A stretch of DNA of 64,000 nucleotides, from positions 377 through 64,376 of the forward strand of contig JAZKXR010000003.1 of the NCBI GenBank assembly GCA_045611705.1, written 5' to 3'. Every line of letters starts with the position of its first letter. Positions within the stretch are counted from its first letter, which is position 1. The notes beneath the pieces were generated by a model that had not been told where the DNA came from, did not search any database, and worked only from the letters and a program-made list of their open reading frames with translations. The translations under genes were made by a program, and so were the position numbers. Positions 1 through 64,000 of the stretch are shown here, one piece after another. The stretch comes from Alphaproteobacteria bacterium (lineage in GTDB: Bacteria; Pseudomonadota; Alphaproteobacteria; CAAHEQ01; UBA3637).

Positions 1-2201
1 ATTCCCATCATCATCTTATAGTGAGATATGTGGCCTTGTTTATCAAAGATTTCTTTAAAAACCTTTTTATATTTTATAATTTGCACATCATCCAAAGGGG
101 AATAAAACTCATCACCCAAACAGGAATGAGATCCATCATTTATCCATGAGCACAGAGCTTGACAAATAATTTTATCATCTCCATCAAACTTATTTTCTAA
201 GTCATCTATTGAAATATTGCCAAGTGTCTTAAAATAATTTTCCAAAATTCGTCTCATATTATTGGGTAAAGAAATAGGATTAGGATTATCATCCTTCACC
301 TCTTGCCATAATACTTGATATGATGTGCTTATCGGATTTTTTTCATAATTAGTTATAATTGACTTGTTGTCTCTCTTTTTAATAATCCAATATGTTTTTG
401 TTTTTAATCTATTAGTCTTTTTAGTAGAATTAATATTTTTTTCAAAGGAAACTTCTTTGTAAAAATAAATATTATGAGTTAAAATCAAAACTTGATTGAT
501 ATTATTATATTTACTGTCTCTATCTATTATAATGTTTCTAATTAAAGAACTTACAACAAATAAGACTTCGTTATCCAGACTAGAAATAGGATCATCGAAA
601 ACAATTACTCTGTTATTATTTGTATCTGTTCCAGTTAAACTTCCTTCTATTAAACTATAAAAATATAAAAAAGCTAAAAAATTCTTTTCTCCTTCGCTTA
701 AAGTATTGTTGACTTTTGTTCCATCACTCCTGATTAGTTCATAATCGTTTTTATCAACCACTTTCAGCCGAAAACCTTGAAACCCAAAAGAATTTAATAT
801 TATATTGATTTTATCACAAGTTGGTTGAATACTTGTTATCTTCTGTTCTAAATTCTGTAATTCTTTTTTTGTTTTTATTTGTATAGCTTCTTTTTCTCTT
901 ATTTGTCGTTCTATATTATCAATAGCTGCATGTATATTTTTGTTTTTTTCCAAAAAAGATTTTATATCTACTTTAGACTTATCTAATATAAATTTCCAAA
1001 CTTTTCCTGTTAAATCTTTTCGTTCTGCTTCAAGATTATCAACAACAATATTATGATTGTTAATTTTTTCATTTGCTAAAGTTATTAAATTATTTATCTC
1101 ATTCAATGTATCTATAGTAAAATCAAGATTAAAAATTCTTGATGGCTCATTGTTTTTGTTTTTTATCTTTTCTAGATTATTTTGTATAACCTTATTAAGC
1201 GATGTTACATATTTTTCTAATTGTAATTTATCAATGAAATCATCTTCACTATTTGATAATTCATTTAAATATCGTAATATACTGTCTCCATTCTGCATAT
1301 AGTCGTTATATAAGTCCCTAATTTTTTTCAAATCCATAGAATAATTATCATTAAAATATTCTTTCAATTTTTTTGAAAAATCATCATGAATTTTTTGTTG
1401 ACAGAAAGGACATTTTCCGTCTGATTTTTCGTAATATTGTATACCGTTATGAACCCATGCGCTGTTATCCAATTTTTTTATAAAATCAGAAATATCCACA
1501 TCCTCGCTACCTATTATTATTTTTTGCAAAATACTATTATTTTCCAAAGCACTAAGATTTTCCACCATAACAGGGGTTATTAAAGTCTTTTTTGAAATAT
1601 TTTGAGAAAATATTTGTTTATATTTTGAAGATAAACTTTCTTCCGAATTTAATGGAGATTGATTTGATGTATTTTCTTCTATTGTTTTATTTTTAAATGC
1701 TTTTTTACTACCAAGATATCCCTCAAAACATTTTTTAAATTTTTCTTTATAGGGTAACATATTTCCCCATAAGTTATTTTCAATATATTGTTGTAATGTA
1801 TTTAGTTCACTTCTTTTACCAGTAATTGTGTCGTTTCCATTTAAGGTGCAGCACAATTTTTTTAAATCAATATCTAATTGTTTTAGATTTTCCTTTTTTT
1901 CATTTATTTTTTTCAATATTTCAATATTTTCATTACCTAAAGTAAAAATTCCATGTAAAACATCCTTTTCGAATAGGTGCTCTTTTACAAAATCAGAGTT
2001 ATAAACTAAGATATCTTTTTTTTGATTGTCTTTCCAGTGAATTAAACATGATGGATACTTGCTAGGATCTTGTAATACTCTGCTGATTGTTGTTTTTCCA
2101 CTACCATTTGATCCATATATATAATTGACATCAGCTAAATTTGATAGCGTTTGTTTTTCCGTATAGGTAGCTATATTATTTATTTCAATTCTCTCAATCA
2201 T
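1..2201 (-). CDS. RloC-like AAA_13/Rad50-type ABC ATPase with zinc hook and C-terminal nuclease region (3' end just beyond the window)
   Basis: Absent from the ORF track; read manually from ATG at 2201 (AGGA RBS): MIERIEINNIATY..YIYGSNGSGKTT (Walker A), DGKCPFCQQ (zinc hook), TLSEGEKNFLAFLYF (ABC signature), VIVFDDPISSLD (Walker B), ILTHN, RRILENYF, WINDGSH, HYKMMMG at the window edge. Confidence 0.85.
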   Translation of the reverse strand, partial: MIERIEINNIATYTEKQTLSNLADVNYIYGSNGSGKTTISRVLQDPSKYPSCLIHWKDNQKKDILVYNSDFVKEHLFEKDVLHGIFTLGNENIEILKKINEKKENLKQLDIDLKKLCCTLNGNDTITGKRSELNTLQQYIENNLWGNMLPYKEKFKKCFEGYLGSKKAFKNKTIEENTSNQSPLNSEESLSSKYKQIFSQNISKKTLITPVMVENLSALENNSILQKIIIGSEDVDISDFIKKLDNSAWVHNGIQYYEKSDGKCPFCQQKIHDDFSKKLKEYFNDNYSMDLKKIRDLYNDYMQNGDSILRYLNELSNSEDDFIDKLQLEKYVTSLNKVIQNNLEKIKNKNNEPSRIFNLDFTIDTLNEINNLITLANEKINNHNIVVDNLEAERKDLTGKVWKFILDKSKVDIKSFLEKNKNIHAAIDNIERQIREKEAIQIKTKKELQNLEQKITSIQPTCDKINIILNSFGFQGFRLKVVDKNDYELIRSDGTKVNNTLSEGEKNFLAFLYFYSLIEGSLTGTDTNNNRVIVFDDPISSLDNEVLFVVSSLIRNIIIDRDSKYNNINQVLILTHNIYFYKEVSFEKNINSTKKTNRLKTKTYWIIKKRDNKSIITNYEKNPISTSYQVLWQEVKDDNPNPISLPNNMRRILENYFKTLGNISIDDLENKFDGDDKIICQALCSWINDGSHSCLGDEFYSPLDDVQIIKYKKVFKEIFDKQGHISHYKMMMG

Positions 2202-2259
2202 ATTAGTTCCTAGTTGATTATTGTTTGTTGTGTTTATAGTAATATGAACTTATATTGAG

Positions 2260-2309
2260 CATCTGTAGATCCCATCTAGCCATTCAGAACCTCTTGGATA
2301 TTCAGTCGT
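2260..2309 (-). pseudogene. Possible N-terminal remnant of a PHP-domain/TrlF-like AAA ATPase gene
   Basis: AGGAG RBS, then ACG (ATG-like)-T-E-Y-P-R-G-S-E-W, a frameshift, then R-W-D-L-Q; resembles the YPRGSEWxxWDLH N-terminus of PHP-ATPases. Confidence 0.4.
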
Positions 2310-2329
2310 TTTTAAGTCTCCTAGTTACA

Positions 2330-5300
2330 TTACTCTGATTTTGCTTGTTTACGTATTTCCTTAAACAATTGAGCAGCTAAAACACTCATCATAGCTTTAT
2401 ATTTGTTTTTATTTTCAAACAGCGAATTATAAGCTTCTACTTGTTCATCAAATCCGGCATTTGCTGCATCACTAAAGAATTTAGGGAATATTGAAGAAAT
2501 AAATATTTTTTCTTCATCATCTTTACTAGATTTTATCGCTTTTTGTAATTTTTTATCAGCCATTAATTTATCGTGGATAGAGTTATAAATAACTTTATCA
2601 GCATCTGTTAAATCAATACCAAATTGCTCATTAATTTTTTTGATTACTTCATTTAATGGGTCTAACAAATGAGGTTCAGGAACTTGACCGACGCTGCTAC
2701 CTACGGAACACTCACCTTGTCCTTCTGCAAGTGAAATTGATCCTTTAAATACTTCTTTTAATTTATAATATTCTAATTTAAGTTTGTTTTTAATATCAAC
2801 AATAGGATCAGCTTCTTCCGATAAGAACTTACTTAAAGCATTGGCATATATAACTTCTTTATGCAGTTTCTCATTAAATAAACGATTAATTTGTGAAATG
2901 TAATGATACCATTTTACAAGATTACGAAGATTACGACGGAAATCATATCTTTCAACTTCTTCTAATTTACTATATTTTTCAACAGAAGGTTCTAACATAC
3001 TCGCAATTTTACCCAAATCTTTATCAGATTGTTTTCCTTCGCAGTAATAAAACTTTGCAAATTCTTCAACATCCTTTTCATTATATATATTAGCTTGAGC
3101 AATTTTTGCTTGAACTTCAAATATCAAGTCCGTATTAATAGCTTCTTTTAAGAATGTTTCAGTATAAAAAGGTTCAAAAGCTGTTTTAATCTCTTCAGTT
3201 GTATTGATAAAATCAAGGATAAAGGTGTCTTTTTTTCCATGACATACACGATTTAGGCGAGATAGAGTTTGAACAGCCTTAACACCTTTTAATTTTTTAT
3301 CAACAATCATTGTGTGAAGCAAAGGTTCATCAAATCCTGTTTGATATTTTTCAGCAACAACCAATACATTAAAATCATCGTGGAAGTCGTTTTTTAATTG
3401 ATTTTCGCTAATATGCGTTCCATCTTTACGAACATTTAATTGTGGTTCTGTATATTCAACACCACCATCTTTCACCGTACCAGAAAAAGCAACAAGAACA
3501 TCAATGTTTTCATAATCTTTTGCATTTGGTCCTTGTTTCATATCATCTAAATAACGACGCATTTCTTGTAAATAACGAACAGCAGCTAATCGAGATGACG
3601 CTACAATCATCATTTTTCCTTTACCACCAATAGCTTTGCTAGTGATGTCTTTGAAGGTTTCAATAATAATTTGTACTTTAGATGATATATTATATGGATG
3701 CAAATCAGCATATTTTTTAATAATTCTAGCTGCTGTAATACCTTTAACATCCGGATTATCTTCAGTTTTGTTGGCAATAGCATAACAAGTTTTATATGTC
3801 ATATAATTTTGTAAAACATCCATAATAAATCCTTCTTCAATAGCTTGTCGCATTGAATAGATATGGAATGGATGAAATTGGCCATTGCTGTCTTCAGAAC
3901 CAAAAATTTCTAATGTTTTTGGTTTTGGAGTAGCTGTAAAAGCAAAATATGATAAGTTTTTGTGCTTACCGTGTTTAAGCAATTCTTTTAATACAGGATC
4001 ATCTCTATCAATTTCTTCTTCAGATTTTTCCTCTAACTCTGCATATTGTTTGAGTGCTTCTTCTTCATCCGCTAAAGCAACTTTTAATTTTGCTGCAGCG
4101 GTTCCTGTTTGGCTTGAATGCGCTTCATCGCAAATAATTGCAAAATTTTTACCTTTTGCTTTTTCAATTTCATTGTATATAACAGGGAACTTTTGAAGAG
4201 TTGTAACAATAATTCTAGCCCCATTGTTTATTGCATCTTTTAGATCTTTTGCATGTTTATCTTTATCAATGTTTTCAATAAAGCCAGGAAGATGGTCCAT
4301 TCCATCAACAGTTGCTTGTAATTGTTGATCTAATACTCTACGGTCAGTTACAATAATCACGCTTTTAAACAAAGGCTCATTATTCTTTTTAAATATAGTG
4401 GCTAATCGATAAGCAGTCCAAGAAATAGAGTTGGATTTGCCTGAACCTGCACTGTGTTCAATCAAATAGCTCTTACCGGAACCATTTTGAGAAACATCTG
4501 CAATTAATTTTCTAACAACATCTAATTGATGATAACGAGGGAATATAAGCGTTTTCTTGGTAGTCTTTTTCCCTTTTTTATTTTCTTCTTTAATCTCTAA
4601 ATTGATATATTTTTGTAAAATATCCATCATAGATTCGCGTTGGAACACTTCTTCCCATAAGTAGCTTGTCATATATCCGTCAGGATTTGCTGGATTTCCT
4701 GCGCCACCGTCTTTTCCTGCTCCGTTAGAACCTTGGTTAAAAGGTAAGAAGAATGTATCTTCTTTGTTTAATTTTGTAGCCATAGATGCTTGACGCAAAT
4801 CAACACAGAAGAATGCCAAAATACGCGAATTAAACTTAAAACATAATTCTCTAGGATCCCGATCGTGACACCATTGATATTCAGCATTACGAATATCTTG
4901 TCCTGTGAGCTGATTTTTAAGTTCAAAAGCAAACAGTGGGATACCATTTAACGCAAGAACCATATCAACAGATTTACTATTTTTAGAAGAAAAGAACCAT
5001 TGGCGATAGCAATGCCAAATGTTATTGTTATAAAGCGCTACGTCGTCTTCATTTAGAGTGGATTCTGGTCTGAAATAACAAGCCTTAAAGTCAATACCTC
5101 CACATTTAAAGCCTTTTCTCATAACCTTTAAAATGCCATCACGTTCTACAGCATCATTAAAAAAGTTAATAAACTTCTTTTCTGTGTTTGTACCATAGTT
5201 AAACTCAAACTTTTTCCATGTTTTAGGTTGAGTTTTCTTAATAAACTCAATAAACGTATCCTTAAACAAGCCACATTCTGGGACGTATGTTGCATCACCC

Positions 5301-5383
5301 TTGGTATAACCTCCTGCACAGGATGTTAAAAAGCTTTCAATATCGGCTTCAAAATTCTTTTCTTTAGTTTCTGTTATTGCCAT
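2330..5383 (-). CDS. hsdR: Type I restriction enzyme R subunit
   Basis: 1017 aa; D-x-ELK nuclease motif (VDMVLALNGIPLFAFELKN), HSAGSGKS Walker A, DEAH, FTATP, QTLSRLNR. Confidence 0.95.
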   Translation of the reverse strand: MAITETKEKNFEADIESFLTSCAGGYTKGDATYVPECGLFKDTFIEFIKKTQPKTWKKFEFNYGTNTEKKFINFFNDAVERDGILKVMRKGFKCGGIDFKACYFRPESTLNEDDVALYNNNIWHCYRQWFFSSKNSKSVDMVLALNGIPLFAFELKNQLTGQDIRNAEYQWCHDRDPRELCFKFNSRILAFFCVDLRQASMATKLNKEDTFFLPFNQGSNGAGKDGGAGNPANPDGYMTSYLWEEVFQRESMMDILQKYINLEIKEENKKGKKTTKKTLIFPRYHQLDVVRKLIADVSQNGSGKSYLIEHSAGSGKSNSISWTAYRLATIFKKNNEPLFKSVIIVTDRRVLDQQLQATVDGMDHLPGFIENIDKDKHAKDLKDAINNGARIIVTTLQKFPVIYNEIEKAKGKNFAIICDEAHSSQTGTAAAKLKVALADEEEALKQYAELEEKSEEEIDRDDPVLKELLKHGKHKNLSYFAFTATPKPKTLEIFGSEDSNGQFHPFHIYSMRQAIEEGFIMDVLQNYMTYKTCYAIANKTEDNPDVKGITAARIIKKYADLHPYNISSKVQIIIETFKDITSKAIGGKGKMMIVASSRLAAVRYLQEMRRYLDDMKQGPNAKDYENIDVLVAFSGTVKDGGVEYTEPQLNVRKDGTHISENQLKNDFHDDFNVLVVAEKYQTGFDEPLLHTMIVDKKLKGVKAVQTLSRLNRVCHGKKDTFILDFINTTEEIKTAFEPFYTETFLKEAINTDLIFEVQAKIAQANIYNEKDVEEFAKFYYCEGKQSDKDLGKIASMLEPSVEKYSKLEEVERYDFRRNLRNLVKWYHYISQINRLFNEKLHKEVIYANALSKFLSEEADPIVDIKNKLKLEYYKLKEVFKGSISLAEGQGECSVGSSVGQVPEPHLLDPLNEVIKKINEQFGIDLTDADKVIYNSIHDKLMADKKLQKAIKSSKDDEEKIFISSIFPKFFSDAANAGFDEQVEAYNSLFENKNKYKAMMSVLAAQLFKEIRKQAKSE

Positions 5384-5393
5384 GATACATCTC

Positions 5394-5840
5394 CTAATCT
5401 TTCAAACCTAATTCTTTGCGGATTTGTTCCTTAAAATCTAAAATTTTTTTGCGATTTTTATCTGATGTTTTTTCCCAATGTTTTTTATAGCTATTGGCAC
5501 TTTCCATAATCTCACCAAATAGGGAATAAAACTTCTCTCTGATATTGACCGCCGCCCATATAGTCTTTGGTTCAATTGCATTAAAAGCATCTCTTGTTTC
5601 TTCACTAATATATTTTTTACTTTTATATGTACGGGCATCTTTTTCATATCGCATCACAAAATCATACATTTCCACATACAATTCTTCACGTTTATCACGC
5701 AAATGAAGTCTATCAGCACGTTTGTTGGCAAAATAGTTTTGAAACAGATTCAATAACCAGCCGATAACAACGCCAAGCAAGGTAAATGTGCCGCCAATTA
5801 TAACTTTATGATTTTCTTGATAAAATGCATCCCAATTCAT
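5394..5840 (-). CDS. Small protein with an N-terminal TM helix; paralog of 5843-6193
   Basis: Hydrophobic VIIGGTFTLLGVVIGWLL; HLRDKREELY and EQIRKELGLKD shared with the neighbouring gene; tightly coupled in the hsd operon. Confidence 0.75.
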   Translation of the reverse strand: MNWDAFYQENHKVIIGGTFTLLGVVIGWLLNLFQNYFANKRADRLHLRDKREELYVEMYDFVMRYEKDARTYKSKKYISEETRDAFNAIEPKTIWAAVNIREKFYSLFGEIMESANSYKKHWEKTSDKNRKKILDFKEQIRKELGLKD

Positions 5841-5842
5841 TT

Positions 5843-6193
5843 TTAGTCCTTTACTCCTAATTCTTTGCGCATCTGTTCAATTAAATTTTTTTCTTTTCCT
5901 TTGCCTTTTGCAGCTGAATCAAATAATGATTTAACCTTATTGCTGGCATATATATTGATTATAGGATAAAATTTGGATATAAGTTGCGGACTGTTTTTAA
6001 GGAAATCAGGCTCTTTCCTATGATTTTCTTGTGCCATTTCATAAGATGTCCGTAAAATACTTTGATAAGTTTCTTCTCTTTTTTCTCTTAAATGAACTTT
6101 TTGCTCTCCAACTGACTTGCGCCACTCAGTAAACCAAGAAACGCCACCGGTTGAAATTGCACCAACGATTACGCCTATAAGTGTATCATTCAT
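5843..6193 (-). CDS. Small protein with an N-terminal TM helix; paralog of 5394-5840
   Basis: LIGVIVGAISTGGVSWF; HLREKREETY and EQMRKELGVKD; TAATG overlap with the upstream PIN gene. Confidence 0.75.
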   Translation of the reverse strand: MNDTLIGVIVGAISTGGVSWFTEWRKSVGEQKVHLREKREETYQSILRTSYEMAQENHRKEPDFLKNSPQLISKFYPIINIYASNKVKSLFDSAAKGKGKEKNLIEQMRKELGVKD

Positions 6194-7320
6194 TATCTTA
6201 TGTCCTCCGGTTCTTTTTCTAAGTATTCATCTCCCTGATAGTCTCCAGAAAAATCAGGTCCCAATGAAATTGAATGATTAAATGTATAATCTTTATAATC
6301 GACTGATGCTACCTCACTATTTTCCAATGCCTCTTCATCTAATTTTATAGATATAATCAGATTGGTATTAAACTCTAATTCATCATTAAATACATTGTTC
6401 CCAATGACTATATCATCCCCTTCATCTGTAAGATAAAAAGAATATCCACTTTCTATAGTAAAATTAAGTTCTGCAGGAATAGAAAAAGATACTATTTTCT
6501 CTTCTTCATTATAATCAATGATTTCTATAGCGTTAGCATCTGGAAAGTAAACGTCTAGAAAATCAAATTCGAGATAATCTTCATTATATTTACAAGAACT
6601 TATAACATCTATATTTATTGATAGACGATCACTAGAATTCATTATTTCTTCATTAATGCGATTCATAAGATATTCATATTTAGCATAATCTGAAAATATG
6701 TCTTTTAAGAGTTGTAATATAAAATTTTCACTTTTATACAATGAAGATAGCGCTTCTTTTATTGTTTTAACACAAATTAAATTATCATTATTATGGCAAT
6801 ATGCTTGCCAATCCTTATCGCAAGAAATAACCAATACTTTCTTATTCTTTTCTGTTGCCCAGTTTTCAAGGGATTGAAGAGCTAATGCATCGGGAAATTC
6901 ATCTTTTTTCTTTTCAGAAAAAGGAGGTTTTTTATTGAAATATTGTTTGATAATTTTTTGTATGTCGATGTTTTGTGCAGGAATAACTTGTAATCCTGTT
7001 TTATTGGCATATTCTTCCAATCTTGTCCTAACTAAATCTCTTTCATCCCAAGTTTTAATCGTTTTAATTTTTTCTTCTGTTATATCTTTGTCAATTCTAT
7101 AAAATAATCCATTTTTTAGTGCTTTGTTATAATTGGAAATAGCACTTTTAGTCTTTTCTTCCATATGAGAAATTGTTTCTCTTAATACAATATCTGATAC
7201 AATAAATTTAATATCAGGAGTTCTAGAAAACTGCTGAAACTTAGCCAGTAGACCATTTTCTAAATTAAAGTTTTCCCCTTCAAAGATACTGGTATCTATG
7301 GTAATTGCATCAAAATCCAT
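6193..7320 (-). CDS. PIN-domain protein (DUF4935-like)
   Basis: ITIDTSIF, IVLRET, KKPPFSEKKKDEFPDALAL, VISCDKDW acidic PIN tetrad pattern; TAATG overlap with hsdS. Confidence 0.8.
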   Translation of the reverse strand: MDFDAITIDTSIFEGENFNLENGLLAKFQQFSRTPDIKFIVSDIVLRETISHMEEKTKSAISNYNKALKNGLFYRIDKDITEEKIKTIKTWDERDLVRTRLEEYANKTGLQVIPAQNIDIQKIIKQYFNKKPPFSEKKKDEFPDALALQSLENWATEKNKKVLVISCDKDWQAYCHNNDNLICVKTIKEALSSLYKSENFILQLLKDIFSDYAKYEYLMNRINEEIMNSSDRLSINIDVISSCKYNEDYLEFDFLDVYFPDANAIEIIDYNEEEKIVSFSIPAELNFTIESGYSFYLTDEGDDIVIGNNVFNDELEFNTNLIISIKLDEEALENSEVASVDYKDYTFNHSISLGPDFSGDYQGDEYLEKEPEDIR

Positions 7321-8618
7321 TATGCAACCTCCTTTTTGCCAGTTACATATTCATAGATTAAAGACTTTTTGTAGTTTGCCAATTCAGTTAAGAAGTTTTG
7401 CTTTTTCTCGATTAACACATCAATTTCAGAGCATTTTTCATCAAGATATTGTGCAATTTCTCGTTGTTCATCAAGTGGAGGTAAGGTTATTTTTAATTGT
7501 TCTAACACTCTCATTCCTATATTTTGCTGTGTTCCAAAGCTCCAATTATCCTCCAATTGTTTTTGGTATTTTTGAGATTGAACAAAATAAAATAAAAACT
7601 TGTAAAACAATATCGAAGGATTAACCCTAAATACAGCTAATGGAGACCAGATAGTAAATTTTTCTTCAGTATCAACTATGGAAACCCTGCCTGTAGTTGC
7701 CCCAGACTTAATCATTAACAAGTCATTTAACTTTGGAATATATTTCAAGCAGCATTCTTGATAAAATTCTTCAGAAATATAACCGCGTGCATGAGAGAAA
7801 TCAATGGTCCCTTTTCCGAACGACACAGCCTCTGCAGATATAAAAGGAATTCCTGCGTCAAATAGTTGTGGTGTTGTGTGTGGACCATCTGTAATTGGCA
7901 TAGATAAACAATGTAATGTTTTTCTAATCTCCCAATCCTCTGGAATTTCACCAATCCACTCAATATTACTGTCTTTCATAGCACGGTTTGGACGAATACC
8001 TTTGGTTACTGCTTCGGTGATAACGGATTGCTTGAGTTTTTTGTATTCTTCGATAGATTGTTCGGTTTTTCTGATAATTTCATCAATTGCCCCACATTTT
8101 TCATCTAAAAACATTGCAATCTTATTTTGCTCCGCTAACGAAGGAGATGGTAATTTGATATTGAACAGAGTATCATTGCCAAGCGTCCACCTATTATCAA
8201 AAGAAACACCTTTACCAAGTGAAAACAGAGCAAAACTCCAATACATGGTCTTAAAAAAATAGTCATAATAAACAGAATTATATCCTGTCTTATTTCGTAA
8301 ATTAACATAAGCAGGACTGATAACCCCCTCAACTTTTGAAATACTACAATTTGCACCACTGTATAAATCCATAGGATTTAATAATAAATCACCGATAGCA
8401 ACCGGATTATAATTATAATAACTAGCAGCTAATTGCCCCTCATTAGAGCTAATATCTCTTACTTTCACTCCTGATCTTGCTAAAGATAAAACAACAGGAT
8501 CTTCTTGTTCCGCTTTTGCATCCTTTTTTGTAAATATATATTTTACACGTTTTGTACTCCAAGTTTCAGGAATTTCACCGATCCACTCAATACCGCTGTC
8601 TTTCATTGTTCTGGACAT
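7320..8618 (-). CDS. hsdS: Type I R-M specificity subunit
   Basis: Two conserved repeats MKDS(G/N)IEWIGEIPE flanking two TRDs; LP(S)PxxEQ..I coiled-coil spacers. Confidence 0.95.
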   Translation of the reverse strand: MSRTMKDSGIEWIGEIPETWSTKRVKYIFTKKDAKAEQEDPVVLSLARSGVKVRDISSNEGQLAASYYNYNPVAIGDLLLNPMDLYSGANCSISKVEGVISPAYVNLRNKTGYNSVYYDYFFKTMYWSFALFSLGKGVSFDNRWTLGNDTLFNIKLPSPSLAEQNKIAMFLDEKCGAIDEIIRKTEQSIEEYKKLKQSVITEAVTKGIRPNRAMKDSNIEWIGEIPEDWEIRKTLHCLSMPITDGPHTTPQLFDAGIPFISAEAVSFGKGTIDFSHARGYISEEFYQECCLKYIPKLNDLLMIKSGATTGRVSIVDTEEKFTIWSPLAVFRVNPSILFYKFLFYFVQSQKYQKQLEDNWSFGTQQNIGMRVLEQLKITLPPLDEQREIAQYLDEKCSEIDVLIEKKQNFLTELANYKKSLIYEYVTGKKEVA

Positions 8619-8620
8619 TA

Positions 8621-10378
8621 TTATTCTCCTTTTGGAAACAAGCGGTTTAATGAGCTTGTTATATCAGTTTCGAGTGTATTTAGACGATTTATAATATCAG
8701 ATGTCTTTTCTGGTGCTTGGTATTTGTAGAAATAACGTGTCATTGGTATTTCATAACCAATTTTGGTTTTATTTGCATCAACCCAAGTTTCTGGTGCATA
8801 AGGTTTAACTTCGCGTTCAAAATAATCATTGATATCTTCATTCATTGGTACATTTTCAGTATCTCGTAAACTTGCATCAGCAACGGGTTTACCTTTTTTA
8901 AGGATAATGTTGCCATTTTCATCTTTTTGAGGCTGTTCTACAACGATCTTTTGATAACCAAAGTCAAAGGCGCTAAAAATCTTGCTTTCGCAATAAATAC
9001 CATTTTCATCACCATAAATTTTATCATTTTTGAACTCACCAAAGGCAGTTACAATGATTTTGCGACATTTATTGGTAATATCGTTGCGTTTGTTACCGAT
9101 GGATTTACGGCGAGGTTCAAAGCAATGGCTAGCATCTATTAGTTGAACTTTACCTTGCTTATGTGCAGGTTTATTTTTGTTTAACACCCAAACGTATGTT
9201 GCAATACCAGTGTTCATAAACTGGTCATTAGAAAGTTGAACAATGGCTTCTAACCAATCATTTTCTAGAATATAACGACGAATTTCAGAAGGTCCGGAAC
9301 CTGCATCTCCGCTAAATAATGGAGAACCATTTTGAATGATGGCCATTCTACCATCTTCTGCCATTTTAGCTAAACCATTCATCATAAATAGTTGTTGTCC
9401 ATCGGAAATCTTTGGAAGTCCGGGTTCAAAGCGTCCATCTTTACCTAAAGCATGTTCAGCTTCAACAGCTTTTTGTTCTTTCTTCCAATCAATACCAAAA
9501 GGAGGGTTAGAGATGATATATTTAAACTTAAAACCCTTAAATTTATCATCCGAAAGTGTATCACCATAACGCATATTGTCTGCTTCCCCACCGCGGATAA
9601 GCATATCGGCTTTTGCGATAGCGAATGTAGAGGGATTAAACTCTTGACCAAAACAAGTTACAATAGCTTCGGAATTTAACTGTTTAATGCGTTCTTCCAT
9701 ACAAGATAACATCTGGCTTGTACCCATTGTCATATCATAAACAGAAATATGTTCATCACGAAGATTTGCATCTGTTAACAAAAGATCTGTCATTAAATAG
9801 ATAATATCACGACTAGTAAAGTGAGCTCCGGCTTCTTCTCCATAAGATTCAGAAAAACGACGAACTAAATCCTCAAAAATATAGCCACAGTCCACAGCAC
9901 TAATTTTATCAGGACCAAGATAACCGTTGTTTGTATTAAATTCTTTAATAACCCAATAAAGTGTATCAGATTCAACCAAACGTTTGATAATATTTTCAAA
10001 TTCAAATTTGGCTAATACATCTTGAACATTCTGTGAGAAACCATTTAAGTAGTTTTCAAAGTTAGACTTAATATGGTCAGGATCTGCTAACAATTTCTCA
10101 AAAGTAAATTTACTGGTATTATAAAATTGATGATGACTGGCTTTACACATAAAACCGTCAATTACTTCAAAATGCTTTACTTTTTCATATTTTTCTTGGA
10201 TTTTATCATAGTAAGGCAACAAACAATCGTGAAAGCGTTTCACAACAGTCATTGGTAGGATAACCAATCCATATTCGTGTGGTTTAAATGGACCTGCTAA
10301 ATGATTTGCAATATTCCAAATAACTGTAGCTTTTTCTTGTAAGTTTTTACCAACTTGTTTAAATGCTTCGTTTGCCAT
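8621..10378 (-). CDS. hsdM: Type I R-M N6-adenine methyltransferase
   Basis: GAHFTSRDII, VYDMTMGTSQML (motif I), ISNPPF (motif IV). Confidence 0.95.
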   Translation of the reverse strand: MANEAFKQVGKNLQEKATVIWNIANHLAGPFKPHEYGLVILPMTVVKRFHDCLLPYYDKIQEKYEKVKHFEVIDGFMCKASHHQFYNTSKFTFEKLLADPDHIKSNFENYLNGFSQNVQDVLAKFEFENIIKRLVESDTLYWVIKEFNTNNGYLGPDKISAVDCGYIFEDLVRRFSESYGEEAGAHFTSRDIIYLMTDLLLTDANLRDEHISVYDMTMGTSQMLSCMEERIKQLNSEAIVTCFGQEFNPSTFAIAKADMLIRGGEADNMRYGDTLSDDKFKGFKFKYIISNPPFGIDWKKEQKAVEAEHALGKDGRFEPGLPKISDGQQLFMMNGLAKMAEDGRMAIIQNGSPLFSGDAGSGPSEIRRYILENDWLEAIVQLSNDQFMNTGIATYVWVLNKNKPAHKQGKVQLIDASHCFEPRRKSIGNKRNDITNKCRKIIVTAFGEFKNDKIYGDENGIYCESKIFSAFDFGYQKIVVEQPQKDENGNIILKKGKPVADASLRDTENVPMNEDINDYFEREVKPYAPETWVDANKTKIGYEIPMTRYFYKYQAPEKTSDIINRLNTLETDITSSLNRLFPKGE

Positions 10379-10594
10379 GTCCAGTCCCTTATAATGATAT
10401 AAAAATATACATGTATGCTATTCTATAGAAAGTGCAGAGAAAAAGCAAGGAATAAATAAGAAAAATCAAAAGAGTAAAGGGAGTTTTTGGGGCACTTCTA
10501 AGTTATTGTCTTAATATGATTTTTCCATTTTAGTAATTGGATTGATGTTTTATAAATGATTTCAGATACATAAAATAGGGCATGTTTTTTCAAA

Positions 10595-10698
10595 GTGACC
10601 AGCCAGAAGTGACCAGTGACCAGCCAGAATTTTTTATACCCCATTATAACCCTTGTATTTATTGGTGTTTGAGATATACCCGACCAGCCAGAATTTTT
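10595..10698. repeat. Clustered GACCAGCCAGAA / GTGACCAG direct repeats
   Basis: GTGACCAGCCAGAA-GTGACCAG-TGACCAGCCAGAA at 10595-10629 and GACCAGCCAGAATTTTT at 10682. Confidence 0.7.
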
Positions 10699-10838
10699 CT
10701 GTTTCGCTAGAAATATGGCGCGGCTTGCGTCCCCGCATATGAAATCTCGCCAGGAAGGACCCGTTGGATTACATCTGCGAGAGCATTGTTTTTTATAAAA
10801 ATATATGCTACTAATATACAAAATGCTATGGAGGTTTT

Positions 10839-11549
10839 ATGCAAAAAGGTGAAATTATAAGATATGTTGATATGACGATTGAAGAAGGAATGAATCTTCA
10901 ACGTGGTATGAATTACAATATTCAAGGCAGAGCTTATCATATCATTTTGATGAGCGTTAGACCTAATGCTCCATATGCAGATGAATGGATTGAAGAAGAA
11001 AATACCATCATATATGAAGGCCATGATGTTCAAAAGAATTATAATTATACAGATTTACCTTGCGATCAAGTTGACCAACCAATGAACACACCTTCTGGTG
11101 GATTGACTGAAAATGGAAAATTTTACGAGGCAGCCATGCGCCACAAAAATGATGGAGCAAAAGCCGAAGTAGTTAAAGTATATGAGAAGATACGCGATGG
11201 TATTTGGGTATATAATGGCTTTTTTAAATTGGTTGATGCTTGGATCCAAAAATCTGGGAAGCGTGATGTATTTAAATTCAAGCTTGTGATGATAGAAGAT
11301 GAAACAGAGTCAGAAAAAGCACTAGATGTTTCAAATTTAGAGATGGAACACAATAGACTTATTCCAACATCTGTTAAAGCCTTAGTTTGGGCTAGAGATA
11401 AGGGAAAATGCGTCAAATGCGGATCTAATAAAAATCTGCATTATGACCACATTATCCCATTCTCAAAAGGAGGCTCATCCAAGGACGCAAACAACATTCA
11501 ATTACTTTGTCAAACTTGTAACTTAAGAAAACACGATAAAATTGAATAG
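10839..11549 (+). CDS. HNH endonuclease with a probable SRA-like N-terminal domain (type IV restriction candidate)
   Basis: C-terminal CVKC..LHYDHIIPFSKGGSS..NNIQLLCQTCN; N-terminal PYADE..TIIYEG resembles SRA-HNH enzymes. Confidence 0.75.
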   Translation: MQKGEIIRYVDMTIEEGMNLQRGMNYNIQGRAYHIILMSVRPNAPYADEWIEEENTIIYEGHDVQKNYNYTDLPCDQVDQPMNTPSGGLTENGKFYEAAMRHKNDGAKAEVVKVYEKIRDGIWVYNGFFKLVDAWIQKSGKRDVFKFKLVMIEDETESEKALDVSNLEMEHNRLIPTSVKALVWARDKGKCVKCGSNKNLHYDHIIPFSKGGSSKDANNIQLLCQTCNLRKHDKIE

Positions 11550-11552
11550 CAT

Positions 11553-12326
11553 TTATAACCACTCTCCATAATTAGCAAGTCGGCTTAATGCGAAATGCCA
11601 GCCGCCAATCCGGCGACCCTTTTGATCACACCAGCCGGTAGAGTAGTAATGGTCAAAGAAACGGTCCAGATCTACCGTCAATTCTTTTTCCATTACATAT
11701 CGCCGCACCTCATCCTCATCTGGGGGAAGTTGGTCAAAATGATAGGGCATCACAGACTTTATCTGCCGAGCAAATACACTGCCGATTGAGCGTAACTCAC
11801 CGCTTGATGTATTTTGAAAATGTTGAGGCGTGTATAAATTTTCTTTCCTTATAACATTATTCCCTTCTTTACTTTCTTTATTTATGGGTTCATCGGGGGC
11901 TGGGGCAGGATTTTCTTCGGGCGATGGTCGGGCGGACTTTCTCTTTTTATTTTCCATCAAGCCCATATATTTCAAGTAGTTTGGCATCTTTATAAGTAGG
12001 GCGTTGTTAACGCGTATTGTCTCCACTTCATGAATGTCCTTTAACTTCTTCAACAGGCGCTTGATTTCGTCTCGGGATTTATGAAGGGCATCCGCCAAAT
12101 GCTGATAGCTGGTGACTAGTTCCCCTTTCTGAACTTCATTGGTTCCCCACTGGCGGATTGTATAATTTGCCCGCATTAAAAGATATGTGAACAGTTTCCA
12201 AGCCGCATCATCATAAAACAGAGGCCAATTGGTGAACTCACGATCCAACATAATATAACCGTTACCGGATGGAATTGTGTCCTGAAACGAGAAAGAAAGA
12301 GATATCGGGTGTCTCAGTTTTTTCAT
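11553..12326 (-). CDS. Phage/IME replication initiator-like protein (wHTH plus C-terminal domain)
   Basis: WKLFTYLLMRANY..GELVTSYQHLADAL..EIKRLLKKL and a C-terminal RFFDHYYSTGW motif typical of replisome-organiser proteins. Confidence 0.6.
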   Translation of the reverse strand: MKKLRHPISLSFSFQDTIPSGNGYIMLDREFTNWPLFYDDAAWKLFTYLLMRANYTIRQWGTNEVQKGELVTSYQHLADALHKSRDEIKRLLKKLKDIHEVETIRVNNALLIKMPNYLKYMGLMENKKRKSARPSPEENPAPAPDEPINKESKEGNNVIRKENLYTPQHFQNTSSGELRSIGSVFARQIKSVMPYHFDQLPPDEDEVRRYVMEKELTVDLDRFFDHYYSTGWCDQKGRRIGGWHFALSRLANYGEWL

Positions 12327-12335
12327 GAAACCTCC

Positions 12336-14042
12336 CTATACTTTGGGAAAACCGAATAGTTTTCTTTGTTCGGTCCAACTGGCCGGGATAGAGGCTCTGA
12401 GCAATTCTCGGGCGGTCATTGTTTTGGGTTGAGCTCCCCGTAAAATGGCATCAATAATATCCGGTGCCAAAAAGGTGAGCCGAATTTGCGCCCCGATATA
12501 GGCCGGATCCTGATGATATACTTCGGCCAGTTCATGCAGGTTTAAGTTCTTGGCTTCTTGGGTTTCACGATAAGTAAAACCGTTGGCTAAAATCTTAATG
12601 AGATAACGGTCTTCTTTCTTGGATGGCTTTTCAGCTGAGGTCAAATACAGCATATCCGATACCGTTTCGGGCAAATGAATCTCCTTGCTCCCACGATGTG
12701 TAATCAGGTTAAAGGGGACGGTAGATTCCATCAGTTCCGGTTTTGATTCATTAGGTTTCAAACTGGCTTTCAGGCGTTTGTCCATCAGGTGAAGGGCCAA
12801 CGGTTTCCAGACCACAATAATTTTATCGGCAAAAATCGTTACCCCGTGAACCAGCAGGCTGACTATTTTTTCCTTTTGTGCGCCGGTCAGTTGTTGAAAA
12901 ACAGAATCCGTTTCACGCATTGCATAAAAGACTTCGCTTTCTTTCAAGTCCGGTTGCACTTGGCAGGCTTCCTGCGCCAGCGCCTGTAACACATACGGGG
13001 ATTTAATCAGCGGATTGAGCAAGTCCATCACCAAATTATCCAACAAGTGCATGGGGATGGCATTCAGCCGACATGAATGAGGTCCGTATTTTTTGTGGGT
13101 GCTATCGGTATAATAATAGTATCGTTTTCCATTTTTTAAAGAATATCTGGGATAAAGTTTTTGCTCACAACATCCGCAAGATAAAATCCCGCGGAGTAAT
13201 CCGTTTTCCTCATTTTTACTGACCGGTTTTAACCGCCGCCGCCGTATTTTTTGTGTATTTGATTTGAATAGGTTTTGGGCGGATTCAAATGTTTCTTTAT
13301 CAATAATCGGTTGATGTTGGCCCGGGAAAGAAGTCCCTTTATGAGTAATCTCACCGATATAAACACGATTAGTAAGCATACTCCTTAAAAAGGTCCAGCC
13401 GGGAACTTTTCCCCGGAAAGTGCAATTTTCCCGTAAAAGGGCGTGCCCCACCATGGATAAATTACCGGATGATAAAAACAGTTCATAAACGTGCTTGACC
13501 TTTTCGGCATCTTCCGGCACAACCACCAGTTTTTTATTTTCACCTTTATAACCAAACGGGGGAACACCGCCGACCCACATGCCTTTTTTCTTGGATGCCA
13601 GAATCTTATCGCGGATACGCTCACCGCTGATTTCCCGTTCAAACTGCGCAAAAGAAAGAAGCACATTCAACATCAATCGCCCCATGCTATCTGCCGTATT
13701 GATATTTTGTGTCACCGATACAAAAGAGCAGTGGTGTTTATCAAAAATTTCAATCATCTTGGAAAAATCCAAAAGAGATCTGGTCAACCGGTCAATTTTA
13801 TAAATAACCACCATATCCACTTTATTCGCTTGAATATCGGCCAGTAATTCTTGAAAAGCCGGTCGGTTCATATTACCGCCGGAATAACCACCGTCATCAT
13901 AATGTTTGTCTATCAATTCCCATCCTTGATGACGTTGCGCCTTGATATAATTTTCCCCGGCTTCCCGTTGAGCTTCCAGGGTATTAAATTGTTTTTCTAA
14001 TCCTTCGTCTGTTGATTTACGTGTATAGATTGCACATCTCAT
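12336..14042 (-). CDS. Large serine recombinase
   Basis: CAIYTRKST, DDGGYSGGNMNRPAF, KIDRLTRS, recombinase domain, CGCC..C zinc ribbon. Confidence 0.92.
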   Translation of the reverse strand: MRCAIYTRKSTDEGLEKQFNTLEAQREAGENYIKAQRHQGWELIDKHYDDGGYSGGNMNRPAFQELLADIQANKVDMVVIYKIDRLTRSLLDFSKMIEIFDKHHCSFVSVTQNINTADSMGRLMLNVLLSFAQFEREISGERIRDKILASKKKGMWVGGVPPFGYKGENKKLVVVPEDAEKVKHVYELFLSSGNLSMVGHALLRENCTFRGKVPGWTFLRSMLTNRVYIGEITHKGTSFPGQHQPIIDKETFESAQNLFKSNTQKIRRRRLKPVSKNEENGLLRGILSCGCCEQKLYPRYSLKNGKRYYYYTDSTHKKYGPHSCRLNAIPMHLLDNLVMDLLNPLIKSPYVLQALAQEACQVQPDLKESEVFYAMRETDSVFQQLTGAQKEKIVSLLVHGVTIFADKIIVVWKPLALHLMDKRLKASLKPNESKPELMESTVPFNLITHRGSKEIHLPETVSDMLYLTSAEKPSKKEDRYLIKILANGFTYRETQEAKNLNLHELAEVYHQDPAYIGAQIRLTFLAPDIIDAILRGAQPKTMTARELLRASIPASWTEQRKLFGFPKV

Positions 14043-14452
14043 TGTCCAACTCCAAAAAAGCGTTTTCCCGAGGTGCGTATGCCTGTGATATGATGGGCAG
14101 CTGATGATAAACTGGTGTAATAGGTGCCGTCCATATCTACGCCCCTTTCCAAAATAGTGACACGATAGTCCGTCCCTTTATAGGTGCGGACTATCACTGT
14201 TCCCACCGGATATAAACTTTTCTTGCGTTGTTGTTTTTCAAAGAGTTTTTTAATCAGGCTTTTTGTCTTTAAGGATAATCCCCCATGGCGTAATTCTTGC
14301 AAGCGGTAAGAAACGCGCAAGATGTAAAACTCTTTATTGCCAATGCGGGTTTCTTGATTATACAGTTGCATATAGTACTGTTTCAGGACAGGAAAAGGCA
14401 AATCCGGCACAGTATTAATATCAATGTTTAAGTCAAGATCTGTATCAACCAT
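14039..14452 (-). CDS. DUF2924-like protein
   Basis: SYRLQELRHGGLS..PVGTVIVRTYKGTDYRVTIL..YYTSLSSAAHHITGIRTSGKRFFG; overlaps the recombinase start; AAGGAG RBS before ATG at 14452. Confidence 0.8.
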   Translation of the reverse strand: MVDTDLDLNIDINTVPDLPFPVLKQYYMQLYNQETRIGNKEFYILRVSYRLQELRHGGLSLKTKSLIKKLFEKQQRKKSLYPVGTVIVRTYKGTDYRVTILERGVDMDGTYYTSLSSAAHHITGIRTSGKRFFGVGQ

Positions 14453-14603
14453 AACGACTCCTTGTGAATACAATAACGCTCTTTTTACAATTTATATCCA
14501 GTTAATTCTGATGATTTTCGGCACTTTCTTCCCATTGATTGAAAACTTTCAACAAAGTGGGGAGTATGACCAGCGCCAATTCGTGTAACGGATTGTTCAT
14601 GGG

Positions 14604-14816
14604 CTACCTCTTATCAAAAGTGATTGCTGTTTTTTCGGCCGATTCCACCCAAGCATCTAAATCCGCTACATCATAAAAACTATGACCGCGTACTTTTCTG
14701 AACTTGGGGCCGGAACCGTCCACTCGATATTTTTGCAAGGTGCGTTGGGCTAACCCCAGATAGGTGGCGGCATCTTTTGTTGTGTAAAAGCGTTGCGTTA
14801 CTTTTCTTTTTTCCAT
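14604..14816 (-). CDS. Excisionase-like helix-turn-helix protein
   Basis: FYTTKDAATYLGLAQRTLQKYRVDGSGPKFRKV..YDVADLDAW (HTH_17-like). Confidence 0.85.
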   Translation of the reverse strand: MEKRKVTQRFYTTKDAATYLGLAQRTLQKYRVDGSGPKFRKVRGHSFYDVADLDAWVESAEKTAITFDKR

Positions 14817-15048
14817 CTTTTATTTCTCCATAATTTCTTGTTGACATTGCTCGCCTTATGCGAACAAGGCAAAGATAAAGCTTAAAAAGAAGAATAAACA
14901 TTGAGATTTTTTGAAGAAAACTAGAATTTTTCAAAAAATCCCAGTTTGCGAAAAAAGTGTTGAGTACAAAAAACTTGTTCCTGTTCCCCCTGAAAAATAT
15001 TGCCTTTTTATCGCCTTTTGACTATATCTTTGGATATAGGAGTATCTG

Positions 15049-15810
15049 ATGAAGAAATTTTACAGGAATTTATTTCAAGTATATTTGTTTATGGCCCGGG
15101 CTTTATTTCCGAAAGATTCAGCCCTGCAACGCGAATTTTTACTGATAAAGGTCTCAGGTCTTGAAAAGGAAATGGCCGAAGTTTTTGAAAAATTGGGTGG
15201 GGTTGCCCTTTTACGCCTGTGCCGATCGGCCAAAGAGATGAAAAAATTACAAGAGCATATTCAAACAACCGATTGGGCTTATGTCATGCGGATGTTAAAG
15301 ACAATGCAGTCTATGCAACAGGAACCCAAATTGGCAGGTAAAATCAGCCTCAACAAAGCGGCATTTGTTTTGGATAAAGACATCAAAGAGGGAAAAGCTA
15401 AAGATTCCCAAAAGAATAATGCACCCCGTTATAAAGATATCTGGCGTCAATATCGGGGTGTGGTCCATCTGATAGAGGCCCTTCAAATTATGAAAATGCA
15501 GTATCTGGAATTGACAGGCGATCCTATCCCTTTTGAAGCCTTTTTGGCGTTGGCGCTGGATCACCTGAATTTGGCCGCCTATCAACAAGGGGAAGAATTG
15601 AAGAAAATGCTGGAAGGTCATACCAAAAAGCCCATTGTGCCGGCGGATGAATTTTTTGTGATAGAAAAACCAAAACTGGCCGAAAATGAGTTAGCCACTG
15701 CCTTGGTGAAAGAGTGCCTTTTGACAGACCCGTCACTCAGTAAGAAAATCAGTAAATACCGCGCCCCTGTCTTTGATTATGGGCAATTTGACATTCTAAG
15801 CGATAATTAA
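15049..15810 (+). CDS. Hypothetical protein
   Basis: 253-aa ORF with AGGAG RBS; no recognised motif. Confidence 0.6.
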   Translation: MKKFYRNLFQVYLFMARALFPKDSALQREFLLIKVSGLEKEMAEVFEKLGGVALLRLCRSAKEMKKLQEHIQTTDWAYVMRMLKTMQSMQQEPKLAGKISLNKAAFVLDKDIKEGKAKDSQKNNAPRYKDIWRQYRGVVHLIEALQIMKMQYLELTGDPIPFEAFLALALDHLNLAAYQQGEELKKMLEGHTKKPIVPADEFFVIEKPKLAENELATALVKECLLTDPSLSKKISKYRAPVFDYGQFDILSDN

Positions 15811-15821
15811 AATTGCCTAGC
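15769..15821. repeat. Direct repeat copy 1, left of the AbiE pair
   Basis: GTCTTTGATTATGGGCAATTT-GACATTCTAAGCGATAATTAAAATTGCCTAGC; matches 17387-17440 with a few mismatches and one indel. Confidence 0.85.
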
Positions 15822-15856
15822 TGATGTCATATTTTATCTATTTTGTAAAAAAATGC

Positions 15857-15903
15857 TTGATTTTCTCCTAAAACTCTAATATAATTGGAGTAATAGGAGA
15901 AAA
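15857..15903 (+). promoter_or_regulatory. Sigma70 promoter of abiEi-abiEii overlapped by a long inverted repeat (operator)
   Basis: TTGATT-N17-TATAAT (15857/15880); TTTTCTCCTA-AA-ACTCTAAT-ATA-ATTGGAGT-AA-TAGGAGAAAA. Confidence 0.75.
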
Positions 15904-15904
15904 T

Positions 15905-16492
15905 ATGATATATTCTTTTGACGATTTAAAAACAAAATATAGTAATTACGCCAAAATTTACGATAAAATACGATATGAAGTAAAGGCAGGCCGCTTGATA
16001 CCTATTGCACGTGAATTATATGAAACCGATCCTACGACCGATGGACAATATCTGGCCGGACGTATTTTCGGACCGTCGTATTTATCTTTTGATTATGCAC
16101 TGTATGTTTATTCCCTCATTCCGGAAACTGTTTATAAGACATATACATCTGCCACATTTAACAAGCGCAGAAAAAAGAAGTATCAAAATAATTTTGGTTT
16201 GTTTACATACAGGGATGTTCCGGCAGAAGTATACCCTCTTGCCGTATTAATTCATGAGGAGAATGGCTATTCTTACCAAATTGCAACGCCCGAAAAGGCA
16301 TTATGCGATAAATTATACACTTTACCGCCCATCAAGAATTTGACAGAATTAAAGGAACTTTTGTTTGAAGATTTGCGGATAGATGAAGGAGAGTTCGCCA
16401 AGCTTAATAAGGAAGTATTAGAAAAAATAGCTCCTCTTTATCATTCAACCAATCTTCACATGCTTAGTAAGCTGATTAGGAGAACTTTATAA
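15905..16492 (+). CDS. AbiEi-like antitoxin (type IV TA)
   Basis: PSYLSFDYALYVYSLIPE..TSAT..IATPEKALCDKLY. Confidence 0.85.
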   Translation: MIYSFDDLKTKYSNYAKIYDKIRYEVKAGRLIPIARELYETDPTTDGQYLAGRIFGPSYLSFDYALYVYSLIPETVYKTYTSATFNKRRKKKYQNNFGLFTYRDVPAEVYPLAVLIHEENGYSYQIATPEKALCDKLYTLPPIKNLTELKELLFEDLRIDEGEFAKLNKEVLEKIAPLYHSTNLHMLSKLIRRTL

Positions 16493-17352
16493 TGCAAACC
16501 ATTTTAACCCAGATGTTGGAACAATATCAAACAAAAACTCTGACGGAAAAGAAAAACGCTATAAAGGAGGTTGTCCAAGAGATTGCCTTATGCGGGTTAT
16601 CTCGAGCCAATTTCTTTAAACATGTTGCATTTTATGGCGGTACAGCATTGCGTATTTTTTATGGCCTCGATCGTTTTTCTGAAGATCTGGATTTTTCGCT
16701 TATATCTCCAAATCCGGATTTTGATTTAAAACCATATTTTAATGGGCTGGAAACAGAACTGGCTTCGGTCGGCTTAAAATTTTCCATAGAAGAAAAAATA
16801 AAGTCCGTTGATTCTGACATTAAATCAGCCTTTTTAAAGGGAAATACAAAAGAACATATTGTCAGTATTTATGGCTTGCAGGACATCAATATTAACCCTA
16901 GTGAGATAATCAAAATAAAGTTTGAGGTTGATACCAATCCTCCGGCCTTTGCCTCCTTTGAGAATAAATACCGATTACTGCCGTCACCATATCAAGTTAA
17001 ACTTTATGATATGCCGTCATTATTTGCCGGTAAGGTTCATGCAGTTATTTGTCGGACTTGGAAAAATCGTGTTAAAGGGCGTGATTTATATGACTATATA
17101 TTTTACCTGTCGCACCGATCAAAAATAAATTTACCCCATTTAAAAGCAAGACTTGTAGATTCTGGTGCTTTAAAGGACGATGATACATTTACGATAGAAA
17201 CTTTAAGAACGATGTTAAATGAACGTTTTGAAGCTATTGATTACGAAAGTGCAAAACAGGATGTATTACCGTTTATTACCGATGCGAATAAATTGGATCT
17301 ATGGAGTAAGGAGTTTTTCATAGATATTAGTAAAAATCTTGCGGATAAATGA
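16492..17352 (+). CDS. AbiEii-like nucleotidyltransferase toxin (type IV TA)
   Basis: AFYGGTALRIFYGLDRFSEDLDFS, KIKFEVD, GKVHAV..RVKGRDLYD. Confidence 0.9.
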   Translation: MQTILTQMLEQYQTKTLTEKKNAIKEVVQEIALCGLSRANFFKHVAFYGGTALRIFYGLDRFSEDLDFSLISPNPDFDLKPYFNGLETELASVGLKFSIEEKIKSVDSDIKSAFLKGNTKEHIVSIYGLQDININPSEIIKIKFEVDTNPPAFASFENKYRLLPSPYQVKLYDMPSLFAGKVHAVICRTWKNRVKGRDLYDYIFYLSHRSKINLPHLKARLVDSGALKDDDTFTIETLRTMLNERFEAIDYESAKQDVLPFITDANKLDLWSKEFFIDISKNLADK

Positions 17353-17386
17353 TCAATAACAAATAAAGATTTACTTCTAATATCCG

Positions 17387-17440
17387 GTCTTTGATTATGG
17401 GCAATTTTGATATTCCGAGTGATAATTAAAATTGCCTAGC
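17387..17440. repeat. Direct repeat copy 2, right of the AbiE pair
   Basis: GTCTTTGATTATGGGCAATTTTGATATTCCGAGTGATAATTAAAATTGCCTAGC. Confidence 0.85.
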
Positions 17441-17657
17441 GGATAAAGATACGAAACAGAAAAGGCGCAAAGTTATGCCTTTTTATGGATTGCCTAGCAA
17501 AGAAAGTTTTGGGTGGTTCATTTGCTTAAATAGCACTTTTGCTTTCATCTCACAAAAATTGCGGATGAATTGTGGTAAATGGGCATTTTCACATTGAACC
17601 TAAAATTCATCACAAGAGCCTTTATAACTTAGCTTTCATCGCCTCATTTCAGGCACG

Positions 17658-17681
17658 AAAAAAGCCCGTTTGAAACGGGCT
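17658..17681 (-). terminator. Intrinsic terminator just outside the distal att site
   Basis: Minus strand reads AGCCCGTTT-C-AAACGGGCT-TTTTT (hairpin plus U-tract). Confidence 0.65.
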
Positions 17682-17688
17682 GAATCTT

Positions 17689-17710
17689 AAATTGGTGGAG
17701 GTAAGGAGGG
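17689..17710 (-). repeat. att site: duplicate of the tRNA-Ala 3' end
   Basis: AAATTGGTGGAGGTAAGGAGGG is identical to 35011-35032. Confidence 0.93.
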
Positions 17711-17975
17711 GATGCCTATTGCCCCGATTAAATAACTCAAAAGATTAAAATTTTTTTTGAGCTTTTTGGGGGCAATTTTTCTGGTGTATCACCTCTACCA
17801 CACCTTCATCAATGCCAATTTTAATCCATTTCCCTCCTGTTGTCAAGTGATATTTAAAATGGGTTCCAAAATCGCGGTGATACGGAGCTGTGTCCCAGAA
17901 CCAAAAGGACAGAAATTTACCCCATGATGTCTTGGCACAGGTCATGGGGTGGCAAAAGTGTTGGTGTCCCAGATG

Positions 17976-18410
17976 TCAAAAATACCTCAATAACCTCTCG
18001 GTAATCATACGTTGCCCCTCTTCATAAAGTCGGTCTAAATATAGCTGTTTTGTTATGCCATCATTCAGTAAGCTTATATTTCGTATGAGGTTATGAAGTG
18101 AATCTACTGAGGGATGTCTTTGTTCGCAAAGTATCATTCCAAAATAGTATTTGTTCTTGTTTAGGAACTGTTCTGAGAACTGGTATTGACTTTCCACAAG
18201 ACCAAGTTTCCTTAAGTACTTATAGCACTTTGTTATGAATCTGGTGTCTTCTTCCTGATACTTATAGTATGGCTTTTCCAGTTCGCCATCCACTTCTTCA
18301 TCTACCGATTTGAAGGGTTTTGGTTGTGGGGGCACGGTTCGTTTGGCTTCCCCAAGTTTATCCTTAATACGGTTCAAGTTTTCAGAGATTGTATCTAAAT
18401 CTACTATCAT
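17976..18410 (-). CDS. Hypothetical protein, DUF6626-like
   Basis: YKYLRKLGLVESQYQFSEQFLNKNKYYF..PSVDSL pattern; GGAG RBS. Confidence 0.55.
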   Translation of the reverse strand: MIVDLDTISENLNRIKDKLGEAKRTVPPQPKPFKSVDEEVDGELEKPYYKYQEEDTRFITKCYKYLRKLGLVESQYQFSEQFLNKNKYYFGMILCEQRHPSVDSLHNLIRNISLLNDGITKQLYLDRLYEEGQRMITERLLRYF

Positions 18411-18513
18411 TGGGACTCCTTGTTTCCTAACATTTTTATTTATCTCCCTGCGATTAAAAAATGTAATCGGGCAATTTTGAACGGATTTAATTTTTCCTAA
18501 AAAAAGTGGAAAT

Positions 18514-18558
18514 ACGATCTTGACTTAAACAAAAAATTATGCTGATCGATCGGCATAA
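18514..18558 (+). promoter_or_regulatory. Shared element motif, copy 1
   Basis: ACGATCTTGAC-N13-TATGCTGATCGATCGGCATAAC upstream of 18573. Confidence 0.6.
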
Positions 18559-18572
18559 CGAAAGGAAACACA

Positions 18573-18941
18573 ATGACCGAATTTGATGAAAGAAAAAAAC
18601 AACTCATAGAAAAATTGATGTTTTGTAATGGAACAGAACATTATTATACCAATCCGCATTTGGCATTCCAATATACGGATGGGGTAAAAATATTCTGCGA
18701 TATTGCAGAAGCATATTGGGTGTTAGATATTGTAAATAGTGTCGTTAAAACAAAGCCAGAAATGAATAATGACCTAATCAACATTATATTGAAGGTAAAA
18801 GAGGATAAAACAGCAAAAATCACATTTAGACAGCGGATTAAGTTCATTTATAATCAAAAGATTCCTTTTACGGATTGTCCAAGTGGTGAGTGGAAATTTT
18901 ATTTTAAGGATGGGGTGTTTTTCTGGAATGGGGAATACTAA
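18573..18941 (+). CDS. DUF6876-like protein
   Basis: FCNGTEHYY..YTDGVKIFCDIAEAYWVLDIV..QKIPFTDCP..F..GEY. Confidence 0.75.
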   Translation: MTEFDERKKQLIEKLMFCNGTEHYYTNPHLAFQYTDGVKIFCDIAEAYWVLDIVNSVVKTKPEMNNDLINIILKVKEDKTAKITFRQRIKFIYNQKIPFTDCPSGEWKFYFKDGVFFWNGEY

Positions 18942-19369
18942 TGAATAAGGAACAAATCAAAGAAGCGATTTTAGGTCAGCTAAATTGTCGGAAGGAGGAT
19001 ACCCCCTTGTGCCAATTTTCAACATTTTATCCCGACATGGAAATAGTGGAGATTTTGTTAAAGGGGGCTGATATTCAAAAGAGCTTTAACAATCAACCGC
19101 TCGGATGGGTATTTCAGTTCTGTGAACCAAACTGGGACAAGATTCTGGAGCTATTATTCAAATACAAATACTATGCCTTACAACTACACAAAACACGGGA
19201 TTTTGAATACCTTTTGCGATTGTTGGACAGGGTTAAGAAGGAAACAGTCCTGTATGTTTTGAACAGTATGAAGCGACACAATTTCCATTTATCCGAAAAA
19301 CAGACCCTTTTATTACAAAGAGAGGAACACACGAATTTGTTCAAACTCTTCACAGAGGTTTTTGATTAA
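18941..19369 (+). CDS. Hypothetical protein
   Basis: 142-aa ORF coupled to the upstream gene by a TAATG overlap. Confidence 0.6.
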   Translation: MNKEQIKEAILGQLNCRKEDTPLCQFSTFYPDMEIVEILLKGADIQKSFNNQPLGWVFQFCEPNWDKILELLFKYKYYALQLHKTRDFEYLLRLLDRVKKETVLYVLNSMKRHNFHLSEKQTLLLQREEHTNLFKLFTEVFD

Positions 19370-19393
19370 AAAATGTAATCAATAAATAAAGAT

Positions 19394-19873
19394 ATGGATA
19401 AACAACAAGCACTCTTAAAAGCTATCAAAGAAAGAAACCTCAAACTCATTCAATATTATGTAAAAAATGGGGCAGATTTGAACAGGTCATGTTCCCCCAT
19501 TGGAACAACTCCTTTTATGTATGCCATGAACTATTTTCGGAAAGCTGAGGATGTTGAAACCCTGATTGATATGGGTGGAGATGTCAACAAAACCAATGAC
19601 CACGGGGAAACACCCTTGATGTTTGCCGTCCGTGGACAGTGTGATTCAATCATCCCTTGGCTATTTGTGGACTCAGGTGCGAAATTGGATACACAGGATA
19701 TGTGGGGAAATACAGCTTTTATGAGAGTCCTTTTGGATAAGAACATTATCCAGAAAAAGAAACTTCTTTATGCCTTTTTGGATTATGGGGCAGACCTTAC
19801 CAATTTGAAAAATAAAAAGGGGCAAACGGCTTGGGATATTATGTGGGGGATAATAGTGCATAAAGGGGTCTGA
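19394..19873 (+). CDS. Ankyrin-repeat protein
   Basis: NGADLN..GTTPFMYA, GGDVNKTNDHGETPLMFA, GAKLDTQDMWGNTAFM, GADL..KGQTAWD. Confidence 0.88.
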   Translation: MDKQQALLKAIKERNLKLIQYYVKNGADLNRSCSPIGTTPFMYAMNYFRKAEDVETLIDMGGDVNKTNDHGETPLMFAVRGQCDSIIPWLFVDSGAKLDTQDMWGNTAFMRVLLDKNIIQKKKLLYAFLDYGADLTNLKNKKGQTAWDIMWGIIVHKGV

Positions 19874-19957
19874 ACTTTCATTCGCTCGAGGTTAAATATT
19901 TACATAGTTTTCTTAAAAGTAGTAGACTTAATTAAATGTTTAAGATATAATACCACT

Positions 19958-20380
19958 ATGAAAAGTAAGCGAACTCCTTTAATTGAACTGAAACAAGTCA
20001 AGCAAAAAGACAACTCTTATGTAACGACCTCAAATTACAAGGATATACCTGTTACCGCTGAGGACAGAAAAGAGTTGCTTGAAAGATTGCAACTTGTATA
20101 TCAACTCAGAACTTTAGGACATAACTACTGCAAAATGTGTTCAGATAAGGGTAAGTGCTTAGGTTGCATATGGAAACAAATTGATTTCCATCTTCTTTCG
20201 GCAGAAAATCTTATATCTTCTTTAACGGAATTAGTGAATGTATCACGACCTGAAGAGCCTTCGTGGAAACAAGAAGAAAGAGAAGAGTTAAAGAAGGTAC
20301 TCATTAAAAAGTTAATATCTGCTCTTAGCGAAATGCTGTCAGACCTATCTGAGGAGGATTTGGATGTCAAAACAAAATAG
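19958..20380 (+). CDS. Hypothetical protein with a CxxC..CxxC cluster
   Basis: YCKMCSDKGKCLGC. Confidence 0.55.
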   Translation: MKSKRTPLIELKQVKQKDNSYVTTSNYKDIPVTAEDRKELLERLQLVYQLRTLGHNYCKMCSDKGKCLGCIWKQIDFHLLSAENLISSLTELVNVSRPEEPSWKQEEREELKKVLIKKLISALSEMLSDLSEEDLDVKTK

Positions 20381-20744
20381 CAACCTCCCTAATATAAAAG
20401 GACAATACGGTAATTTACTAATTAACTCTGAGATGCCAGCTGAATTACTCTCGGCTGATAATAGAGATGCGATTATCATCTATCATCTGGTAAATGCGTA
20501 TAAGATGCTTGAAAAGCAAAATAGCCAATATACACCACCTAAAGCTTCTATGGCAGGACTATCGCTTAGTGGGCAAGCAGAAGATTTAGTAAAAAATGCA
20601 TTAGAGCTATTATCTGTCCATAACAAACAAAACTTATCTTATCTTATAGATACAACTTCTTTATCCTTGGCAGATATATGGGAGTTTTTGGAAAAATGGA
20701 GAAAAAAACATTCTATTTCTTCGAAAAACTATATTTACTTCTGA
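20364..20744 (+). CDS. Hypothetical protein
   Basis: 126-aa ORF with GGAGG RBS, overlapping the previous gene. Confidence 0.55.
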   Translation: MSKQNSNLPNIKGQYGNLLINSEMPAELLSADNRDAIIIYHLVNAYKMLEKQNSQYTPPKASMAGLSLSGQAEDLVKNALELLSVHNKQNLSYLIDTTSLSLADIWEFLEKWRKKHSISSKNYIYF

Positions 20745-22125
20745 GTTCCTCTAATTTTTGGTAATCTCTAGCCACATAGGCATCTAGAGCATCTTTGGGA
20801 TAAACAATAGACTTATATTCACCTAAGAATGGAATGCTATCTTTTTCGGTTTTGGTTTTATCTCGTTCTCTCATTTTTGCTAAGAACGCCCGAGACCTTC
20901 CAATATATTCGGCAGCTTTCTTTGGTGGATACCAATCTGTTTGATTATCCAATGAAGGAGTGTCGTTTGTATTTTTCTCACTCCTCCTTATTATGTATTC
21001 AGATTCGTAACAACAATTTTTCAATTTAGAACATATATTTGCATAGTTATTTGATTCAATTTTCTCAATTAGTGCACCAGAATTCAGGTATAAATCTGCA
21101 TAGGAGAATTTCCCATTAATCTTCAAATTCGATATTAAGGTATTAGCATATAACAAATCTGCATCATTTATTTTAACATCGCCATCAAATACGCTGTTTT
21201 TTATTTCTAATGTGCCACCTTGCCAAATATATGTTACCTGCTTCATTGTAAGTGCACTGCTCTTTAAGAAATAGCAATCCTGTATTGTAAAACCAAGATA
21301 AATTGAACATGGATACATTGTTATTTTTCCAGCTATTTTGGATTCATGAAATCCTACTGGTCCATGGAAATATCTTGGGAATTTGATATCAGAATCTATC
21401 TCGCACTTACGAAATTCAACTCTGCCCATACCTTTTGAAAAATCAAATGTACCTGTTATATGACAATTATCAAAGATAACAGAATGAACCCATGTATCCA
21501 TTATTGGTGATGAGATTATCTTAGACAAATATTTAGCCAGCTTGTCGTTTACTTCAATATCACGAATAATAATATCCTTATCAAACCCCATCATGTTCTC
21601 TATGGGTATCTCTGATACTTGTAGTTGCGAATGCTCAAAATGAAAGTTTAGTACTTCTTCTTCTAAATCAGGATTATTTCCTGAATGTACAAAAAGATAG
21701 AGGGCTGAAATAAAGCCATCTTCCAATTTTCTCCTGTCATCCTTTGGCAGAAGGGAGTTGGTTTTTACAGTATAATCCTCAATGCCTTCAAAAAATGAGA
21801 TAAGATAACTTAATGCGGGTTTAGTTGTTTCTTGGACCAGGTTCTCACAATTTGCTATGTATCCAAGGATATCGGTTCTCTTTTTGTATTGTCTCAAATC
21901 TATTTGTTTTTCTGGCTTCTTTACCACAAAAAAAGAAATTAGCGTCACTATGTTGTATAGGTGTCTAATTGTCCTATCGACTATGAAAACGCTAGCAACA
22001 TCCCCATAACTGTATAAAACACTTCTTTTTGGGAAAAGACTCGATATAAAAAAGATATCCCGCAGGATAGCCATATAAATCAATTTTTCTTTGTCATCTA
22101 CTTTTTTTACGGCATCTTGTTTCAT
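20713..22125 (-). CDS. Hypothetical protein: central beta-helix-like repeats plus C-terminal Xis-like HTH
   Basis: Periodic F-x-x-C/S-x-I/F repeats; C-terminal WYPPKKAAEYIGRSRAFLAKMRE. Confidence 0.6.
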   Translation of the reverse strand: MKQDAVKKVDDKEKLIYMAILRDIFFISSLFPKRSVLYSYGDVASVFIVDRTIRHLYNIVTLISFFVVKKPEKQIDLRQYKKRTDILGYIANCENLVQETTKPALSYLISFFEGIEDYTVKTNSLLPKDDRRKLEDGFISALYLFVHSGNNPDLEEEVLNFHFEHSQLQVSEIPIENMMGFDKDIIIRDIEVNDKLAKYLSKIISSPIMDTWVHSVIFDNCHITGTFDFSKGMGRVEFRKCEIDSDIKFPRYFHGPVGFHESKIAGKITMYPCSIYLGFTIQDCYFLKSSALTMKQVTYIWQGGTLEIKNSVFDGDVKINDADLLYANTLISNLKINGKFSYADLYLNSGALIEKIESNNYANICSKLKNCCYESEYIIRRSEKNTNDTPSLDNQTDWYPPKKAAEYIGRSRAFLAKMRERDKTKTEKDSIPFLGEYKSIVYPKDALDAYVARDYQKLEELRSKYSFSKK

Positions 22126-22182
22126 AAGTACCTCTTTTAGTCATAATATCAAAAAAATATCCAAAAGTCCAGTAAAACCAGA

Positions 22183-22212
22183 AATGTTAAAAAATCCACC
22201 TTTTTTAACATT
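22183..22212. other. Perfect 12-6-12 palindromic site
   Basis: AATGTTAAAAAA-TCCACC-TTTTTTAACATT. Confidence 0.75.
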
Positions 22213-22324
22213 ATCCCTGTAAGCCCTATAAAATCAACATTTTTGAAAATGCTCTAAAATCCACTCGTGCCAAAATGTTTAACTTTCGCTATAAAAATCA
22301 CTTTTTTTAACATTTTTTATAAAA

Positions 22325-22371
22325 ACGATCTTGACCTTCTTTTCAAAATATGTTGATCAGATCAGCGTAAC
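22325..22371 (+). promoter_or_regulatory. Shared element motif, copy 2
   Basis: ACGATCTTGAC-N13-TATGTTGATC-A-GATCAGCGTAAC upstream of the small integrase. Confidence 0.6.
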
Positions 22372-22404
22372 CAAAAGTACTTAATTTTTACGAAAGGATA
22401 AAAA

Positions 22405-22986
22405 ATGGTAAACCAAGTTTTTATAGATGACAAAAAAATCAAAGATATTCTGACCTACATACAAGGGATGCGACATGCGGAACAAATTCGGATGATGTTC
22501 CTCTGTTCGCTGAATGGTATGAGGTCTATAAATTTCACTTATCTTCAAGCTGGAGATGTATATACCCCAGACCTAAAGGTTAAGGATGTTATTTGTTTGG
22601 ATAAGGATAAAAATAAAGGGAAGTTCGGATGTTCTTATTACCTTAATACCCAGATGAAGAAAGAGTTTAAGGAGTATTTGGGGTATTTGAAGTCCAAAAA
22701 TGAAGAGATTTCCCCAGAAATGTATCTGTTTACCTCTCAAAAGATGGGAAAACCTTTCAACCGTGTTAGCATTAGTAGACTATTCTCAAGTATCTACCAC
22801 AAATTTTCCATAGAAGGAGGATCTCACTTGGGGCGTCACTTGTTCGTGAGTCGCCTTATCAATGCTGGGACCAATATCTGTTTGGTTCAAAAACTCGCCA
22901 ACCATCGAAATGTAGCAACTACTCAAAGGTACTTCAACTATAACGAGAAAATGCTCTCAAATGCCGTGGAGAATATCACGATTTAG
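22405..22986 (+). CDS. Minimal tyrosine recombinase (catalytic domain only)
   Basis: GMR..., SHLGRH (HxxR), LANHRNVATTQRY (H and catalytic Y); 193 aa. Confidence 0.85.
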   Translation: MVNQVFIDDKKIKDILTYIQGMRHAEQIRMMFLCSLNGMRSINFTYLQAGDVYTPDLKVKDVICLDKDKNKGKFGCSYYLNTQMKKEFKEYLGYLKSKNEEISPEMYLFTSQKMGKPFNRVSISRLFSSIYHKFSIEGGSHLGRHLFVSRLINAGTNICLVQKLANHRNVATTQRYFNYNEKMLSNAVENITI

Positions 22987-23762
22987 CGGGAAGATAACAT
23001 TTTTTGTTTAAATAAACTTAAACAATCCTTATATATATACATTTGTTGTTCCTTGTGCTCGTCAGAATATATACCATCCATAAAGTTTGGAGATTGACCG
23101 TCTCCAAAAACAGCAAACGACATAACCATACAATCTGATGCGATATTTGCAAGTTTTTTCCCTTCTGGATTATCTGGAACACGGTCTTCTATTCCCTTCA
23201 TCAAGAAATTCAATTTCCTTTTATCGGCTTTTGATTGTATTTTTTTTGCTTTACCTACCCACTGCTTCATACAGCGGTATCTTCCATCAGAGACTTTTTT
23301 ATAGTCTTCTTTTGTGGGTTCTACAATACTAGTTTTTGGATTTGCTCCTGATTGTTCACAATCGTAATTAAATTTCTCATCTCCTAAAGGATCTCTCATA
23401 CTTTTTACAATACACTCAGCAAAATCTGCATTAAAACCAGATGCCTTTACTCCTTCCAGCATAATATAATACCTTCTATTTGCCCAAAAACAGGTTCTAT
23501 TTTCCTCAGTCATAGCATCTTCCCGTTCTGCTTCCGTTTGTGTTTTATCTTTTTTAGCAAGCAGAGTTAGGTATGCGGTAACGTCTTTCTCAACAAAGCA
23601 CCTCTGTATTGCATATTCATTCGCTTTTTTTGTAATAGGATCAATTTCAGGTAACGTTTGGTGGTTCTCCTCTTGTGAAACTAATGGTGTCTTGGGACTT
23701 TCTTGTGTTGTGTTACAACACACTAAAAAGAATGATAAAAGTAAAATATATATTTTTTTCAA
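22983..23762 (-). CDS. Putative lipoprotein
   Basis: Probable TTG start after AAGGA: MKKIYILLLSFFLVCCNTT (lipobox-like); paired cysteines. Confidence 0.65.
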   Translation of the reverse strand: MKKIYILLLSFFLVCCNTTQESPKTPLVSQEENHQTLPEIDPITKKANEYAIQRCFVEKDVTAYLTLLAKKDKTQTEAEREDAMTEENRTCFWANRRYYIMLEGVKASGFNADFAECIVKSMRDPLGDEKFNYDCEQSGANPKTSIVEPTKEDYKKVSDGRYRCMKQWVGKAKKIQSKADKRKLNFLMKGIEDRVPDNPEGKKLANIASDCMVMSFAVFGDGQSPNFMDGIYSDEHKEQQMYIYKDCLSLFKQKMLSSR

Positions 23763-23772
23763 AGTGATTTCC

Positions 23773-24240
23773 TTACGTATTTTCTTTTTGTAGATGTTTT
23801 GCACGCAATTCTTCAAAGCTGTTAAAATTTTCGGAATCCTTGTTAAAAATTCTTAACAAGTTCTCACGGGTTAGGCATTCTAGCATAAGTTGAGTATAAA
23901 CTCTAACCATTTTTTCATTTCCATCAAACAATCCACTTTCATAACCTAATTTTATATTATCTGGCTCTATCTCATTAATACATTCCAATTCTTCATCAGT
24001 TCTTTGAAAATATACACTAAATAGGTATCTCAAACCCATAAACATGCTGATTGTACTATTAAAATTTATGAATAATATTTTTGCATCCTCATTCCTTTTA
24101 GCCTCATCAATAAGTTGACTTATGGGGGCAAATTCTTTTACTGTTATATCTAGAGGGGATATAACCTCTTTAGAAGGATCACGCCCATATGCTGATCCCG
24201 TAAAGATTAATAAAAACAACACTGTTAGAAATTTTTTCAT
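23773..24240 (-). CDS. Putative secreted protein
   Basis: Signal peptide MKKFLTVLFLLIFTGSAYG. Confidence 0.65.
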   Translation of the reverse strand: MKKFLTVLFLLIFTGSAYGRDPSKEVISPLDITVKEFAPISQLIDEAKRNEDAKILFINFNSTISMFMGLRYLFSVYFQRTDEELECINEIEPDNIKLGYESGLFDGNEKMVRVYTQLMLECLTRENLLRIFNKDSENFNSFEELRAKHLQKENT

Positions 24241-24255
24241 GTTATCCTTTCACAA

Positions 24256-25449
24256 TCAATTTATTTGTTTGTATGGTAAATTACATTTATAGAAAACTGT
24301 TTTTTCTGCTTTTTCTAATTCTTCAACTTTTTTCATTTCCCCATATATATTTTCTTTCATAAAAACAAAACCACGAATTGTTAATAGTCTATTGTCTGAA
24401 TTTGCTGCAAGTTGCTTAATTTTCTTTATAATACAATTTGTATCAGTTTCAGACAATCTATGTCCATTTGCATATGCATCATGTAATCTTGCTAATAGCA
24501 TATTCTCAGGTGCATACAGATCAAAGCATCCTGCAGGTCTTATTGCTGTATATCTTATATCACTCATTATTCCTTTTGTTGTTATTTTCTCATTAACATA
24601 CCGCTGAAGCCACTCTGCATAATCCTCATTATCTAATATAATTGATTGAATTCCAAGTAGACATTTGCAATATGCTCTATAGTCATCTGGCTCACCACCA
24701 TTTTCCTTTGATTCGGAGTATCTACAATGACGATATGCTTTCCAATATGCTTCATGGTCCTCTTGTTCCTCTCTATTTTCTTCCAATTCTTCTTGCTCAC
24801 TTTCGTTCATATATGCTTCGTAAGCTTCTGCGTCTTCTTTGTGTTCATCTAGATTAGTAGATTGAACTTGATTCTCCTCTTTGGGGTATTCTTTTTTGTA
24901 GAAAGTAGAAAAAATCCCTCCTGTGACGAGGAGTATACTTAATATAATTGAAAGCCATATTATTTTAGAGTATTTTTTATGTTTTTTCTTCTTTTTCGGA
25001 GTAATTTTTTGAGCAATTAATTCGTTTTGTTTATTATTTAATTTTTTGTAATCTTTATAACATTTTCTGAGTAAATAAACAGCTACACCAAAAATTATAG
25101 CTCCAAGAACTATTACAAAGACGTACCCTGAGGTTCTTTCTGGTATTTTTCCAACATATATTGAAGAAGTTATGATTAAAAACAGTCCATATAAAGAAAG
25201 AGAGATACCTGCAATAAATCTTTTATAGTTTGGGAGTATGCAATATATAATACTATACAATGCAAAACTATACACTCCTTCCTGTGTCATTCTACGATAC
25301 CAAGAAACCGTTTGATACATTGAATCACGTCCTGTATGTATTTCAATCCAATGCCAAATAAATGCGACAATGATAGCCCCAATTACCCCACAGGGAATTG
25401 CTAATATGTATCTTATAAAGTTAATTAGCTTACTACTATTCTCTTTCAT
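24256..25449 (-). CDS. Membrane protein with several N-terminal TM helices and an acidic, Cys-containing soluble domain
   Basis: About five hydrophobic segments, then an E-rich linker; AGGAGGA RBS before ATG at 25449. Confidence 0.65.
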   Translation of the reverse strand: MKENSSKLINFIRYILAIPCGVIGAIIVAFIWHWIEIHTGRDSMYQTVSWYRRMTQEGVYSFALYSIIYCILPNYKRFIAGISLSLYGLFLIITSSIYVGKIPERTSGYVFVIVLGAIIFGVAVYLLRKCYKDYKKLNNKQNELIAQKITPKKKKKHKKYSKIIWLSIILSILLVTGGIFSTFYKKEYPKEENQVQSTNLDEHKEDAEAYEAYMNESEQEELEENREEQEDHEAYWKAYRHCRYSESKENGGEPDDYRAYCKCLLGIQSIILDNEDYAEWLQRYVNEKITTKGIMSDIRYTAIRPAGCFDLYAPENMLLARLHDAYANGHRLSETDTNCIIKKIKQLAANSDNRLLTIRGFVFMKENIYGEMKKVEELEKAEKTVFYKCNLPYKQIN

Positions 25450-25558
25450 ACAGTCCTCCTTGTCCAAATTGGGCTTAATAATTCTACACAAAATTACCCA
25501 TATATGTCAAGAAAAAGTGTCCAATATCACCAAAAATATAACAGTGAAGAAATCGTAT

Positions 25559-25912
25559 CTATTTTCTTGTCTTTACAACATCACCTTCAATAGTTTGAGA
25601 GAAACGTCCGTATATGTATGGGAAAAAGAAAACAAAAGATGATACTCGTGCATTTGTAAATACATCACCATCAACACGAGTAAAAGCATCTTGCATTGCA
25701 GATTCAACGTTTGGATTCATATCTCCAACGGGAATTAAGATGAATATCTGCCCAACAGATTTCCCTTCAACATTCCTGATTTTTTGTGTTGTTTCCAGAT
25801 TTATGTTATCTAAATCCGCAATTTGGTTTGAGATAACTGTAAATGTTCCCTGGTTAAAACTACACGCAGAGAGCAAAGATACTCCAGCCACAAGACTTAT
25901 TATTTTTTTCAT
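25559..25912 (-). CDS. Small lipoprotein, paralog of 25909-26262
   Basis: Lipobox LSAC; NVEGKS..FILIPVG..ESAMQDAF..DGDVFTNA. Confidence 0.75.
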   Translation of the reverse strand: MKKIISLVAGVSLLSACSFNQGTFTVISNQIADLDNINLETTQKIRNVEGKSVGQIFILIPVGDMNPNVESAMQDAFTRVDGDVFTNARVSSFVFFFPYIYGRFSQTIEGDVVKTRK

Positions 25913-26262
25913 TTCTTATTTCCCTCCTGTGTGTTTACAACAGAACCACGTATTTCCAGACCTACTTGTCCAACTAAGAACCACCAGCTTGTTGAATACA
26001 AGGATGCATCTACCATTAAGTCACCATCCGCTTTTGTAAGAGCGTCATCCAATGCTTCTTTTAGAGTTGGTATTCCAAAAGGAATGAACAAAAGCACAAA
26101 CTTTGAGGATTTCCCCACTACATTCTTTGTTTTAGGCAGATCGCTTACCTTGACATCTTTTGTTCGAATATTTCTGTCACTTATCATAGTCATACTTGCA
26201 ATTCGTGTTGTACAGGCTGACAGAAATAGTGATAATAGCAGTAATGACAATATTTTCCTCAT
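25909..26262 (-). CDS. Small lipoprotein, paralog of 25559-25912
   Basis: Lipobox LSAC; NVVGKS..LLFIPFG..KEALDDAL..DGDLMVDA. Confidence 0.75.
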   Translation of the reverse strand: MRKILSLLLLSLFLSACTTRIASMTMISDRNIRTKDVKVSDLPKTKNVVGKSSKFVLLFIPFGIPTLKEALDDALTKADGDLMVDASLYSTSWWFLVGQVGLEIRGSVVNTQEGNKK

Positions 26263-26666
26263 TTTGTTTCCTTTGACATAAAAATTGTTATATTTTCTGG
26301 TTCTATTTGATAATATTCACCATTAAACCCATCCACTATTAGTGGTATAAAAATAAAGGGTATGGATAAAATGATATCTGCAGTTAGTATACCAGGGTGT
26401 AATTTCCGTTGTGTATAGAAGTTAGAAGTTTTATATCCACTCTTTGTGCATGATATAAAATTACCATCTACCGTTTTATCAACAAGAATGTATCCTTTTG
26501 ACAGGTCTTGTGGAATCCCATTTAACTTAATAGTTGTGTTTTCTTGATCCGTTGAAACATAAACCTTATCGTATCCAACTTCACCAATTGAGGTAATTGT
26601 ACCACATCCCCCTAACAGAGTTGTCGTACATAGAAGTGTCGTACATATAATCTTTTTTACTTTCAT
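26259..26666 (-). CDS. Small lipoprotein (PEGA-like beta domain plus hydrophobic hairpin)
   Basis: LGGCGTI lipobox; ISCTKSGYK; IPLIVDGFNGEYY. Confidence 0.7.
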   Translation of the reverse strand: MKVKKIICTTLLCTTTLLGGCGTITSIGEVGYDKVYVSTDQENTTIKLNGIPQDLSKGYILVDKTVDGNFISCTKSGYKTSNFYTQRKLHPGILTADIILSIPFIFIPLIVDGFNGEYYQIEPENITIFMSKETK

Positions 26667-26947
26667 GGACTAATCCTTATAATGAATAGTGATCGTCTAT
26701 AACTATATTACACAATCATTTGATTATGAAATGCGGTACTTTAGGGCAAACTCAAATCCCGATATATATTCCCATAAATTGCGACATATTGCTGAGTTTT
26801 CAATATCTTTAAAGGGATTAAAGCCATATTTGTGGGTTATTTTATTTTTCAAAAAAAACATTTGCATTTTATCAAATGATTAATTGCTAATACTTTTTGC
26901 AACGAAAAATCCTTTAGGTTCAATAAATAAAATAAAAAGGATTGATT

Positions 26948-27562
26948 ATGATTTACGGATATTGTCGCTGCTCTATGGAGAAAAAGCAAACCTGTTCCAA
27001 TCAGCACTTTGCTATTAAGGAGTATGCCAAACGAAATGGGGTCAAAATTGACAAGTGGGTTGAGGAAAATATTAGTTCCCGCAAACCTTTGTCCAAAAGA
27101 GAATTAGGGGTCTTGATGGGTAAAGTAGTAGCAGGAGATACCATTGTTATAACTGAAATCAGTAGACTTGCCCGCAATTTGTATGAGTTGGCAGGCATTT
27201 TACAAGATGCTATCAATAAGGATGTGAAGGTTATCAGTATCAAAGAAAACTATATGTTCAAAAATGACCTACAATCCAAGATTATGGCATACACTTTTGG
27301 GTTAGCTGCAGAGATTGAAAGGGATTTAATTTCCACCCGTATTAAAATGTCTTTGGATAAACTCAAAAAGCAAAATGTCAAATTAGGTAGACCTTTTGGG
27401 GCAGAAGCAAAATGCCTGAAACTATCCAAGAATCGCAAGAAAATCAAAGAACTGTTAGAAAAAGGTGTCAGTCAAGCAAAGATTTCCAAAATCCTCGGTG
27501 TTCATCCGACTACCATGTGCAGATTTTTAAAGAGAAATAATATCAGAAAAGACTGCGATTAA
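26948..27562 (+). CDS. Small serine recombinase (resolvase/invertase) with C-terminal HTH
   Basis: IYGYCRCS (catalytic Ser), GDTIVITEISRLAR, AEIERDLISTR, LGRP, SQAKISKILGVHPTT. Confidence 0.92.
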   Translation: MIYGYCRCSMEKKQTCSNQHFAIKEYAKRNGVKIDKWVEENISSRKPLSKRELGVLMGKVVAGDTIVITEISRLARNLYELAGILQDAINKDVKVISIKENYMFKNDLQSKIMAYTFGLAAEIERDLISTRIKMSLDKLKKQNVKLGRPFGAEAKCLKLSKNRKKIKELLEKGVSQAKISKILGVHPTTMCRFLKRNNIRKDCD

Positions 27563-29155
27563 TTCTTCATTGCAAGCACATAATTTTTCCAATACGTATT
27601 GGTAGTGTTGTTTTAAACTACTATGTTTCTTTTTTGTTTCTTCAATTAATTTGTTTTCTTTTTCTATATTACGATGTCCATGTGTATGGTTTCTGATTTC
27701 GGTTATTTCATTTAAAATTTTTAAGATGTTAATATCTTTACCAAGATATTCAAAAATTTGTTTTAATAAACTGATACTTTTATCCTTAGGATTGTATGTA
27801 ATCTGTTTTTTTTGAAGGAATTTCTTCAATTTTGTTTCTGGAAGACTATTAATGAAAATTGTATGTAATGTCCCTATATTGTCAGCCCAACTTTTACTAT
27901 TTTCATCTAAAAGTCTGGGAATCTTTATTGATTGAATTTTAACAAAGGGGGATAATTTTTTCTTTTGTTCTTCTAATTTCGCATATACATCCTTTTGTGT
28001 ATAAAAATTCCCCTGAAAATCATTTGTCCAAGCCTGTTCAGACAGTCCTCCTAAAGGTCCATTCATTGGAGGGGCTATATTATATGATTTCCAATATAGT
28101 TGTTCTTGGTAAGGAAGTGCCCTTAAGTAGCATGGATAAGTTGATACACTATCTCCATTTAAATCAAAACATTGAAGATACCATCCTGGACAGGAAATAC
28201 TTCGTGATTCAATGATGTATTTTCCTGGATTATCTTGATATTTTTTCAATACTTCGCTTTTGAAAAATATTGGGGATGTTTCAAAAGGTAGTTTTTCTTT
28301 TTGCTCAAAGTAATTCGTAAAATATTTAGGAGCAATAGAACAAGTTCTTTTTTTCTTATACCTAAAATCATATATTATAAAAGTTTCATATTTGGGTTTT
28401 TCAAATGTAAAATGCTTGTCATAATAGGTTAGTTCTTTAATATTTGTTTGGATATTAACAATGTAATAGCCATGTGTAAATGAAGCAAACGTTCCAGTCT
28501 GATATTCACCCGATGTAATAAAAGTTGGAATAGGATGTTCATCCTCATATGTTGCAGAAAGTCCTTTCCCTGGGACGACTCGTGTACAATCAAAGTGGCG
28601 GGATAAAACATAGTTATTAATCCACATATAATAATCTAAGTATTTTCTCTTAAAGGTTATATATCTAAAATTTTTGTATGTCTTTTCACTAATAATTTCT
28701 TCAATATCCCCAGATTCATCAAATCGACAAAATGCATTTTTATGAGGGACATAATGCAAATCTAACACATTTGTCATTTTTTGTGAAAATTCAAAATAGT
28801 CAACTTGTTCTCCTTCTAATCTTCCACTAAAACTTGTATAGATATAAGGCATATCAAAGTCTTCAATATGAGCAACTTCTGTTATTTTCCTTTCTCTTTT
28901 TGCTTTTGTTTTCCATGAAATATCCCAAAAACGTTCCTTTATAAAAGAGGCACCAAAATTGAATGTATTTAAGCATTCTTTTTTCACAAATAGAGAAGAA
29001 ATTAAAATATTTTCTTTGTTTGATACAAAAAGCACCACATCTTCTGGAGTATCCAAATTCTTTAAAAATTCAAAAAAATCTTGCAAAGAAAGCCATTTAT
29101 TTTTTTGTGATTCTGAATATACTAATAATCTATCTATTTTTGTATTTAAATCCAT
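27527..29155 (-). CDS. Hypothetical protein with a possible C-terminal HEPN-like motif
   Basis: 542 aa; EIRNHTHGH near the C-terminus; AT-rich; convergent with the resolvase. Confidence 0.6.
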   Translation of the reverse strand: MDLNTKIDRLLVYSESQKNKWLSLQDFFEFLKNLDTPEDVVLFVSNKENILISSLFVKKECLNTFNFGASFIKERFWDISWKTKAKRERKITEVAHIEDFDMPYIYTSFSGRLEGEQVDYFEFSQKMTNVLDLHYVPHKNAFCRFDESGDIEEIISEKTYKNFRYITFKRKYLDYYMWINNYVLSRHFDCTRVVPGKGLSATYEDEHPIPTFITSGEYQTGTFASFTHGYYIVNIQTNIKELTYYDKHFTFEKPKYETFIIYDFRYKKKRTCSIAPKYFTNYFEQKEKLPFETSPIFFKSEVLKKYQDNPGKYIIESRSISCPGWYLQCFDLNGDSVSTYPCYLRALPYQEQLYWKSYNIAPPMNGPLGGLSEQAWTNDFQGNFYTQKDVYAKLEEQKKKLSPFVKIQSIKIPRLLDENSKSWADNIGTLHTIFINSLPETKLKKFLQKKQITYNPKDKSISLLKQIFEYLGKDINILKILNEITEIRNHTHGHRNIEKENKLIEETKKKHSSLKQHYQYVLEKLCACNEELIAVFSDIISL

Positions 29156-29476
29156 GTCAATTTCTTTCGTTTTAGTTGCTATTTTTATTGATTACTAATA
29201 TATGGGTATGACCTAATCGAAAGTCAACCTCCAAAGCACTCCCTCGCCAAAAGGCGGCTGAGGTTATTTTATTTTAGGATATGATGGCTTTTGGCTGTTA
29301 TGGGTATTACTTTGTTATCAACTCCCTAAAGGGTTCTATTTTACTTAAAAAGGAAGGAATCTATTGTCATATTTTGGTCTATAATAGATTCTTTTTTATT
29401 TCTATTATAATTCTATTATAGCAACAAAAAACGCCCAGATAGCCCTTGATATTATTGATGTTTCTTAAAATGCACC

Positions 29477-29618
29477 GAACATAACAGTCTCCGCAAGTGA
29501 ACATAACGGTCTTCGGTACTGAACATAACGGTTATCGCCCCCGAACATAACGGTCTTCAAAATCACAAAATGCGAACATAACAGTCTCCACCCCCTAAAA
29601 AAGCGAACATAACGGTCT
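29477..29618 (+). repeat. Six iteron-like direct repeats (putative replication origin)
   Basis: GAACATAACRGTYW at 29477, 29499, 29521, 29543, 29574, 29605 (spacings 22, 22, 22, 31, 31); AT-rich tract to the left; Rep-like gene ~80 bp downstream. Confidence 0.85.
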
Positions 29619-29699
29619 CCGCAAAGATTTTTTTGTTCAAATGAGTATTCGGATGGTCAAACGAATAAATACCTCTGTAAAACAATTTAAGGAGGCAAT

Positions 29700-30242
29700 A
29701 TGAGCAAAAGTAAATCAGATTTATCCATCACCAAACGAGTCCTGTTGGACTTTATTAAATACAAGACCCAAAATGGGCATCAGTTCTTTGCCAGTAATGA
29801 TTATGTGGCAAAAGGTTTGGATTTGACAGAGAATACCGCTAAAACCTTTGTGAATGATTTAATCCGTGATGGCTATCTTTATAAAGAGATAGATAAACAA
29901 GGAAGACGCATCTTGTCCCTGACTGGTAAAGAATATCGCCCCTTGTTTGAGGATATGCGGAACATTGACAAGAAGGTGTTAAAGGAAGACAGGGATAATT
30001 TTGAACGGGAAAATAAGTACCTGAATGAACAACTTTCCATGGAAAATGCACATGTTGAGCAACTTACCAATCAAAATACAGAGTTGGTTTTGTCCAATGC
30101 GGAACTAACAGCTCGTGTTCAAAAGTTAGAGAATGAACTTGCAGGGCTTAAAAAGCGTGTATCCAGTTTGGAAAATATCTTTTATCAAAATGGAATGTCA
30201 CCAAATCAGTTGGAAGAGTTAATCCAGAAATCCAATCAATAA
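29700..30242 (+). CDS. Winged-HTH replication initiator-like protein with coiled-coil tail
   Basis: FFASNDYVAKGLDLTENTAKTFVNDLIRDGYL; AGGAGG RBS. Confidence 0.7.
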   Translation: MSKSKSDLSITKRVLLDFIKYKTQNGHQFFASNDYVAKGLDLTENTAKTFVNDLIRDGYLYKEIDKQGRRILSLTGKEYRPLFEDMRNIDKKVLKEDRDNFERENKYLNEQLSMENAHVEQLTNQNTELVLSNAELTARVQKLENELAGLKKRVSSLENIFYQNGMSPNQLEELIQKSNQ

Positions 30243-30283
30243 ATATCTTCGTGGGAAAGCTTTCAACCACAAATCATAAAAAC

Positions 30284-30312
30284 ACCCCGTCATGTCTGAA
30301 CGGGGTTCTTTA
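30284..30312. terminator. Hairpin terminator between convergent genes
   Basis: ACCCCGT-loop-ACGGGGT followed by TCTTT. Confidence 0.55.
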
Positions 30313-30325
30313 TTTGGCAATTATT

Positions 30326-30610
30326 TTACCAGTATTTTTTAAGTTCTTCATTGATAAGCACATCCATATAGGGGGTCTTATTAAACCAACTATATGCAAA
30401 AGCATTACGACCGTATTTGTCGGTGTGATGCACATCAGCCCCTTGCTCTAAAAGGTATTTAATTAGTTCTATATCTGTGGTAAAGGCACAAGCTAATTCT
30501 AGTACTGTGCCACCTTCTTTTCCAATTTCAGTGTTGATATCAGGAAGGAGTTTCAGTAATTTCTGAACTCCTTCCATTGTGTCAATGTGGCATACTTCAT
30601 TATTATCCAT
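30326..30610 (-). CDS. Short ankyrin-repeat protein
   Basis: PDINT..GGTVLELAC..LIKYLLEQGADVHHTDKYGRNAF. Confidence 0.75.
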   Translation of the reverse strand: MDNNEVCHIDTMEGVQKLLKLLPDINTEIGKEGGTVLELACAFTTDIELIKYLLEQGADVHHTDKYGRNAFAYSWFNKTPYMDVLINEELKKYW

Positions 30611-30791
30611 TGTTATCCCCCTTGGTTTCCAGCTCATCCATAATCTTCAAAAACTCCAAGATTTGGGTTTTATTTTTCTCCTTAGCTCCATCATAAATCA
30701 TTAGTATTCCCTGCAAGGCTGGACGTAATTCTTTATCAGAGGCATATTTTAGTGCATCTCTGATGCCTTCAATTATTCTTTCTTCTAACAT
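30603..30791 (-). CDS. Small hypothetical protein
   Basis: 62 aa; AAGGAG RBS; overlaps the ankyrin gene start. Confidence 0.55.
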   Translation of the reverse strand: MLEERIIEGIRDALKYASDKELRPALQGILMIYDGAKEKNKTQILEFLKIMDELETKGDNNG

Positions 30792-30950
30792 TCTAAACTC
30801 CTTTAGTTTTATCTAAAGTTATTTATTTCAAAATGATTCATTTTTGGAATCACACAAAAACGAATCGTCCCCCGATTCGGTTAAAATTTTAACTAATTTT
30901 GTTAAAAATGGTCCAAAATATGAAAATTTTTACCACGATGAATAAAAAAA

Positions 30951-30990
30951 GTATATCGAAATATATCGTAATATATCCAAATATATCGAA
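30951..30990. repeat. Four tandem 10-bp repeats
   Basis: GTATATCGAA ATATATCGTA ATATATCCAA ATATATCGAA. Confidence 0.75.
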
Positions 30991-31123
30991 AATGGGCATT
31001 TTTCAAAAATTTTAATTTTGATGGGCTTGTTTTATTTTTCTAAATGCATATTATCTTGCTCACCGATGCGGGATGGTCCCGCAAAGGTGTAAAAAATCTG
31101 ATTAAACGAAAGGAAAATTAAAA

Positions 31124-31630
31124 ATGTCAGAAAATGTAAATGTGGTCTCGATTGAAGACTTTATGGGCAATTTTGGAATTGTCCCGATGGCAACAACAAG
31201 AGATGAAGGTTTAGTCTCTTTTGATGTATGTAAACAACGTGTCTTGGACTTGATTAAACTCAACATCAAGAACTTTAAAGAGGACCTCTGGAAGAAAGAG
31301 AACCGAATGATGAAGTTATTGGTGGACTTAGATGATAAGCGTAAGAAATCTATCTTTACGGTTCGTCTGGGTGGCAAGAGAATCTATCGCTGTAATATGC
31401 AAATGTTAGAACCACAACAAAAAGTGGAATTCTTAACAAAGTTTTACGAAGCTGTGTCTCGTGGATACTTGGATAAAAAGATTGTAGATTTTTGTGAAAA
31501 AGAGGTCGATTTGGCTAATGCTCGCAAGAAAAAACAAAAAGAGAAACGTAGAGAAAAGAAGAAAGCTGAAAAAGCAGCAGAGGAAGCAAAAAAGGCAGAA
31601 GCCTTAAAGCATCTGCCTCAGAATGTTTAA
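31124..31630 (+). CDS. Hypothetical protein with a basic coiled-coil C-terminus
   Basis: GAAAGG RBS; K/E-rich tail. Confidence 0.65.
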   Translation: MSENVNVVSIEDFMGNFGIVPMATTRDEGLVSFDVCKQRVLDLIKLNIKNFKEDLWKKENRMMKLLVDLDDKRKKSIFTVRLGGKRIYRCNMQMLEPQQKVEFLTKFYEAVSRGYLDKKIVDFCEKEVDLANARKKKQKEKRREKKKAEKAAEEAKKAEALKHLPQNV

Positions 31631-31700
31631 TTTATCAACGGGAGTTAGGAAGACTCGTACTCTTTCTAACTCTCTCCAAACTAACGAAAGGTATTATACT

Positions 31701-31991
31701 ATGACAGAAAATAAAAGTCAAATAGAAATTATTGACCCTATTATGGATAATAATTTAGACGGATACGAACCAGATGAATGTGAATATGCTCCCAAGAAGA
31801 TTAGCAAAATTGAAGCCATCATTTATGATTGGGTGGTAGACAATTTTGGAACTTCTGAAGCAATGTCTCCCTCATGGAACATTACCATGTTGGCTGAAGC
31901 AATTCATGAAAATCTTAATGATGACTACGAACAATCTAATACAGTAGTTTATGAAAATGAAGGGGAATACGATGATGAAGATGATGAATAA
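31701..31991 (+). CDS. Small acidic hypothetical protein
   Basis: GAAAGG RBS; ends EYDDEDDE. Confidence 0.6.
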   Translation: MTENKSQIEIIDPIMDNNLDGYEPDECEYAPKKISKIEAIIYDWVVDNFGTSEAMSPSWNITMLAEAIHENLNDDYEQSNTVVYENEGEYDDEDDE

Positions 31992-32136
31992 AAAAGTTTG
32001 TATGCGGGACGCTTTGCGGCAACTGCATCAGCCAAAATCAGTTTATCTGGATTACCTCTACAGTTCTGAAGAAGACAAGAGATTCTTGGAACACGTTGTT
32101 CAGACAGTTCTGGAAAAGGGCTATATGCCTGCATAA
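31981..32136 (+). CDS. Small hypothetical protein
   Basis: Overlaps the previous stop and fills the operon gap. Confidence 0.4.
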   Translation: MMNKKVCMRDALRQLHQPKSVYLDYLYSSEEDKRFLEHVVQTVLEKGYMPA

Positions 32137-32151
32137 TGAAAGGAGGTAAAA

Positions 32152-32742
32152 ATGCCAAATTGGTGTGAAAACACAGTGACTATGTATGGTGATGAGAAGT
32201 CCTTACAGGAATGCTTTGATAAATTCGGAGGTAATGAGGAAACTATTGATTTTGATAGAATAATCCCAACACCAAAAGAATTAGAAGAAGTCATTGCAGT
32301 TGCTACTTTATCCGAAGATGTTCAACTGGTAAAAGATGAAAAAGCTGGAAAGGAAATACCTGAAAACGATAAGAAAAGATTAGATTCAATAATTAGAAAT
32401 AATATATCCTATCGTCAGAATGCAGAAAAGTCCTTGTTTTGTTTAGAACATTACGGTGCGGACAGTTGGTATGACTGGCATGTTGAACATTGGGGAACAA
32501 AATGGAACGCAAATACGGAGGATTTTGGTTTTCCATGTGGGTGGTCAACTTACCACGGCAAACCCTCTTGCCATTTCGTATTCTATACGGCTTGGGTTGC
32601 TGCCGTACCAATTATTGAAAAACTATCTGCTATGTATCCCAAACTTACATTTCGTCTTCATGAGCGAACGCATGGAGAAAACATAGATAATATATATGTT
32701 TTTCGGAATGGTCGCTTAACAAGGCAGGTAAAGAATTTGTAA
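32152..32742 (+). CDS. DUF1281/YubB-like protein
   Basis: MPNWCEN..IDFDRIIPTP..WYDWHVEHWGTKWNA..FYTAW. Confidence 0.8.
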   Translation: MPNWCENTVTMYGDEKSLQECFDKFGGNEETIDFDRIIPTPKELEEVIAVATLSEDVQLVKDEKAGKEIPENDKKRLDSIIRNNISYRQNAEKSLFCLEHYGADSWYDWHVEHWGTKWNANTEDFGFPCGWSTYHGKPSCHFVFYTAWVAAVPIIEKLSAMYPKLTFRLHERTHGENIDNIYVFRNGRLTRQVKNL

Positions 32743-32773
32743 GTACAAATAAAAAAGAGCAAATTCTGCACGA

Positions 32774-32817
32774 ACGATCTTGACTTAAGAAATTAAATCA
32801 ATACGATCTGCGACATA
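32774..32817 (+). promoter_or_regulatory. Shared element motif, copy 3 (integrase promoter)
   Basis: ACGATCTTGACT-N16-TACGATC..CATA upstream of the integrase. Confidence 0.55.
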
Positions 32818-32830
32818 AAGGAAAACCAAT

Positions 32831-34591
32831 ATGTCGTATCACTACCCAGGACTCGTTGCTCGAAAAAGGCTATTTTACTTTCGCTTAAAGATACCAAAAC
32901 CTTTAAGGGTAATAGCCAGATGTACAGAGGTCGTTTACTCGTTAAACACCCCTGTATATCAGGAAGCAATCGAGAAATGGCGTGTGGAATTTGCTCATTT
33001 ACAAGCATTTTTAACAATATTTAAGGATACAATTATGAAAGTAAATGAGAATAAAAAATTAGTTTTAAACAAAGCTGACGTGGATAAGCTATTGCTCCAC
33101 AGATTAGAACAAATCCAAACATTTTTGGAGGATAATACAGAGGAAATCAAATCCAGACATAAGACTGAAGCGGACATTATTTTATTCCCCAATGGGAAAA
33201 AAGAAGCCGATATACGGAAATTAATGAAGAATACGATTTTGGATTACCTGAAAGGACTTATGGATGAAAATAAAGCCAACATAACCCTCAGGACTGTATA
33301 CCACCAGCTTAAAAATAAAGAAATTGAGTTGGGATTGGTGGGGGAAAAAGACAAATATGATTGGTTGAAAGCGTTTTCAAACCACATCAGTAATTTAGAC
33401 CATTATGCTAAAAAGGCTGTGAAAGCTACGCAAGAAGATAAACTTTATACCCCAACTAACCCGAAGGTTATAACACTTTTACGAACCTATGACACTATGA
33501 AGACTGATGAACGAATTCATCATTCTATGGCAGCAACCCATTGGGAAAAGTTCTTTAAACGTTTTGCAAGAATGAAGCGTGATTTGAAAGGTGTCAGTGA
33601 AAATCGTATTGTAAATAATCATATGGTGATTCAATTGGCGTTTTTATTGATGGGCAAGGAACATATTGAAGAAATTACTTCTCAAGACTGCCGAAAATTA
33701 TGCCAAAACATATACCATGTAAGGAAAAGGTGGCATGAGAGAATCAAAGAGAATTGTGATGTTAGTCAAATTCTCACCGATAATCCTAAGCTAAGCATTA
33801 GTAAGAGAACTGTTCGTGCTCACCTTGTAACCTTTAAAGAATATATGAGATACGCTGTAAAAGAGGAAATAATCCCAAATAGCCTAAGTGACTATGTAGA
33901 TATGCCACTTAAGTTTGACAACAACAATAGGATCCCATTTACACCATCGGATTTAAAAAGGATTTTTGATCCTTTGAATTATCCAGACCCGCATTTAAGA
34001 GCTAACCAAGCAAAGTTCTGGATTCCGATTATAGCTCTTTATCACGGATGCCGACAGAACGAAATCTGCCAATTAGATGTTAATGATATTGTAATAGAAA
34101 AAGACATTCCTTGTATTAGTATCAATGATGATGGTGATGATAAATCTGTTAAGAATTCAAGTTCAAAAAGAATTATCCCTATACATCCTAAATTAGTTGA
34201 TATGGGTTTCTTAAGCTATGTAGATTACCAGCGTAAGAACAAGCATAAGAAGTTGTTCCCAGAACTAACAAGAACAAAGCAAAATGGCTATGCAAGAGTG
34301 ATACAAGGGTGGTTTGGCAGATACTTGGATAAGATTGGCATAAGAGATAAGAAAAAGGTCTTTCACTCTTTCCGACATACCTTTGAGACTAAAGCAGTAG
34401 AAATAAAAATGCCTATTGAATACCAAAATGCCATTTGTGGATGGACTGATAGAGGTGTTGGTCAAAGAATATATGGTAAAAAGAAGAATATAAATGTAAC
34501 CTTTGAAGAAATTAGCAAGATTAACTTCCCTGTTAAACGTGAGCTGAATGAATTAAAGAAAAAGTTTATGGACAGCTATGTAATGAAATAG
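32831..34591 (+). CDS. Tyrosine integrase with a DUF6538-like N-terminal domain
   Basis: N-terminal FYFRLKIPKPL..VVYSLNT; catalytic GCRQNEI, VKNSSSKR, FHSFRH, ICGW, IYG; adjacent to the tRNA att. Confidence 0.93.
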   Translation: MSYHYPGLVARKRLFYFRLKIPKPLRVIARCTEVVYSLNTPVYQEAIEKWRVEFAHLQAFLTIFKDTIMKVNENKKLVLNKADVDKLLLHRLEQIQTFLEDNTEEIKSRHKTEADIILFPNGKKEADIRKLMKNTILDYLKGLMDENKANITLRTVYHQLKNKEIELGLVGEKDKYDWLKAFSNHISNLDHYAKKAVKATQEDKLYTPTNPKVITLLRTYDTMKTDERIHHSMAATHWEKFFKRFARMKRDLKGVSENRIVNNHMVIQLAFLLMGKEHIEEITSQDCRKLCQNIYHVRKRWHERIKENCDVSQILTDNPKLSISKRTVRAHLVTFKEYMRYAVKEEIIPNSLSDYVDMPLKFDNNNRIPFTPSDLKRIFDPLNYPDPHLRANQAKFWIPIIALYHGCRQNEICQLDVNDIVIEKDIPCISINDDGDDKSVKNSSSKRIIPIHPKLVDMGFLSYVDYQRKNKHKKLFPELTRTKQNGYARVIQGWFGRYLDKIGIRDKKKVFHSFRHTFETKAVEIKMPIEYQNAICGWTDRGVGQRIYGKKKNINVTFEEISKINFPVKRELNELKKKFMDSYVMK

Positions 34592-34916
34592 AACACTTTT
34601 GGTAAAATTGCTTTTCACAACATTGGTCTTGTCAAGATATGCACAATATCTTCCAAGACCATTTTTGTTGCCGATGAACATGGGGAATGAAGGGCACAAA
34701 ATCCACTTTGTCAAAATATCCAGTTTTGTTATGAGAGCAGCGGTCATCTGAAGGTAGATTCTCTTTTAAAGGGTTAAAAAAGTAAAAGGGCAAAGGTCTT
34801 GATTTGGCAGGAAAAGCAAAGGGACATTTTGGCATAAATTTCATAAATCCAAATTTTGTCTAATCTTCGTAAATCTGCTTCAAAATAAGGGTGATTTTTG
34901 ACTCTGTTTTAATATC

Positions 34917-34953
34917 TTGGTGTTACAGCTTGGTGTCACACCTCGGTGTTACA
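34917..34953 (+). repeat. Three 11-bp direct repeats (probable integrase arm-type sites)
   Basis: TTGGTGTTACA, TTGGTGTCACA, TCGGTGTTACA at a 13-bp period; related TTGGTGTCCCA at 17961. Confidence 0.65.
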
Positions 34954-34977
34954 CCTAAAAACCCGAATTTTGGGCAT

Positions 34978-35004
34978 AAAAAAAGCCTTGATAAACAAGG
35001 CTTT
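34978..35004 (-). terminator. Terminator downstream of tRNA-Ala
   Basis: AAAGCCTTG-loop-CAAGGCTTT with A/T run. Confidence 0.7.
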
Positions 35005-35014
35005 AATTTGAAAT

Positions 35015-35090
35015 TGGTGGAGGTAAGGAGGGTCGAACTCCTGACCTTTGCAATGCCATTGCAACGCTCTACCAACTGAGCTATACCCCC
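35015..35090 (-). tRNA. tRNA-Ala(GGC)
   Basis: GGGGGTATAGCTCAGTTGGTAGAGCG-TTGCA-AT-GGC-AT-TGCAA-AGGTCAGGAGTTCGACCCTCCTTACCTCCACCA, 76 nt, encoded CCA. Confidence 0.97.
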
Positions 35091-35215
35091 AAAGGTCATG
35101 ATCCATATTATACACAAAAATAAACAAAATGCAAGAAAAAAATATAAAAAATAAACAAAATTTGCTTTTTTTGTTATTTTATGATATGTTTTTTGGGAAA
35201 ATGAAAGAGGAAAAA

Positions 35216-35617
35216 ATGGATAAGAAAAAAGTAACAGTTTGTGCCGGTGTGATTTTTTATCAGGGTAAAATTTTAATTGCCCAAAGACGAAAAGATAAAT
35301 CTTTGGGCGGTTTGTGGGAATTTCCCGGTGGTAAAATTGAAGCTGGCGAAACGCATGAGCAAACCTTAAAGCGTGAAATTAAAGAAGAATTTGATATTGA
35401 TATTCAGGTGGAAAAATACTTGATGGAAACCGAGCATGAGTATGCTGATTTTTGTTTGAAAATGTATGTTTATCAAGGTCAATGGGATGGCAAAGGCGAG
35501 ATTCGTATTTGTGATCATGAACAATATCGCTTTGTGTTGTTGGATGAAATTGAACAATTTGAAATGCCGGGGGCTGATGTGCCTGTTTTGGATTTTATCA
35601 AGGAGTATTTTAAATGA
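35216..35617 (+). CDS. MutT-like Nudix hydrolase
   Basis: WEFPGGKIEAGETHEQTLKREIKEE Nudix box. Confidence 0.9.
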   Translation: MDKKKVTVCAGVIFYQGKILIAQRRKDKSLGGLWEFPGGKIEAGETHEQTLKREIKEEFDIDIQVEKYLMETEHEYADFCLKMYVYQGQWDGKGEIRICDHEQYRFVLLDEIEQFEMPGADVPVLDFIKEYFK

Positions 35618-36465
35618 TTCAAAAAAGTCCGACCATAGCTATTTGTTATGATTTTGACGGAACTTTATCCCCTGGATGTATGCAGGAATACAGCTTTATG
35701 CGTGCATTGGGGGAAGACCCAAAAAAGTTTTGGCATAAGGCACATGTTTTGGCAAAAAAACAACAGGCCGATGATATTGCCAGTTATATGCAATTGATGT
35801 TGGATGAGTGCAACAAAAAAGGATTAGAACCGACACAAGAGGCTTTTCGTTTTTATGGCAAAGGCGTTCCCCTTTATAAAGGAGTGGAAAGTTGGTTTAA
35901 ACGTATCAATCAATATGCCGATAAAAAAGGTGTAAAGGTGAATCACTATATTATTTCTTCCGGATTGAAAGAGATGATAGAAGGCACAAAAATTGCCAAA
36001 AACTTTCATAAAATTTATGCTTCTTCGTTTATGTATGATAAAAAGGGTTTGGCAGTTTGGCCGGCGGTTGTTTTAAATTACACCAGTAAGACACAGTTTT
36101 TATTTCGCATCAATAAGGGGTGCGAAGACATTACGGATAACACTTCCGTCAATCAATATGTTCCCACAAAGGACAGACCAGTTCCTTTTAAAAATATCAT
36201 TTATATCGGGGATGGTGAAACGGATATCCCTTGTATGAAAATGATCAATCAACATGGTGGGCATGCGGTGGCTGTTTATCATCCGGATAAAGATTTTGCC
36301 CGACAAACGGCCCAGAAATTGGTTCGGGACAGACGGGTTAATATCGCTTTGCCGGCCGATTATTCCATGCGTCAACCTATTGAAAAATATGTTCAGGCAG
36401 TGATAGATAAAATCGTTGCCGATACCCAAATTGAAAAGTATGAAAACATTTATTGTCAGGAGTAA
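35614..36465 (+). CDS. HAD-family hydrolase
   Basis: YDFDGTL, ISSG, YIGDGETD. Confidence 0.85.
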   Translation: MIQKSPTIAICYDFDGTLSPGCMQEYSFMRALGEDPKKFWHKAHVLAKKQQADDIASYMQLMLDECNKKGLEPTQEAFRFYGKGVPLYKGVESWFKRINQYADKKGVKVNHYIISSGLKEMIEGTKIAKNFHKIYASSFMYDKKGLAVWPAVVLNYTSKTQFLFRINKGCEDITDNTSVNQYVPTKDRPVPFKNIIYIGDGETDIPCMKMINQHGGHAVAVYHPDKDFARQTAQKLVRDRRVNIALPADYSMRQPIEKYVQAVIDKIVADTQIEKYENIYCQE

Positions 36466-36468
36466 AAA

Positions 36469-37365
36469 ATGCCTCAAATTTCTGTGATTATCCCAGTTTA
36501 TAATACCGAAAAGTATTTGCCGGCCTGTCTGGATTCTGTTTGTTCTCAAACATTTCAGGATATTGAAATTATTTGTGTCAACGATGGTTCAACCGATAAA
36601 TCAGGGGAAATTTTGGCAAAATATGCTGAACAGGATAAACGTATTGTTGTTATAAATCAAGAAAATTCCGGTCAATCAAAGGCCAGAAATGTTGGTTTAA
36701 ATATTGCCAAGGGCAGTTATGTAAACTTTGTGGATTCGGATGACAGACTTCCCAGTTTTGCATTGCAAACGCTTCATCAAATTGCCCAAACAACCGGATC
36801 GGATGTTGTGATGAGCGAAAAAAGATTATCCCATCCTGTTTTATCATCTGGGGCCATTCATTGGCAGATGCATACGAATGTTGTGGAAGATTTTGTTAAT
36901 AATCCCGATGTTTTTTCGTCTGTTTCCAATAAACTGTATCGTGTTGAATTGTTAAAAGATCATCGATTTATTGAAGGGATTTATTTTGAAGATTGGCCGT
37001 TTTTAACAACTTTAATGGGAAAAATCAAAAAATTTGCCACAACACAAACGCCATGTTATATTTATCGTGAAGATAATGAATCCACAACACGCAGCCCTTT
37101 TACAACAAAAAAAGTGGATAGTTATATCACAGGTATTCGTTATGTATATGATTTTTATAAAGACAGTCCTGAATTAAAATTGGTCCAAAAGCGTATGGCG
37201 GTGGCGGCAAAGATGTTGATCAATAAAGTTTATCATTCCAAAGACAGAACATTGAAAGATTATACTTTGCCACAATTGGATGCTTTATTTAATGAAAAGA
37301 TTATATTCAAATCTAATTTACCGTTAAAATCATTTATGCGTTATTTTTTAATGAAAAAACAATAA
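36469..37365 (+). CDS. Glycosyltransferase family 2
   Basis: VIIPVYN, VNDGSTD, ARNVGL, FVDSDD, FED. Confidence 0.92.
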   Translation: MPQISVIIPVYNTEKYLPACLDSVCSQTFQDIEIICVNDGSTDKSGEILAKYAEQDKRIVVINQENSGQSKARNVGLNIAKGSYVNFVDSDDRLPSFALQTLHQIAQTTGSDVVMSEKRLSHPVLSSGAIHWQMHTNVVEDFVNNPDVFSSVSNKLYRVELLKDHRFIEGIYFEDWPFLTTLMGKIKKFATTQTPCYIYREDNESTTRSPFTTKKVDSYITGIRYVYDFYKDSPELKLVQKRMAVAAKMLINKVYHSKDRTLKDYTLPQLDALFNEKIIFKSNLPLKSFMRYFLMKKQ

Positions 37366-37366
37366 T

Positions 37367-37393
37367 AAAAAGCCCCGTTTTAACGGGGCTTTT
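37367..37393. terminator. Bidirectional terminator
   Basis: AAAAAGCCCCGTT-TT-AACGGGGCTTTT. Confidence 0.8.
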
Positions 37394-37408
37394 AAAAAGC
37401 GAATTATC

Positions 37409-37984
37409 TTACCAATTACGGCAAACCAATTCAAAGTAAGCCTGAGGATGGGCACAGGCCGGACAAGCCTTCGGGGCTTCTTTACCTTTGTGGACATAAC
37501 CACAATTACGGCAACGCCATTCGGTTTCGGAAATACGTTCAAAGACTTCGCCTTTAACCAAATTTTCGGCCAAAGCACGATAGCGTTCTTCGTGGAATTT
37601 TTCGGCCACACAAACGGCACGCCATACGGCGGCGATTTGGGGGAAACCTTCTTGATCGGCCACTTCGGCCATGGCAGGATACATATCGGACCATTCGTGA
37701 TGTTCACCACCGGCGGCGGCCATCAAGTTTTCGGCAGTTGTGCCGATTGTTCCGGCAGGGAAAGATCCTTCAATTGTTAAATCGCCACCTTCCAAAAATT
37801 TAAAAAAGCGTTTGGCGTGTTCTTTTTCCTGATCGGCTGTTTCTGTAAAGACAGCGGCAATTTGTTCATAACCTTCTTTTTTGGCCTTTGAAGCAAAATA
37901 GGTATAACGATTGCGGGCCTGAGATTCACCGGCAAAAGATAATAACAGATTTTTTTCTGTTTGAGTTCCTTTTAAAGATGTCAT
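37409..37984 (-). CDS. rbr: Rubrerythrin
   Basis: [26 protein letters not shown]-terminal CRNCG..CPACAH rubredoxin domain. Confidence 0.93.
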
Positions 37985-38047
37985 TTTTTATTCCTTTCGT
38001 TTTTATTGCAATATAGATTTATCCTTTTTTGGTAAAAAAGTCAAGAT

Positions 38048-38767
38048 TTAATCTTTGTTGCGTCTGTCTTTATTTTTTGTTAAATACCATTTTTTATCGT
38101 TGGGATGATGGTCTTTTTCCATGGTTTTTGGATCTGTCATAAACCATGCCATATTCACTGAACGGTTTTGGCGTGGTTTATAGGTATTCGATCTTGAACG
38201 CGTCCTTTTTCTGACTTCTCGGTCATAAGCTCTTTTGGTGTCAAGATTTCCAAGGGCAGAAGCTTGACCCATGGCATAAGTCGGATCCACCAATTCCCAT
38301 TGTTTGTTTAACCAAACAACATTCCATGCGTGTGGATTTTCCCGACAGGTTGTCGGATTGTTGTTTCGGGTAATGCATCCCGATATTGTTTTGGCATCTA
38401 TATCGGCCAATTTTAACATTTCAACATACAGGGCGGCAATATCTTTACAAACGCCCAATCGTGTTTCAATGATATCGCCCTGTTCAGGGATATAGCGTGA
38501 TTTATCACGTTTTGATTTGTTATTTTCATCGGACTTTTGATAATAATATTCGTCATAATCTATATTTAAAACAATCCATGTCAATATGGCCAAAGCTTTA
38601 TCTTCATCATTACGGTAAGGTCGGGTCAGATATTGAACAACAGATTTTAATTGAGAGTGTTTTTTTATTTCGGGGGCATTTTTTGCATAAGAACTTATAC
38701 CAGACAGATTGGCTGATTGGAGTGAAAATGATAAGAACAAAATCAAAGATAAAAGAATTTTTTTCAT
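38048..38767 (-). CDS. Secreted transglutaminase-like protein
   Basis: Signal peptide; GVCKDIA (Cys), HAWN, VDPT triad. Confidence 0.85.
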   Translation of the reverse strand: MKKILLSLILFLSFSLQSANLSGISSYAKNAPEIKKHSQLKSVVQYLTRPYRNDEDKALAILTWIVLNIDYDEYYYQKSDENNKSKRDKSRYIPEQGDIIETRLGVCKDIAALYVEMLKLADIDAKTISGCITRNNNPTTCRENPHAWNVVWLNKQWELVDPTYAMGQASALGNLDTKRAYDREVRKRTRSRSNTYKPRQNRSVNMAWFMTDPKTMEKDHHPNDKKWYLTKNKDRRNKD

Positions 38768-38885
38768 AAAAACCTCCCGAACTAAGATAAAAGATAAAAA
38801 AAAGAATGTCAATTGTTTTTATGGACTTGCAATTTAAGGTTTGTTGTGATAAAGTGAATTTAGTGATATAAAAAGGAGAGATTAA

Positions 38886-39455
38886 ATGTCCAAAATTCAT
38901 GAAACAGGTCGTTCAATGGTTGAAATGTTGGGCGTGTTGGCTATCATTGGTGTTTTGTCCGTGACTGGTATCTATGGTTATACAGTGGCGATGCGTTCCA
39001 ATCGTGTCAATGAAATTATCCATGCGGCATCAATGCTTAATTCAATGGGGCAGGCTTTGAATAACGGCCAAGGGGATGGAGAGTTGGATTATCAAGATAG
39101 TTTTTCTGATTTACCAAAAGGGGCCGATTTTATTAGATATAATAATCATCTGGTTGAAATTAAAACAACAGATCTGACCGATTGTCCGGTTTTGGTTGGT
39201 AAAGTGGGTGGGTCGACTTCTGTTTCTGTTGTTTCGCCATGTGCTGGAGGTGAGGTAACGTTAGAGTTTGAAAACAGTGGATCAGATAATTCCGATAATG
39301 GTGGTTCCGGTTCAGGCGAAGATGATAATTACCAAAATGTTGATGTGTTGCCAGAAGGAGAATGTAATAATGACGAAATACTTCGTTGCTTTAATGGCGT
39401 ATTATATGGCTGTATAGGCGGGCAATGGGGTGTATCAGCTGAGACAGATTGTTAA
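38886..39455 (+). CDS. Prepilin-type N-terminal domain protein
   Basis: GRSMVEMLGVLAIIGVLSV type IV pilin-like leader. Confidence 0.85.
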   Translation: MSKIHETGRSMVEMLGVLAIIGVLSVTGIYGYTVAMRSNRVNEIIHAASMLNSMGQALNNGQGDGELDYQDSFSDLPKGADFIRYNNHLVEIKTTDLTDCPVLVGKVGGSTSVSVVSPCAGGEVTLEFENSGSDNSDNGGSGSGEDDNYQNVDVLPEGECNNDEILRCFNGVLYGCIGGQWGVSAETDC

Positions 39456-39482
39456 AGAAATGTTTTTTTAGGCTTGTTTTTT

Positions 39483-40172
39483 TTATCGGATAATTAAATC
39501 GGGATAATGTTTTTTGATATTTGTTAAAGATTCGTCTGTAAAAAACGATTCTATGGCCATAACGGATGGCGGATTTTTATCCTCGGGGAAAGTGTGATAT
39601 TTTTGTAAGGCGTATGTTTTTACGCCTGATTTTTTTAAATCTTCGGCAATTTTTAAAATATCATCAGGTGTTAAATAATTTGGATCGCATGTGGTACGAC
39701 ATTCAAAAGCCACATCTGATTGTGTTAAAATTTTTAAAGTTTCTTTGACTTGTTCGGTCATGTTTTTACGCCCCGATAAAACATCATATTTATCCCATGG
39801 GGCTTTAATATCCAATCCCACCCAATCCAATAAAGGTAAAATGGATTTTAATTTTTCGGGATAAACACCTGATGTATGAACGGCTGTTTTAAAGCCCAAA
39901 GTTTTAATTTGATCTAATATATCGGCAATATCCGTTTGCATCAAAGGTTCGCCACCGCTTAAAACAACGCCGTCCAATAATTTTTTGCGTGTTTTTAAAA
40001 AAGCCATAATCTCATCCCATGATTGGCCTGTGTCTGTTTTGATTGGTTGCAGATTCGGATTATGACAAAAAGGGCATCGCAAAGGACACCCTTGAAAAAA
40101 GATGACGGTGGCTAAGCATCCCGGAAAATCAATACTCGTAAATGGGACAACGCCCGCCACCGTCTGTGCCAC
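39483..40172 (-). CDS. nrdG: Anaerobic ribonucleotide reductase activating enzyme (radical SAM)
   Basis: GCPLRCPFCHN; LSGGEP; downstream of nrdD. Confidence 0.9.
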   Translation of the reverse strand: MAQTVAGVVPFTSIDFPGCLATVIFFQGCPLRCPFCHNPNLQPIKTDTGQSWDEIMAFLKTRKKLLDGVVLSGGEPLMQTDIADILDQIKTLGFKTAVHTSGVYPEKLKSILPLLDWVGLDIKAPWDKYDVLSGRKNMTEQVKETLKILTQSDVAFECRTTCDPNYLTPDDILKIAEDLKKSGVKTYALQKYHTFPEDKNPPSVMAIESFFTDESLTNIKKHYPDLIIR

Positions 40173-40186
40173 TATGGCCCCCTAAC

Positions 40187-40375
40187 TCAGCATGCTTTTT
40201 GCATGGCACAAGCACAGTTGGCCTGTTCTTCCGTGAACCATTGACGTTCTTGGAATTCGCTTTTTTTGCCTTTGTTAAAATGGCTGTACGGGCGGAAATA
40301 ACCCATCACGCGTGTCCAGCATTCGCAAGGCGTTCTTTCGGCTTGGTGTGCTTGTAAAATTTCTAAATCTGTCAT
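40187..40375 (-). CDS. Stand-alone glycyl-radical domain of NrdD
   Basis: CECWTRVMGYFRP glycyl-radical loop; own AAGAGGAGG RBS after the nrdD stop. Confidence 0.85.
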   Translation of the reverse strand: MTDLEILQAHQAERTPCECWTRVMGYFRPYSHFNKGKKSEFQERQWFTEEQANCACAMQKAC

Positions 40376-40391
40376 TTTTTCCTCCTCTTTG

Positions 40392-42440
40392 TTAAATTTG
40401 TTGTTGACGTTTTTTTTCAATTAATTCTTTGTCACAGTGGGGACAATATTCGTGTGCCCCGCTGATATACCCGTGTTTCGGGCAAATGGAATATACCGGT
40501 GTTACGGAAACGTAAGGTAAACGGTAGTTTTCCAAGACACGTCTGACTAAATCCTTGCAAGATTTAGACGACGAAATTCTTTCGTTCATATACAGGTGCA
40601 AAACTGTTCCGCCCGTATATTGTGTTTGCAAATCATCCTGATAATCCAAAGCTTTGAACGGATCGTCCGTAAAGCCCACTGGTAATTGGGATGAGTTTGT
40701 ATAATAGGGTGCTTCATGTGTGCCAGCCTGAATAATATCAGGATAACGTTTTTGGTCCTCACGGGCAAAACGATAGGTTGTACCTTCGGCCGGTGTGGCT
40801 TCCAAATTGTACATATTACCTGTTTCTTCTTGATAAGAAATCAAACGTTCACGAATATAGGTCAGGAATTTTTTGGCAAATTCACGGCCGTATTCGGTGG
40901 TAATGTCTTCTTTATCATTGGTAAAGTTGCGGATCATTTCATTGATACCGTTCACGCCAATGGTTGAAAAGTGTGAATTAAAGCGTCCCAAATAACGTTT
41001 GGTATAAGGATATAAACCGCGTTCTAATTGCATGGTAATGGTTTGGCGTTTTAATTCCAAAGATTTTTTTGCCAATTCCATCAATTCATCCAAACGGTTG
41101 TATAATCCTTCTTCATTGCCTTTGAATAAATATCCCAAACGGGCACAGTTGATGGTTACAACACCCACTGAACCGGTTTGTTCGGCCGAACCAAATAATC
41201 CACCGCCACGGCGTTTTAATTCGGTCAAATCCAAACGCAAACGACAGCACATGGAACGCACATCAGACGGTTTCATGTCAGAATTCACATAGTTTGAAAA
41301 ATATGGCAAGCCGTATTTGGCGGTCATTTCAAACAATAAATCAATGTTTTCGGAATCCCATGGGAAATCGGACGTGATATTGTATGTCGGAATCGGGAAA
41401 GTAAAGGGGCGGCCTTTGGCATCACCTTCGCCCATCACTTCCAAGAAAGCACGATTAATCATATCCATTTCTTTTTGTAATTCGCCATAGGTAAAGGGTT
41501 GTTCTACGCCACCGATAACAGGATGGCGATCCTTTAAATCGGCCGGACATGTCCAATCAAAAGTCAGGTTTGTAAAGGGGGTTTGTGTTCCCCAACGTGA
41601 CGGCACATTCAAATTAAAGATGAATGATTGCATGGCCTGTTTCACGTCTTTATATTGTAAATTTTCCATGCGAATGAAGGGGGCCAAATAAGTATCAGCC
41701 GATGAAAAAGCCTGAGCACCCGCCCATTCGTTTTGTAATGTCCCTAAAAAGTTCACCATTTGTGAAAAAGCCGAAACCAAATGACGTGGCGGTTTTGATT
41801 CCGTTTTATTTGGGACACCGTTAAAACCTTCGGTCAATAATGTTCTGAGTGACCAACCGGCACAATAACCTGCCAACATATCCAAATCATGAATATGATA
41901 ATCACCGTTCAAGTGGGCTTGGCCGATTTCAGGGGTATAAACGTGTTTTAACCAATAATTGGCCACCACTTTACCCGATACATTCAAAATCAAACCACCC
42001 AAAGAATAACCTTGATTGGCATTGGCATTCACACGCCAATCGGAACGATCCAAATATTCGTTGATGGATGAAATGGCATCAATGGCCACTTTTTTATCCT
42101 GACGTTGACGTTCGCGTTGTTCACGATAGATGATATAGGAACGGGCTGTTTTGTAATAATTGGAAGAAATTAAAACCTGTTCTACCACATCCTGAATTTG
42201 TTCAATTGTCGGCACAACGGCACCGGCAAAACGGTGGCGTAAAACTTTAATCACCTGTTCGGCCAACAAATGAGCTTCGTCATCCCCATATTCACCCGTG
42301 GCAAAACCGGCCTTTGCAATTGCCGATACGATTTTTGTGGCATCAAAGGAATGTTTTTCCCCATCACGTTTAATCACCTCGGATAAAGCACCGACATCAA
42401 TCGTTTTTACGGTATCCTTTGGCTCAACAACTTCCAACAT
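40392..42440 (-). CDS. nrdD: Class III ribonucleotide reductase with ATP-cone, lacking the C-terminal Gly-radical loop
   Basis: VIKRDG ATP-cone, HIHDL, SMCCRL finger loop, EATPAE, CPKHG..CPHC Zn site, then stop. Confidence 0.93.
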   Translation of the reverse strand: MLEVVEPKDTVKTIDVGALSEVIKRDGEKHSFDATKIVSAIAKAGFATGEYGDDEAHLLAEQVIKVLRHRFAGAVVPTIEQIQDVVEQVLISSNYYKTARSYIIYREQRERQRQDKKVAIDAISSINEYLDRSDWRVNANANQGYSLGGLILNVSGKVVANYWLKHVYTPEIGQAHLNGDYHIHDLDMLAGYCAGWSLRTLLTEGFNGVPNKTESKPPRHLVSAFSQMVNFLGTLQNEWAGAQAFSSADTYLAPFIRMENLQYKDVKQAMQSFIFNLNVPSRWGTQTPFTNLTFDWTCPADLKDRHPVIGGVEQPFTYGELQKEMDMINRAFLEVMGEGDAKGRPFTFPIPTYNITSDFPWDSENIDLLFEMTAKYGLPYFSNYVNSDMKPSDVRSMCCRLRLDLTELKRRGGGLFGSAEQTGSVGVVTINCARLGYLFKGNEEGLYNRLDELMELAKKSLELKRQTITMQLERGLYPYTKRYLGRFNSHFSTIGVNGINEMIRNFTNDKEDITTEYGREFAKKFLTYIRERLISYQEETGNMYNLEATPAEGTTYRFAREDQKRYPDIIQAGTHEAPYYTNSSQLPVGFTDDPFKALDYQDDLQTQYTGGTVLHLYMNERISSSKSCKDLVRRVLENYRLPYVSVTPVYSICPKHGYISGAHEYCPHCDKELIEKKRQQQI

Positions 42441-42463
42441 TTTGTGTCCTTTCTTAAAAATAA

Positions 42464-42479
42464 ATACTATATATTGTGT
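42464..42479 (-). promoter_or_regulatory. NrdR box-like site upstream of nrdD
   Basis: ACACAATATATAGTAT versus consensus acaCwAtATaTwGtg. Confidence 0.6.
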
Positions 42480-42736
42480 TTTTTGATTTTTTTATACCTG
42501 TCTATAATAGACATTTTTATGCATGATAAGTCAACCATTTTTTTATAAAAAGATGATACTTTTTAATAACTCATTCATTTATATGAAAAAATATTTTTTA
42601 GCTTTGTCATAATGTTTAACAAAAAGTTGCCAACATACGGTGATATGAAAAACGGATTTGAAACAAAATTTTTTGGTAAAGTTCAATAATCACAAAGCTT
42701 TTTGTTAAAATAAACGATTCGAATCGGAAAACAGGC

Positions 42737-42765
42737 TTGACATTTAGGATCCGATTCGCTAAAAT
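42737..42765 (+). promoter_or_regulatory. Sigma70 promoter of tRNA-Gly
   Basis: TTGACA-N17-TAAAAT. Confidence 0.8.
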
Positions 42766-42778
42766 AGAATCGTTAAAT

Positions 42779-42852
42779 GCGGGTGTAGCACAATGGTAGT
42801 GCAGCAGCTTCCCAAGCTGAATACGTGGGTTCGATTCCCATCACCCGCTCCA
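42779..42852 (+). tRNA. tRNA-Gly(CCC)
   Basis: GCGGGTGTAGCACAATGGTAGTGCAGCAGC-TT-CCC-AA-GCTGAATACGTGGGTTCGATTCCCATCACCCGCTCCA, 74 nt. Confidence 0.96.
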
Positions 42853-42854
42853 TA

Positions 42855-42882
42855 AAAACACCGCCATCTCAGGCGGTGTTTT
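42855..42882 (+). terminator. tRNA-Gly terminator
   Basis: AAAACACCGCC-loop-GGCGGTGTTTT. Confidence 0.8.
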
Positions 42883-42941
42883 GTGTTGTGGGAATCTGTT
42901 CGGTTTTGGGGGAGGTATTCTGTGTTTGCTCAAAAATAAAT

Positions 42942-42974
42942 AAATCCCCTGTGAAAATCATCACAGGGGATTTT
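42942..42974 (-). terminator. Terminator downstream of HU
   Basis: AAATCCCCTGTGA-loop-TCACAGGGGATTTT. Confidence 0.75.
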
Positions 42975-42991
42975 AAAAGTGTTTTCAACAA

Positions 42992-43264
42992 TTATTTCAC
43001 AGCCTTTTTCAACACAGCACCGGCTTTGAATTTCGGGGCTTTGCTGGCAGCGATTTTGATTGTTTTGTTTGTGGCGGGGTTGCGACCTGTACGGGCGGCA
43101 CGTTTGACAACGGCAAATGTACCGAAACCTGTCAATTGAACTGAATCACCTTTTTTCAAAGTTGTGGTAATCACATCCATCATGGCGTTCACAGCATCTG
43201 CGGCGACTGTTTTGGGCAAACCGGCCAATTTAGCAACGGCATCAATAAATTCTGTTTTATTCAT
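42992..43264 (-). CDS. hup: HU DNA-binding protein
   Basis: MNKTEFID..GFGTFAV..RTGRNPAT..I..SKAPKFKAG. Confidence 0.95.
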   Translation of the reverse strand: MNKTEFIDAVAKLAGLPKTVAADAVNAMMDVITTTLKKGDSVQLTGFGTFAVVKRAARTGRNPATNKTIKIAASKAPKFKAGAVLKKAVK

Positions 43265-43491
43265 TTTTTATTCCTTTCATTAGTTTATGAGAAAAATCCC
43301 CATGACCTTCTCAATAGTTGATTTTCAGGCACTTTATGCACCTGTAAGACCAGTTTATGCTTATTTTTAAAGCTTTGTCAAGAAAAAAACATAAAAAAAT
43401 TAATAAAATGCAATTTTTCTTTCTTTTGTTGACTTTTTTGGCCCTTTTAGATATAATGTATGCATTATTTTTTCAAAAAAGGAGTTATAAA

Positions 43492-44055
43492 ATGAAACAA
43501 CAAGCAAACCAAATTCGCCCGGGTTGGGTGATTGAAAACAACGGTAAACAATACTTGGTGACAAAAATCAACATTATCACACCCGGCAAAGGCGGTGCCT
43601 TTATTCAGGTGGAAATGCGTGGTATTGATAACGGTTTAAAAACAGAACAACGTTGGCGTACGGCCGATACCGTTGAAAAATTGATGAGTGAAGAGTTTGA
43701 TTGTACATTCTTATATCGTGATGGCGATAATTTGTGCTTTATGAATTCCGAAAACTATGATCAATTTGAAATTGAAGCTCAAATGATGGGTGATAAAGCT
43801 CTTTATTTACAGGACAATATGCCTGTGACGGTGAACTTTATTGAAGGCAAGCCTGTTTCCGTCAATTTGCCCCCGCATGTGACATTGACCATTACTGAAA
43901 CAGAACCGGCCTTGAAAAATCAAACGGTGACATCTTCTTATAAACCGGCCATTTTGGAAAACGGTATTCGTACAACGGTTCCCCCGTTTGTGAATGCTGG
44001 TGAAAAAATCGTTGTGTCCACAGAAGACAACTCATACGTTGAACGCGCCAAATAA
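43492..44055 (+). CDS. efp: Elongation factor P
   Basis: ITPGKGGAF, YKPAILENG..VPPFV..Y.ER. Confidence 0.95.
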   Translation: MKQQANQIRPGWVIENNGKQYLVTKINIITPGKGGAFIQVEMRGIDNGLKTEQRWRTADTVEKLMSEEFDCTFLYRDGDNLCFMNSENYDQFEIEAQMMGDKALYLQDNMPVTVNFIEGKPVSVNLPPHVTLTITETEPALKNQTVTSSYKPAILENGIRTTVPPFVNAGEKIVVSTEDNSYVERAK

Positions 44056-44700
44056 TTGACTGTGATGCAGGAAGTTCAGGCTGTTTTTGTGGATTGCGAC
44101 GGCGTTCTTTATGACGTTGATTTATTGACGTATGAAGAAATGGTATCGGCCTGTAAAAGTGCCGCCTGTGAATTAGGTCTGAACTTGAATAACTTTGATG
44201 AAGTCCGTGAAAATCTGAAACAAAAAGGGTTTCACGGGCTTTATAATATCATTTTGAAGTTGTGTCAGGCACAAAACAAATCTTTTGAAAAAATTGCCGA
44301 TCGTATGGTGGAATTTTTGGACTATTCGCGTATTTTACCCAATCCTGATTTGTTGGTTTTATTGCAACAGGTAGCTGAAAAAAAGAAGGTTTATATTTTT
44401 ACCAATAATACCTATGCCCACTTAAACCGTATTTTTATGTGCTTGTTTGATAAGAATTTGGTTCAATCGGGGATAAAAGCAATTACGATTGAAGATACTT
44501 ATTCGGATGGTTTTTTCTATCCCAAGCGGATGGAAAATGTTTTTACAAGTTGGTGTCAAAAAATCGGTGTTTTGCCCCAAAACACATTGATGTTGGATGA
44601 TACGGATAATGTAATTCAGGCCGCCAAAGAACAAGGGCTTCAATACCAACAAATTCAATCTGCCCGAATGACACAAGAAATATTGCAAGAACTTTTATAA
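44056..44700 (+). CDS. HAD-family hydrolase
   Basis: FVDCDGVLY, FTNN, MLDD. Confidence 0.8.
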   Translation: MTVMQEVQAVFVDCDGVLYDVDLLTYEEMVSACKSAACELGLNLNNFDEVRENLKQKGFHGLYNIILKLCQAQNKSFEKIADRMVEFLDYSRILPNPDLLVLLQQVAEKKKVYIFTNNTYAHLNRIFMCLFDKNLVQSGIKAITIEDTYSDGFFYPKRMENVFTSWCQKIGVLPQNTLMLDDTDNVIQAAKEQGLQYQQIQSARMTQEILQELL

Positions 44701-44712
44701 AAAGGACAACAC

Positions 44713-45429
44713 ATGAAACACCATTCAAAAGATATCTTGATTTACGGAAAACATCCTGTTTCTTTGGCTATTCAAAATCCGCGCCGTAAGATTAAAGAAA
44801 TTTATGCTACGCGTCAGGCTTTAAACGAAATTGAATTGCCTAAAGGGATGATGGCAAAGCCGGCCGATAACCGTTTGTTGGAAAGTATGGTTGGGCGTGA
44901 AGCAGTACACCAAGGGGTCGTGGCTGTTTGTGAGGCTTTACCCAATCCGGATTTGAATCAGATTTTATATGATTTACAGGATGCCGACAGGGCGATGATG
45001 GTTGTTTTGGATCAAGTGTCCGATCCCCGCAATATTGGGGCTATTTTGCGTTCAGCGGTGGCCTTTGGGGCCAGTGCCGTAATTATCCCGCAAGATGGTT
45101 CTCCCCAAGAAACAGGTACAATTGCCAAATCTGCCAGTGGTGCTTTGGATTTAATTCCTTTGGTTCGTGTGGCCAATTTGGCACGCACTTTGGATACTTT
45201 GAAAAAAGCCGATTTTTGGTGTGTCGGTTTAGATGGTTATGCCCATGATATGATTGGCAAAAGCAAATTACCCAAACGTTGTGTGTTGGTCATGGGGGCC
45301 GAAGACGGTATGCGTGATTTGACCAAAAAATCATGCGATATGTTGGTAAAGTTACCCATGAATCCGGCCATAGAATCGTTAAACGTCTCTATTGCCACAG
45401 CGGTTGCCATGTATGAATGGATGCGTTAA
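44713..45429 (+). CDS. rlmB: TrmH/RlmB-family 2'-O rRNA methyltransferase
   Basis: IYGKHPV, HQGV, DQVSDPRNIGAILRS, MGAE, ESLNVS. Confidence 0.85.
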   Translation: MKHHSKDILIYGKHPVSLAIQNPRRKIKEIYATRQALNEIELPKGMMAKPADNRLLESMVGREAVHQGVVAVCEALPNPDLNQILYDLQDADRAMMVVLDQVSDPRNIGAILRSAVAFGASAVIIPQDGSPQETGTIAKSASGALDLIPLVRVANLARTLDTLKKADFWCVGLDGYAHDMIGKSKLPKRCVLVMGAEDGMRDLTKKSCDMLVKLPMNPAIESLNVSIATAVAMYEWMR

Positions 45430-46304
45430 TTTAAGGCCAGTTTTTGTGCTTTTGCCTGAATGCTTTTGCGAATCTTTTCCAAAGCTTTTGTTTCAATTTG
45501 ACGTACACGTTCACGGCTGATATTCAATGCTGAACCTAAATCTTCCAAGGTTTCGGGATTTTCGCTTAAATAACGGCTTAAAACAATGCGTTGTTCGCGT
45601 TCGGACAATTCGGATAAAGCCTGTTTCAACAGGGTTTTCTTTAAATCCATTTCTTGTGTGGCACCGATTTTTTGTTCAATGGTTTCTTCACCATCAGCCA
45701 ACATTTCCTGAAAGTTTGTACCCGAATCGTGGGACAAAGGTGCATTTAATGAAGAATCGCCCGACAAACGTTGTTCCATTTCCATGACATCACGTTTAGA
45801 AACGTTTAATTCTTTGGAAATATATTCGGCGGTTTCGTCGCTCATGCCTGCATCACCATATAACCCCAAACGGGATTTGATTTTGTGTAGATTGTAAAAC
45901 AATCTTTTTTGTGTGGCGACAGTGCCGATTTTAACCAAGGACCAGGATTTTAAAATGAATTCAGATACAGCGGCTTTTATCCACCAAATCGCATAGGTTG
46001 CCAAACGAAAACCTTTATCGGGATCAAATTTTTTGATGGCCTGCATTAAACCGATATTGGCTTCGCTGATTAAATCGGACAAAGCTAAGCCGTAATGACG
46101 AAAAGAGATAGCCACTTTGGCCGCCAATCGCAAATGAGAAGTGGTCAATTCGTGGGCCGCCTGAACATCACCGGTTTGTTGAAAACGTTTTGCCAACATA
46201 TATTCTTCTTCGGCCTTCAACATTGGGAAACGGTTGATTTCGGCCAAATAACGGGGCAATCCCCCTTGTGCATAAAGCAGTGAAAGTGCATTTGAATTTG
46301 TCAT
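45426..46304 (-). CDS. rpoH: RNA polymerase sigma-32 factor
   Basis: DLISEANIGLMQAIKKFDPDKGFRLATYAIWWI; RpoH box QKRLFYNL; region 4 SRERVRQIE. Confidence 0.9.
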   Translation of the reverse strand: MTNSNALSLLYAQGGLPRYLAEINRFPMLKAEEEYMLAKRFQQTGDVQAAHELTTSHLRLAAKVAISFRHYGLALSDLISEANIGLMQAIKKFDPDKGFRLATYAIWWIKAAVSEFILKSWSLVKIGTVATQKRLFYNLHKIKSRLGLYGDAGMSDETAEYISKELNVSKRDVMEMEQRLSGDSSLNAPLSHDSGTNFQEMLADGEETIEQKIGATQEMDLKKTLLKQALSELSEREQRIVLSRYLSENPETLEDLGSALNISRERVRQIETKALEKIRKSIQAKAQKLALN

Positions 46305-46452
46305 TTTATATCCTTTGTTAAAAGCAATATAAGCTTGATTTCCCTTAACTTTAAGCAAAAACCAAACACTCGCCCTTTGGACTAAGCCTTTTCATTGTAT
46401 AAAAAAGTCGTTTTAATGTCAAGCGAAAAATTATATAAATAACAGTTATTAT

Positions 46453-48957
46453 TTAACCAGAAGAGCATAATGTATAAATGCTTCCGTTATGATATTGGCC
46501 GTCTACTTGTTGATATGACGGTTGTATGCCGTACGCAACATTGCCGTCTCGGTTACTAGATGTCCAAAACCAATAGGATCCCAACTGATTTTTCAGATTT
46601 GTCCAATTGATGCCGGTACAGGCAGTTTTGGTGCAGTCTTTTGCGGAAATTGTCATTCCTAACTCGGATAAACTGGTTAAATTCATGCCATGTGCTTTAC
46701 ACCAATTTTGAGCCCCCCACCATGTTAATTGAGGACCTTTTAAGTAACTGCCCAATTTTTGTCCGGATATCAGTTTATTGCAAACCCCGGCATCCGGCTT
46801 TAAGGCAGAATCAGAAGATGTTAAATTACAAAAGTATCCGTTTTCGCAATCTGAATTTTTACGACATTGCATATCCTGTGGTGTTTCTGTGGCACAAGGA
46901 TCGGTCATATATGACAAATACACATTTCCATTTTCGCAAATGCCGATATCATCATTCGTATAAATTGGTTTTGTGCCACATAATGTGATGAGGTATGTGT
47001 TTGAAAGGTATTTACTGTTGATTTTTTTCTCGGATGTTTGTATGCCGTATGATGCACTGGCACTGCGAACATCGGATGTCCAAAACCAATTTGAACCCAA
47101 CAAATTTTTCACTTTTGTCCAATTGATTCCTTTACAATTGGTTCCTGTGCAATTGGCTGGTGTACTTGTCAGCCCCAAACTGAACAAACTGGTCAATTCC
47201 ATATCGTGGGCTTCGCACCAATTTTGTGCTCCCCACCATGTCAATGCCGGTCCTTTTAAATAACTGTCTGCTTGTTGTCCGGATGTTAATGGTTCACAAA
47301 CACTTGCATCCGGTTCTGAATGGGATTCAGAAGATGTTAAATTACAAAAATATCCGTTTTCGCAATCTGAATTTAGACGACACTGCATGGCGCTTTCGGT
47401 ATTTTTGGGATAAACACACAACGTGATGGCATTTCCATTATGCCATAATTCATCAATCATTTTTGTGCTGGTTTGTATACCATAGGCGACCTCTGTGTCT
47501 TTTGTTCGGCTGTTGGAGGCCCAAAACCAGCCTGATCCCAATCTTTTTTTCAGATCCGCAAAATTGACACCTTTACAATTTGTACCTGTGCAATATCTAG
47601 GTTCTTGTTTTAATCCCAAATAAGCCAAATCAGGTTGTTCCAATTTGTGGGCATTGCACCAATTTTGAGCACTCCACCATGATAAAGAAGGTCCAACTTT
47701 GAATTCTATATAGCTTTTATCATAAGACTTGATGTCTTTACCGGATGTTAAAGTTTTGCATTCTCCTTTGTTCGGGGCGGAGTTAGTTCCACTTTCGTTT
47801 GAATCCAAATGGCAATAATACCCATTATCGCAATCGCTGTTTTTGGAACAAAGCATTAGTTCGGGGGTGGGGCTTTCTACACCACAAGGATCGGTCATAT
47901 ATGACAGATATGCATTTCCATTGTCGCAAGAACCGACATCATTACCGGTATAAGGCGGTCTTTCACATCTTTCGCCACGCCAATTGTTTGAGCATATACA
48001 TGTGCTTGTTTCAGGATTCCATGTGCCATAGTTAGTACATTGTAATGGTGCGTTTTCACAATGTTCCCCAAAATAATCGTCTGAACAGACGCATGTTCCC
48101 TCTATGCATTTGCCATGTTCGCCACAATCAATACCGGCACATTGTTCGTCTATATCACAACGCTCACCTTCCCATCCGTCCTGACATATACAAACGTTAT
48201 TAATACATGTTCCGTAAATGCTGCACTCACAGATTGTGGGGATATTGCAACCATTTCCGGACCATCCGTCATTGCATATGCATGAACCATTTGAACAATG
48301 TCCGTGTTCGCCACAGTTAATACCGGCACATGGGTCAATATAGCATTCGCCTTTGGGACTGGCAGGGGTTGGTAAACATTCTTCTCCTGGTTCACAGGTA
48401 TCAATACATTCACCTTGTTGACATCTTTGACAGTCTAAGCATTCATTGGCACAAGGATCTTGAATTTCTTCTTTGTTTTCATCATCATCTTTGTTATTGC
48501 CGGTGAGGAATATAGCAGTTAAATCAAAGTTATGATTTGTTGGACAGATAAATTCATTTGGTGGGTATTCTATATTATCAATTTTGATTTTTGAAATACG
48601 GTCTGTTGGCCAATCTTTTTGTGATAAATCGGCACAGTCTTCTTTTGAGATATCATGAACAGTAATTGAAAAAGAATTCGTATTTATTATTGATGACATC
48701 ATCAAACCAGAACGGGTTTTATTGCCAACAGCCGAATCAAAGATAGATTTGCCTGTTGCTTTGCCGCGATGACGAATATGTTCGCTTTGCACCAGTATGT
48801 CTTCGTATATCAAATTGGCGTTTCGTTTTGATCCTGCTCGGGAATATAAAATCAATCCACCCGCCGTCAAAGCCCCAATAATGGCAAGAACCGCCAAGAT
48901 TTCCAATAATGTACGTCCTTCTTGGTTTTTTTTGATGGCTGATTTTTTAAAAGACAT
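46453..48957 (-). CDS. Pilin-leader protein with EGF-like repeats and three tandem lectin-like domains
   Basis: GRTLLEILAVLAIIG; CxxHGxCxxGxCxCxxGWxGxxC repeats; three (S/T)WWxAQNWC..W(F)W..LC domains. Confidence 0.85.
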   Translation of the reverse strand: MSFKKSAIKKNQEGRTLLEILAVLAIIGALTAGGLILYSRAGSKRNANLIYEDILVQSEHIRHRGKATGKSIFDSAVGNKTRSGLMMSSIINTNSFSITVHDISKEDCADLSQKDWPTDRISKIKIDNIEYPPNEFICPTNHNFDLTAIFLTGNNKDDDENKEEIQDPCANECLDCQRCQQGECIDTCEPGEECLPTPASPKGECYIDPCAGINCGEHGHCSNGSCICNDGWSGNGCNIPTICECSIYGTCINNVCICQDGWEGERCDIDEQCAGIDCGEHGKCIEGTCVCSDDYFGEHCENAPLQCTNYGTWNPETSTCICSNNWRGERCERPPYTGNDVGSCDNGNAYLSYMTDPCGVESPTPELMLCSKNSDCDNGYYCHLDSNESGTNSAPNKGECKTLTSGKDIKSYDKSYIEFKVGPSLSWWSAQNWCNAHKLEQPDLAYLGLKQEPRYCTGTNCKGVNFADLKKRLGSGWFWASNSRTKDTEVAYGIQTSTKMIDELWHNGNAITLCVYPKNTESAMQCRLNSDCENGYFCNLTSSESHSEPDASVCEPLTSGQQADSYLKGPALTWWGAQNWCEAHDMELTSLFSLGLTSTPANCTGTNCKGINWTKVKNLLGSNWFWTSDVRSASASYGIQTSEKKINSKYLSNTYLITLCGTKPIYTNDDIGICENGNVYLSYMTDPCATETPQDMQCRKNSDCENGYFCNLTSSDSALKPDAGVCNKLISGQKLGSYLKGPQLTWWGAQNWCKAHGMNLTSLSELGMTISAKDCTKTACTGINWTNLKNQLGSYWFWTSSNRDGNVAYGIQPSYQQVDGQYHNGSIYTLCSSG

Positions 48958-49079
48958 AATCTATCTCCCTTTTCTTTATAATAAATAAATTAAAAATAAA
49001 AATCAACACTTTTTGTGATATCCTTGTTAAATGCTTATTTGACTTGATTTTCAAGGGGGAATTTGATATAATCATTTTT

Positions 49080-52000
49080 ATGAAACCAAAGTTTATACAT
49101 TTGCATGTGCATACGGCCTATTCGTTATTGGAAGGGGCTATTAAAATGCCAAAATTGGCCAAGTGGGCGGCGGATAATAAAATGCCCGCCGTTGCTATGA
49201 CTGATTCGGGCAATATTTGTGGTGCGATGGCCATGATGCATGAAATGCCCCCCTTGGGGATTCAGCCCATTTTGGGAACGCAGTTATTGGTTAAATCCCC
49301 TAAACAAAATGTGAACGCTTTGGATACATCGGACGATACTTTTGATAAAGTTGTTTTGTTGGTACAAAATGAAACAGGCTATCGTCATTTATTAAAGCTG
49401 TTTTCCTTTTATTATATGGGGGCTGATAAACAAGGACAACCGCATATTACTTTTGATGAACTTTGCACACATACGGATGGTTTGATTTGTTTAACGGGCG
49501 GATGGGAAGGCCTGGTTGGTCGGCCTTTGTTGACGGGTAAATATGAACACGCCAAACAAATTGCCCAAAAAATGCAAACTGCCTTTGGCGACAGGTTGTA
49601 TATTGAATTGATGCGTCACGGTATGGATCAGGAACAACAAACCGAAGAAGGCTTTTTACAGTTGGCTTTGGATTTAAACATCCCGATTGTGGCCACCAAT
49701 GATGCCTATTTTTTAACCCCTGATATGTATGAAGCACAAGACGCATTGATGTGTATTGCCGAAAAGAAAGTTTTAACGGATGAAGACAGGCGTCGTTTGA
49801 CCCCGGAACATTATTTGAAAACAGAAGATCAAATGTGTGAATTGTTTTCGGATTTGCCCGAGGCTTTGGCCAATTCTGTTTTGATTGCACGCCGATGTGC
49901 CTTTATGGCCGAAAAGAAAAAACCGGCTTTCCCGAATTTTGATTGTAAAGGAAAAACAGAAGATGAAGTTTTGGCCGATATGGCCGAAGAAGGTTTTAAA
50001 ATCCGTATGCAGGGCAGATCGCCCGAAGAACAACAAAAATATCACGATCAAATGTTGTTTGAATTGGGCGTGATTAAACAAATGGGTTTCCCCGGTTACT
50101 TTTTAATTGTGGCCGATTTTATCCAATGGTCCAAAAACAACGGTGTGCCGGTGGGGCCGGGTCGTGGTTCTGGGGCAGGTTCCGTTGTGGCATGGTGTTT
50201 GATGATTACCGATATTGATCCAATGCGGTTTGATTTGGTGTTTGAACGATTTTTGAATCCCGAACGTGTGAATATGCCTGATATAGACGTGGATTTTTGT
50301 CAGGAACGGCGTGAAAAAACTATTGAATATGTGCAAAATCATTATGGTTTTGATCATGTGGCACAAATCATTACTTTTGGTAAATTACAGGCAAAAGCCG
50401 TGATTCGTGATGTGGGCCGTGTGATGCAGGTACCTTTCCCCGTGGTGGACAGATTATCCAAGATGATTCCCAATGACCCTAAAATCACTTTGGAAAAGGC
50501 TTTTGAACAAGAACCCCGATTAAAAGAAGAAATAGAAGCCGAAGAACAAATCAAAGAATTGTTTGCCATTGCCGTTAAATTGGAAGGTTTATTCCGTAAT
50601 ACATCCACCCATGCGGCGGGTGTGGTGATTGGCAACAAACCTTTGGATGAAATTGTGCCGATTTATAAAGATCCGTCATCGGATATGCCGGTTACTCAAT
50701 TTGATATGAAGTATGTGGAAGAAGCCAGCTTGATTAAGTTTGACTTTTTGGGACTGAAAACTTTAACCACCATCAAAAAAACATTAGAGCTTTTACAAAA
50801 ACGTGGGATTGAAGTAGATATTGATCATATCCCATTGGATGATGCTGAAACTTTTAAATTGTTGCGTGCGGCCGATACGACAGGGGTGTTCCAGTTGGAA
50901 TCAACGGGGATGAAAAAGATTCTGCACGACATGCAACCCGATAAAATTGAAGATATTGTGGCGTTGGTGTCTCTTTATCGCCCGGGGCCCATGGATTCTA
51001 TTCCCACCTATATTGCGGTGAAAAAAGGTTTGGAAGAACCCGATTATATGCATCCGATGTTGGAACCGATTTTAAAAGAAACCTATGGTATTATGATTTA
51101 TCAGGAACAGGTGATGCAAATTTCGCGTGATATGGCGGGCTTTTCGTTGGGTGGTGCCGACTTATTACGTCGTATTATGGGTAAGAAAAAACCCGAATTA
51201 TTACCGCCTGAACGTGTGAAGTTTATTGACGGGGCCAAAGTCAAAGGTATCAGTCAGGAAGTGGCCGAAAAGGTCTTTGATAAAATGGCCAAGTTTGCAT
51301 CCTATGGTTTTAACAAGGCACATGCGGCCGCCTATGCCTTTATTGCATATCAAACGGCCTATTTAAAGGCACACTTTCCGGCCGAATTTATGGCGGCTAC
51401 GATGACATTGGATAAAATCAATACGGATAAATTGGCGATATTTAAAGAGGATGTCTTATCTCATAAAATTGAAGTTTTGCAACCCGATATCAATTTGTCC
51501 GAGGTCAACTTTACCGTTCAAGACGGCAAAGTCCGTTATGCATTGTCTGCGGTTAAAAATGTGGGCGAAGCTGGTATGATGGCGGTGGTGGCTGAACGTG
51601 AAAAAAATGGTCCATTTAAATCCATTCAAGATTTTGCATCCCGTGTGGATGTATCGGCATTGAATAAAAGATATGTTGAAAATTTGGCCAAATCAGGGGC
51701 GTTTGAATGTATTGAAAAAAATCGGGCGATGGTCTTTAATAATGTGGAAAATATTGTTTCTTATGCCGCTCAGGCCACTCAGGGACGCAACAGTGCCCAA
51801 ATGGGATTATTTGGTGCGGATGCTTCGGCCAATGCATTAAAATTGACACGCTATCCCGAATGGCCACAAATGGAAAAGTTGGAACATGAAAAAGAAGCGC
51901 TGGGTTTTTATTTGTCGGCCCATCCTTTGGATTCATACGGTGTTGTTTTGGAACGTTTGCGTGCGGTTGATTATGCCGATATTGCCCCCATGGTTTCGGC

Positions 52001-52496
52001 CAGTCCGGCTGTGCGTACATACTTGGCGGTTATTGTATCGGATGTGCGAGAACGTATCAGCCAAAAGGGCAACCGATTTGCCTTTATATCGGCCAGTGAT
52101 AAATCCGGCAGTTTTGATTTAATGTGTTTTTCGGATGTGTTGGAAGCTCATCGTGATAAATTAAAATCAGGTCAACCGTTATTATTGACCATCTCTGCCA
52201 CTAAACGTGAAGGTGAAGACCAAATCCGTATCAATATTCAGGATGTGGCATACTTGGCTGATGCCATGGCCAAAACACAAACGACATTGATTGTGGCTTT
52301 GGAAAATGTTCAGGCGATTGAGGAAATCAAGAATCGTTTGGCAAAAGTTCCCGTCGGACGCAGTAAGATTTTTTTGATTTTAAAAACCAAAGAATATAAC
52401 GTGGAATTTGAATTACCTAACCGCTATACTTTGACTCCCGATGTGTTGGATGATTTATCCCAAATTTTGGGAGTTGCTGAGATCAAACAGGCTTAG
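49080..52496 (+). CDS. dnaE: DNA polymerase III alpha subunit
   Basis: HLHVHTAYSLLEGA (PHP), GPGRGSGAGS, PDIDVDF, KFDFLGL, YGFNKAHA. Confidence 0.97.
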   Translation: MKPKFIHLHVHTAYSLLEGAIKMPKLAKWAADNKMPAVAMTDSGNICGAMAMMHEMPPLGIQPILGTQLLVKSPKQNVNALDTSDDTFDKVVLLVQNETGYRHLLKLFSFYYMGADKQGQPHITFDELCTHTDGLICLTGGWEGLVGRPLLTGKYEHAKQIAQKMQTAFGDRLYIELMRHGMDQEQQTEEGFLQLALDLNIPIVATNDAYFLTPDMYEAQDALMCIAEKKVLTDEDRRRLTPEHYLKTEDQMCELFSDLPEALANSVLIARRCAFMAEKKKPAFPNFDCKGKTEDEVLADMAEEGFKIRMQGRSPEEQQKYHDQMLFELGVIKQMGFPGYFLIVADFIQWSKNNGVPVGPGRGSGAGSVVAWCLMITDIDPMRFDLVFERFLNPERVNMPDIDVDFCQERREKTIEYVQNHYGFDHVAQIITFGKLQAKAVIRDVGRVMQVPFPVVDRLSKMIPNDPKITLEKAFEQEPRLKEEIEAEEQIKELFAIAVKLEGLFRNTSTHAAGVVIGNKPLDEIVPIYKDPSSDMPVTQFDMKYVEEASLIKFDFLGLKTLTTIKKTLELLQKRGIEVDIDHIPLDDAETFKLLRAADTTGVFQLESTGMKKILHDMQPDKIEDIVALVSLYRPGPMDSIPTYIAVKKGLEEPDYMHPMLEPILKETYGIMIYQEQVMQISRDMAGFSLGGADLLRRIMGKKKPELLPPERVKFIDGAKVKGISQEVAEKVFDKMAKFASYGFNKAHAAAYAFIAYQTAYLKAHFPAEFMAATMTLDKINTDKLAIFKEDVLSHKIEVLQPDINLSEVNFTVQDGKVRYALSAVKNVGEAGMMAVVAEREKNGPFKSIQDFASRVDVSALNKRYVENLAKSGAFECIEKNRAMVFNNVENIVSYAAQATQGRNSAQMGLFGADASANALKLTRYPEWPQMEKLEHEKEALGFYLSAHPLDSYGVVLERLRAVDYADIAPMVSASPAVRTYLAVIVSDVRERISQKGNRFAFISASDKSGSFDLMCFSDVLEAHRDKLKSGQPLLLTISATKREGEDQIRINIQDVAYLADAMAKTQTTLIVALENVQAIEEIKNRLAKVPVGRSKIFLILKTKEYNVEFELPNRYTLTPDVLDDLSQILGVAEIKQA

Positions 52497-52558
52497 AATT
52501 TTTATTGACATTTTAAGAAAGTATTTAAACTCTCTGAGATAAGAAAAAGGAGGGAGTA

Positions 52559-53638
52559 GTGAAAAAATTACTTTTATCAATCAGCGCTTTTACTTTGATG
52601 GGATATGCCAATTCTTTATACGGTATGTATGAAAGTGATTGTTTGGAAACGTTATGTCAATGGGGATGCAAAGAAACGTTGCAAGAAGATGGAAAATTAG
52701 TTGGAAAATGTTGTTCTGAACCCACACAAACCAATTGTATTGCCGAACAAAAAGAAGAATTCGGTTGTGTAACGGCTAAAAAAATTGAATGTTCATTGAG
52801 TGAGTTTTGTGCATCGGATGGTTCTTGTAAACCATGCTCTACGGCGGATGATCGTGCCAAACGTTTGAATAAAAATTCAACCCATTGTGAATGTCCGGCC
52901 GGATTGGCCAGACGTTGTAATTCAAAAAGTACAAATGCAAATTGTCAAGATGGGGGTAATTGGGTTTGTACAAATGGATGCTTTGACCATACGGATTGTC
53001 CGGCCGAAGAACAATGTTCATGTGTGGGAAATACATGTCCTGCCAAAGGTGGAACATGTGGTCCTTGTCCAGAAGGAACACATCGGGCCGAAACATCGGC
53101 CACGGTATGTATGGCTTGCACAGGCTGTCAAATATGGGATATGGCAACCCAAACATGCTTAAATCAAAGTCCAAGAGGACAATTTTGTGGACAAAATACA
53201 GGCGGAGCAGCCCCCAATTGCGGCGGGGATGTCACTATGCCGATACCGCCCAAAAGTGAGTTGATTGAAAAACGCGGAACATTGAATAATCGTAAATATT
53301 ACATACCGCCAGCCGAAGATAAGTATAAAATGACACATGCCAGTGCTTCACGTTTTTGTGAATATTACGGTATGCATTTGGGAACGGTTGATGAAGTGTG
53401 TATGAAAGATTACGCCTATGATACAGGCTATGATTGTCCAAATTTTGTCAATACACAAGGCTTTTCATGGCTTGGTCAATGGTTTGATTTATCATGGTGG
53501 CATGTGGATGGCATGGGATCTTTTTGGTTGGCAAATTTGGGAAGTGGTGATACGGCTTTGCGTGTAACATATTCTTGTGGTAATAACCATTCCAGCCATG
53601 TGTGTAATCGTTTTTATCCGTTATGTACGGAAAATTAA
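52559..53638 (+). CDS. Secreted Cys-rich protein with a C-terminal lectin-like domain
   Basis: GTG start, signal peptide, dense Cys; MTHASASRFC..FWL..PLC. Confidence 0.7.
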   Translation: MKKLLLSISAFTLMGYANSLYGMYESDCLETLCQWGCKETLQEDGKLVGKCCSEPTQTNCIAEQKEEFGCVTAKKIECSLSEFCASDGSCKPCSTADDRAKRLNKNSTHCECPAGLARRCNSKSTNANCQDGGNWVCTNGCFDHTDCPAEEQCSCVGNTCPAKGGTCGPCPEGTHRAETSATVCMACTGCQIWDMATQTCLNQSPRGQFCGQNTGGAAPNCGGDVTMPIPPKSELIEKRGTLNNRKYYIPPAEDKYKMTHASASRFCEYYGMHLGTVDEVCMKDYAYDTGYDCPNFVNTQGFSWLGQWFDLSWWHVDGMGSFWLANLGSGDTALRVTYSCGNNHSSHVCNRFYPLCTEN

Positions 53639-53652
53639 ATAAGGAGGAGAAA

Positions 53653-54180
53653 ATGAAAAAAATATTTTTAACAACAACAATGTGTTTGTTTGCATTGCCT
53701 TTGATGGCCATGGATTGTGTTTATTCACCGGAACAGGAAATTGTCCGTTCGGCCGAAAATTATGCCGAAATTGAAAAATTGGGTGAAAACTTTGATGCCA
53801 ATGCAACATATCCATGTGGTGGAACATTATCTCAGTTGGCTGTTTTGCGTGGTAATTTGGATTCTTTATATTACCTGTATCAACATGGCGCCAATTTTAA
53901 TGCGGATGTATCATTAAATGGATACGAAATTCCCGGTGCACCGGATGTGATTCCGTTCCCATTGTTTGTGGCACGTTATTCACCCAATTCGCAAATTGTG
54001 GATACAATGTTAAATTCGGGTATTGATTTTAAGGCAAAAGACAGCATGGGGCATGATGTTTTTTGGTATTTTGAACAAAACCCTGTTTTACGTAATACTT
54101 ATTTAAATAAAAAAGGATGGGATTCGTTGATTCCTGTTTCTGAACGTTTGGAACGGGTCAAACAAGGGATTCCTTACTAA
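53653..54180 (+). CDS. Secreted ankyrin-like protein
   Basis: Signal peptide; YQHGANFNA, SGIDFKAKDSMGHD. Confidence 0.65.
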   Translation: MKKIFLTTTMCLFALPLMAMDCVYSPEQEIVRSAENYAEIEKLGENFDANATYPCGGTLSQLAVLRGNLDSLYYLYQHGANFNADVSLNGYEIPGAPDVIPFPLFVARYSPNSQIVDTMLNSGIDFKAKDSMGHDVFWYFEQNPVLRNTYLNKKGWDSLIPVSERLERVKQGIPY

Positions 54181-54187
54181 AAATATC

Positions 54188-54213
54188 CTCCCCCTTGGAA
54201 AAGGGGGATTTTT
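54188..54213 (+). terminator. Intrinsic terminator
   Basis: TCCCCCTT-loop-AAGGGGGA-TTTTT. Confidence 0.7.
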
Positions 54214-54267
54214 CTTGCCAAAAAGGGCTTTTTGTGGTATAATATCCGTCAAAGAAAGGATTTTAAA

Positions 54268-54651
54268 ATGAAAAAGCCCCCTTCACAACGTCAATTGCGT
54301 GTGGCCGAAGAAATTAAAAAATTATTGGCCAAAACGTTGATTGAAAATAATTTGTTTATCCAAGGGTTAAAGGCCCCTTATTTGATGATAACCGAAGTTC
54401 AAATTGCACCCGATTTCGGTTATACGGATATTTATATGCGTGCCATGCCACCGGTGAATACAGATGAACAGGTTGCATTATTGAATGAACATAAAGGGGC
54501 CTTTCGTAAAAAGATTGGGCAAAATGTCCGTTTGCGTATAACCCCTGAGGTGCGCTTTTTTTCCGATACACGTTTTGAACAAGATGCACATATTGAATCC
54601 ATCTTGAACAGCCCGCGTGTGAAAGCCGATCTTGACAAATACAAAGAATAA
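54268..54651 (+). CDS. rbfA: Ribosome-binding factor A
   Basis: RQLRVAEEIKK..ITEV..LRITPEVRF..D; precedes truB. Confidence 0.9.
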   Translation: MKKPPSQRQLRVAEEIKKLLAKTLIENNLFIQGLKAPYLMITEVQIAPDFGYTDIYMRAMPPVNTDEQVALLNEHKGAFRKKIGQNVRLRITPEVRFFSDTRFEQDAHIESILNSPRVKADLDKYKE

Positions 54652-55510
54652 CATAAACGGTTGGTTGGTTATTAATAAACCGTATGATATGGGATCCACT
54701 CCTGTTGTGGGACGGTTAAAGTATTTATTAAAGCCGTTTAAAATCGGTCATGCTGGAACTTTGGATCCGTTGGCAACTGGTGTTTTGCCGATTGCATTGG
54801 GTAAAGCCACACGCTTGATCCCCTTTGTAATGGATGGTAAAAAAACATATGAATTCACCGTTCGTTGGGGTGTTCAAACGGATTCGGATGATTTGGCTGG
54901 ACAGGAAATTGCCCGCAATGATATACGCCCGACACAGGAACAAATTTTATCGGTGTTGCCGAAATTTATCGGAACAATTATGCAAAGGCCCAGTATTTAT
55001 TCAGCCTTAAAAATCAATGGACAAAGGGCCTATGATTTGGCGCGCAGTGGTCAAGATGTTCAAATTCAACCAAGACCCACAAAAATCTATGATTTAAGGT
55101 TGTTAGATCATGATGGAGAAACATCGTCCTTTGTGGCCGAAGTAGGCAAGGGGACATATATTCGTACCTTGGCACACGATATAGCCGAATCTGTGGGTGC
55201 CTTGGGTGTTGTCATTCGCTTACATCGCACAAAAGACGGTCCCTTTGATATCAATCAGGCTGTTACTTTGGATGATAATGTGGAAAAAAATATCCAGCCC
55301 ATGGAAAATGTTTTGGGAAATTTATCAAAACTGAATGTATCATCGGATGTGGCCAAACGTTTGATTTATGGTCAAAGAATAAAAGATGAAGCCTATGCCG
55401 ACTTATCGGGTGTTTACGCTGTTATGTGTGAAAATAACTTGATTGCGTTGGGTGAAGTTGAAAAAAATGTTTTGCATCCGCGGTCAATTTTTGCATCAAA
55501 AGAGGATTAA
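54632..55510 (+). CDS. truB: tRNA pseudouridine(55) synthase
   Basis: KIGHAGTLDPLATGVL, YSALKINGQRAYDLAR, KGTYIRTLA. Confidence 0.95.
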   Translation: MTNTKNNINGWLVINKPYDMGSTPVVGRLKYLLKPFKIGHAGTLDPLATGVLPIALGKATRLIPFVMDGKKTYEFTVRWGVQTDSDDLAGQEIARNDIRPTQEQILSVLPKFIGTIMQRPSIYSALKINGQRAYDLARSGQDVQIQPRPTKIYDLRLLDHDGETSSFVAEVGKGTYIRTLAHDIAESVGALGVVIRLHRTKDGPFDINQAVTLDDNVEKNIQPMENVLGNLSKLNVSSDVAKRLIYGQRIKDEAYADLSGVYAVMCENNLIALGEVEKNVLHPRSIFASKED

Positions 55511-55575
55511 AAAAAGATACCGATTTGCAATTTATGTTAAAATATGCTAGTGTTTCAAAAAAAGGAGAATTAAAA

Positions 55576-58500
55576 ATGGGTAAAATATTTAATAAACGCT
55601 TTATGCCTTTGCTTTCATCACACTTTTTATCGTCAATCAATGACGCCTTTATGCGTACATTGTTTTTATTTTATGCAACTTATCAATTGACCCGTGAAAG
55701 TACAATCTTTATCATCACGGGTGTTATTTTTTACGCATTGACCTTTTGTGTGGGCAGTACGATTGCCGGTCAGGTGGCCGATAAAATTTCCAAAAAGAAG
55801 TTTTTGATTTTCTTCCGTTTAATTGAAATTGGGGCATTGTTATTGACCTTGGGTGGTGTTTCGCTCAGTTCCCGTTGGGTTTTGTTGTTGATTATGGGTG
55901 GTTTAGGTTTTATCAGCGCCTGTTTGCGTGTGGCTGATTATTCCTTAATGCCGGCCTTGGTGGCACAACGTGATTTGGTCAAAGCCAATGCTTTAATTAA
56001 AATTGCCTCTTTAATTGGTTTGGGGTTGTCTGCATTGATGATGATGCTGATTTACAAATACAACGTATTACCTGCTTTTGTTTGTTTGGGTGCTGTTGCT
56101 TTATCGGTTATCAGCTTGGGTTTGACCTACTTAATGCCTGAACAAAAATCAGTGGATCCCGAAACGGAAGTTGTTAAAAATCCCATTCATGTATTTGATT
56201 ATGTCGGTAAGACTTTGAAATATAAATTTGATGATTGGGCTTACTTGATCGGTATTGCTTGGTTTTGGGTGTTGATGAGCTTGGTGGGTATGCTATCGGG
56301 TGAATACGGTCAAAACATATTACAGGCCCGTTGGTCAGTGATGGCCTTTTTATCCGGTGCAATATTCCCGTTGGGTTATATTATCGGTTCAATCATTTGT
56401 GTGCGTTCCAGCCGTAAACGTTTAGGATCTCAGGCTGTTTGGGTTGGAGCTTTGATTTCTGTGGTGTTGTTGGACTTTGTTTTTGCCGCCGGTGCTTTGT
56501 CACAAATTGAAGTTACCAAAGCCATTACGATTTCCCGCTTGTTGACAGGTAGTTTTTTGTATTGGCACGTTTTGTTAAATGTTTTTGCTTTGGGATTATT
56601 GTCGGCCCTTTATGTGATTCCGTTTTATGCCCAATTACAAATGCATACCGAAGAACGTATTATGGGACGTATGTTTTCGCTCAGCGGATTATTAAACGCT
56701 TTGACGATGGGTTGTGCCTTTTTAATCGTAATGGGTATGCGTATTTTATCATTTGATTTATCGGCCGTGATGGTTGTGTTTGCGATATTGAATCTGTTGG
56801 TATCGCTTTATTTTGTGCGTTTGTTGCCGATTGAACAACGTCGTCGCTTTTTCAAAAAAGTTTTGGGTCGTTTGTTCCGTGTTAAAGTCTATGGTTTGGA
56901 AAGAATGCCCAAGGCGGGTGAACCTTGCTTGATTGTTTGCAATCATACCAGTTATATGGATGTTTTGTTGATTTCAACATTTATTGACAGACCGATTGTG
57001 TTTTCCATCAATAATCGTTTATTGGAAAAAACAATTGTGAAATTTATGACGAATTTAGTGGATTTAAGGGCTTTGGATCCGACCAGCCCCTTTGCCGTTA
57101 AAACAATGGTCAATGAATTAAAGCAAAATAAAACCTGTATGATTTTTAACGGTGGTTTGTTGGAAGGTGGAAATACACGTTTGAAAATTTACGAAGGTTC
57201 GGCAATGATGGCATTAAAAGGTAACGCCCCGATTGTCCCTATTCGTATTGATGGTGCCGCCCATACCTTTGGTTCACGTGTGTTGGGTAAAAAAACATGG
57301 TTTAAGGCTTTCCCGCAAATTACAATTACGGTGATGCCACCGGTTGAATTTAAATATCCCGAAACAATGCCTACCCGTGAACAACGTATGCGTTCTTCGG
57401 GCAAATTGTATGACGTGATTTCCAATATGGTTTTTGAAAGCTATGAAAAAGACAGAACGATTTTTCAGGCTGTGGCTGATGCTATGAAAATGCGTGGTCA
57501 TATGTTCCGCGTCTTGGATGATACGGCACGTCGTCCCCAAACATATGCCAGCGTATTTTTAAAATCGTTTGTCTTGGGTGCTTTGATTAATAAACATTTG
57601 CCTGATGATGAACGTGTGGGTATTATGATACCGACATCTTCGGCCTGTGTTTATACTTTCTTGGGATTACAGGCCTATGGTAAAGTGCCGGCAATGATCA
57701 ACTTTACCGCAGGTGCTCAGGCGGTGGTCAGCACTTGCCAAACGGTTGGCTTAAAGCATATTGTTACGGCCCGCAAAGTGGTTCAGTTGGCCAAATTGGA
57801 AAATTTGGTGGCTGAGTTAGAGAAAAACGACGTTAAGGTAATGTTCTTGGAAGATATGAAAGCCGCCTTGACATTATCCGATAAATTGCGTGGTATCTAT
57901 GGTGCTTTGTTCCCCAAACGCTTGTATAAAAAAACAAGTGGTGGTAAAGTTTCATCCAAAGATACGGGGGTTATTTTGTTCACATCCGGTTCGGAAGGTT
58001 TGCCTAAGGCCGTTTTATTAAGTCATTATAACCTGTTATCCAACTGTTATCAGGTGCCATGCCGTTTTGATTTGTATCAAAATGATGTGTTCTTGAACTG
58101 TTTGCCGTTGTTCCATTCCTTTGGTTTGGGGGCAGGGACAATTTTGCCGATGATTTTGGGTGTTAAAACATTCTTGTATCCGACACCGCTTCATTATCGT
58201 ATTATTCCCGAAATAGCGGCCAGCATTCGTGCCACGGTTTTCTTTGCAACAGATACGTTCTTGTCATCCTATGCCAAATGTGCCAATCCGTATGATTTTA
58301 ACAGCTTGCGTGTGGTGGCCGGTGGTGCCGAAAAAATCCGTGAAGAAACCCGCAAAGTGTGGCAGGAAAAATTCGGTGTGCGTTTGTTTGAAGGCTATGG
58401 TGCCACCGAATGTTCTCCCTTTATTTCGGTGAACACTTTCTTGTTCCAGAAAAAAGATTCCGTGGGTCGTTTGTTGCCCGGTATTGAATCCCGCCTGAAA

Positions 58501-58998
58501 AAAATTGAAGGTATTGCCGAAGGTGGTGAATTATACGTCAAAGGCCCCAATATTATGCAAGGCTATATGCGTCATACAAATCCTGGTGTATTGGAACCGC
58601 CAAAGGATGGATGGTATGATACTGGTGATATTGTTGAAATTGATGATGACGGATTTATCACCATCAAAGGCCGTTGCAAACGCTTTGCCAAAATTGGCGG
58701 TGAAATGGTGTCTTTATTGGCCGTTGAACAAACAATCGCCAAAAAATGGCCGGATGCTTTATCGGGTGCCGTGAATTTACCTGATGAAAGAAAGGGTGAA
58801 AAAATTATCCTGATTACCAATGAAAAGCAAATTACCAAAGAGGCTTTGATTTCCTTGTTTAAAGAAAAGGGAATGACCGAGTTGGGATTGCCGGCCGTGA
58901 TTGTTCATACGGAAAATCCGCCCATTTTGGGAACAGGCAAGTTTGATTATCAAACGGCCAAGAATATGGCGATTGAGGCCTGTAAGCCCAAAGCATAA
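55576..58998 (+). CDS. aas: MFS transporter/acyltransferase/acyl-ACP synthetase fusion (Aas)
   Basis: N-terminal multi-TM region, NHTSYMD (PlsC), FTSGSEGLPK, EGYGATE, YDTGD..GRCKRFAKIGGE. Confidence 0.9.
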   Translation: MGKIFNKRFMPLLSSHFLSSINDAFMRTLFLFYATYQLTRESTIFIITGVIFYALTFCVGSTIAGQVADKISKKKFLIFFRLIEIGALLLTLGGVSLSSRWVLLLIMGGLGFISACLRVADYSLMPALVAQRDLVKANALIKIASLIGLGLSALMMMLIYKYNVLPAFVCLGAVALSVISLGLTYLMPEQKSVDPETEVVKNPIHVFDYVGKTLKYKFDDWAYLIGIAWFWVLMSLVGMLSGEYGQNILQARWSVMAFLSGAIFPLGYIIGSIICVRSSRKRLGSQAVWVGALISVVLLDFVFAAGALSQIEVTKAITISRLLTGSFLYWHVLLNVFALGLLSALYVIPFYAQLQMHTEERIMGRMFSLSGLLNALTMGCAFLIVMGMRILSFDLSAVMVVFAILNLLVSLYFVRLLPIEQRRRFFKKVLGRLFRVKVYGLERMPKAGEPCLIVCNHTSYMDVLLISTFIDRPIVFSINNRLLEKTIVKFMTNLVDLRALDPTSPFAVKTMVNELKQNKTCMIFNGGLLEGGNTRLKIYEGSAMMALKGNAPIVPIRIDGAAHTFGSRVLGKKTWFKAFPQITITVMPPVEFKYPETMPTREQRMRSSGKLYDVISNMVFESYEKDRTIFQAVADAMKMRGHMFRVLDDTARRPQTYASVFLKSFVLGALINKHLPDDERVGIMIPTSSACVYTFLGLQAYGKVPAMINFTAGAQAVVSTCQTVGLKHIVTARKVVQLAKLENLVAELEKNDVKVMFLEDMKAALTLSDKLRGIYGALFPKRLYKKTSGGKVSSKDTGVILFTSGSEGLPKAVLLSHYNLLSNCYQVPCRFDLYQNDVFLNCLPLFHSFGLGAGTILPMILGVKTFLYPTPLHYRIIPEIAASIRATVFFATDTFLSSYAKCANPYDFNSLRVVAGGAEKIREETRKVWQEKFGVRLFEGYGATECSPFISVNTFLFQKKDSVGRLLPGIESRLKKIEGIAEGGELYVKGPNIMQGYMRHTNPGVLEPPKDGWYDTGDIVEIDDDGFITIKGRCKRFAKIGGEMVSLLAVEQTIAKKWPDALSGAVNLPDERKGEKIILITNEKQITKEALISLFKEKGMTELGLPAVIVHTENPPILGTGKFDYQTAKNMAIEACKPKA

Positions 58999-59002
58999 AA
59001 TT

Positions 59003-59029
59003 AAAGCCCGAGTTATTCTCGGGTTTTTT
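59003..59029 (+). terminator. Intrinsic terminator
   Basis: AAAGCCCGAG-loop-CTCGGGTTTTTT. Confidence 0.7.
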
Positions 59030-59115
59030 AAAAAAAATAACTTGCATTTTATTGTATTCTTTTTTATGATGAAAAAGACGAAGGAATTGTCCTTCAAAAA
59101 ATGAAAGGAAAAACA

Positions 59116-59448
59116 ATGTTTAATCATTATGCTAATTGTATTAAAAAATATGTTCAATTTTCGGGCTGTTCAACACGTTCGGAATTTTGGTGGTTTGTGC
59201 TGGCCAACTTTATCATTGCTTTATTGGTAAATGTCGTTGCGGGTATTATCAATGTGCCGGCGTTGGCGTTGTTGTATTCATTATTTGTGTTTTTGCCAAA
59301 TTTATCTGTATCAGTTCGTCGTTTGCATGACGCGGGTTTTTCGGCCTGGTTTATGTTGTTGGCCTTAATTCCGTTAGTCGGTGGTATTGCTTTGTTGGTA
59401 ATGGCATGTTTGCCCACTAAAACACAAGATAATAAATACATGGGATAA
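59116..59448 (+). CDS. DUF805 membrane protein
   Basis: KYVQFSGCSTRSEFWWF..VSVRRLHDAG.S.W. Confidence 0.88.
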   Translation: MFNHYANCIKKYVQFSGCSTRSEFWWFVLANFIIALLVNVVAGIINVPALALLYSLFVFLPNLSVSVRRLHDAGFSAWFMLLALIPLVGGIALLVMACLPTKTQDNKYMG

Positions 59449-59468
59449 TCATTGAAAGGCAGGCAGAT

Positions 59469-60380
59469 ATGAAAGGTTTACATATTTTAGATTTTTTAAA
59501 GTCACCATTTCGTCAGCAGTTCTTATTTGTCTGTCTTTTATTATTACCGGCACTTTTATTGTGTCCGCTGTTTGTTTCGTTTTTTGGGCTTTTACACACA
59601 CATATGGATTTTATTCAATCGGCTGATGAAAAAGCGTTGATTGAATTGGTTAAAAATTGGATGCTTTCACAAAGTGCTTCAACTTATATTTTGGCAAATA
59701 TCGGATTTTTCGGGGCTTCTTTGTTGCTTTATGGATATCTTATAATTTTTGCAAATGCTTCATTGTCTCAAAAAGTTGATTTATATACTTTTAAGCCTGT
59801 TTCTTTATCGGTAAAACAGTTTTTTAAAGGTCTTACCAAAGCAATCAGTTTTTCATTTTGGTCTTTTTCTTATATAGTTTTGGTTTTAGTTTTGACTGTT
59901 TTGCTTATTTCTTTAACGGTTTTTTTAAGTGAATTATTGCCAACATTTTTATCTGTCATTTTATGGATTGTTTGCGTGGTTGGTTGTTTGGCTGTTTTCT
60001 TATGGTTTATTTTGAATTATTGTGTTGCTAATTTACGCTTTTATATGACCCTTAAAACACGATCAGTTTTTGAATGGTTTGAAAATTATCGTTTTGTAAA
60101 ACAATATAAATCACGTTTTTTCATTGCTTTATTACTTTGTTTTGTGTTTAGTCAGGCTGTTTCCGTTGTAATGCAAATACTTTTTTCATGGATATTTGAT
60201 TTGACTTTGTTTATTGAGGGATTTAGTTCCGGTCTTGGAATTGGCCAAACTTTTGTTCCGTCGCTTTTAATGATACTGTGTGGTATGGTGATTTTTTCAT
60301 ACCTATCGTTGTTGCAAATATCCTTTAATTGTAAAACGTTGGTTTGGTTAAAGCAAAAGCCAAAAACAAAAAAGAAATAA
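59469..60380 (+). CDS. Polytopic membrane protein
   Basis: Six or more hydrophobic segments. Confidence 0.7.
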   Translation: MKGLHILDFLKSPFRQQFLFVCLLLLPALLLCPLFVSFFGLLHTHMDFIQSADEKALIELVKNWMLSQSASTYILANIGFFGASLLLYGYLIIFANASLSQKVDLYTFKPVSLSVKQFFKGLTKAISFSFWSFSYIVLVLVLTVLLISLTVFLSELLPTFLSVILWIVCVVGCLAVFLWFILNYCVANLRFYMTLKTRSVFEWFENYRFVKQYKSRFFIALLLCFVFSQAVSVVMQILFSWIFDLTLFIEGFSSGLGIGQTFVPSLLMILCGMVIFSYLSLLQISFNCKTLVWLKQKPKTKKK

Positions 60381-60860
60381 TTATTTATTATAGTGTGCCA
60401 TGATGCGTTGTTTATCGCGTTGCCAATCACGTTGTTTGATGGTTTCACGTTTATCGGCATAGGTTTTACCTTGGGCTAAGGCGATTTTCATTTTGGCAAT
60501 CCCACGGGCATTAAAGTATAAATCCAAAGGAATGATGGTGCGTCCTTTTTGATTGACTTCACGCAACAGTTTGGATAATTCTTTTTGATGCAACAATAAT
60601 TTTCTGGGGCGTGTCGCCTGTTCCGTCACAAAGCCTTTATTGGCTGGAGAGTATTCTTCAATCCGTGCGTTGACCAAAACCAGCTCGCCATTTTCAGGTG
60701 ATACATAGCTTTCCCCGATACTGGCATGTCCCATACGCAAAGATTTGACTTCTCCGCCTGTTAAAATAAGTCCAGCCTCATAGGTATCCAAAATCATATA
60801 ATGAAAGTGGGCTTTGCGATTTGTGGCCACAGGGCCGGTTGAAATTAAATTATTACTCAT
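60381..60860 (-). CDS. smpB: SsrA-binding protein
   Basis: NRKAHFHY..EAGLILTGGEVKSLR..RPRKLLLH..GKTYADKRETIK. Confidence 0.95.
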   Translation of the reverse strand: MSNNLISTGPVATNRKAHFHYMILDTYEAGLILTGGEVKSLRMGHASIGESYVSPENGELVLVNARIEEYSPANKGFVTEQATRPRKLLLHQKELSKLLREVNQKGRTIIPLDLYFNARGIAKMKIALAQGKTYADKRETIKQRDWQRDKQRIMAHYNK

Positions 60861-60899
60861 GTTGTGGATTTTAACACCTTTTATTAAAAAAGTCAATGA

Positions 60900-60928
60900 A
60901 AAAGCCCCCCTGAATTCAGAGGGGCTTT
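60900..60928 (-). terminator. Terminator downstream of rpsT
   Basis: AAAAGCCCCCCTGAATTCAGAGGGGCTTT hairpin with A/T runs. Confidence 0.65.
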
Positions 60929-60948
60929 GAAATCATTTGCTCACAAGC

Positions 60949-61221
60949 TTATTTTTTGATGATTAAAGCTTTTAAGGCTTGGGCCAAACGAGAAATTTGG
61001 CGGGCCATTGTATTGGCTTTAATTGTACGCTTGTTTTTGGCTTTTGCCAAAGAAGATTCCGCTTTACGGAAAGCCTTTGTGGCTGTTTCTTTGTCGCCTT
61101 TAGCAATAGCGGCACGTGTTTGTTTAACGGCAGTACGTGTTGCATTCAAGCGGTTAGCATTGATTGTTTCACGTTTTTTGTTGCGTTTAACACGTGTTTT
61201 AGCTGATTTTAAGTTTGCCAT
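60949..61221 (-). CDS. rpsT: 30S ribosomal protein S20
   Basis: MANLKSAKTR..N..R..N..R..SRL. Confidence 0.93.
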   Translation of the reverse strand: MANLKSAKTRVKRNKKRETINANRLNATRTAVKQTRAAIAKGDKETATKAFRKAESSLAKAKNKRTIKANTMARQISRLAQALKALIIKK

Positions 61222-61387
61222 TTGTATGCCTCTCTAAAAGTAAAGTTAAATAACGTTTTTCATTATATCCGATTTATTCAAAAAAGTCAAGGGGTTTTAT
61301 CTTTAAGTTGTTTATGTGTCTCAATTCTTGACATTTGTGTGGCTTTTTGGTATACTTTAAAAAATATTTTTTAAAAAGGAGAAAGCT

Positions 61388-63157
61388 ATGTCAATAACCT
61401 ATCGTGAACTGCGTCAAAAATGGTTGGAATTTTTTAAATCAAAAGGGCATGCCGAAATTCCATCGGCTTCTGTGTTTCCCGAAAATGATGCCACAGTGTT
61501 GTTCACGACCGCCGGTATGCATCCGTTGGTTCCGTATTTGATGGGGCAAAAGCATCCGGCCGGCAACCGTTTGACGGATATTCAAAAATGTATCCGCACG
61601 AATGATATTGATGCCGTTGGCGATACCAGCCATTTGACCTTTTTTGAAATGATGGGCAACTGGTCTTTGGGCGATTATTTCAAAAAGGAAATGGTGGCTT
61701 GGAGCTTTGAGTTTTTGACCCAGCATTTGGGGTTCAAGCCTGAACAATTGGCGGTTACCTGTTTTAAAGGTGATGAAAACGCCCCGCGTGATGAAGAAAC
61801 AGCTAGGTTTTGGAAAGAGCAGGGATTAAAAGATAATCAGATTTTCTTTTATGGTGCGGATGATAACTGGTGGGGTTTGGCCGATGGCGGTCCATGTGGT
61901 CCGGATACGGAAATGTTTATTGATAACGGTCAACCGGCATGCGGTCCGGATTGTGGTCCGGCCTGTCATTGTGGTAAATACACTGAAATTTGGAACGATG
62001 TGTTTATGCAATATGAAAAAAAATCCGATGGTTCTTTGGTGAAGTTGGCCCAACAAAACGTGGATACAGGTATGGGATTGGAACGCACCTTGGCTTTCAT
62101 GAATGGTGCCAGTGATGTTTTTTCCACAGAATTGTTTGCGGGTCTGCGTCAAAAGTTGGAACAATTGTCTGGCAAAAAATATGCCGAAGCATTGGCGCCT
62201 TTCCGTAAAGTATTGGACCATGTGCGTGCATCTGTTTTTATTTTGGGTGATGACAAGCATTTGGCACCGTCCAACACGGACCAAGGCTATGTTTTGCGTC
62301 GTTTGATTCGTGTGGCAATTCGTTCGTTAAAGCAATTGGGGATTACGGATTTTGTATTGCCGGCTTTGGCCGAATGTGTTTTGGATCAATACGCTGAATA
62401 TTATCCTGAATTGCAACGTAACCGTGATTTCATTATGACCGAATTGATCAAAGAAGAACAATTGTTTAACCGCACGATTACGGCCGGCTTAAAGGAAATG
62501 GACAAAGTCATGGGACGTGTTCAAAACGGATTGATTGACGGCCAAACAGCATTCCATTTGTACGATACCTATGGTTTTCCGTTGGAATTCACACAACAAA
62601 TTGCCACCGAAAACAACTTACAGGTGGATGTGGACGGCTTTAATAAGTGTTTTCAGGCACATCAGGAACTTTCCCGCAAAGGTGCCGAACAAAAATTCAA
62701 GGGCGGTTTGGCCGACCATTCGGAAAAATCGGCCCACTATCACACCGCCACACATATTATGCACGCCATGTTGCGTCAAATGTTTGGTGAAACGGTGGCA
62801 CAAAAGGGCAGTAATATCACGCCTGAACGGATGCGTTTTGACTTTTCCTTTAATCGCAAGATGACACCTGAAGAAGTCAAAGAATTGGAAAATCGTGTGA
62901 ATGCGGTGATTGAACAAAAAATCCCTGTTGAATGTGCCGAACGGACTTTGGCCGAAGCCCAAGCCGAAGGTGCAATTGGCTTGTTTGCCCACAAATATGA
63001 TGCCGAAAAGGTTAAGGTTTATACCATTGGTTCGGTTTCCAAAGAAGTTTGTGGTGGTCCGCACGCCCAAAATACAGGCGATTTAGGTCACTTCCGTATT
63101 TTAAAGGAAGAATCTTCATCGGCCGGTGTTCGTCGTATCAAGGCTGTTTTGGAATAA
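61388..63157 (+). CDS. alaS: Alanyl-tRNA synthetase, compact form without the C-Ala domain
   Basis: LFTTAGMHPL, HLTFFEMMGNWS, VDTGMGLER, LYDTYGFP, HTATH, CGGPH, GVRRI then stop; 589 aa. Confidence 0.95.
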   Translation: MSITYRELRQKWLEFFKSKGHAEIPSASVFPENDATVLFTTAGMHPLVPYLMGQKHPAGNRLTDIQKCIRTNDIDAVGDTSHLTFFEMMGNWSLGDYFKKEMVAWSFEFLTQHLGFKPEQLAVTCFKGDENAPRDEETARFWKEQGLKDNQIFFYGADDNWWGLADGGPCGPDTEMFIDNGQPACGPDCGPACHCGKYTEIWNDVFMQYEKKSDGSLVKLAQQNVDTGMGLERTLAFMNGASDVFSTELFAGLRQKLEQLSGKKYAEALAPFRKVLDHVRASVFILGDDKHLAPSNTDQGYVLRRLIRVAIRSLKQLGITDFVLPALAECVLDQYAEYYPELQRNRDFIMTELIKEEQLFNRTITAGLKEMDKVMGRVQNGLIDGQTAFHLYDTYGFPLEFTQQIATENNLQVDVDGFNKCFQAHQELSRKGAEQKFKGGLADHSEKSAHYHTATHIMHAMLRQMFGETVAQKGSNITPERMRFDFSFNRKMTPEEVKELENRVNAVIEQKIPVECAERTLAEAQAEGAIGLFAHKYDAEKVKVYTIGSVSKEVCGGPHAQNTGDLGHFRILKEESSSAGVRRIKAVLE

Positions 63158-63189
63158 AATCTTGCCTGTCGGGTGTTTCCCACAACATT

Positions 63190-64000
63190 GTCATGCCCGA
63201 CTTGATCGGGCATCCATAAACAATGATACAAAATGCGGACTTATGTCCGCTGGATGCCCGATCAGGTCGGGCATGACAGTGTGGGTGGATATTCCACCTT
63301 TCTTTTTTTTGTCATATTTGTGCGTTCATTTCGCATTGTCATATTTGTGTGTTTTTTCTCTGTCATCTTCGTGCTTGACACGAAGATCTATGCACCCTCT
63401 CTGTCATCTTCGTGCTTGACACGAAGATCCATAAATAATATAATTCCAATTATGAAACAAATGTACGTCTATATTATGGCCAGCGGTTTTAACGGCACTC
63501 TTTATGTGGGTGTAACATCTGATTTGATTAAACGAGTCTGGCAACATAAAAATCATGTTGTGCCAGGTTTTACGGATAAATATAACATAGATAAGCTGGT
63601 TTATTATGAACTTTGGCAAGATGAATTAGGAGCAATTCAGCGTGAAAAGCAAATAAAACATTGGCACAGGCAATGGAAAAAGGATTTAATAGAAAAAGAA
63701 AATCCTGAGTGGTTGGATTTGTATAATACATTATTGGGTTAGTGGATCTTCGGATCAAGTCCGAAGATGACAGAGAGAGCATTGTCATGCCCTACCTGTC
63801 GGGTGTCCAACCTAGCATTGTCATGCCCGACCCGATCGGGCGTCCAACCTACCACTGTCATGCCCGACTTGATCGGGCATCCAACCTACCACTGTCATGC
63901 CCGACTTGATCGGGCATCCATAAAGAATTAAATGCCATGGATCTTCGGATCAAGTCCGAAGATGACAGGAAAGAGTATTGTCATGCCCTGCCTGTTGGGT
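63190..64000. repeat. Family of REP-like hairpin repeats (GTC-AT-stem-CTTGA-stem-AT-CCA)
   Basis: Copies at 63190(+), 63251(-), 63362(+), 63403(+), 63743(-), 63784(+, degenerate), 63820(+), 63857(+), 63894(+), 63938(-), 63980(+, truncated by the window edge). Confidence 0.9.
63452..63742 (+). CDS. Stand-alone GIY-YIG nuclease
   Basis: YVYIMAS..TLYVGVTSDLIKRVWQH..LVYYE..AIQREKQIKHW.R.WK..LIE..NP.W.DL. Confidence 0.92.
   Translation: MKQMYVYIMASGFNGTLYVGVTSDLIKRVWQHKNHVVPGFTDKYNIDKLVYYELWQDELGAIQREKQIKHWHRQWKKDLIEKENPEWLDLYNTLLG

What the first reader, a model, noticed from the sequence alone, without database searches (positions are those of the whole stretch)
5394..7320. PIN nuclease plus two paralogous membrane proteins wedged between hsdS and hsdR
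Seen: three genes translationally coupled into the hsd operon (TAATG overlaps, 2-nt gap). The two small genes are clear paralogs (N-terminal TM helix; HLR(D/E)KREE.Y; EQ(I/M)RKELG(L/V)KD). Known: the hsdS-hsdR interval is where PrrC sits in EcoprrI. Inference: a candidate uncharacterised R-M-coupled abortive module of PIN RNase plus membrane effectors or sensors.
Basis: partly seen in the sequence, partly recalled or inferred. Interest (0 to 1): 0.62.

Follow-up and report, generated by a model that had tools for sequence, protein, structure and literature searches.

The report
Two swappable passenger cassettes in restriction operon
A mobile type I restriction-modification operon of an uncultured gut bacterium carries, between its S and R genes, a PIN-family nuclease gene and a tandem pair of small membrane-anchored proteins; these are two independently exchangeable add-ons, probably extra anti-phage genes, not one three-gene system.

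Summary
On the minus strand the order is hsdM, hsdS, a PIN_12/DUF4935 gene, two paralogous small membrane-protein genes, then hsdR, joined by ATAATG overlaps and 2-nt and 10-nt gaps.

The PIN and the membrane proteins assort independently:
- On R-M backbones whose HsdR and HsdM are 99% identical, the slot holds either PIN+TM or TM+TM.
- The same A+B membrane pair, with the same spacing, recurs without the PIN in other samples.
- The closest PIN relatives (58-67% identical) sit in the same slot with no membrane gene.
- The exact trio was found only in this window.

The PIN keeps all four catalytic acids. It belongs to a family with one tested single-gene anti-phage member (Cosus).

The membrane proteins form an unnamed family of about 355 clusters. 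Each has an N-terminal anchor and a cytoplasmic four-helix bundle. N- and C-modules are shuffled at an invariant KREE.Y motif. Most sampled copies lie just upstream of hsdR. Others lie beside Mrr, GmrSD or RhuM genes, in a prophage, or away from any R-M genes.

Genes embedded in R-M operons are a known theme (PrrC, Ronin, "guilt by embedding"). The membrane family itself is new and untested. Function is inferred, not shown.

The parts
8621..10378 (-). hsdM (585 aa), first gene of the operon
   Evidence: Pfam N6_Mtase E 7e-54 and HsdM_N E 2.5e-21. PADLOC MTase_I E 1e-216.
7320..8618 (-). hsdS (432 aa). Its last codons carry the SD (GGAGG, 7328-7332) for whichever gene follows.
   Evidence: Pfam Methylase_S. 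PADLOC Specificity_I E 3.5e-101. The GAGGT..(C/T)(A/T)TAATG junction is shared by all ten PIN-bearing loci examined.
6193..7320 (-). PIN_12/DUF4935 protein (375 aa). It has an N-terminal PIN nuclease domain (about residues 1-200) and a C-terminal helix plus long antiparallel beta-sheet domain (about 216-352). It is a discrete cassette of about 1.15 kb.
   Evidence: PF16289 E 4.2e-29. D9, T10, E48, D144 and D168 are invariant in 48 of 48 homologs. AF2 mean pLDDT is 90.9. Cassette boundaries against L060 lie at about window 7317 and 6166.
5843..6193 (-). TM-A (116 aa): N-terminal membrane anchor plus a short cytoplasmic helical domain. Module type Na x C2.
   Evidence: Family profile E 5.0e-39. 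Paralog of TM-B at E 2e-9. Hydropathy, module typing. No hit at a credible level in any of the four libraries; the best were a PADLOC Cas10d model at E 0.0034 and PHROGs hits at E >= 0.017.
5394..5840 (-). TM-B (148 aa): N-terminal membrane anchor continuous with a stalk helix, plus three helices forming a cytoplasmic four-helix bundle. Module type Nb x C0. Always the hsdR-proximal copy in tandem pairs.
   Evidence: Family profile E 4.6e-53. AF2 mean pLDDT 90.5 with helices 3-72, 80-95, 98-119 and 122-143. The same A+B pair with a 2-nt gap between the copies and a 10-nt gap to hsdR occurs in L059-L062; L064 holds a cut-off first copy with the same spacing, and L063 shows only a 23-codon stub upstream of TM-B.
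2330..5383 (-). hsdR (1017 aa), last gene of the R-M operon. Its start lies 10 nt after TM-B, preceded by GGAG (5391-5394).
   Evidence: Pfam HSDR_N, ResIII, SWI2_SNF2 and T1R_D3-like. PADLOC REase_I E 8.5e-41.
3..2201 (-). Context: an AAA_13 / PDC-S06 (RloC/PrrC-like) ATPase gene just downstream of hsdR, in a second variable cargo slot.
   Evidence: Pfam AAA_13 E 8e-168. PADLOC PDC-S06 E 1.5e-250 and the PrrC model E 7e-16 on residues 476-721. The CPFC motif is visible.

Best explanation
The hsdS-hsdR interval of this mobile type I R-M operon is an insertion slot holding two unrelated, independently exchangeable passenger cassettes. They are expressed from the operon through translational coupling; the SD for the first passenger lies inside the 3' end of hsdS.

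Cassette 1 is a PIN_12/DUF4935 protein. It has a complete PIN active site and a more variable C-terminal beta-rich domain. I read it as a self-contained nuclease-type anti-phage gene of the kind shown for Cosus, with the C-terminal domain as the likely sensor or regulator. This function is inferred.

Cassette 2 is a tandem pair of proteins from an unnamed family. Each has an N-out/C-in membrane anchor and a cytoplasmic four-helix bundle. I read the pair as a membrane-acting accessory defence module, either an effector or a sensor-effector, possibly working as an A/B hetero-oligomer through GxxxG-type anchor helices. This function is also inferred.

Shown: gene identities, coupling, paralogy, independent assortment, cassette boundaries, module shuffling and enrichment in R-M slots. 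Inferred: defence function, topology, oligomerisation and mechanism.
For: Independent assortment:
- Slot contents found were PIN alone, PIN+1 TM, PIN+2 TM (window only), 1 TM, 2 TM, TM+GmrSD and TM+RhuM.
- L015 against L023 and L025: HsdR and HsdM are 99% identical but the slot contents differ.
- PIN identity is uncoupled from the backbone. Window against L020: HsdR 90%, PIN 28%. Window against L001: HsdR 36%, PIN 66%.
- The PIN is a clean indel relative to L060.
- A 357-bp indel with ends in the KREE codons converts A+B into the single hybrid gene of L011.

PIN:
- Catalytic D9, E48, D144 and D168 are invariant.
- The C-domain is less conserved than the PIN domain, 39% against 54% mean identity.
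- Relatives at 35% identity or less are stand-alone genes.
- An enterobacterial plasmid homolog sits next to an AbiH gene.
- Cosus, a PIN12-domain single gene, blocks T7, and T12A, D14A and D96A mutations weaken it (bioRxiv 10.1101/2024.07.02.601719).

TM family:
- 160 clusters at 90% identity and 355 at 50% identity, almost all 75-180 aa.
- N-types and C-types are recombined.
- Neighbours are restriction genes in most sampled architectures.
- Precedents for small membrane effectors tied to nuclease immunity: RonA of Ronin (bioRxiv 10.1101/2023.04.06.535777). Csx28 with Cas13b is cited from my own knowledge.
- Embedded genes are enriched for defence (bioRxiv 10.1101/2024.01.29.577857).
Against: - No experiment bears on either gene, and no PADLOC v2.0.0 model matches either one credibly (none for the PIN or TM-B; TM-A only a Cas10d model at E 0.0034).
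- The sample of loci is biased by how queries were chosen, so the fractions are not population frequencies.
- In every sampled PIN relative of at least 36% identity the gene starts on the hsdS stop codon, across three backbones with only 36-47% identical HsdR. That could reflect a functional tie to HsdS/HsdM rather than mere hitch-hiking.
- TM genes keep a fixed 10-11-nt spacing to hsdR in most loci, which could mean a dedicated partnership with HsdR.
- The family was not found in IMG/VR viral contigs.
- Fold searches gave nothing informative.
Confidence: 0.55

Rival explanations
1. Guard model, like PrrC or Ronin. One or both cassettes are held inactive by the R-M complex and released when a phage anti-restriction protein (Ocr, ArdA or Stp-like) blocks the enzyme. 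The PIN then cuts RNA, or the TM proteins depolarise the membrane, aborting the infection.
For: - Both occupy the prrC position.
- All sampled PIN relatives of at least 36% identity overlap the hsdS stop codon on three divergent backbones.
- No antitoxin-like gene accompanies the PIN.
- RonA is a single-TM protein linked to hsdS/hsdM. It is toxic alone, neutralised by HsdMS, and triggered by Ocr, ArdA or Aop1.
- Most sampled TM architectures lie inside R-M operons.
Against: - PIN_12 relatives function as, or occur as, stand-alone genes.
- A TM relative 50% identical to TM-B is seen on hundreds of contigs beside rplM-rpsI, with no R-M gene within 7 kb.
- Others lie beside Mrr or in a prophage.
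- TM bundle types vary on HsdR backbones that are at least 89% identical.
- An RloC-like gene already sits after hsdR.
Confidence: 0.22
2. One reading: PIN plus the two TM proteins form one obligate three-component abortive module, with a nuclease effector and membrane sensors or effectors.
For: - The three genes are contiguous and translationally coupled.
- PIN+TM pairs recur in six other architectures.
Against: - Each occurs in the slot without the other, including on 99%-identical backbones.
- The A+B pair recurs without PIN at identical spacing.
- The exact trio was seen only in this genome.
- PIN alleles are swapped independently of the TM genes.
Confidence: 0.07
3. The TM proteins are accessory parts of the restriction enzyme rather than defence effectors. 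They could be a membrane tether that places HsdR at the DNA-entry site, or a regulator of HsdR assembly or restriction alleviation.
For: - The position immediately 5' of hsdR and the 10-11-nt spacing are constant in most loci.
- Predicted topology puts the bundle in the cytoplasm.
- The invariant KREE.Y and C-terminal RKELG.KD motifs could be a docking surface.
- The neighbours are all restriction nucleases: HsdR, Mrr and GmrSD.
Against: - Absent from clade III operons and from most type I systems.
- Copy number (1-3) and module shuffling look like arms-race variation rather than a structural subunit.
- Relatives occur without any restriction gene nearby.
Confidence: 0.1
4. The TM proteins are superinfection-exclusion proteins that block phage DNA entry at the inner membrane, carried as morons by mobile elements.
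For: - They are small N-anchored membrane proteins.
- One copy lies inside a prophage (L033).
- A triple copy lies directly after an integrase (L022).
- Allelic mosaicism is seen.
Against: - No relatives were found in IMG/VR viral contigs.
- The bulk of the protein is predicted to be cytoplasmic.
- Most sampled copies lie inside R-M operons rather than prophages.
Confidence: 0.06

Closest known systems
Cosus (Brc24), a PIN12-domain single-gene anti-phage cassette of mobile integrons (bioRxiv 10.1101/2024.07.02.601719)
   Same: Both carry the PIN_12 Pfam domain. In Cosus, T12 and D14 are needed for full defence. The window protein has a nearly invariant T7 and an invariant D9 in the same N-terminal IT.DTS motif; the residue correspondence is my inference. 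Both are carried as discrete cassettes on mobile elements.
   Different: Cosus sits in integron arrays, whereas this gene sits in the hsdS-hsdR slot. No activity is known for this clade.
PrrC in EcoprrI (and RloC), anticodon nucleases embedded in or next to type I R-M loci
   Same: The genomic position is the same, between hsdS and hsdR (prr gene order from my own knowledge). The logic of a nuclease as a second line behind restriction is the same, and PrrC is almost exclusively embedded in type I R-M.
   Different: The fold is unrelated: PIN_12 rather than an ABC-ATPase plus a HEPN-type nuclease. There was no hit to the PrrC model. The wider PIN_12 family is mostly stand-alone. In this window the RloC/PrrC-like protein is a separate gene after hsdR.
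Ronin (RonA + HsdS + HsdM), decoy immunity (bioRxiv 10.1101/2023.04.06.535777)
   Same: A small single-TM protein is tightly linked to type I R-M genes. This gives a plausible model of a membrane effector caged by the R-M complex.
   Different: RonA is 61 aa, while these proteins are 116-148 aa with a folded cytoplasmic four-helix bundle. Ronin lacks hsdR, while this operon is complete. ronA homologs are reported as always linked to hsdS/hsdM, while this family also occurs elsewhere. Sequence homology was not tested.
Genes embedded in multi-gene defence systems ('guilt by embedding', Payne et al., bioRxiv 10.1101/2024.01.29.577857)
   Same: It is the same general phenomenon: BREX, DISARM and type I R-M operons host nested cassettes, many of which are defence genes.
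   Different: The PIN and TM-B match no model of PADLOC-DB v2.0.0, which includes the PDC candidates; TM-A gives only a weak Cas10d hit (E 0.0034).
VapBC-type PIN toxin-antitoxin pairs
   Same: PIN fold and acidic active site. The best-probability fold match is VapC11 (6a7v, probability 0.97).
   Different: There is no VapB-like antitoxin gene. The protein is 375 aa with an extra domain. The downstream TM genes are dispensable neighbours.

Membership tests
PIN_12 / DUF4935 (PF16289) | Match to the Pfam model above its gathering score | tested here: met
   102.6 bits against a cut-off of 32, E 4.2e-29, covering model positions 1-172 of 172.
PIN_12 / DUF4935 (PF16289) | Conserved acidic residues of the PIN active site | tested here: met
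   D9, E48, D144 and D168, plus T10, are invariant in 48 of 48 aligned homologs.
PIN_12 / DUF4935 (PF16289) | A protein of about 350-390 aa with an additional C-terminal alpha/beta region of unknown fold (Matelska et al. 2017, PMC5499597) | tested here: met
   Full-length alignment to named DUF4935/PIN proteins of Nostoc and Xanthomonas covers 86-97% of the query. The AF2 model shows a separate C-terminal domain with no significant PDB match.
PIN_12 / DUF4935 (PF16289) | PIN-like alpha/beta/alpha fold by structure comparison | tested here: inconclusive
   Foldseek gives VapC11 at probability 0.97 and PRORP at 0.84, but all E-values are above 1e-3.
Cosus (Brc24) anti-phage system | Sequence homology to Brc24 beyond the shared Pfam domain, and anti-phage activity | not tested
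   The Brc24 sequence is not held. The paper states only that it has a PIN12 domain. Activity needs experiments.
PrrC-type R-M-embedded anticodon nuclease | ABC-ATPase N-domain plus C-terminal anticodon-nuclease domain | tested here: not met
   The slot genes give no hit to PADLOC PrrC or to Pfam AAA_13. Those hits belong to the separate gene at 3-2201.
PrrC-type R-M-embedded anticodon nuclease | Location between hsdS and hsdR and near-exclusive embedding in type I R-M | tested here: inconclusive
   Met for the clade of at least 36% identity, where all sampled architectures are in the slot. Not met for the wider family, which is stand-alone in Nostoc, Xanthomonas, plasmids and 4 relatives in the same order.
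Ronin / RonA | Small single-TM protein tightly linked to hsdS and hsdM | tested here: met
   One predicted N-terminal TM helix each. Both lie in the operon with hsdM and hsdS.
Ronin / RonA | About 61 aa; system lacks hsdR; homologs always linked to hsdS/hsdM | tested here: not met
   The proteins are 116 and 148 aa with a folded bundle. hsdR is present. Family members occur away from any hsd gene.
Ronin / RonA | Toxic alone, neutralised by HsdMS, triggered by anti-restriction proteins | not testable with these tools
   Needs expression experiments.
VapBC toxin-antitoxin | Adjacent small antitoxin gene (VapB-like, DNA-binding) that co-varies with the toxin | tested here: not met
   The upstream gene is hsdS. 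The downstream TM genes have no DNA-binding domain and are absent in L001-L010.

The most novel reading that the evidence does not exclude
The membrane-anchored four-helix-bundle family may be a previously unrecognised accessory class of restriction systems. In this reading it is a RonA-like but larger membrane effector, acting as an A/B hetero-oligomer, that is caged by a complete type I enzyme (and by Mrr or GmrSD in other loci). When phage anti-restriction proteins disable the nuclease, it is released and collapses the membrane. The PIN_12 clade that always overlaps the hsdS stop codon would be a second, RNA-directed guard of HsdMS. A single operon would then hold restriction plus two different guard effectors, with an RloC-like third effector just downstream of hsdR.
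Probability: 0.18. Interest if true: 0.7.

Novelty: new variant of a known kind. Interest (0 to 1): 0.45.

Why it matters
Passenger genes in R-M operons have been a productive source of new immune mechanisms (PrrC, Ronin, the embedded-candidate screens).

This work defines a precise, recurrent insertion slot. The slot runs from the hsdS stop codon, with its built-in SD, to the hsdR ribosome-binding site. It shows that the slot is filled combinatorially.

It also delimits an unnamed family of small membrane proteins that is enriched there. The family has about 355 clusters at 50% identity and is found mainly in gut metagenomes. It has clear testable features: the anchor helix, the KREE.Y motif, the RKELG.KD tail and A/B pairing.

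If the family proves to be a membrane effector tied to restriction nucleases, it would extend the Ronin "caged effector" idea to complete R-M systems. If not, the result is still a clean example of cassette exchange inside a defence operon. For the PIN gene the value is modest: it places a clade of a family with one tested member (Cosus) in a new, conserved context.

Tried and rejected
- Library scans of the two small proteins (Pfam, NCBIfam, PHROGs, PADLOC) gave no hit at a credible level.
- Profile searches of PDB sequences gave nothing below E 0.06.
- Foldseek gave no match at E <= 1e-3 for the PIN model against PDB or for the TM-B model against PDB and BFVD. The TM-B hits are generic helical bundles. 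The PIN C-domain gives only weak ARC6/PARC6 and JHBP/Takeout-like hits, which I do not interpret.
- I looked for domain fusions among longer relatives. They only add N-terminal TM helices or helical tails, with no Pfam domain.
- The IMG/VR scan for the TM family found none.
- tblastn of TM-B against plasmids found no match.
- The promoter/terminator scan returned counts equal to shuffles.
I could therefore not check read support, expression or sample origin.
- A toxin-antitoxin reading (PIN toxin, TM antitoxin) was rejected because each occurs without the other.
- A misassembly explanation for the tandem paralogs was rejected. The copies are only 28% identical, and the same pair recurs in independent samples.
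- Single-linkage clustering of N-modules merged all types. It was replaced by assignment to reference modules.
Full report
**What is there.**
Window positions 2330-10378 carry one co-directional gene string on the minus strand:
- hsdM, 8621-10378
- hsdS, 7320-8618
- a 375-aa ORF, 6193-7320
- a 116-aa ORF, 5843-6193 (TM-A)
- a 148-aa ORF, 5394-5840 (TM-B)
- hsdR, 2330-5383

Pfam and PADLOC confirm the three hsd genes. The 375-aa protein is a PIN_12/DUF4935 protein (PF16289, E 4.2e-29).

- hsdS/PIN: GGAGGTTGCATAATG
- PIN/TM-A: ATAATG
- TM-A/TM-B: TAA-AA-ATG
- TM-B/hsdR: TAGGAGATGTATCATG

Just downstream of hsdR lies an AAA_13 / PDC-S06 (RloC/PrrC-like) gene. Upstream lie an SRA-HNH gene and a large serine recombinase.

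The genome is a MAG of about 0.99 Mb in 11 contigs. Related loci come from uncultured gut Alphaproteobacteria.

**The two small proteins.**
- They are paralogs: BLASTP gives E 2e-9 and 28% identity.
- They share HLR(D/E)KREE.Y and a C-terminal RKELG(L/V)KD.
- Each has one N-terminal hydrophobic helix followed by a basic flank, which suggests N-out/C-in topology.
- With a 67-sequence alignment, AlphaFold2 models TM-B at mean pLDDT 90.5. One long helix (3-72) forms the anchor and stalk, and three further helices complete a four-helix bundle.
- No library names the family at a credible level.
- No PDB or BFVD structure resembles it significantly.
- The family is real and sizeable: 160 clusters at 90% identity and 355 clusters at 50% identity at E <= 1e-3. 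Almost all members are 75-180 aa.
- Longer relatives only add N-terminal membrane helices or helical tails.
- The family is rare among species representatives: 2 of 80 genomes of the order and 2 of 401 of the class.
- It is mosaic. Three N-terminal module types combine with at least three C-terminal types at the invariant KREE.Y motif. Counts were Na x C0 33, Na x C1 29, Na x C2 11, Nb x C0 26, Nb x C1 4 and Nc x C0 6.
- TM-A is Na x C2 and TM-B is Nb x C0.

**The PIN protein.**
- In a 48-sequence alignment D9, T10, E48, D144 and D168 are invariant.
- The AF2 model has mean pLDDT 90.9. It shows a PIN-type alpha/beta domain and a C-terminal domain in which a helix is wrapped by a long antiparallel sheet.
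- Foldseek finds no significant PDB match. The best-probability hits to the N-domain are VapC11 and PRORP.
- The C-domain is less conserved than the PIN domain: 39% against 54% mean identity within the R-M-embedded clade.
- Matelska et al. 2017 (PMC5499597) described DUF4935 as of unknown function and usually monocistronic, and noted generic PIN-R-M links.
- A preprint reports that Cosus (Brc24), a PIN12-domain gene cassette of mobile integrons, gives complete resistance to T7. Mutations T12A, D14A and D96A weaken it.

**Context in other genomes: the central result.**
I sampled 58 loci from other genomes or samples with six collection tools (look-up of encoding contigs, the search for related loci on genome and on metagenome contigs, the genome search, the fetch from genomes, the fetch of an annotated region).

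PIN relatives:
- All sampled relatives of at least 36% identity begin on the hsdS stop codon and lie upstream of hsdR.
- This holds on three R-M backbones whose HsdR proteins are only 36-47% identical to one another.
- Relatives of 35% identity or less are stand-alone genes. Examples are in Nostoc, Xanthomonas, plasmids and four genomes of the same order that lack this hsdR.
- One enterobacterial plasmid homolog lies next to an AbiH gene.

Slot contents found between hsdS and hsdR:

| Slot content | Loci |
|---|---|
| PIN alone | L001-L010 |
| PIN + 1 TM | L011, L012-14, L015, L057, L020, L021 |
| PIN + 2 TM | this window only |
| 1 TM | L044-48, L050 |
| 2 TM | L023-25, L051, L053-55, L059-62 |
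| TM + GmrSD | L028 |
| TM + RhuM | L056 |

Evidence that the two cassettes are independent:
- L015 (PIN+TM) and L023 and L025 (TM+TM) have 99% identical HsdR and HsdM.
- Window against L020: HsdR 90% identical, PIN 28%. Window against L001: HsdR 36%, PIN 66%.
- The A+B pair of the window recurs without PIN in independent samples, with the same 2-nt and 10-nt spacings.
- DNA comparison with L060 shows similarity running from the hsdS 3' end straight into TM-A about 28 nt after its start. The PIN is therefore a clean indel of about 1.15 kb.
- The single 136-aa gene of L011 is the N-half of TM-A joined to the C-half of TM-B. The difference is a 357-bp indel, and the two flanking alignments overlap by 32 nt of L011 at the KREE-coding stretch.

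TM-family genes outside the slot:
- After an Mrr gene in Gastranaerophilales (L026, L027).
- As a triple or double copy before a RhuM gene (L022, L049).
- Inside a prophage that also carries a PIN_12 gene about 7 kb away (L033).
- Next to a 459-aa coiled-coil membrane protein beside rplM-rpsI. This is the member seen on the most contigs, and no R-M gene lies within 7 kb.
- None were found in IMG/VR contigs.

**Interpretation.**
The three genes are not one system. The hsdS-hsdR interval is a slot whose first occupant is translated from an SD embedded in the last hsdS codons. The slot is filled combinatorially by at least two unrelated cassettes.

The region after hsdR is a second variable slot. 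It holds the AAA_13 gene here and other cargo elsewhere:
- a CBASS-like set in L011
- OLD+UvrD (Gabija-like) in L012, L044 and L060
- HamA plus a helicase in L059
- T5orf172 in L005 and L008

This is the published pattern of defence genes embedded in R-M operons.

For the PIN, the most economical reading is a self-contained nuclease-type defence gene like Cosus, with its variable C-domain as sensor or regulator. The strict hsdS-overlap position in this clade keeps a PrrC-like guard role open.

For the TM pair, I favour a membrane-acting accessory defence module. The closest functional precedent is RonA of Ronin. RonA is a 61-aa single-TM protein that is toxic alone, caged by HsdMS, and released by Ocr, ArdA or Aop1. 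Against a strict Ronin-type mechanism:
- These proteins are larger.
- They have a folded bundle.
- They sit in a complete operon.
- They have close relatives far from any hsd gene.

A role as a membrane tether or regulator of HsdR, or as a superinfection-exclusion protein, cannot be excluded.

All functional statements are inference. What is shown is identity, coupling, paralogy, cassette boundaries, independent assortment, module shuffling and enrichment next to restriction nucleases.

**Limits.**
- The locus sample is biased by my choice of queries, so counts are not frequencies.
- The Brc24 and RonA sequences were not at hand.

**Verdict.**
This is a new variant of a known kind. Interest is moderate and rests mainly on the unnamed, R-M-slot-enriched membrane-protein family.

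Noticed in passing
window 3-2201 (-): An AAA_13 / PADLOC PDC-S06 protein with a CPFC zinc-hook-like motif lies directly after hsdR. Its C-terminal region hits the PrrC model at E 7e-16. It is RloC-like and is a plausible backup anticodon nuclease for this R-M system.
   Followed up: partly
L011:11622-14345, L012:11633-15083, L044:9388-12233, L059:9534-11521, L005:11154-11846: The position just after hsdR is a second variable cargo slot on otherwise similar operons. It holds patatin+SMODS+E2-like (CBASS-like) genes, OLD-family+UvrD (Gabija-like) genes, HamA plus a helicase (Hachiman-like), or T5orf172. In the window it holds the AAA_13 gene.
   Followed up: partly
L001:2623-4207, L012:4808-5719, L015:4078-5707, L044:3999-4640, L057:1259-3546: In relatives the hsdM-hsdS interval is a third slot. 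It holds unnamed proteins of 213-230 aa and 303-320 aa, with weak PDC-S42, Abi_alpha and Csx28-model hits only. The window has no insert there.
   Followed up: partly
L011:8128-8538 versus window 5708-6064: The single 136-aa gene of L011 equals the N-half of TM-A plus the C-half of TM-B. The 357-bp difference has both ends in the shared KREE-coding stretch, as expected for homologous recombination between the tandem paralogs. The direction of the event was not established.
   Followed up: yes
L034:5563-7444 (and L035-L043): The TM-family member seen on the most contigs (P0137) is paired with a 459-aa coiled-coil protein. I see two hydrophobic stretches in its sequence near residues 290-340. 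The pair lies next to rplM-rpsI, with no R-M gene within 7 kb.
   Followed up: partly
L033:7964-8377 and 15556-16301: A prophage-like region (my reading of the ORF sizes and order; genes not checked against any library) carries a TM-family gene as an apparent moron. It also carries a PIN_12 gene (E 1.2e-19) about 7 kb away at the locus edge.
   Followed up: no
L058:3980-6041 (Salmonella plasmid pSC138): An enterobacterial plasmid PIN_12-type protein of 366 aa is immediately followed by a gene annotated as AbiH family. The PIN-domain hit recurs on other E. coli, Salmonella, Shigella, Klebsiella and Proteus plasmids, whose neighbouring genes were not looked at.
   Followed up: no
window 10839-14042: An SRA-HNH nuclease gene lies divergent from hsdM. 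Next come a 257-aa gene and a large serine recombinase. The same block (DUF2924, recombinase, 263 aa, SRA-HNH) precedes the operon in L011, so the R-M operon is cargo of a serine-recombinase element.
   Followed up: partly
L053:1941-4951, L054:2292-5302, L021:1891-3648, L006:2960-5099: Some metagenome copies have hsdR or hsdM split into two ORFs. These are frameshifts or assembly errors, and they suggest decay of the R-M genes in some hosts.
   Followed up: no

Follow-up and report, generated by a model that had tools for sequence, protein, structure and literature searches.

A tRNA-Ala-associated island of a mosaic family from uncultured Alphaproteobacteria, carrying a probable defence-gene hotspot

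The stretch 17689–35032 of the 64-kb window (the whole piece of DNA that was analysed) is best read as an intact, non-self-transmissible integrative genomic island of a mosaic family, working by the mechanism proposed below. We put the probability of this reading at about 70%. The main biological content of the island is a defence-gene hotspot, which was overlooked in the first-pass annotation of this DNA. The island's service to the cell would be its cargo, namely a defence slot with a 542-aa HEPN-motif protein, and, in the remaining slots, lipoproteins of the envelope, ankyrin proteins and small proteins that are acidic or Api92-like.

The boundaries are set by the following features.
17663–17681, minus strand: original terminator hairpin of the tRNA-Ala, now apart from the tRNA and just outside the element
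17689–17710: attL core, distal 22-bp copy, duplicate of the tRNA-Ala 3' end (repeat search; an attB junction contig of run X66 ends the flank exactly here)
34982–35004, minus strand: element-borne terminator, now 3' of the tRNA
35011–35032: attR core, within the intact tRNA-Ala (repeat search and tRNA call)
35015–35090, minus strand: tRNA-Ala(GGC), the integration target (tRNA call)

The 22-bp direct repeat AAATTGGTGGAGGTAAGGAGGG is exact and occurs only twice in the window. As the first-pass annotation had noted, its identical copies lie 17,322 bp apart, start to start, and they flank a 17.3-kb insert at the tRNA-Ala(GGC) 3' end. In shuffled sequence, 0.00 matches are expected by chance, even with three mismatches allowed. 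The repeat consists of the final 18 nt of the tRNA-Ala and 4 further nt. The tRNA 3' end is thus duplicated at the island ends, and the island supplies a replacement terminator for the tRNA: the original terminator lies outside attL, and a second, different one, brought by the element, precedes attR. A similar hairpin lies ahead of the att core in the relatives L046 and L048, and the P-arm next to attR is kept in 12 relatives. The right flank of the element is ordinary chromosome.

Empty sites, which the first-pass annotation had suggested looking for together with attP circles, were found, in strains that are related, not identical. In the JGI contig L035, the order tRNA-Ala(GGC)-NUDIX-HAD-GT2 is intact and free of an insertion. 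Public metagenomes add attB junction contigs. A 48-nt unitig of run X66 (depth 19.4) consists of left flank, core and tRNA body, and in a contig from X65 position 17710 is followed without a gap by TCGAACTCCTGACCTTTGCAATGCCATTGC, identical to window 35033–35062. In contigs from both, the original terminator hairpin is joined directly to the core and tRNA body. The other half of that search gave nothing, as no attP junction of an excised circle was present in any public run examined. None of these runs contains the whole element either (best word shares 0.37 and 0.24), and present-day activity is therefore unproven.

The recombination functions are located at the two ends of the island.
17745–17945, minus strand: 66-aa basic ORF (pI 9.5) at the left end, uncertain gene (ORF call)
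17976–18410, minus strand: DUF6626 protein (Pfam DUF6626, E 6.8e-9)
32831–34591, plus strand: tyrosine integrase, 586 aa, intact, with DUF6538 N-terminus and Phage_integrase domain (Pfam)
34919–34953, plus strand: three arm-type repeats GGTGTYACA with 13-bp spacing

The DUF6538 integrase and the arm-like repeats had both been recognized before, and both hold up. The integrase has its catalytic residues, and R408, K441, H512, R515, W538 and Y548 are invariant in 17 relatives. Equivalent arm triplets are found elsewhere (TGTGTCCCAC in L046, TGTGTACGAC in L048), and the sequence of the arm repeats co-varies with the integrase lineage. The DUF6626 gene is present in 12 loci, and is located directly 3' of int in the subfamily with 53% identity and in the minimal 5.4-kb relative L021. 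This association with int makes its product a candidate excision or directionality factor. The integrase, probably aided by the DUF6626 protein, would excise the island as a circle and reinsert it. The 66-aa basic ORF matches no protein family.

Relatives of the integrase were collected from 23 loci of rumen and gut Alphaproteobacteria. They are 51–97% identical, share backbone genes and, in a survey of the kind that the first-pass annotation had proposed for tRNA-Ala sites, turned out to lie beside at least eight different tRNA genes. A tRNA gene (Ala, Thr, Leu, Met, Glu, Val, Asp or Ser) lies 3' of the integrase on the opposite strand in 18 of the 23 loci, and three of the other five carry a fragment resembling a tRNA 3' end in its place. 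The relatives that are complete and bounded are L046 (12.3 kb), L022 (5.9 kb) and L021 (5.4 kb); the integrase and the DUF6626 gene are common to every complete element. Virion or transfer genes were absent from all of about 20 relatives. We found neither literature on the family nor annotated relatives, in agreement with the earlier suggestion of an undescribed class in this lineage. The family appears to be large, undescribed and highly mosaic, and restricted to a lineage of Alphaproteobacteria from gut and rumen that have not been cultured.

Judging from what relatives carry there, the stretch from the serine recombinase to the iterons is a defence hotspot.
26942–27562, plus strand: serine recombinase, 206 aa, Mpi-invertase-like, bordering the cargo slot (Resolvase and HTH_38)
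27527–29155, minus strand: 542-aa hotspot protein (ORF call)

In relatives, the same slot contains GmrSD, a Dsr1-like gene, Lamassu (LmuA/LmuB), a DrmD-like SNF2 helicase, Fic/PDC-S72 or an RVT_1 reverse transcriptase. The 542-aa protein of the present island is beta-rich in its N-terminal part and helical in its C-terminal domain (AF2 pLDDT 83). It had no match in Pfam or PADLOC, and a profile search of the PDB was empty. It has an R488-x5-H494 motif of the HEPN type, of which both R488 and H494 are invariant in 28 homologues. Foldseek returned weak matches to Avs3 and to HEPN toxins (E 0.5–1.6 for the latter), and homologues are encoded inside type I R-M operons, beside SIR2, ClpP and TIR genes. 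The HEPN assignment, based on motif, weak fold matches and gene neighbourhood, makes the protein a candidate defence effector, most likely an abortive-infection RNase.

The rest of the island is made up of further cargo and of backbone genes.
18573–19369, plus strand: DUF6876 protein (122 aa) and 142-aa protein, a recurrent accessory pair (Pfam)
19394–19873, plus strand: ankyrin-repeat protein, 159 aa, cargo (Ank_2, Ank_4, E about 1e-13)
19958–22125: three-gene cassette, 140 aa (plus), 126 aa (plus) and 470 aa (minus)
22188–22314: three 25-nt direct repeats 5' of the small tyrosine recombinase (repeat search)
22405–22986, plus strand: minimal tyrosine recombinase, 193 aa, catalytic domain only (Phage_integrase, E 8e-16)
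22983–26666, minus strand: six-gene envelope cargo block
30326–30637, minus strand: backbone ankyrin protein, 103 aa, kept in 13 relatives
30952–30991: four tandem 10-bp repeats, TATATCGAAA-like, in a conserved divergent intergenic region (repeat search)
31124–31630, plus strand: backbone 168-aa basic protein with lysine-rich C-terminal helix (relatives survey)
31623–32742, plus strand: acidic 122-aa protein (pI 4.1) and 196-aa Api92-like (DUF1281_C) protein (phrog_12644, E 1.4e-20)

Two small recombinases are found at the edges of variable slots. The first-pass annotation had called one of them a serine resolvase. A serine recombinase is indeed present, but its nearest family is that of the Mpi master invertases (NF009949, E 4e-66, full-length alignment), with a score of 222 bits that falls below the cut-off of 272. 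It occurs in six relatives of the locus survey and in L049. The minimal tyrosine recombinase, reported earlier and seen again here, is XerA/XerD-like, with a weak full-length match to the tyrosine-type DNA invertase PRK09870; an 80% identical copy is present in L011, and the protein also occurs in L046. Most likely, the two enzymes act in multimer resolution, in cassette exchange, or in both. The 25-nt repeats coincide with the right edge of the three-gene cassette (contig ends 22175–22350), which also occurs by itself, at about 99% identity, on separate contigs of 2.4–2.6 kb from four runs of faecal or pig-gut origin. The cassette proteins have no match in Pfam, PHROG, PADLOC, NCBIfam or the PDB. 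By eye, the 470-aa protein seems to have a repetitive middle and an HTH-like C-terminus.

The ankyrin and lipoprotein cargo described earlier is present, with two ankyrin proteins, two lipoproteins whose lipobox is canonical (LSAC), and other proteins that are secreted or membrane-bound. The envelope block encodes secreted proteins of 277 and 155 aa, a multi-pass membrane protein of 411 aa, two 117-aa paralogous lipoproteins (phrog_7441) and a probable lipoprotein of 135 aa, and was not found in any relative of the locus survey. The DUF6876/142-aa pair also occurs in L022 and L046. Among the backbone genes, the one for the 168-aa protein is present in 13 relatives by tblastn survey, in 14 by ORF clustering, and in 71 database clusters; its AF2 model (pLDDT 77.5) has no PDB or BFVD match. 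The intergenic region around 30952–30991 is 85–93% conserved in L002 and L007. The only matches named after phage genes are a Mu F-like/lysozyme protein of L022 and, weakly, a spanin-like PHROG.

A possible replication module lies between the hotspot and the backbone genes.
29156–29699, plus strand: origin-like region with conserved hairpin, AT-rich block, six iterons and promoter-like stretch
29700–30242, plus strand: Rep-like protein, 180 aa (HTH_36, E 3.8e-6)

The iterons with a Rep-like gene, also noted before, are confirmed as six exact copies of GAACATAACRGT at 29477–29616 (0.52 expected by chance), 5' of the HTH_36 protein. Their spacings of 22, 22, 22, 31 and 31 bp correspond to two and three helical turns. 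The 540-bp origin region is 68–78% conserved in most of the nine matching loci. The Rep-like protein consists of an N-terminal winged helix, a coiled coil and a conserved C-terminal LENIFYxNG motif. The iteron sequence varies by lineage, and the differences in Rep are concentrated in the winged helix and track it. No established Rep family was matched in Pfam or NCBIfam, and no relative was detectable among plasmid records, phage records or the PDB. A DnaA box is missing from the origin-like region. In the present member, the circle would probably be copied from the iteron origin bound by the Rep-like protein. As no helicase or primase is encoded by the island, this protein would have to recruit those of the host (or of a helper).

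Somewhat unlikely, but deserving of serious consideration, is the alternative that the pair serves in autoregulation, with the iterons as operator, or else in a partition-like role or in silencing, and that the island never self-replicates. The iterons end about 80 bp 5' of the start codon, beside the promoter-like stretch, and could therefore be operators only. A single winged helix with a coiled coil is found in many repressors, and the matches to replication families are weak (E 1e-3 to 1e-5). However, six phased repeats next to an AT-rich block (29383–29424) that is nearly invariant and contains repeats of its own are the classical layout of an iteron origin. If generic HTH, coiled-coil and chance-level matches are set aside, the protein hits only HTH_36 and the PHROGs for DnaD-like (8e-6), replication initiation (2.6e-4) and O-like (2e-3) proteins. 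Moreover, a PIF1-type helicase is encoded two genes 3' of Rep in L013, and the serine recombinase often accompanies the module, as in plasmids. The module is also optional, which counts in favour of the alternative. The three complete relatives lack it, and replication is therefore not required for persistence of the family. The earlier description as an integrative replicon was thus apt in that the element is discrete, site-specifically integrated and apparently intact, but the replicon part does not define the family.

In line with the first-pass annotation, none of the island ORFs matched a relaxase, T4SS, capsid, portal or terminase family in Pfam or PHROGs. Cell-to-cell transfer would have to rely on an outside agent, such as a phage, a conjugative element, a GTA or transformation. 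It is unlikely that the island is an integrative mobilizable element with only an oriT, borrowing relaxase and T4SS from a conjugative element in the same cell, as mobilizable genomic islands do. Its content would fit, as it consists of int, a putative excision partner and cargo, and nothing more. Api92-like/DUF1281 and small acidic protein genes, which adjoin int, are typical of plasmid leading regions, and conserved non-coding hairpin regions could conceal an oriT. Against this, the island and its relatives lack a relaxase, a coupling protein and a recognizable oriT, there was no match among 72,556 plasmid records at the DNA level or for Rep, and the 64-kb window contains no conjugative element.

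Nothing points to a helper or satellite lifestyle, and it seems quite improbable that the island is a phage satellite, induced by a helper, replicated from its iteron origin by the phage replisome, and packaged into helper capsids by unrecognizable hijacking proteins among the hypotheticals. PLE replicates in a comparable way, from iterons with its own RepA, using the phage replisome. A length of 17 kb, an integrase at the edge facing att, an initiator-like protein with iterons but without helicase or primase, many small backbone proteins without known fold, and a defence hotspot like that outlined for P4-like satellites (PMC9122126) would all be in keeping with such an element. However, Pfam and PHROGs gave no AlpA/Stl, Pri-Rep, TerS, capsid, Sid/Psu/Delta, cos or large serine recombinase. 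IMG/VR (2.9 million contigs) contains no Rep relative and only integrases of 31–35% identity, INPHARED phage records gave no match, Rep is missing altogether from the complete 5.4–12.3 kb relatives, and the lineage has no known helper phage. Finally, a decayed prophage or ICE remnant with leftover integrase and att sites, which the first-pass annotation had kept in view, would account for the missing transfer and virion genes, but is close to refuted by the identical att copies, the intact catalytic residues of the integrase, the lack of any noticeably broken gene, the recurrence of the same compact backbone at various tRNAs (over 20 loci) and in hundreds of database clusters, and relatives without a single phage-structural or conjugation gene.

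Read as a non-self-transmissible integrative island, the element resembles several known systems in part. PLE of Vibrio cholerae, SaPI/PICI and P4-like satellites share with it a size of 10–18 kb, site-specific integration and an initiator gene by iterons. Most of their other genes are unrecognizable, and they need a helper for replication and packaging. Their defining genes are absent from the island according to Pfam and PHROGs: PLE has a large serine recombinase and a RepA_N protein, and PICI and P4 have primase-helicases and capsid/terminase remodelling genes. Unlike satellites, the island family is not seen in virome or IMG/VR data, and its Rep module is optional. P4-like satellites also carry hotspots of antiviral systems, as outlined in PMC9122126.

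Iteron plasmid replicons (the pPS10, R6K and F RepE class) and integrative plasmids also have an AT-rich block, phased repeats, a downstream rep and a site-specific recombinase nearby. The island differs in its 180-aa Rep with a single winged helix and coiled coil, which belongs to no established Rep family, in the absence of a DnaA box and partition genes, and in being chromosomally integrated. The tycheposons of Prochlorococcus are reportedly islands with a tyrosine recombinase and modular cargo that sit at the 3' ends of several tRNAs, and their replicative modules are said to be of the primase/helicase type. They differ from the island, which has another host phylum, another integrase family (DUF6538 N-terminus) and a backbone of DUF6626, the 168-aa protein, ankyrin and the Rep-like protein. 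They have been outlined as novel integrative elements of a host mostly without the usual transfer mechanisms (10.1101/2020.12.28.424599).

Integrative mobilizable elements and MGIs of the SGI1 type likewise combine int, an excision factor and cargo without a T4SS. MGIs and SGI1 often carry defence systems. In contrast to them, the island has no recognized relaxase, mobilization protein or oriT mimic, and no known conjugative partner. Defence hotspots in mobile elements (PMC10121019; pipolins, PMC11551731) share with the island a fixed slot with conserved flanks and a different system in each relative. What is new here is the carrier element, the genes that flank the hotspot (the Mpi-like serine recombinase and the iteron/Rep module), and the host lineage.

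The island occupies 17.3 kb at the 3' end of a tRNA-Ala(GGC) gene, and its ends can be assigned exactly. The features on which this assignment and the following argument rest are listed below.

Features of the island and its borders (window coordinates, strand where it applies)
17663-17681: terminator hairpin outside the element, preceding the left att copy on the plus strand
17689-17710: left copy of the att core
27527-29155, minus: gene of the 542-aa hotspot protein
29700-30242, plus: gene of the 180-aa Rep-like protein, with an HTH_36 domain
31124-31630, plus: gene of the 168-aa backbone protein
32831-34591, plus: gene of the 586-aa integrase Int, with DUF6538 and Phage_integrase domains
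34919-34953: three arm repeats GGTGTYACA with 13-bp spacing
34982-35004: terminator hairpin inside the element, preceding the right att copy on the plus strand
35011-35032: right copy of the att core
35015-35090, minus: tRNA-Ala(GGC), detected by ARAGORN

The 22-mer att core, AAATTGGTGGAGGTAAGGAGGG, is present in exactly two copies in the 64-kb window. No further copy is found there even with up to three mismatches (0.00 expected in shuffles), and the tRNA-Ala element with identical 22-bp ends that had been proposed in the first-pass annotation is confirmed. The right copy consists of the last 18 nt of the tRNA and 4 additional nt. Two unlike terminator hairpins are present, one before each att copy on the plus strand. 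This is the pattern expected if the insertion parted the tRNA from its own terminator and brought a new one. The window contains no third att copy, and an extension of the island as a tandem array into the defence island on the left was therefore rejected. In the Rfam search of the window, the tRNA was the only match besides a sub-threshold one to 'Betaproteobacteria toxic sRNA' (17656-17714, minus strand, 30.8 bits versus a gathering score of 50). The latter lies over the old terminator and the att core, and is most likely just the hairpin.

The catalytic set of the integrase (R408, K441, H512, R515, W538 and Y548) is invariant in 17 sequences, and the gene ends 420 bp from the att core. The position of the arm-repeat triplet is kept among relatives, and its sequence varies by integrase lineage: GGTGTYACA in the window, TGTGTCCCAC in the related locus L046, and TGTGTACGAC in L048. 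A triplet that is retained, yet shifts with the integrase lineage, argues that the integrases are functional and evolve with their sites. Integrases of phages and plasmids are just 24-38% identical to Int. Scans of IMG/VR with the integrase sequence and an integrase profile returned no member of the family, and exact-protein look-ups of the window's own integrase and 542-aa protein gave no match. The searches of plasmid and phage collections also brought up MT838812 (L024), a small faecal contig labelled 'Bacteriophage sp.'.

A genome scan identified 23 loci with integrases that are 51-97% identical, all of them in metagenome-assembled genomes (MAGs) labelled uncultured Alphaproteobacteria, from rumen, colon or faeces. 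In 18 of the 23 loci, the integrase gene is followed by an opposite-strand tRNA gene, for Ala, Thr, Leu, Met, Glu, Val, Asp or Ser. Three loci of a 53%-identity subfamily (L011, L012 and L018) lack such a tRNA and have a tRNA 3'-end-like fragment after int; in these, int would be located at the far end of the element. A recurrent backbone was defined by tblastn of all island proteins against the 23 loci, together with ORF clustering.

Recurrent backbone genes of the island family
Int: every integrase locus surveyed
168-aa protein: 13 loci by tblastn, 14 by ORF clustering
Small ankyrin protein: 13 loci
DUF6626 protein: 12 loci
Rep-like protein: 11 loci
Serine recombinase: 6 loci
Rarer genes: Api92-like protein, DUF6876 protein, small tyrosine recombinase

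A family of 23 integrase loci with a recurrent backbone is not the remnant of an ordinary degraded prophage or ICE, the alternative that had been raised together with the original proposal. The gene list of that proposal (integrase, arm repeats, iterons with a Rep-like gene, two recombinases, ankyrin, lipoprotein) agrees with the ORFs and domains. The cargo of the island comprises two ankyrin proteins, lipoproteins and membrane proteins, and three segments, 19394-22125, 22983-26666 and 27527-29155, are cargo that no relative shares. Complete relatives, bounded by border repeats analogous to those in the window, measure 12.3 kb (L046, with TGGTGCCGCAGGTGAGA at both ends), 5.9 kb (L022) and 5.4 kb (L021). 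L021 contains Int, DUF6626, three cargo genes and nothing more, and L046 has neither Rep and iterons nor the serine recombinase. Therefore, Int and DUF6626 alone are common to all complete elements, whereas the replication-like module is optional, though frequent.

The 168-aa protein is represented by 71 database clusters, the few named ones being from Alphaproteobacteria MAGs. Its structural model is moderately confident (pLDDT 77.5) and has no match in the PDB or BFVD. Between its gene and int, there are genes for a very acidic 122-aa protein and an Api92-like (DUF1281_C) protein. Most relatives encode acidic proteins with an NPR[KR][DE]VVEWAL motif at the same position. By analogy with the leading regions of plasmids, the acidic and Api92-like genes next to int may conceivably act against restriction or early after entry. 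The ankyrin and 168-aa genes are separated by a conserved divergent promoter region, which contains four tandem 10-bp repeats (TATATCGAAA-like, 30952-30991).

Host-interaction and stress genes occur as cargo in the related islands L011/L016 (SUUS01000016.1), L002, L003, L021 and L001. They encode a serpin, an autotransporter with Chlamydia PMP repeats, MORN-repeat and SlipAM proteins, an LD-carboxypeptidase, a Y-family polymerase of the ImpB/UmuC type, and Hsp20. In L022 (4205-5092), a 295-aa protein joins a Phage_Mu_F-like fragment to a lysozyme-like region. This is the sole phage-named domain match of the family besides a weak spanin-like PHROG match in the window, and the protein resembles a head protein less than it does a toxin or cargo fusion. 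In the literature searched, we found no papers that mention DUF6538, DUF6626 or DUF6876, and none on mobile elements of these gut and rumen Alphaproteobacteria. The island family is abundant and undescribed.

Empty sites are present in public data. The JGI rumen contig L035 has the order tRNA-Ala(GGC)-NUDIX-HAD-glycosyltransferase, at 62-71% amino-acid identity, without an island. In the public sequencing run X66, which differs from the window left of 17605, a 48-nt unitig of depth 19.4 consists of window 17671-17710 followed by TCGAACTC, that is, of left flank, core and tRNA body. A contig of run X65 continues past 17710 for 196 more bases, and the first of these are exactly those of window 35033-35062. 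The X66 and X65 joints are attB junctions exactly at the predicted crossover; all three sources are related, not identical, strains. Of the two joints that the first-pass annotation had suggested looking for, the empty attB was therefore found, and the attP joint of a circle was seen in none of 11 runs, none of which covered the element deeply enough to be of use. Rare forms are lost from Logan contigs, and a rare circle would in any case disappear on assembly. The whole element is not found in any public run (best word shares 0.37 and 0.24), and the island is absent entirely from three raw-read runs (X61-X63, 2026). For these reasons, we infer the present-day excision of the island rather than report it as shown. 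Backbone modules reach 10-50 times the depth of the flank in runs X1 and X4. This excess was rejected as a measure of copy number, and hence as evidence for replication, because many related islands are present in mixed communities.

Apart from Int, the island encodes two small recombinases. The tyrosine recombinase (193 aa) resembles XerA/XerD, and also matches tyrosine-type DNA invertases, weakly but over the full length. For the serine recombinase (206 aa), the alignment to the Mpi master DNA invertase model is full-length (E 4e-66), but the score of 222.5 bits is below the NCBIfam equivalog cut-off of 272 for family membership. The sole inverted repeat 5' of the serine recombinase is a perfect 11-nt pair (26714-26724 and 26871-26881, spanning 146 bp), located between the lipoprotein operon and the recombinase gene; by a rough estimate, chance would produce about 0.03 of these pairs. 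Invertons for the two recombinases were rejected, since the inverted repeats are unconvincing and the contigs contain no strand-switch joints or inverted forms.

Both recombinase genes are located at borders between conserved and variable DNA, and contigs from other samples diverge from the window at 26855-26876. A cassette at 19.65-22.3 kb carries three genes, including one for an unknown 470-aa protein, and its right end is formed by three 25-nt repeats 5' of the tyrosine recombinase. In four faecal or pig-gut runs, the cassette is present as stand-alone contigs of 2.4-2.6 kb with about 99% identity, without the rest of the island, which points to recent module exchange. It is plausible that the extra recombinases act in multimer resolution or cassette exchange.

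A variable slot is located between the serine recombinase and the iterons. Its occupants in related loci are the following.

Occupants of the variable slot in relatives
L003: GmrSD
L008: Dsr1-like protein and partner
L013: Lamassu LmuA/LmuB
L016: autotransporter
L017: Fic/PDC-S72
L018: DrmD-like SNF2 helicase
L049: RVT_1 reverse transcriptase, in an element with a Rep 97% identical to that of the window

This slot, next to the iterons, is a hotspot of defence genes. In the window, it holds the gene for the 542-aa protein, which has no match in Pfam, PHROG, PADLOC or NCBIfam, and for which sequence and profile searches of the PDB were empty. Its 37 homologues are of varied sources, the few named ones from Acidobacteriota, Proteobacteria, Bdellovibrionales, Burkholderia and Flavitalea. 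The 28 homologues that were aligned all retain R488 and H494, and the R-x5-H spacing of these residues fits the R-x4-6-H range of HEPN RNases. The site is located in a confidently modelled, all-helical C-terminal domain (mean pLDDT 83). Foldseek matches of the model are weak (Avs3 with E 5e-3; the HEPN toxins 7bxo, 2hsb and 7ae6 with E 0.5-1.6). Homologues are found within type I R-M operons, adjoining SIR2-like, ClpP and TIR genes. Based on motif and context, the 542-aa protein is probably an unnamed abortive-infection or defence protein. In the loci L029 and L032/L033, where homologues lie in type I R-M operons beside KilA-N, ORF6N, SIR2-like, ClpP-like and TIR genes, the neighbourhoods may contain further unnamed defence genes.

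Upstream of the Rep-like gene, there are six exact GAACATAACRGT iterons with spacings of 22 and 31 bp (0.52 expected by chance). The 544-bp region 5' of the gene is kept in nine loci, the six best with 68-78% identity over 200-480 nt. In the alignment, a conserved hairpin is followed by a nearly invariant AT-rich block with internal repeats (29383-29424), the iterons and a promoter-like stretch. The AT-rich block, the phased iterons and the gene for a putative binding protein represent the classical layout of an iteron origin. The iterons occur as GAACATAACGGTC in the window, L001, L008 and L018, as GGAAACAACGCTATCC in L003 and L007, and in other variants in L013 and L019. Between the window and L007, the Rep-like proteins share 82% identity, and the changes are concentrated in the N-terminal winged helix. 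The pattern is one of protein-site co-variation between this winged helix and the iteron sequence.

We estimate the probability that the region is a true replication origin at roughly 0.55-0.65. The other reading, that the iterons and the Rep-like protein form an operator alone, is possible, but in our view unlikely. What speaks against the origin is that the Rep-like protein is short, that no DnaA box is present in the region, and that the island lacks a helicase or primase; in one relative, a PIF1-type helicase is encoded two genes 3' of Rep. The protein also does not belong to an established Rep family, its matches being HTH_36 and weak PHROG hits to DnaD-like, replication-initiation and O-like families. 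Its relatives are absent from plasmid and phage records and from the PDB, a Rep profile scan of IMG/VR found no member, and the family amounts to 112 representative clusters among 1.84 billion, the ten that were looked up being unnamed. The integrative replicon with a putative helper, as proposed in the first-pass annotation, is a reasonable provisional model of this island. As a definition of the family it fails, since complete relatives lack the Rep module.

To the right of the tRNA, the DNA is ordinary chromosome (NUDIX, HAD, glycosyltransferase, NrdD, DnaE, TruB, AlaS). A chromosomal 834-aa protein (46453-48957, minus strand) matches teneurin-type EGF repeats (EGF_TEN, 69 bits versus a cut-off of 65), a eukaryote-like domain here found in a gut alphaproteobacterium. 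The left flank (2330-17352) is a defence island in its own right, and looks mobile.

Genes of the left flank
2330-5383: hsdR, type I R-M
6193-7320: PIN_12 gene, inserted among the type I R-M genes
7320-8618: hsdS, type I R-M
8621-10378: hsdM, type I R-M
10839-11549: SRA-HNH nuclease
12336-14042: large serine recombinase
16492-17352: AbiEii toxin, preceded by a 195-aa ORF

The 195-aa ORF may encode the AbiEi partner of the toxin. The GC content rises to 42-43% at 11-14 kb. It is very low (25-27%) at 1-3000, before and within hsdR, and amounts to 32-36% in the island and about 40% in the chromosome. The segment 14000-17688 has a word share of about 0.6 in many unrelated gut metagenomes (bovine, chicken, faeces), far above the island or the right flank. 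Such wide sharing suggests that it probably belongs to a separate, widely spread mobile segment.

The host Alphaproteobacteria of gut and rumen are known here from MAGs alone. The island family is a concrete and abundant vehicle of gene flow among them, with hundreds of protein clusters, at least eight tRNA targets, and 99%-identity modules common to samples of faeces and pig gut. The fixed slot of the family lends itself to a search for new anti-phage genes, and the unnamed HEPN-motif family of the 542-aa protein also occurs within type I R-M operons of other metagenomic contigs. The initiator/iteron pair is optional, changes its specificity from lineage to lineage and has no helicase or primase with it; it is a compact test case for the short-term autonomy of integrative elements. 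New here are the many tRNA targets, the optional Rep module, the attB junctions in public metagenomes, the hotspot with its unnamed HEPN-motif protein, and the matching of sites to proteins by lineage, seen for the iterons and the winged helix of Rep as well as for the arm repeats and Int.

The absence of transfer and virion genes, claimed from the start, is upheld: no ORF matches relaxase, T4SS, capsid, portal or terminase families in Pfam or PHROGs. Among prophage and ICE hallmarks (T4SS, capsid, portal, terminase, tail), the lone PHROG match is weak and spanin-like (E 0.005), in a membrane protein. The 26 ORFs contain none of the satellite hallmarks (AlpA/Stl, Pri-Rep or alpha primase-helicase, TerS, Sid/Psu/Cpm, cos/pac) and none of the PLE hallmarks (large serine integrase, RepA_N) by Pfam and PHROG, and satellite hallmark genes are also absent from the relatives. 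The family is absent from IMG/VR and INPHARED, and plasmid and phage collections hold no DNA match to the island and no Rep match. The island has the defining features of a tRNA-targeting tyrosine-recombinase island, namely a catalytic set next to a tRNA, border repeats, and an empty site in related genomes, the one exception being that no circle was observed. It works like such a genomic island, with a defence hotspot.

A more far-reaching reading is doubtful, more so than the operator. According to it, the islands would be a lineage-specific class of helper-dependent integrative replicons, with a backbone (Int, DUF6626, the 168-aa protein, ankyrin, and an initiator that has one winged helix and iterons of its own) that has no counterpart in satellites, IMEs or plasmids. 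The extra recombinases would exchange cassettes at fixed slots, the islands would be the main shuttle of defence and host-interaction genes in uncultured gut Alphaproteobacteria, and the 542-aa HEPN-motif protein would represent a further novelty, a new system of abortive infection. If a helper is found, the islands would be a new satellite or mobilizable class.

Phage satellites resemble the island in size, in having an initiator and iterons without a replisome, and in carrying a hotspot. They differ in their hallmark genes, all of which the island lacks, and the island is also absent from IMG/VR. Mobilizable islands share the lack of transfer genes, but the island has neither a relaxase nor a recognisable oriT, recognition of which needs a known partner. 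The closest concept is that of tycheposons, tyrosine-recombinase islands that reside at several tRNAs, carry modular cargo and move by an unknown vehicle. They come from an unrelated host, and no sequence relationship to the island was seen.

Follow-up and report, generated by a model that had tools for sequence, protein, structure and literature searches.

A probable Ssn-type GIY-YIG nuclease module with GTC-tagged hairpin repeats downstream of alaS in an uncultured alphaproteobacterium

Results

Hairpin repeats at the ssn locus

The window, as the whole stretch of 64,000 nucleotides analysed is called here, contains at its right end (63161-64000) a 96-aa GIY-YIG gene, ssn, together with about ten intact and about five degenerate hairpin units of the form (T)GTC-AT-stem-CTTGA-stem-AT-CCA (Table 1); pattern searches found no such unit in the remaining 63 kb of the window. 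All of the roughly ten intact units possess the TGTC tag, a stem starting with AT, a 5-nt loop and a CCA tail (CTA in one), and the frame patterns GTCAT-N6/7-CTTGA-N6/7-ATCCA, allowing at most one mismatch, matched 4 + 4 times, where shuffled sequences predict 0.00 and 0.01. Folded as single-stranded DNA, the intact units reach -8.4 to -9.0 kcal/mol (z -3.9 to -6.4). Three stem types, designated A, B and C, are mixed in this one array, a mixture that is new with respect to the literature.

Table 1. Features at the right end of the window (for intact units, the unit coordinates are those of the GTC...CCA span).
Feature	Position	Strand	Remarks
Left junction of the block	63158-63161		homology to block-free close relatives ends at 63160
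Degenerate A' half-unit, 3' (CCTGTCGGGTGT)	63165-63176	+	truncated at junction; direct repeat 63165-63216 vs 63795-63846, 81%
A-type unit TGTC/ATGCCCGA/CTTGA/TCGGGCAT/CCA	63189-63216 (GTC from 63190)	+	8-bp stem, 5-nt loop; CGTC-2-like
Mini-hairpin GCGGACTTATGTCCGC, spacer of the A doublet	63235-63250		alignment: kept in the L002 and L003 composite element
A-type unit, inverted partner, loop CCTGA	63251-63278 (unit 63251-63277)	-	REPIN-like doublet with 63189-63216
Terminator-like hairpin and T tract, GGGTGGATATTCCACC-TTTCTTTTTTTT	63283-63308	+	consensus match only
Two degenerate 5' half-units (TTGTCATATTTGTG...; GTCATATTTGTG)	63309-63353 (at 63311 and 63338)	+	spacing 27 nt; direct repeat
Distal B-type unit TGTC/ATCTTCGTG/CTTGA/CACGAAGAT/CTA	63361-63390 (GTC from 63362)	+	9-bp stem
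Proximal B-type unit, stem ATCTTCGTG	63402-63431 (GTC from 63403)	+	9-bp stem; 5' end of cassette; start codon 49 nt on; holds -35 hexamer
Candidate sigma-70 consensus promoter, TTGACA-17 nt-TATAAT	63416-63444	+	12/12; consensus match only
ssn, 96-aa single-domain GIY-YIG nuclease, Ssn family	63452-63742	+	PF01541, E 6.5e-13
C-type unit TGTC/ATCTTCGGA/CTTGA/TCCGAAGAT/CCA (minus-strand reading)	63743-63772 (unit 63743-63771)	-	9-bp stem; 3' end of cassette, abuts ssn stop codon
Tandem array of 37-bp units, one degenerate A' and three A-type (63820, 63857, 63894)	63783-63920	+	TRF: period 37, 3.8 copies, 91% matches
A' unit, degenerate	63784-63810	+	does not fold
A-type unit, one stem mismatch, loop CCCGA	63820-63846	+	pattern search
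A-type units	63857-63883, 63894-63920	+	pattern search
Second C-type unit	63938-63967 (unit 63938-63966)	-	100% identical to 63743-63773
A' unit, cut at window end	63979-64000 (63980-64000)	+	direct repeats

A preliminary description of this DNA had placed related hairpin units on both sides of a lone 96-aa GIY-YIG gene, and units and gene were located where it put them; its tandem run and its three inverted doublets were likewise recovered by repeat searches. The loop, however, is not the invariant CTTGA that it described, as two A-type units carry CCTGA and CCCGA instead. The homotypic A doublet (63189-63216 with 63251-63278) could fold into a long hairpin of 31 bp (-41.4 kcal/mol, z -11.6), while the A unit at 63894 and the C unit at 63938, separated by 17 nt, constitute a heterotypic doublet. 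The pair formed by a minus-strand C unit and an A' unit recurs every 195 bp, which makes it probable that the array extends past the window end. Among the loci of relatives, an identical copy of the A-type unit 63189-63216 was found in L001, the composite doublet is conserved between genomes (L002, L003) and a solo B-like unit occurs in L088. The terminator-like hairpin at 63283-63308 may act as the alaS terminator, replacing that of the relatives. An Rfam search of the window returned no family at the repeats and no intron RNA, only tRNAs elsewhere in the window.

The ssn gene product

The PF01541 domain spans residues 4-77 of the predicted protein, and no other domain was detected. BLASTP against the SsnA ortholog of N. 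gonorrhoeae showed 54% identity over 89 aa (E 5e-35), the comparison sequence being a gonococcal ORF from chromosomes filed as plasmids in PLSDB and not the N. meningitidis protein itself; this ORF is called the ssnA ortholog here on the basis of its length (94 aa), its Y6/Y17/E64 residues and 16 NTS copies in 6.3 kb. In tblastn searches, the window protein matched a single site on the N. gonorrhoeae chromosome (E 2e-24). The Ssn family is defined by a match to SsnA of Neisseria with E < 1e-10 and thus takes in the window protein, whose Y7, Y18 and E65 align without gaps with Y6, Y17 and E64 of the gonococcal ortholog; through this homology it would also fall within cd10448 (GIY-YIG_unchar_3). 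Searches returned 5204 homologs; for the exact sequences of the window Ssn and AlaRS, look-ups gave no record. The nearest solved structure is 1zg2 (UPF0213; E 0.0097), there being no solved Ssn structure.

Members of the Ssn family are hairpin-specific nucleases that act on single-stranded DNA only and are flanked by NTS/SRM repeats (Chenal et al., Nat Commun 2025, PMC11893778). Experiments established that these enzymes bind single-stranded GTC-tagged hairpins and cleave immediately 5' of them (PMC11893778), with binding and cutting of the units in vitro already demonstrated for four homologs. Since the window gene is a member of this family, hairpin recognition is expected of its product.

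Association of ssn with hairpin repeats across relatives

In a sample of 80 relatives (loci) of the window ssn from many phyla, GTC-tagged hairpins had a density of 1.64 per kb up to 600 bp from ssn vs 0.10 per kb in the flanks, a 16-fold enrichment; at least one such hairpin was present at 57 of the 80 loci, and 36 of 80 had them on both sides. The proximal units are mostly arranged with GTC tags outward ('+' upstream in 31/42 loci, '-' downstream in 35/48), at distances of about -40 to -60 and +27 to +50, and the window conforms to this arrangement (-49 on the plus strand and +29 on the minus strand), having oriented GTC-tagged hairpins with a C after the palindrome on both sides of ssn plus at least eight further units. 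The exact Neisseria NTS core, GTCATTCCCGCGAAGGCGGGAATCCA, flanks relatives at 57-66% identity. The published SRM regular expression matched near the gene in 40/80 relatives and the strict NTS motif in three; in the window, neither the strict NTS motif nor the SRM expression (HGTCWYN(0-2)YYVSBRHN(0-5)WNVSBRGN(0-2)RNCYNB) gave a match, so that by the formal string the window repeats fall outside the family, the string being a search device derived from 29 genomes rather than a biochemical definition (PMC11893778).

Constant features of the units are GTCA, a C.TGA loop and TC after the stem, and double-sided changes were seen in 8/9 stem pairs, although these counts are drawn from units picked as hairpins, which renders the percentage paired circular. 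Compensated stem changes were observed between positional orthologs, namely ATCTTCGTG in the window vs ATATTCGTG in L001/L086, and ATCTTCGGA vs ATCCTCGGG. The preliminary description had suggested looking for such repeats beside this GIY-YIG subfamily in other genomes and for co-evolution with stem type; the former is borne out by the enrichment above, and co-evolution is weakly visible for loop class (CTTGA vs GNNN; protein identity 62.4% within the same class and 60.2% between classes, a difference reached by 16/2000 permutations), but an effect of 2 percentage points was judged too weak and the claim was dropped. Its proposal that the GIY-YIG enzyme is cognate to the hairpins gains support from both the Ssn membership and the association in the 80 relatives.

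The same association bears on two classical explanations, in which an HUH RAYT transposase moves the repeats as REPs and the GIY-YIG gene is a bystander, or the gene encodes a free-standing or intron-borne GIY-YIG homing endonuclease. The anatomy of the repeats is indeed REP-like, yet the gene between the hairpins is GIY-YIG rather than HUH, and CGTC-tagged REPs were found without RAYT association (Di Nocera et al., BMC Genomics 2013, PMC3733652). Matches to group I intron endonucleases are weak (TIGR01453, 16.8 bits against a cut-off of 56, E 0.0053; phrog_5123, E 0.0027), and where homing endonucleases of the I-TevI type join a nuclease to a DNA-binding domain, the window Ssn lacks such an extension, an Rfam intron and any phage or viral match. 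With the gene-repeat association over 80 loci added, these explanations are extremely improbable.

A candidate promoter inside the proximal hairpin

The -35 hexamer of the candidate promoter coincides with the loop and 3' arm of the proximal B-type hairpin, and the -10 hexamer ends 7 nt upstream of the ssn ATG, which implies a leaderless ssn mRNA with a predicted start at about 63451-63453. A candidate promoter recurs at the loci of four relatives (L001, L086, L087 and L089); in three of them (L001, L086 and L087) hexamers and geometry are the same and the cassette homology begins at 63402; this recurrence of a putative hairpin-embedded consensus promoter is a further new point. The overlap is limited to a sub-lineage, other loci having a Shine-Dalgarno sequence at that place. 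Extrusion of the hairpin or binding of Ssn could couple ssn expression to the state of the DNA.

The overlap raises the alternative that the hairpins serve simply as expression signals (promoter, attenuator, terminator or RNA stabiliser) and that their proximity to the GIY-YIG gene reflects regulation only, a view in keeping with the 2013 catalogue, which argued for transcription of many tagged REPs and a function as RNA elements (PMC3733652), and with the regulation first considered by the Ssn authors (PMC11893778). The perfect promoter match is nonetheless confined to the sub-lineage, the conserved unpaired GTC/CCA tags and strict orientation are foreign to terminators, no U-tract follows the units, gene-less tandem arrays and doublets lack a regulatory target, no Rfam family matched and Ssn does not bind RNA (PMC11893778); we regard this alternative as very unlikely.

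Filled and empty sites

Homology to close relatives ends at 63160, 3 nt past the alaS stop codon (63155-63157): in blastn comparisons, window positions 51384-63160 were colinear with L082 at 91.7% identity and unrelated beyond. In L082, L083 and L085, whose AlaRS proteins are 97-98% identical to that of the window, the whole block is absent from the same intergenic site, where alaS is followed after about 140 bp by a TrbC-like gene that belongs to a type IVb pilus-like/TrbC cluster, and neither ssn nor SRM was found in about 22 kb. This empty site in three close relatives is also new. The acquisition call prefers gain over loss by parsimony and draws on the left junction, the right one lying beyond the window. 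An AT-rich sequence at the relatives' empty site (TTGTCATTTTTGAATTTGATCAAAAT) was considered as a decayed target hairpin and rejected, as it folds like shuffled sequences (z -0.6 and -1.8). The exact alaS/repeat junction had no hits in JGI metagenomes.

No synteny links the window to L001-L005, the loci that hold the closest Ssn homologs; the nearest homolog is located downstream of lon. One Oleiphilaceae chromosome carries two ssn copies of about 95% nucleotide identity, and Dyella MAGs also carry two copies. The hairpins were rejected as clean element ends, the Oleiphilaceae pair remaining similar for about 110 bp beyond both of them. Relatives at 55-80% identity are distributed across many phyla, and contigs frequently break at the cassette. 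No copies were found among phage records or IMG/VR contigs, PADLOC reported no known defence family, and 32/33 'plasmid' matches were non-mobilizable large replicons or mislabelled chromosomes. Taken together, the empty site, varied contexts, double copies and solo units are circumstantial evidence in favour of mobility or recent acquisition.

Discussion

The gene at 63452-63742 and its surrounding hairpins quite probably represent an Ssn/SRM module that was recently acquired and is probably mobile. The pairing of enzyme and repeats is itself already published, and the window is a fresh example rather than a new category; the preliminary description had called the system poorly characterised, whereas a 2013 catalogue already lists repeats of the same anatomy as CGTC/TGTC-tagged REPs (PMC3733652) and the enzyme with its repeat association was reported in 2025 (PMC11893778). 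The window shares with the Ssn family a single-domain GIY-YIG protein of about 95 aa with the Y/Y/E residues kept, clustered repeats in an IS-like repeat-gene-repeat layout, hairpins on both sides, the 5' GTC tag, the stem starting with AT and the C right after the palindrome. It differs in that its units miss the SRM string, mix three stem types and carry a candidate -35 hexamer in the 5' hairpin, in its host, an uncultured anaerobic alphaproteobacterium, and in having no dispersed copies in 63 kb; where Neisseria repeats have a TCCCGCG core and a GNAG-type tetraloop, the window has unrelated stems and a CTTGA pentaloop.

The CGTC/TGTC-tagged REP superfamily comprises families CGTC-1 to -4 and includes Neisseria dRS3 and Rickettsia RPE-4/-6 (PMC3733652). 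Its members resemble the window units in the CGTC or TGTC tag, the AT-starting stem of 8 or 9 bp, the 4- or 5-nt loop and the CCA tail, as well as in their alphaproteobacterial predominance, their dimers (often heterodimers) and the presence of several families per genome; judged by stem and loop length only, the A format (8 bp, 5 nt) corresponds to CGTC-2 and the B and C formats (9 bp, 5 nt) to CGTC-3/4. These REPs are abundant and dispersed genome-wide; the other 63 kb of the window and about 22 kb of relatives held no units. The 2013 study found no dedicated enzyme, whereas the window repeats bracket a GIY-YIG gene, as in the Ssn paper.

The analogy with REP/REPIN-RAYT systems (Bertels and Rainey 2011; Nunvar 2010) drawn in the preliminary description is apt in architecture, both having short tagged palindromes, inverted doublets able to form long hairpins, a patchy distribution and a single nearby gene for an enzyme recognising the hairpin as ssDNA, with composite doublets here conserved between genomes. 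RAYTs, however, are HUH/Y1 transposases that form a covalent intermediate, rejoin DNA and act with a GTAG tag, as opposed to a hydrolytic GIY-YIG enzyme and GTC in the window. IS200/IS605 elements, whose TnpA Y1 transposases act on subterminal hairpins, are similarly compact, with hairpin-defined ends recognised in single-stranded DNA, but both of their ends are cut on the same strand and rejoined, while the window has inverted end hairpins, one active site per strand and an enzyme without joining chemistry.

In the mechanism that we propose, the surrounding hairpins would be the recognition repeats of the window Ssn (NTS/SRM; CGTC/TGTC-tagged REPs). By analogy with the Neisseria and Wolbachia enzymes, the GTC-stem-loop-stem-CCA strand would fold into a hairpin when the DNA is single-stranded, and monomeric Ssn would bind it by both sequence and shape, the C directly after the palindrome being critical for binding and the GTC tag for cutting; cleavage of the hairpin strand would be expected a few nt 5' of GTC, with dsDNA, RNA and the complementary strand spared. 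The core cassette consists of the B hairpin (plus strand), the candidate promoter, ssn and the C hairpin (minus strand) with GTC tags outward, as in most relatives, and the predicted cuts would thus lie just outside the cassette, one per strand. A change of palindrome with the hairpin kept abolished activity in Neisseria (PMC11893778), so a single enzyme may be unable to recognise A, B and C stems alike; the A-type units could then be relics, or the repeats of another Ssn elsewhere. The module would be a recently acquired, probably mobile IS-like unit, and the repeat-only doublets presumably its non-autonomous derivatives. Its spread would most likely start from an ssDNA nick directed by the hairpin, with host recombination or repair completing it (homing or gene conversion, not transposase chemistry).

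How far this module behaves as an autonomous selfish element, its hairpin-ssn-hairpin cassette moving within and between genomes with the doublets as MITE- or REPIN-like passengers and any host benefit secondary, is a matter of balance; this is the reading of the preliminary description, which spoke of a self-propagating repeat system. The empty site in three close relatives and the differing contexts of the closest homologs fit such an element, although no second copy occurs in 63 kb of the genome; the near-identical Oleiphilaceae pair and the double copies in Dyella MAGs fit it too, yet the former duplication runs past both hairpins, and neither a target-site duplication nor defined ends were seen. 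Spread across phyla and contig breaks at the cassette point the same way, to be set against the absence of copies from the phage and viral collections and the nature of the 'plasmid' matches. The cassette has its own predicted promoter, composite doublets are conserved across genomes, the heterotypic doublet 63894/63966 looks like a gene-less cassette and the IS-like architecture was remarked on by the Ssn authors (PMC11893778); the 96-aa protein, on the other side, has no known strand-transfer or ligation activity. Autonomous selfishness is accordingly a serious possibility, though one we would not favour outright.

Joining DNA is beyond a GIY-YIG nuclease acting alone, and we know of no demonstrated transposition by Ssn-type modules. 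It is only tentatively that we consider the cassette to be an active mobile element of a novel kind whose sole protein, a 96-aa ssDNA-specific GIY-YIG nuclease, would nick exposed single strands as directed by the hairpins and let host recombination carry the cassette into or next to repeats already present, gene-less doublets and tandem arrays being its non-autonomous copies. Alternatively, Ssn may be a domesticated host function, as in Neisseria, that restricts repeat-bearing ssDNA during transformation, conjugation or repair and shapes recombination at repeat-marked loci. Deletion of ssnA in N. meningitidis led to about 5-fold more transformation by NTS-bearing DNA (PMC11893778), and the relatives' site adjoins the pilus-like/TrbC cluster, a DNA-traffic neighbourhood; the single visible repeat cluster nevertheless leaves little to mark, close relatives manage without ssn at this locus and no known defence family was matched by PADLOC, making a host role rather unlikely.

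For the reading as a recently acquired and probably mobile module, the significance lies in the comparison of filled and empty sites at about 92% genome identity, the type of evidence needed on mobility, which the Ssn authors raised as a hypothesis only (PMC11893778) and the 2013 catalogue left open, noting 'no dedicated transposase' (PMC3733652). The window hairpin types escape the published search string, and the census of Ssn-associated repeats is probably an underestimate; each new pair of enzyme and hairpin is moreover a candidate reagent for sequence-specific cutting of ssDNA. The consensus promoter within the hairpin suggests a simple link from DNA secondary structure or Ssn binding to nuclease expression. 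If the cassette is indeed an active mobile element, Ssn would be the missing 'dedicated enzyme' of the CGTC-tagged REP superfamily, and the window a case caught in the act.

Hairpin repeats surrounding the ssn gene

The window ends in 840 bases, 3' of the alaS stop codon, that consist almost entirely of one kind of hairpin and one small gene, ssn (Table). A structure-based scan combined with two frame patterns identified 10 intact hairpin units, all built as (T)GTC, AT-stem, 5-nt loop, stem-AT and CCA, and none in the remaining 63 kb of the window. The frame patterns matched 8 times (0.00–0.01 expected from shuffles), and the units fold as ssDNA at -8.4 to -9.0 kcal/mol (z -3.9 to -6.4). The preliminary description of hairpin units, inverted doublets and a tandem run of about 37 bp around a lone 96-aa GIY-YIG gene was thus accurate, the encoded protein consisting of the GIY-YIG domain alone (PF01541, E 6.5e-13); its 'invariant' CTTGA loop was slightly overstated, being present in 8 units but replaced by CCTGA and CCCGA in one each.

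Table. Features of the window and of comparison contigs
Feature	Sequence	Position (strand)	Detail
Low-GC region	Window	1-10000	25-35% GC vs ~40% later
HsdR-like type I restriction subunit	Window	2330-5383 (-)	
Cumulative GC skew minimum	Window	~24000-30000	
alaS	Window	61388-63157	589 aa (NF002436)
Hairpin/ssn block	Window	63161-64000	
Half unit	Window	63165	
Type A units (5)	Window	63190+, 63277-, 63820+, 63857+, 63894+	stem ATGCCCGA
5' half units (2)	Window	63311, 63338	
Type B units (2)	Window	63362+, 63403+	stem ATCTTCGTG
Putative promoter	Window	63416-63444	
ssn	Window	63452-63742	96 aa
Spurious ORFs	Window	63742-63909, 63767-63931	
Type C units (2)	Window	63771-, 63966-	stem ATCTTCGGA
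Tandem run	Window	63783-63920	37-bp period, 3.8 copies
Degenerate A' copies	Window	63784, 63980	
Putative promoter	L001	~9294-9322	
Putative promoter	L086	~3657-3685	
Terminator-only intergenic at block site	L082	11771-11911	
Terminator-only intergenic at block site	L083	11771-11907	
Terminator-only intergenic at block site	L085	3641-3771	
Two extra genes, rpsT to alaS	L083	8882-9828	236 aa, 77 aa; none in window (61222-61387)
Solo B-like hairpin	L088	2596-2624 (-)	CGTCATATTCGTGCTTGACACGAATATCCA

The array is heterotypic, with stem types A, B and C at one locus. Type A doublets form a composite element also found at three comparison loci (L001, L002, L003), comprising an invariant A unit, a mini-hairpin spacer and an inverted partner with a genome-specific stem; the homotypic A doublet of the window is able to fold as a 31-bp hairpin. 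Separated by a 17-nt spacer, the A unit at 63894 and the C unit at 63966 form a doublet that resembles the cassette (B-hairpin, putative promoter, ssn, C-hairpin) minus its gene. A solo B-like hairpin was located upstream of a 242-aa gene on a JGI metagenome contig (L088), in an intergenic region unrelated to the window locus and with no ssn nearby. The array also gives rise to two spurious ORFs whose peptides are repetitive (VMPDLIGHP, CHARLDRAS), the type of 'hypothetical proteins' that such repeats yield in automated annotation. GTC...CCA lies on the + strand in 8 of 11 oriented units at the ssn locus; a replication origin may be near the GC skew minimum, in which case the + strand would be the lagging-strand template at that locus.

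Membership of the Ssn family

A full-text literature search retrieved two papers covering the repeats and the enzyme. The 'CGTC-tagged REPs' catalogued in 2013 carry the tag CGTC, often TGTC, stems of 8 or 9 bp 'almost invariably' starting with AT, 4- or 5-nt loops and a CCA tail; they form dimers, often heterodimers, with several families per genome, are most frequent in Alphaproteobacteria and 'apparently lack a dedicated transposase' (PMC3733652). The window units match this description at every point. In Neisseria, the NTS repeat (CGTCATTCCCGCGMAVGCGGGAATCYRG, with dRS3 as its core) is bound and cut, as ssDNA only, by the 94-aa single-domain GIY-YIG protein SsnA; bacterial Ssn homologs have at least one SRM beside them in 71% of cases and SRMs on both sides in 42%, and each of 4 homologs cuts beside its own repeat (PMC11893778). 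The system is therefore better characterised than had been supposed, the repeats having been described in 2013 and the enzyme and its link with them in 2025; the window holds a further member.

As the published degenerate SRM string has no match in the window, membership was tested directly on the protein, using as Neisseria reference two N. gonorrhoeae chromosomes that PLSDB lists among its plasmids. Each contained one place matching the window Ssn (E 2e-24), a 94-aa ORF with Y6, Y17 and E64, the positions at which the SsnA study (PMC11893778) introduced mutations, amid 16 NTS copies in 6.3 kb. BLASTP produced a gap-free alignment of 89 residues at 54% identity (E 5e-35), below the E < 1e-10 used as homology criterion in the Ssn paper (PMC11893778), with Y7, Y18 and E65 of the window protein aligning with the gonococcal catalytic residues. 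From this homology and the hairpin association at 80 relatives' loci, the window protein is, at the level of sequence, an Ssn family member, which supports its proposed role as cognate enzyme of the hairpins, and the window repeats are a stem/loop variant missed by the published search string.

NZ_CP119140.1, NZ_CP119142.1, NZ_AP026896.1 and NZ_CP104135.1, among other PLSDB records, are whole chromosomes (N. gonorrhoeae 2.17 Mb, Aeromonas caviae 4.9 Mb, Sinorhizobium 3.5 Mb) filed as plasmids, which can mislead plasmid statistics.

Association and covariation in relatives

Scanning one genome per species yielded 80 loci with Ssn relatives of 54–81% identity, spanning Alpha-, Beta- and Gammaproteobacteria, Saccharibacteria, Omnitrophota, Planctomycetota, Chloroflexota, Cyanobacteria and others. 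The expected flanking by repeats across genomes was borne out: GTC-tagged hairpin density was 1.64 per kb up to 600 bp from the gene versus 0.10 per kb beyond, with at least one hairpin at 57/80 loci and hairpins on both sides at 36/80. On the upstream side, the unit closest to the gene is in most cases '+' at -40 to -60 (window -49); on the downstream side it is in most cases '-' at +27 to +50 (window +29). Near the gene, the published SRM string matched at 40/80 loci and the strict NTS motif at 3; the exact Neisseria core (GTCATTCCCGCGAAGGCGGGAATCCA) occurs in several relatives of 57–66% identity. Contigs with close Ssn homologs are often shorter than 1 kb or end about 60 bp or less from the gene (L001, L086, L087 and the homolog list), the pattern expected where assemblies break at multi-copy repeats.

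Across 12 genomes, 24 aligned units of the 9-bp/CTTGA class shared an invariant GTCA, loop C.TGA and post-stem TC, while 8 of 9 stem pairs showed two-sided changes; the 99% pairing is circular, since units were picked as hairpin-forming, whereas conservation of tags and loop played no part in that choice. That stems change sequence yet keep pairing is upheld by positional orthologs, where all differences are compensated: for the 5' hairpin of the cassette, the window has ATCTTCGTG/CACGAAGAT where L001, L086 and L087 have ATATTCGTG/CACGAATAT, and for the 3' hairpin ATCTTCGGA/TCCGAAGAT where they have ATCCTCGGG/CCCGAGGAT. Loop class showed a weak trend with protein similarity, too slight to establish co-evolution of hairpin and protein (protein identity 62.4% within the same class, 60.2% between classes; reached by 16/2000 permutations).

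Promoter and insertion site

A putative promoter with 12/12 sigma-70 consensus positions is embedded in the proximal B unit, whose loop and 3' arm supply TTGACA, followed 17 bases on by TATAAT. The predicted -10 ends 7 nt before the ssn ATG (7–8 nt across the window, L001 and L086), implying a leaderless mRNA. Identical hexamers and spacing, with diverged spacer sequence, occur in L001, L086 and L087, and a 9/12 match in L005; other loci have a Shine-Dalgarno sequence at that position and no promoter. The hairpin-embedded promoter, as predicted, is thus a sub-lineage feature.

The alaS stop codon lies directly before the block. Its product, 97–98% identical to its closest relatives (named matches, at ~73%, are uncultured Alphaproteobacteria), is the short AlaRS form (NF002436/PRK01584) without the usual C-terminal domain, of equal length in all close relatives. 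Among the other window genes is one for an anaerobic ribonucleotide reductase; the low-GC start of the window, containing the HsdR-like gene, may be a genomic island.

The window is colinear with contigs of three close relatives (L082, L083, L085). Similarity to L082 (91.7% over 11.8 kb) stops at 63160, 3 bases past the alaS stop; downstream of alaS, each of the three has ~140 bp containing two terminators, beyond which come a TrbC-like gene and a type IVb pilus-like cluster (TcpQ/secretin/PilO/T2SSE/T2SSF), and none carries an ssn gene or tagged hairpin in ~22 kb. The most parsimonious reading is a gain of the block in the window lineage; its right-hand junction falls past the window end, and the alaS/block junction sequence had no match in JGI metagenomes. 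The extra genes of L083, also without counterpart in L082, are a second indel polymorphism near the locus.

The closest Ssn homolog (82%) sits downstream of lon. Similarity between the window and close-homolog cassettes runs exactly from the TGTC of the 5' hairpin to the stop codon, and in one Oleiphilaceae chromosome two ~95% identical copies share a segment extending ~110 bp past both hairpins.

Proposed working

Ssn family membership, the oriented hairpin–gene–hairpin layout and the absence of the block from close relatives are established. In characterised homologs, cutting occurs a few nt 5' of the repeat and depends most on the GTC 5' of the palindrome, and binding most on the C directly after it (PMC11893778). 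By analogy, Ssn would bind the folded GTC...CCA strand in ssDNA and cut a few nt 5' of GTC; with the GTC tags of both end units pointing outward, cutting is predicted just outside the cassette, once per strand. More tentatively, the block would be mobile, spreading by nick-induced recombination/repair and not by transposase chemistry, because a GIY-YIG domain lacks DNA-joining ability. A single enzyme may not suffice for stem types A, B and C, since activity in Neisseria was lost when the palindrome was changed (PMC11893778). Alternatively, as in Neisseria, Ssn may serve the host in ssDNA restriction, a role compatible with mobility.

Since the main text of the Ssn paper (PMC11893778) makes no mention of the CGTC-REP catalogue (PMC3733652), and the literature search found no later work on mobility, the empty-site comparison and the link of Ssn as the missing enzyme of CGTC REPs are modest but usable additions.
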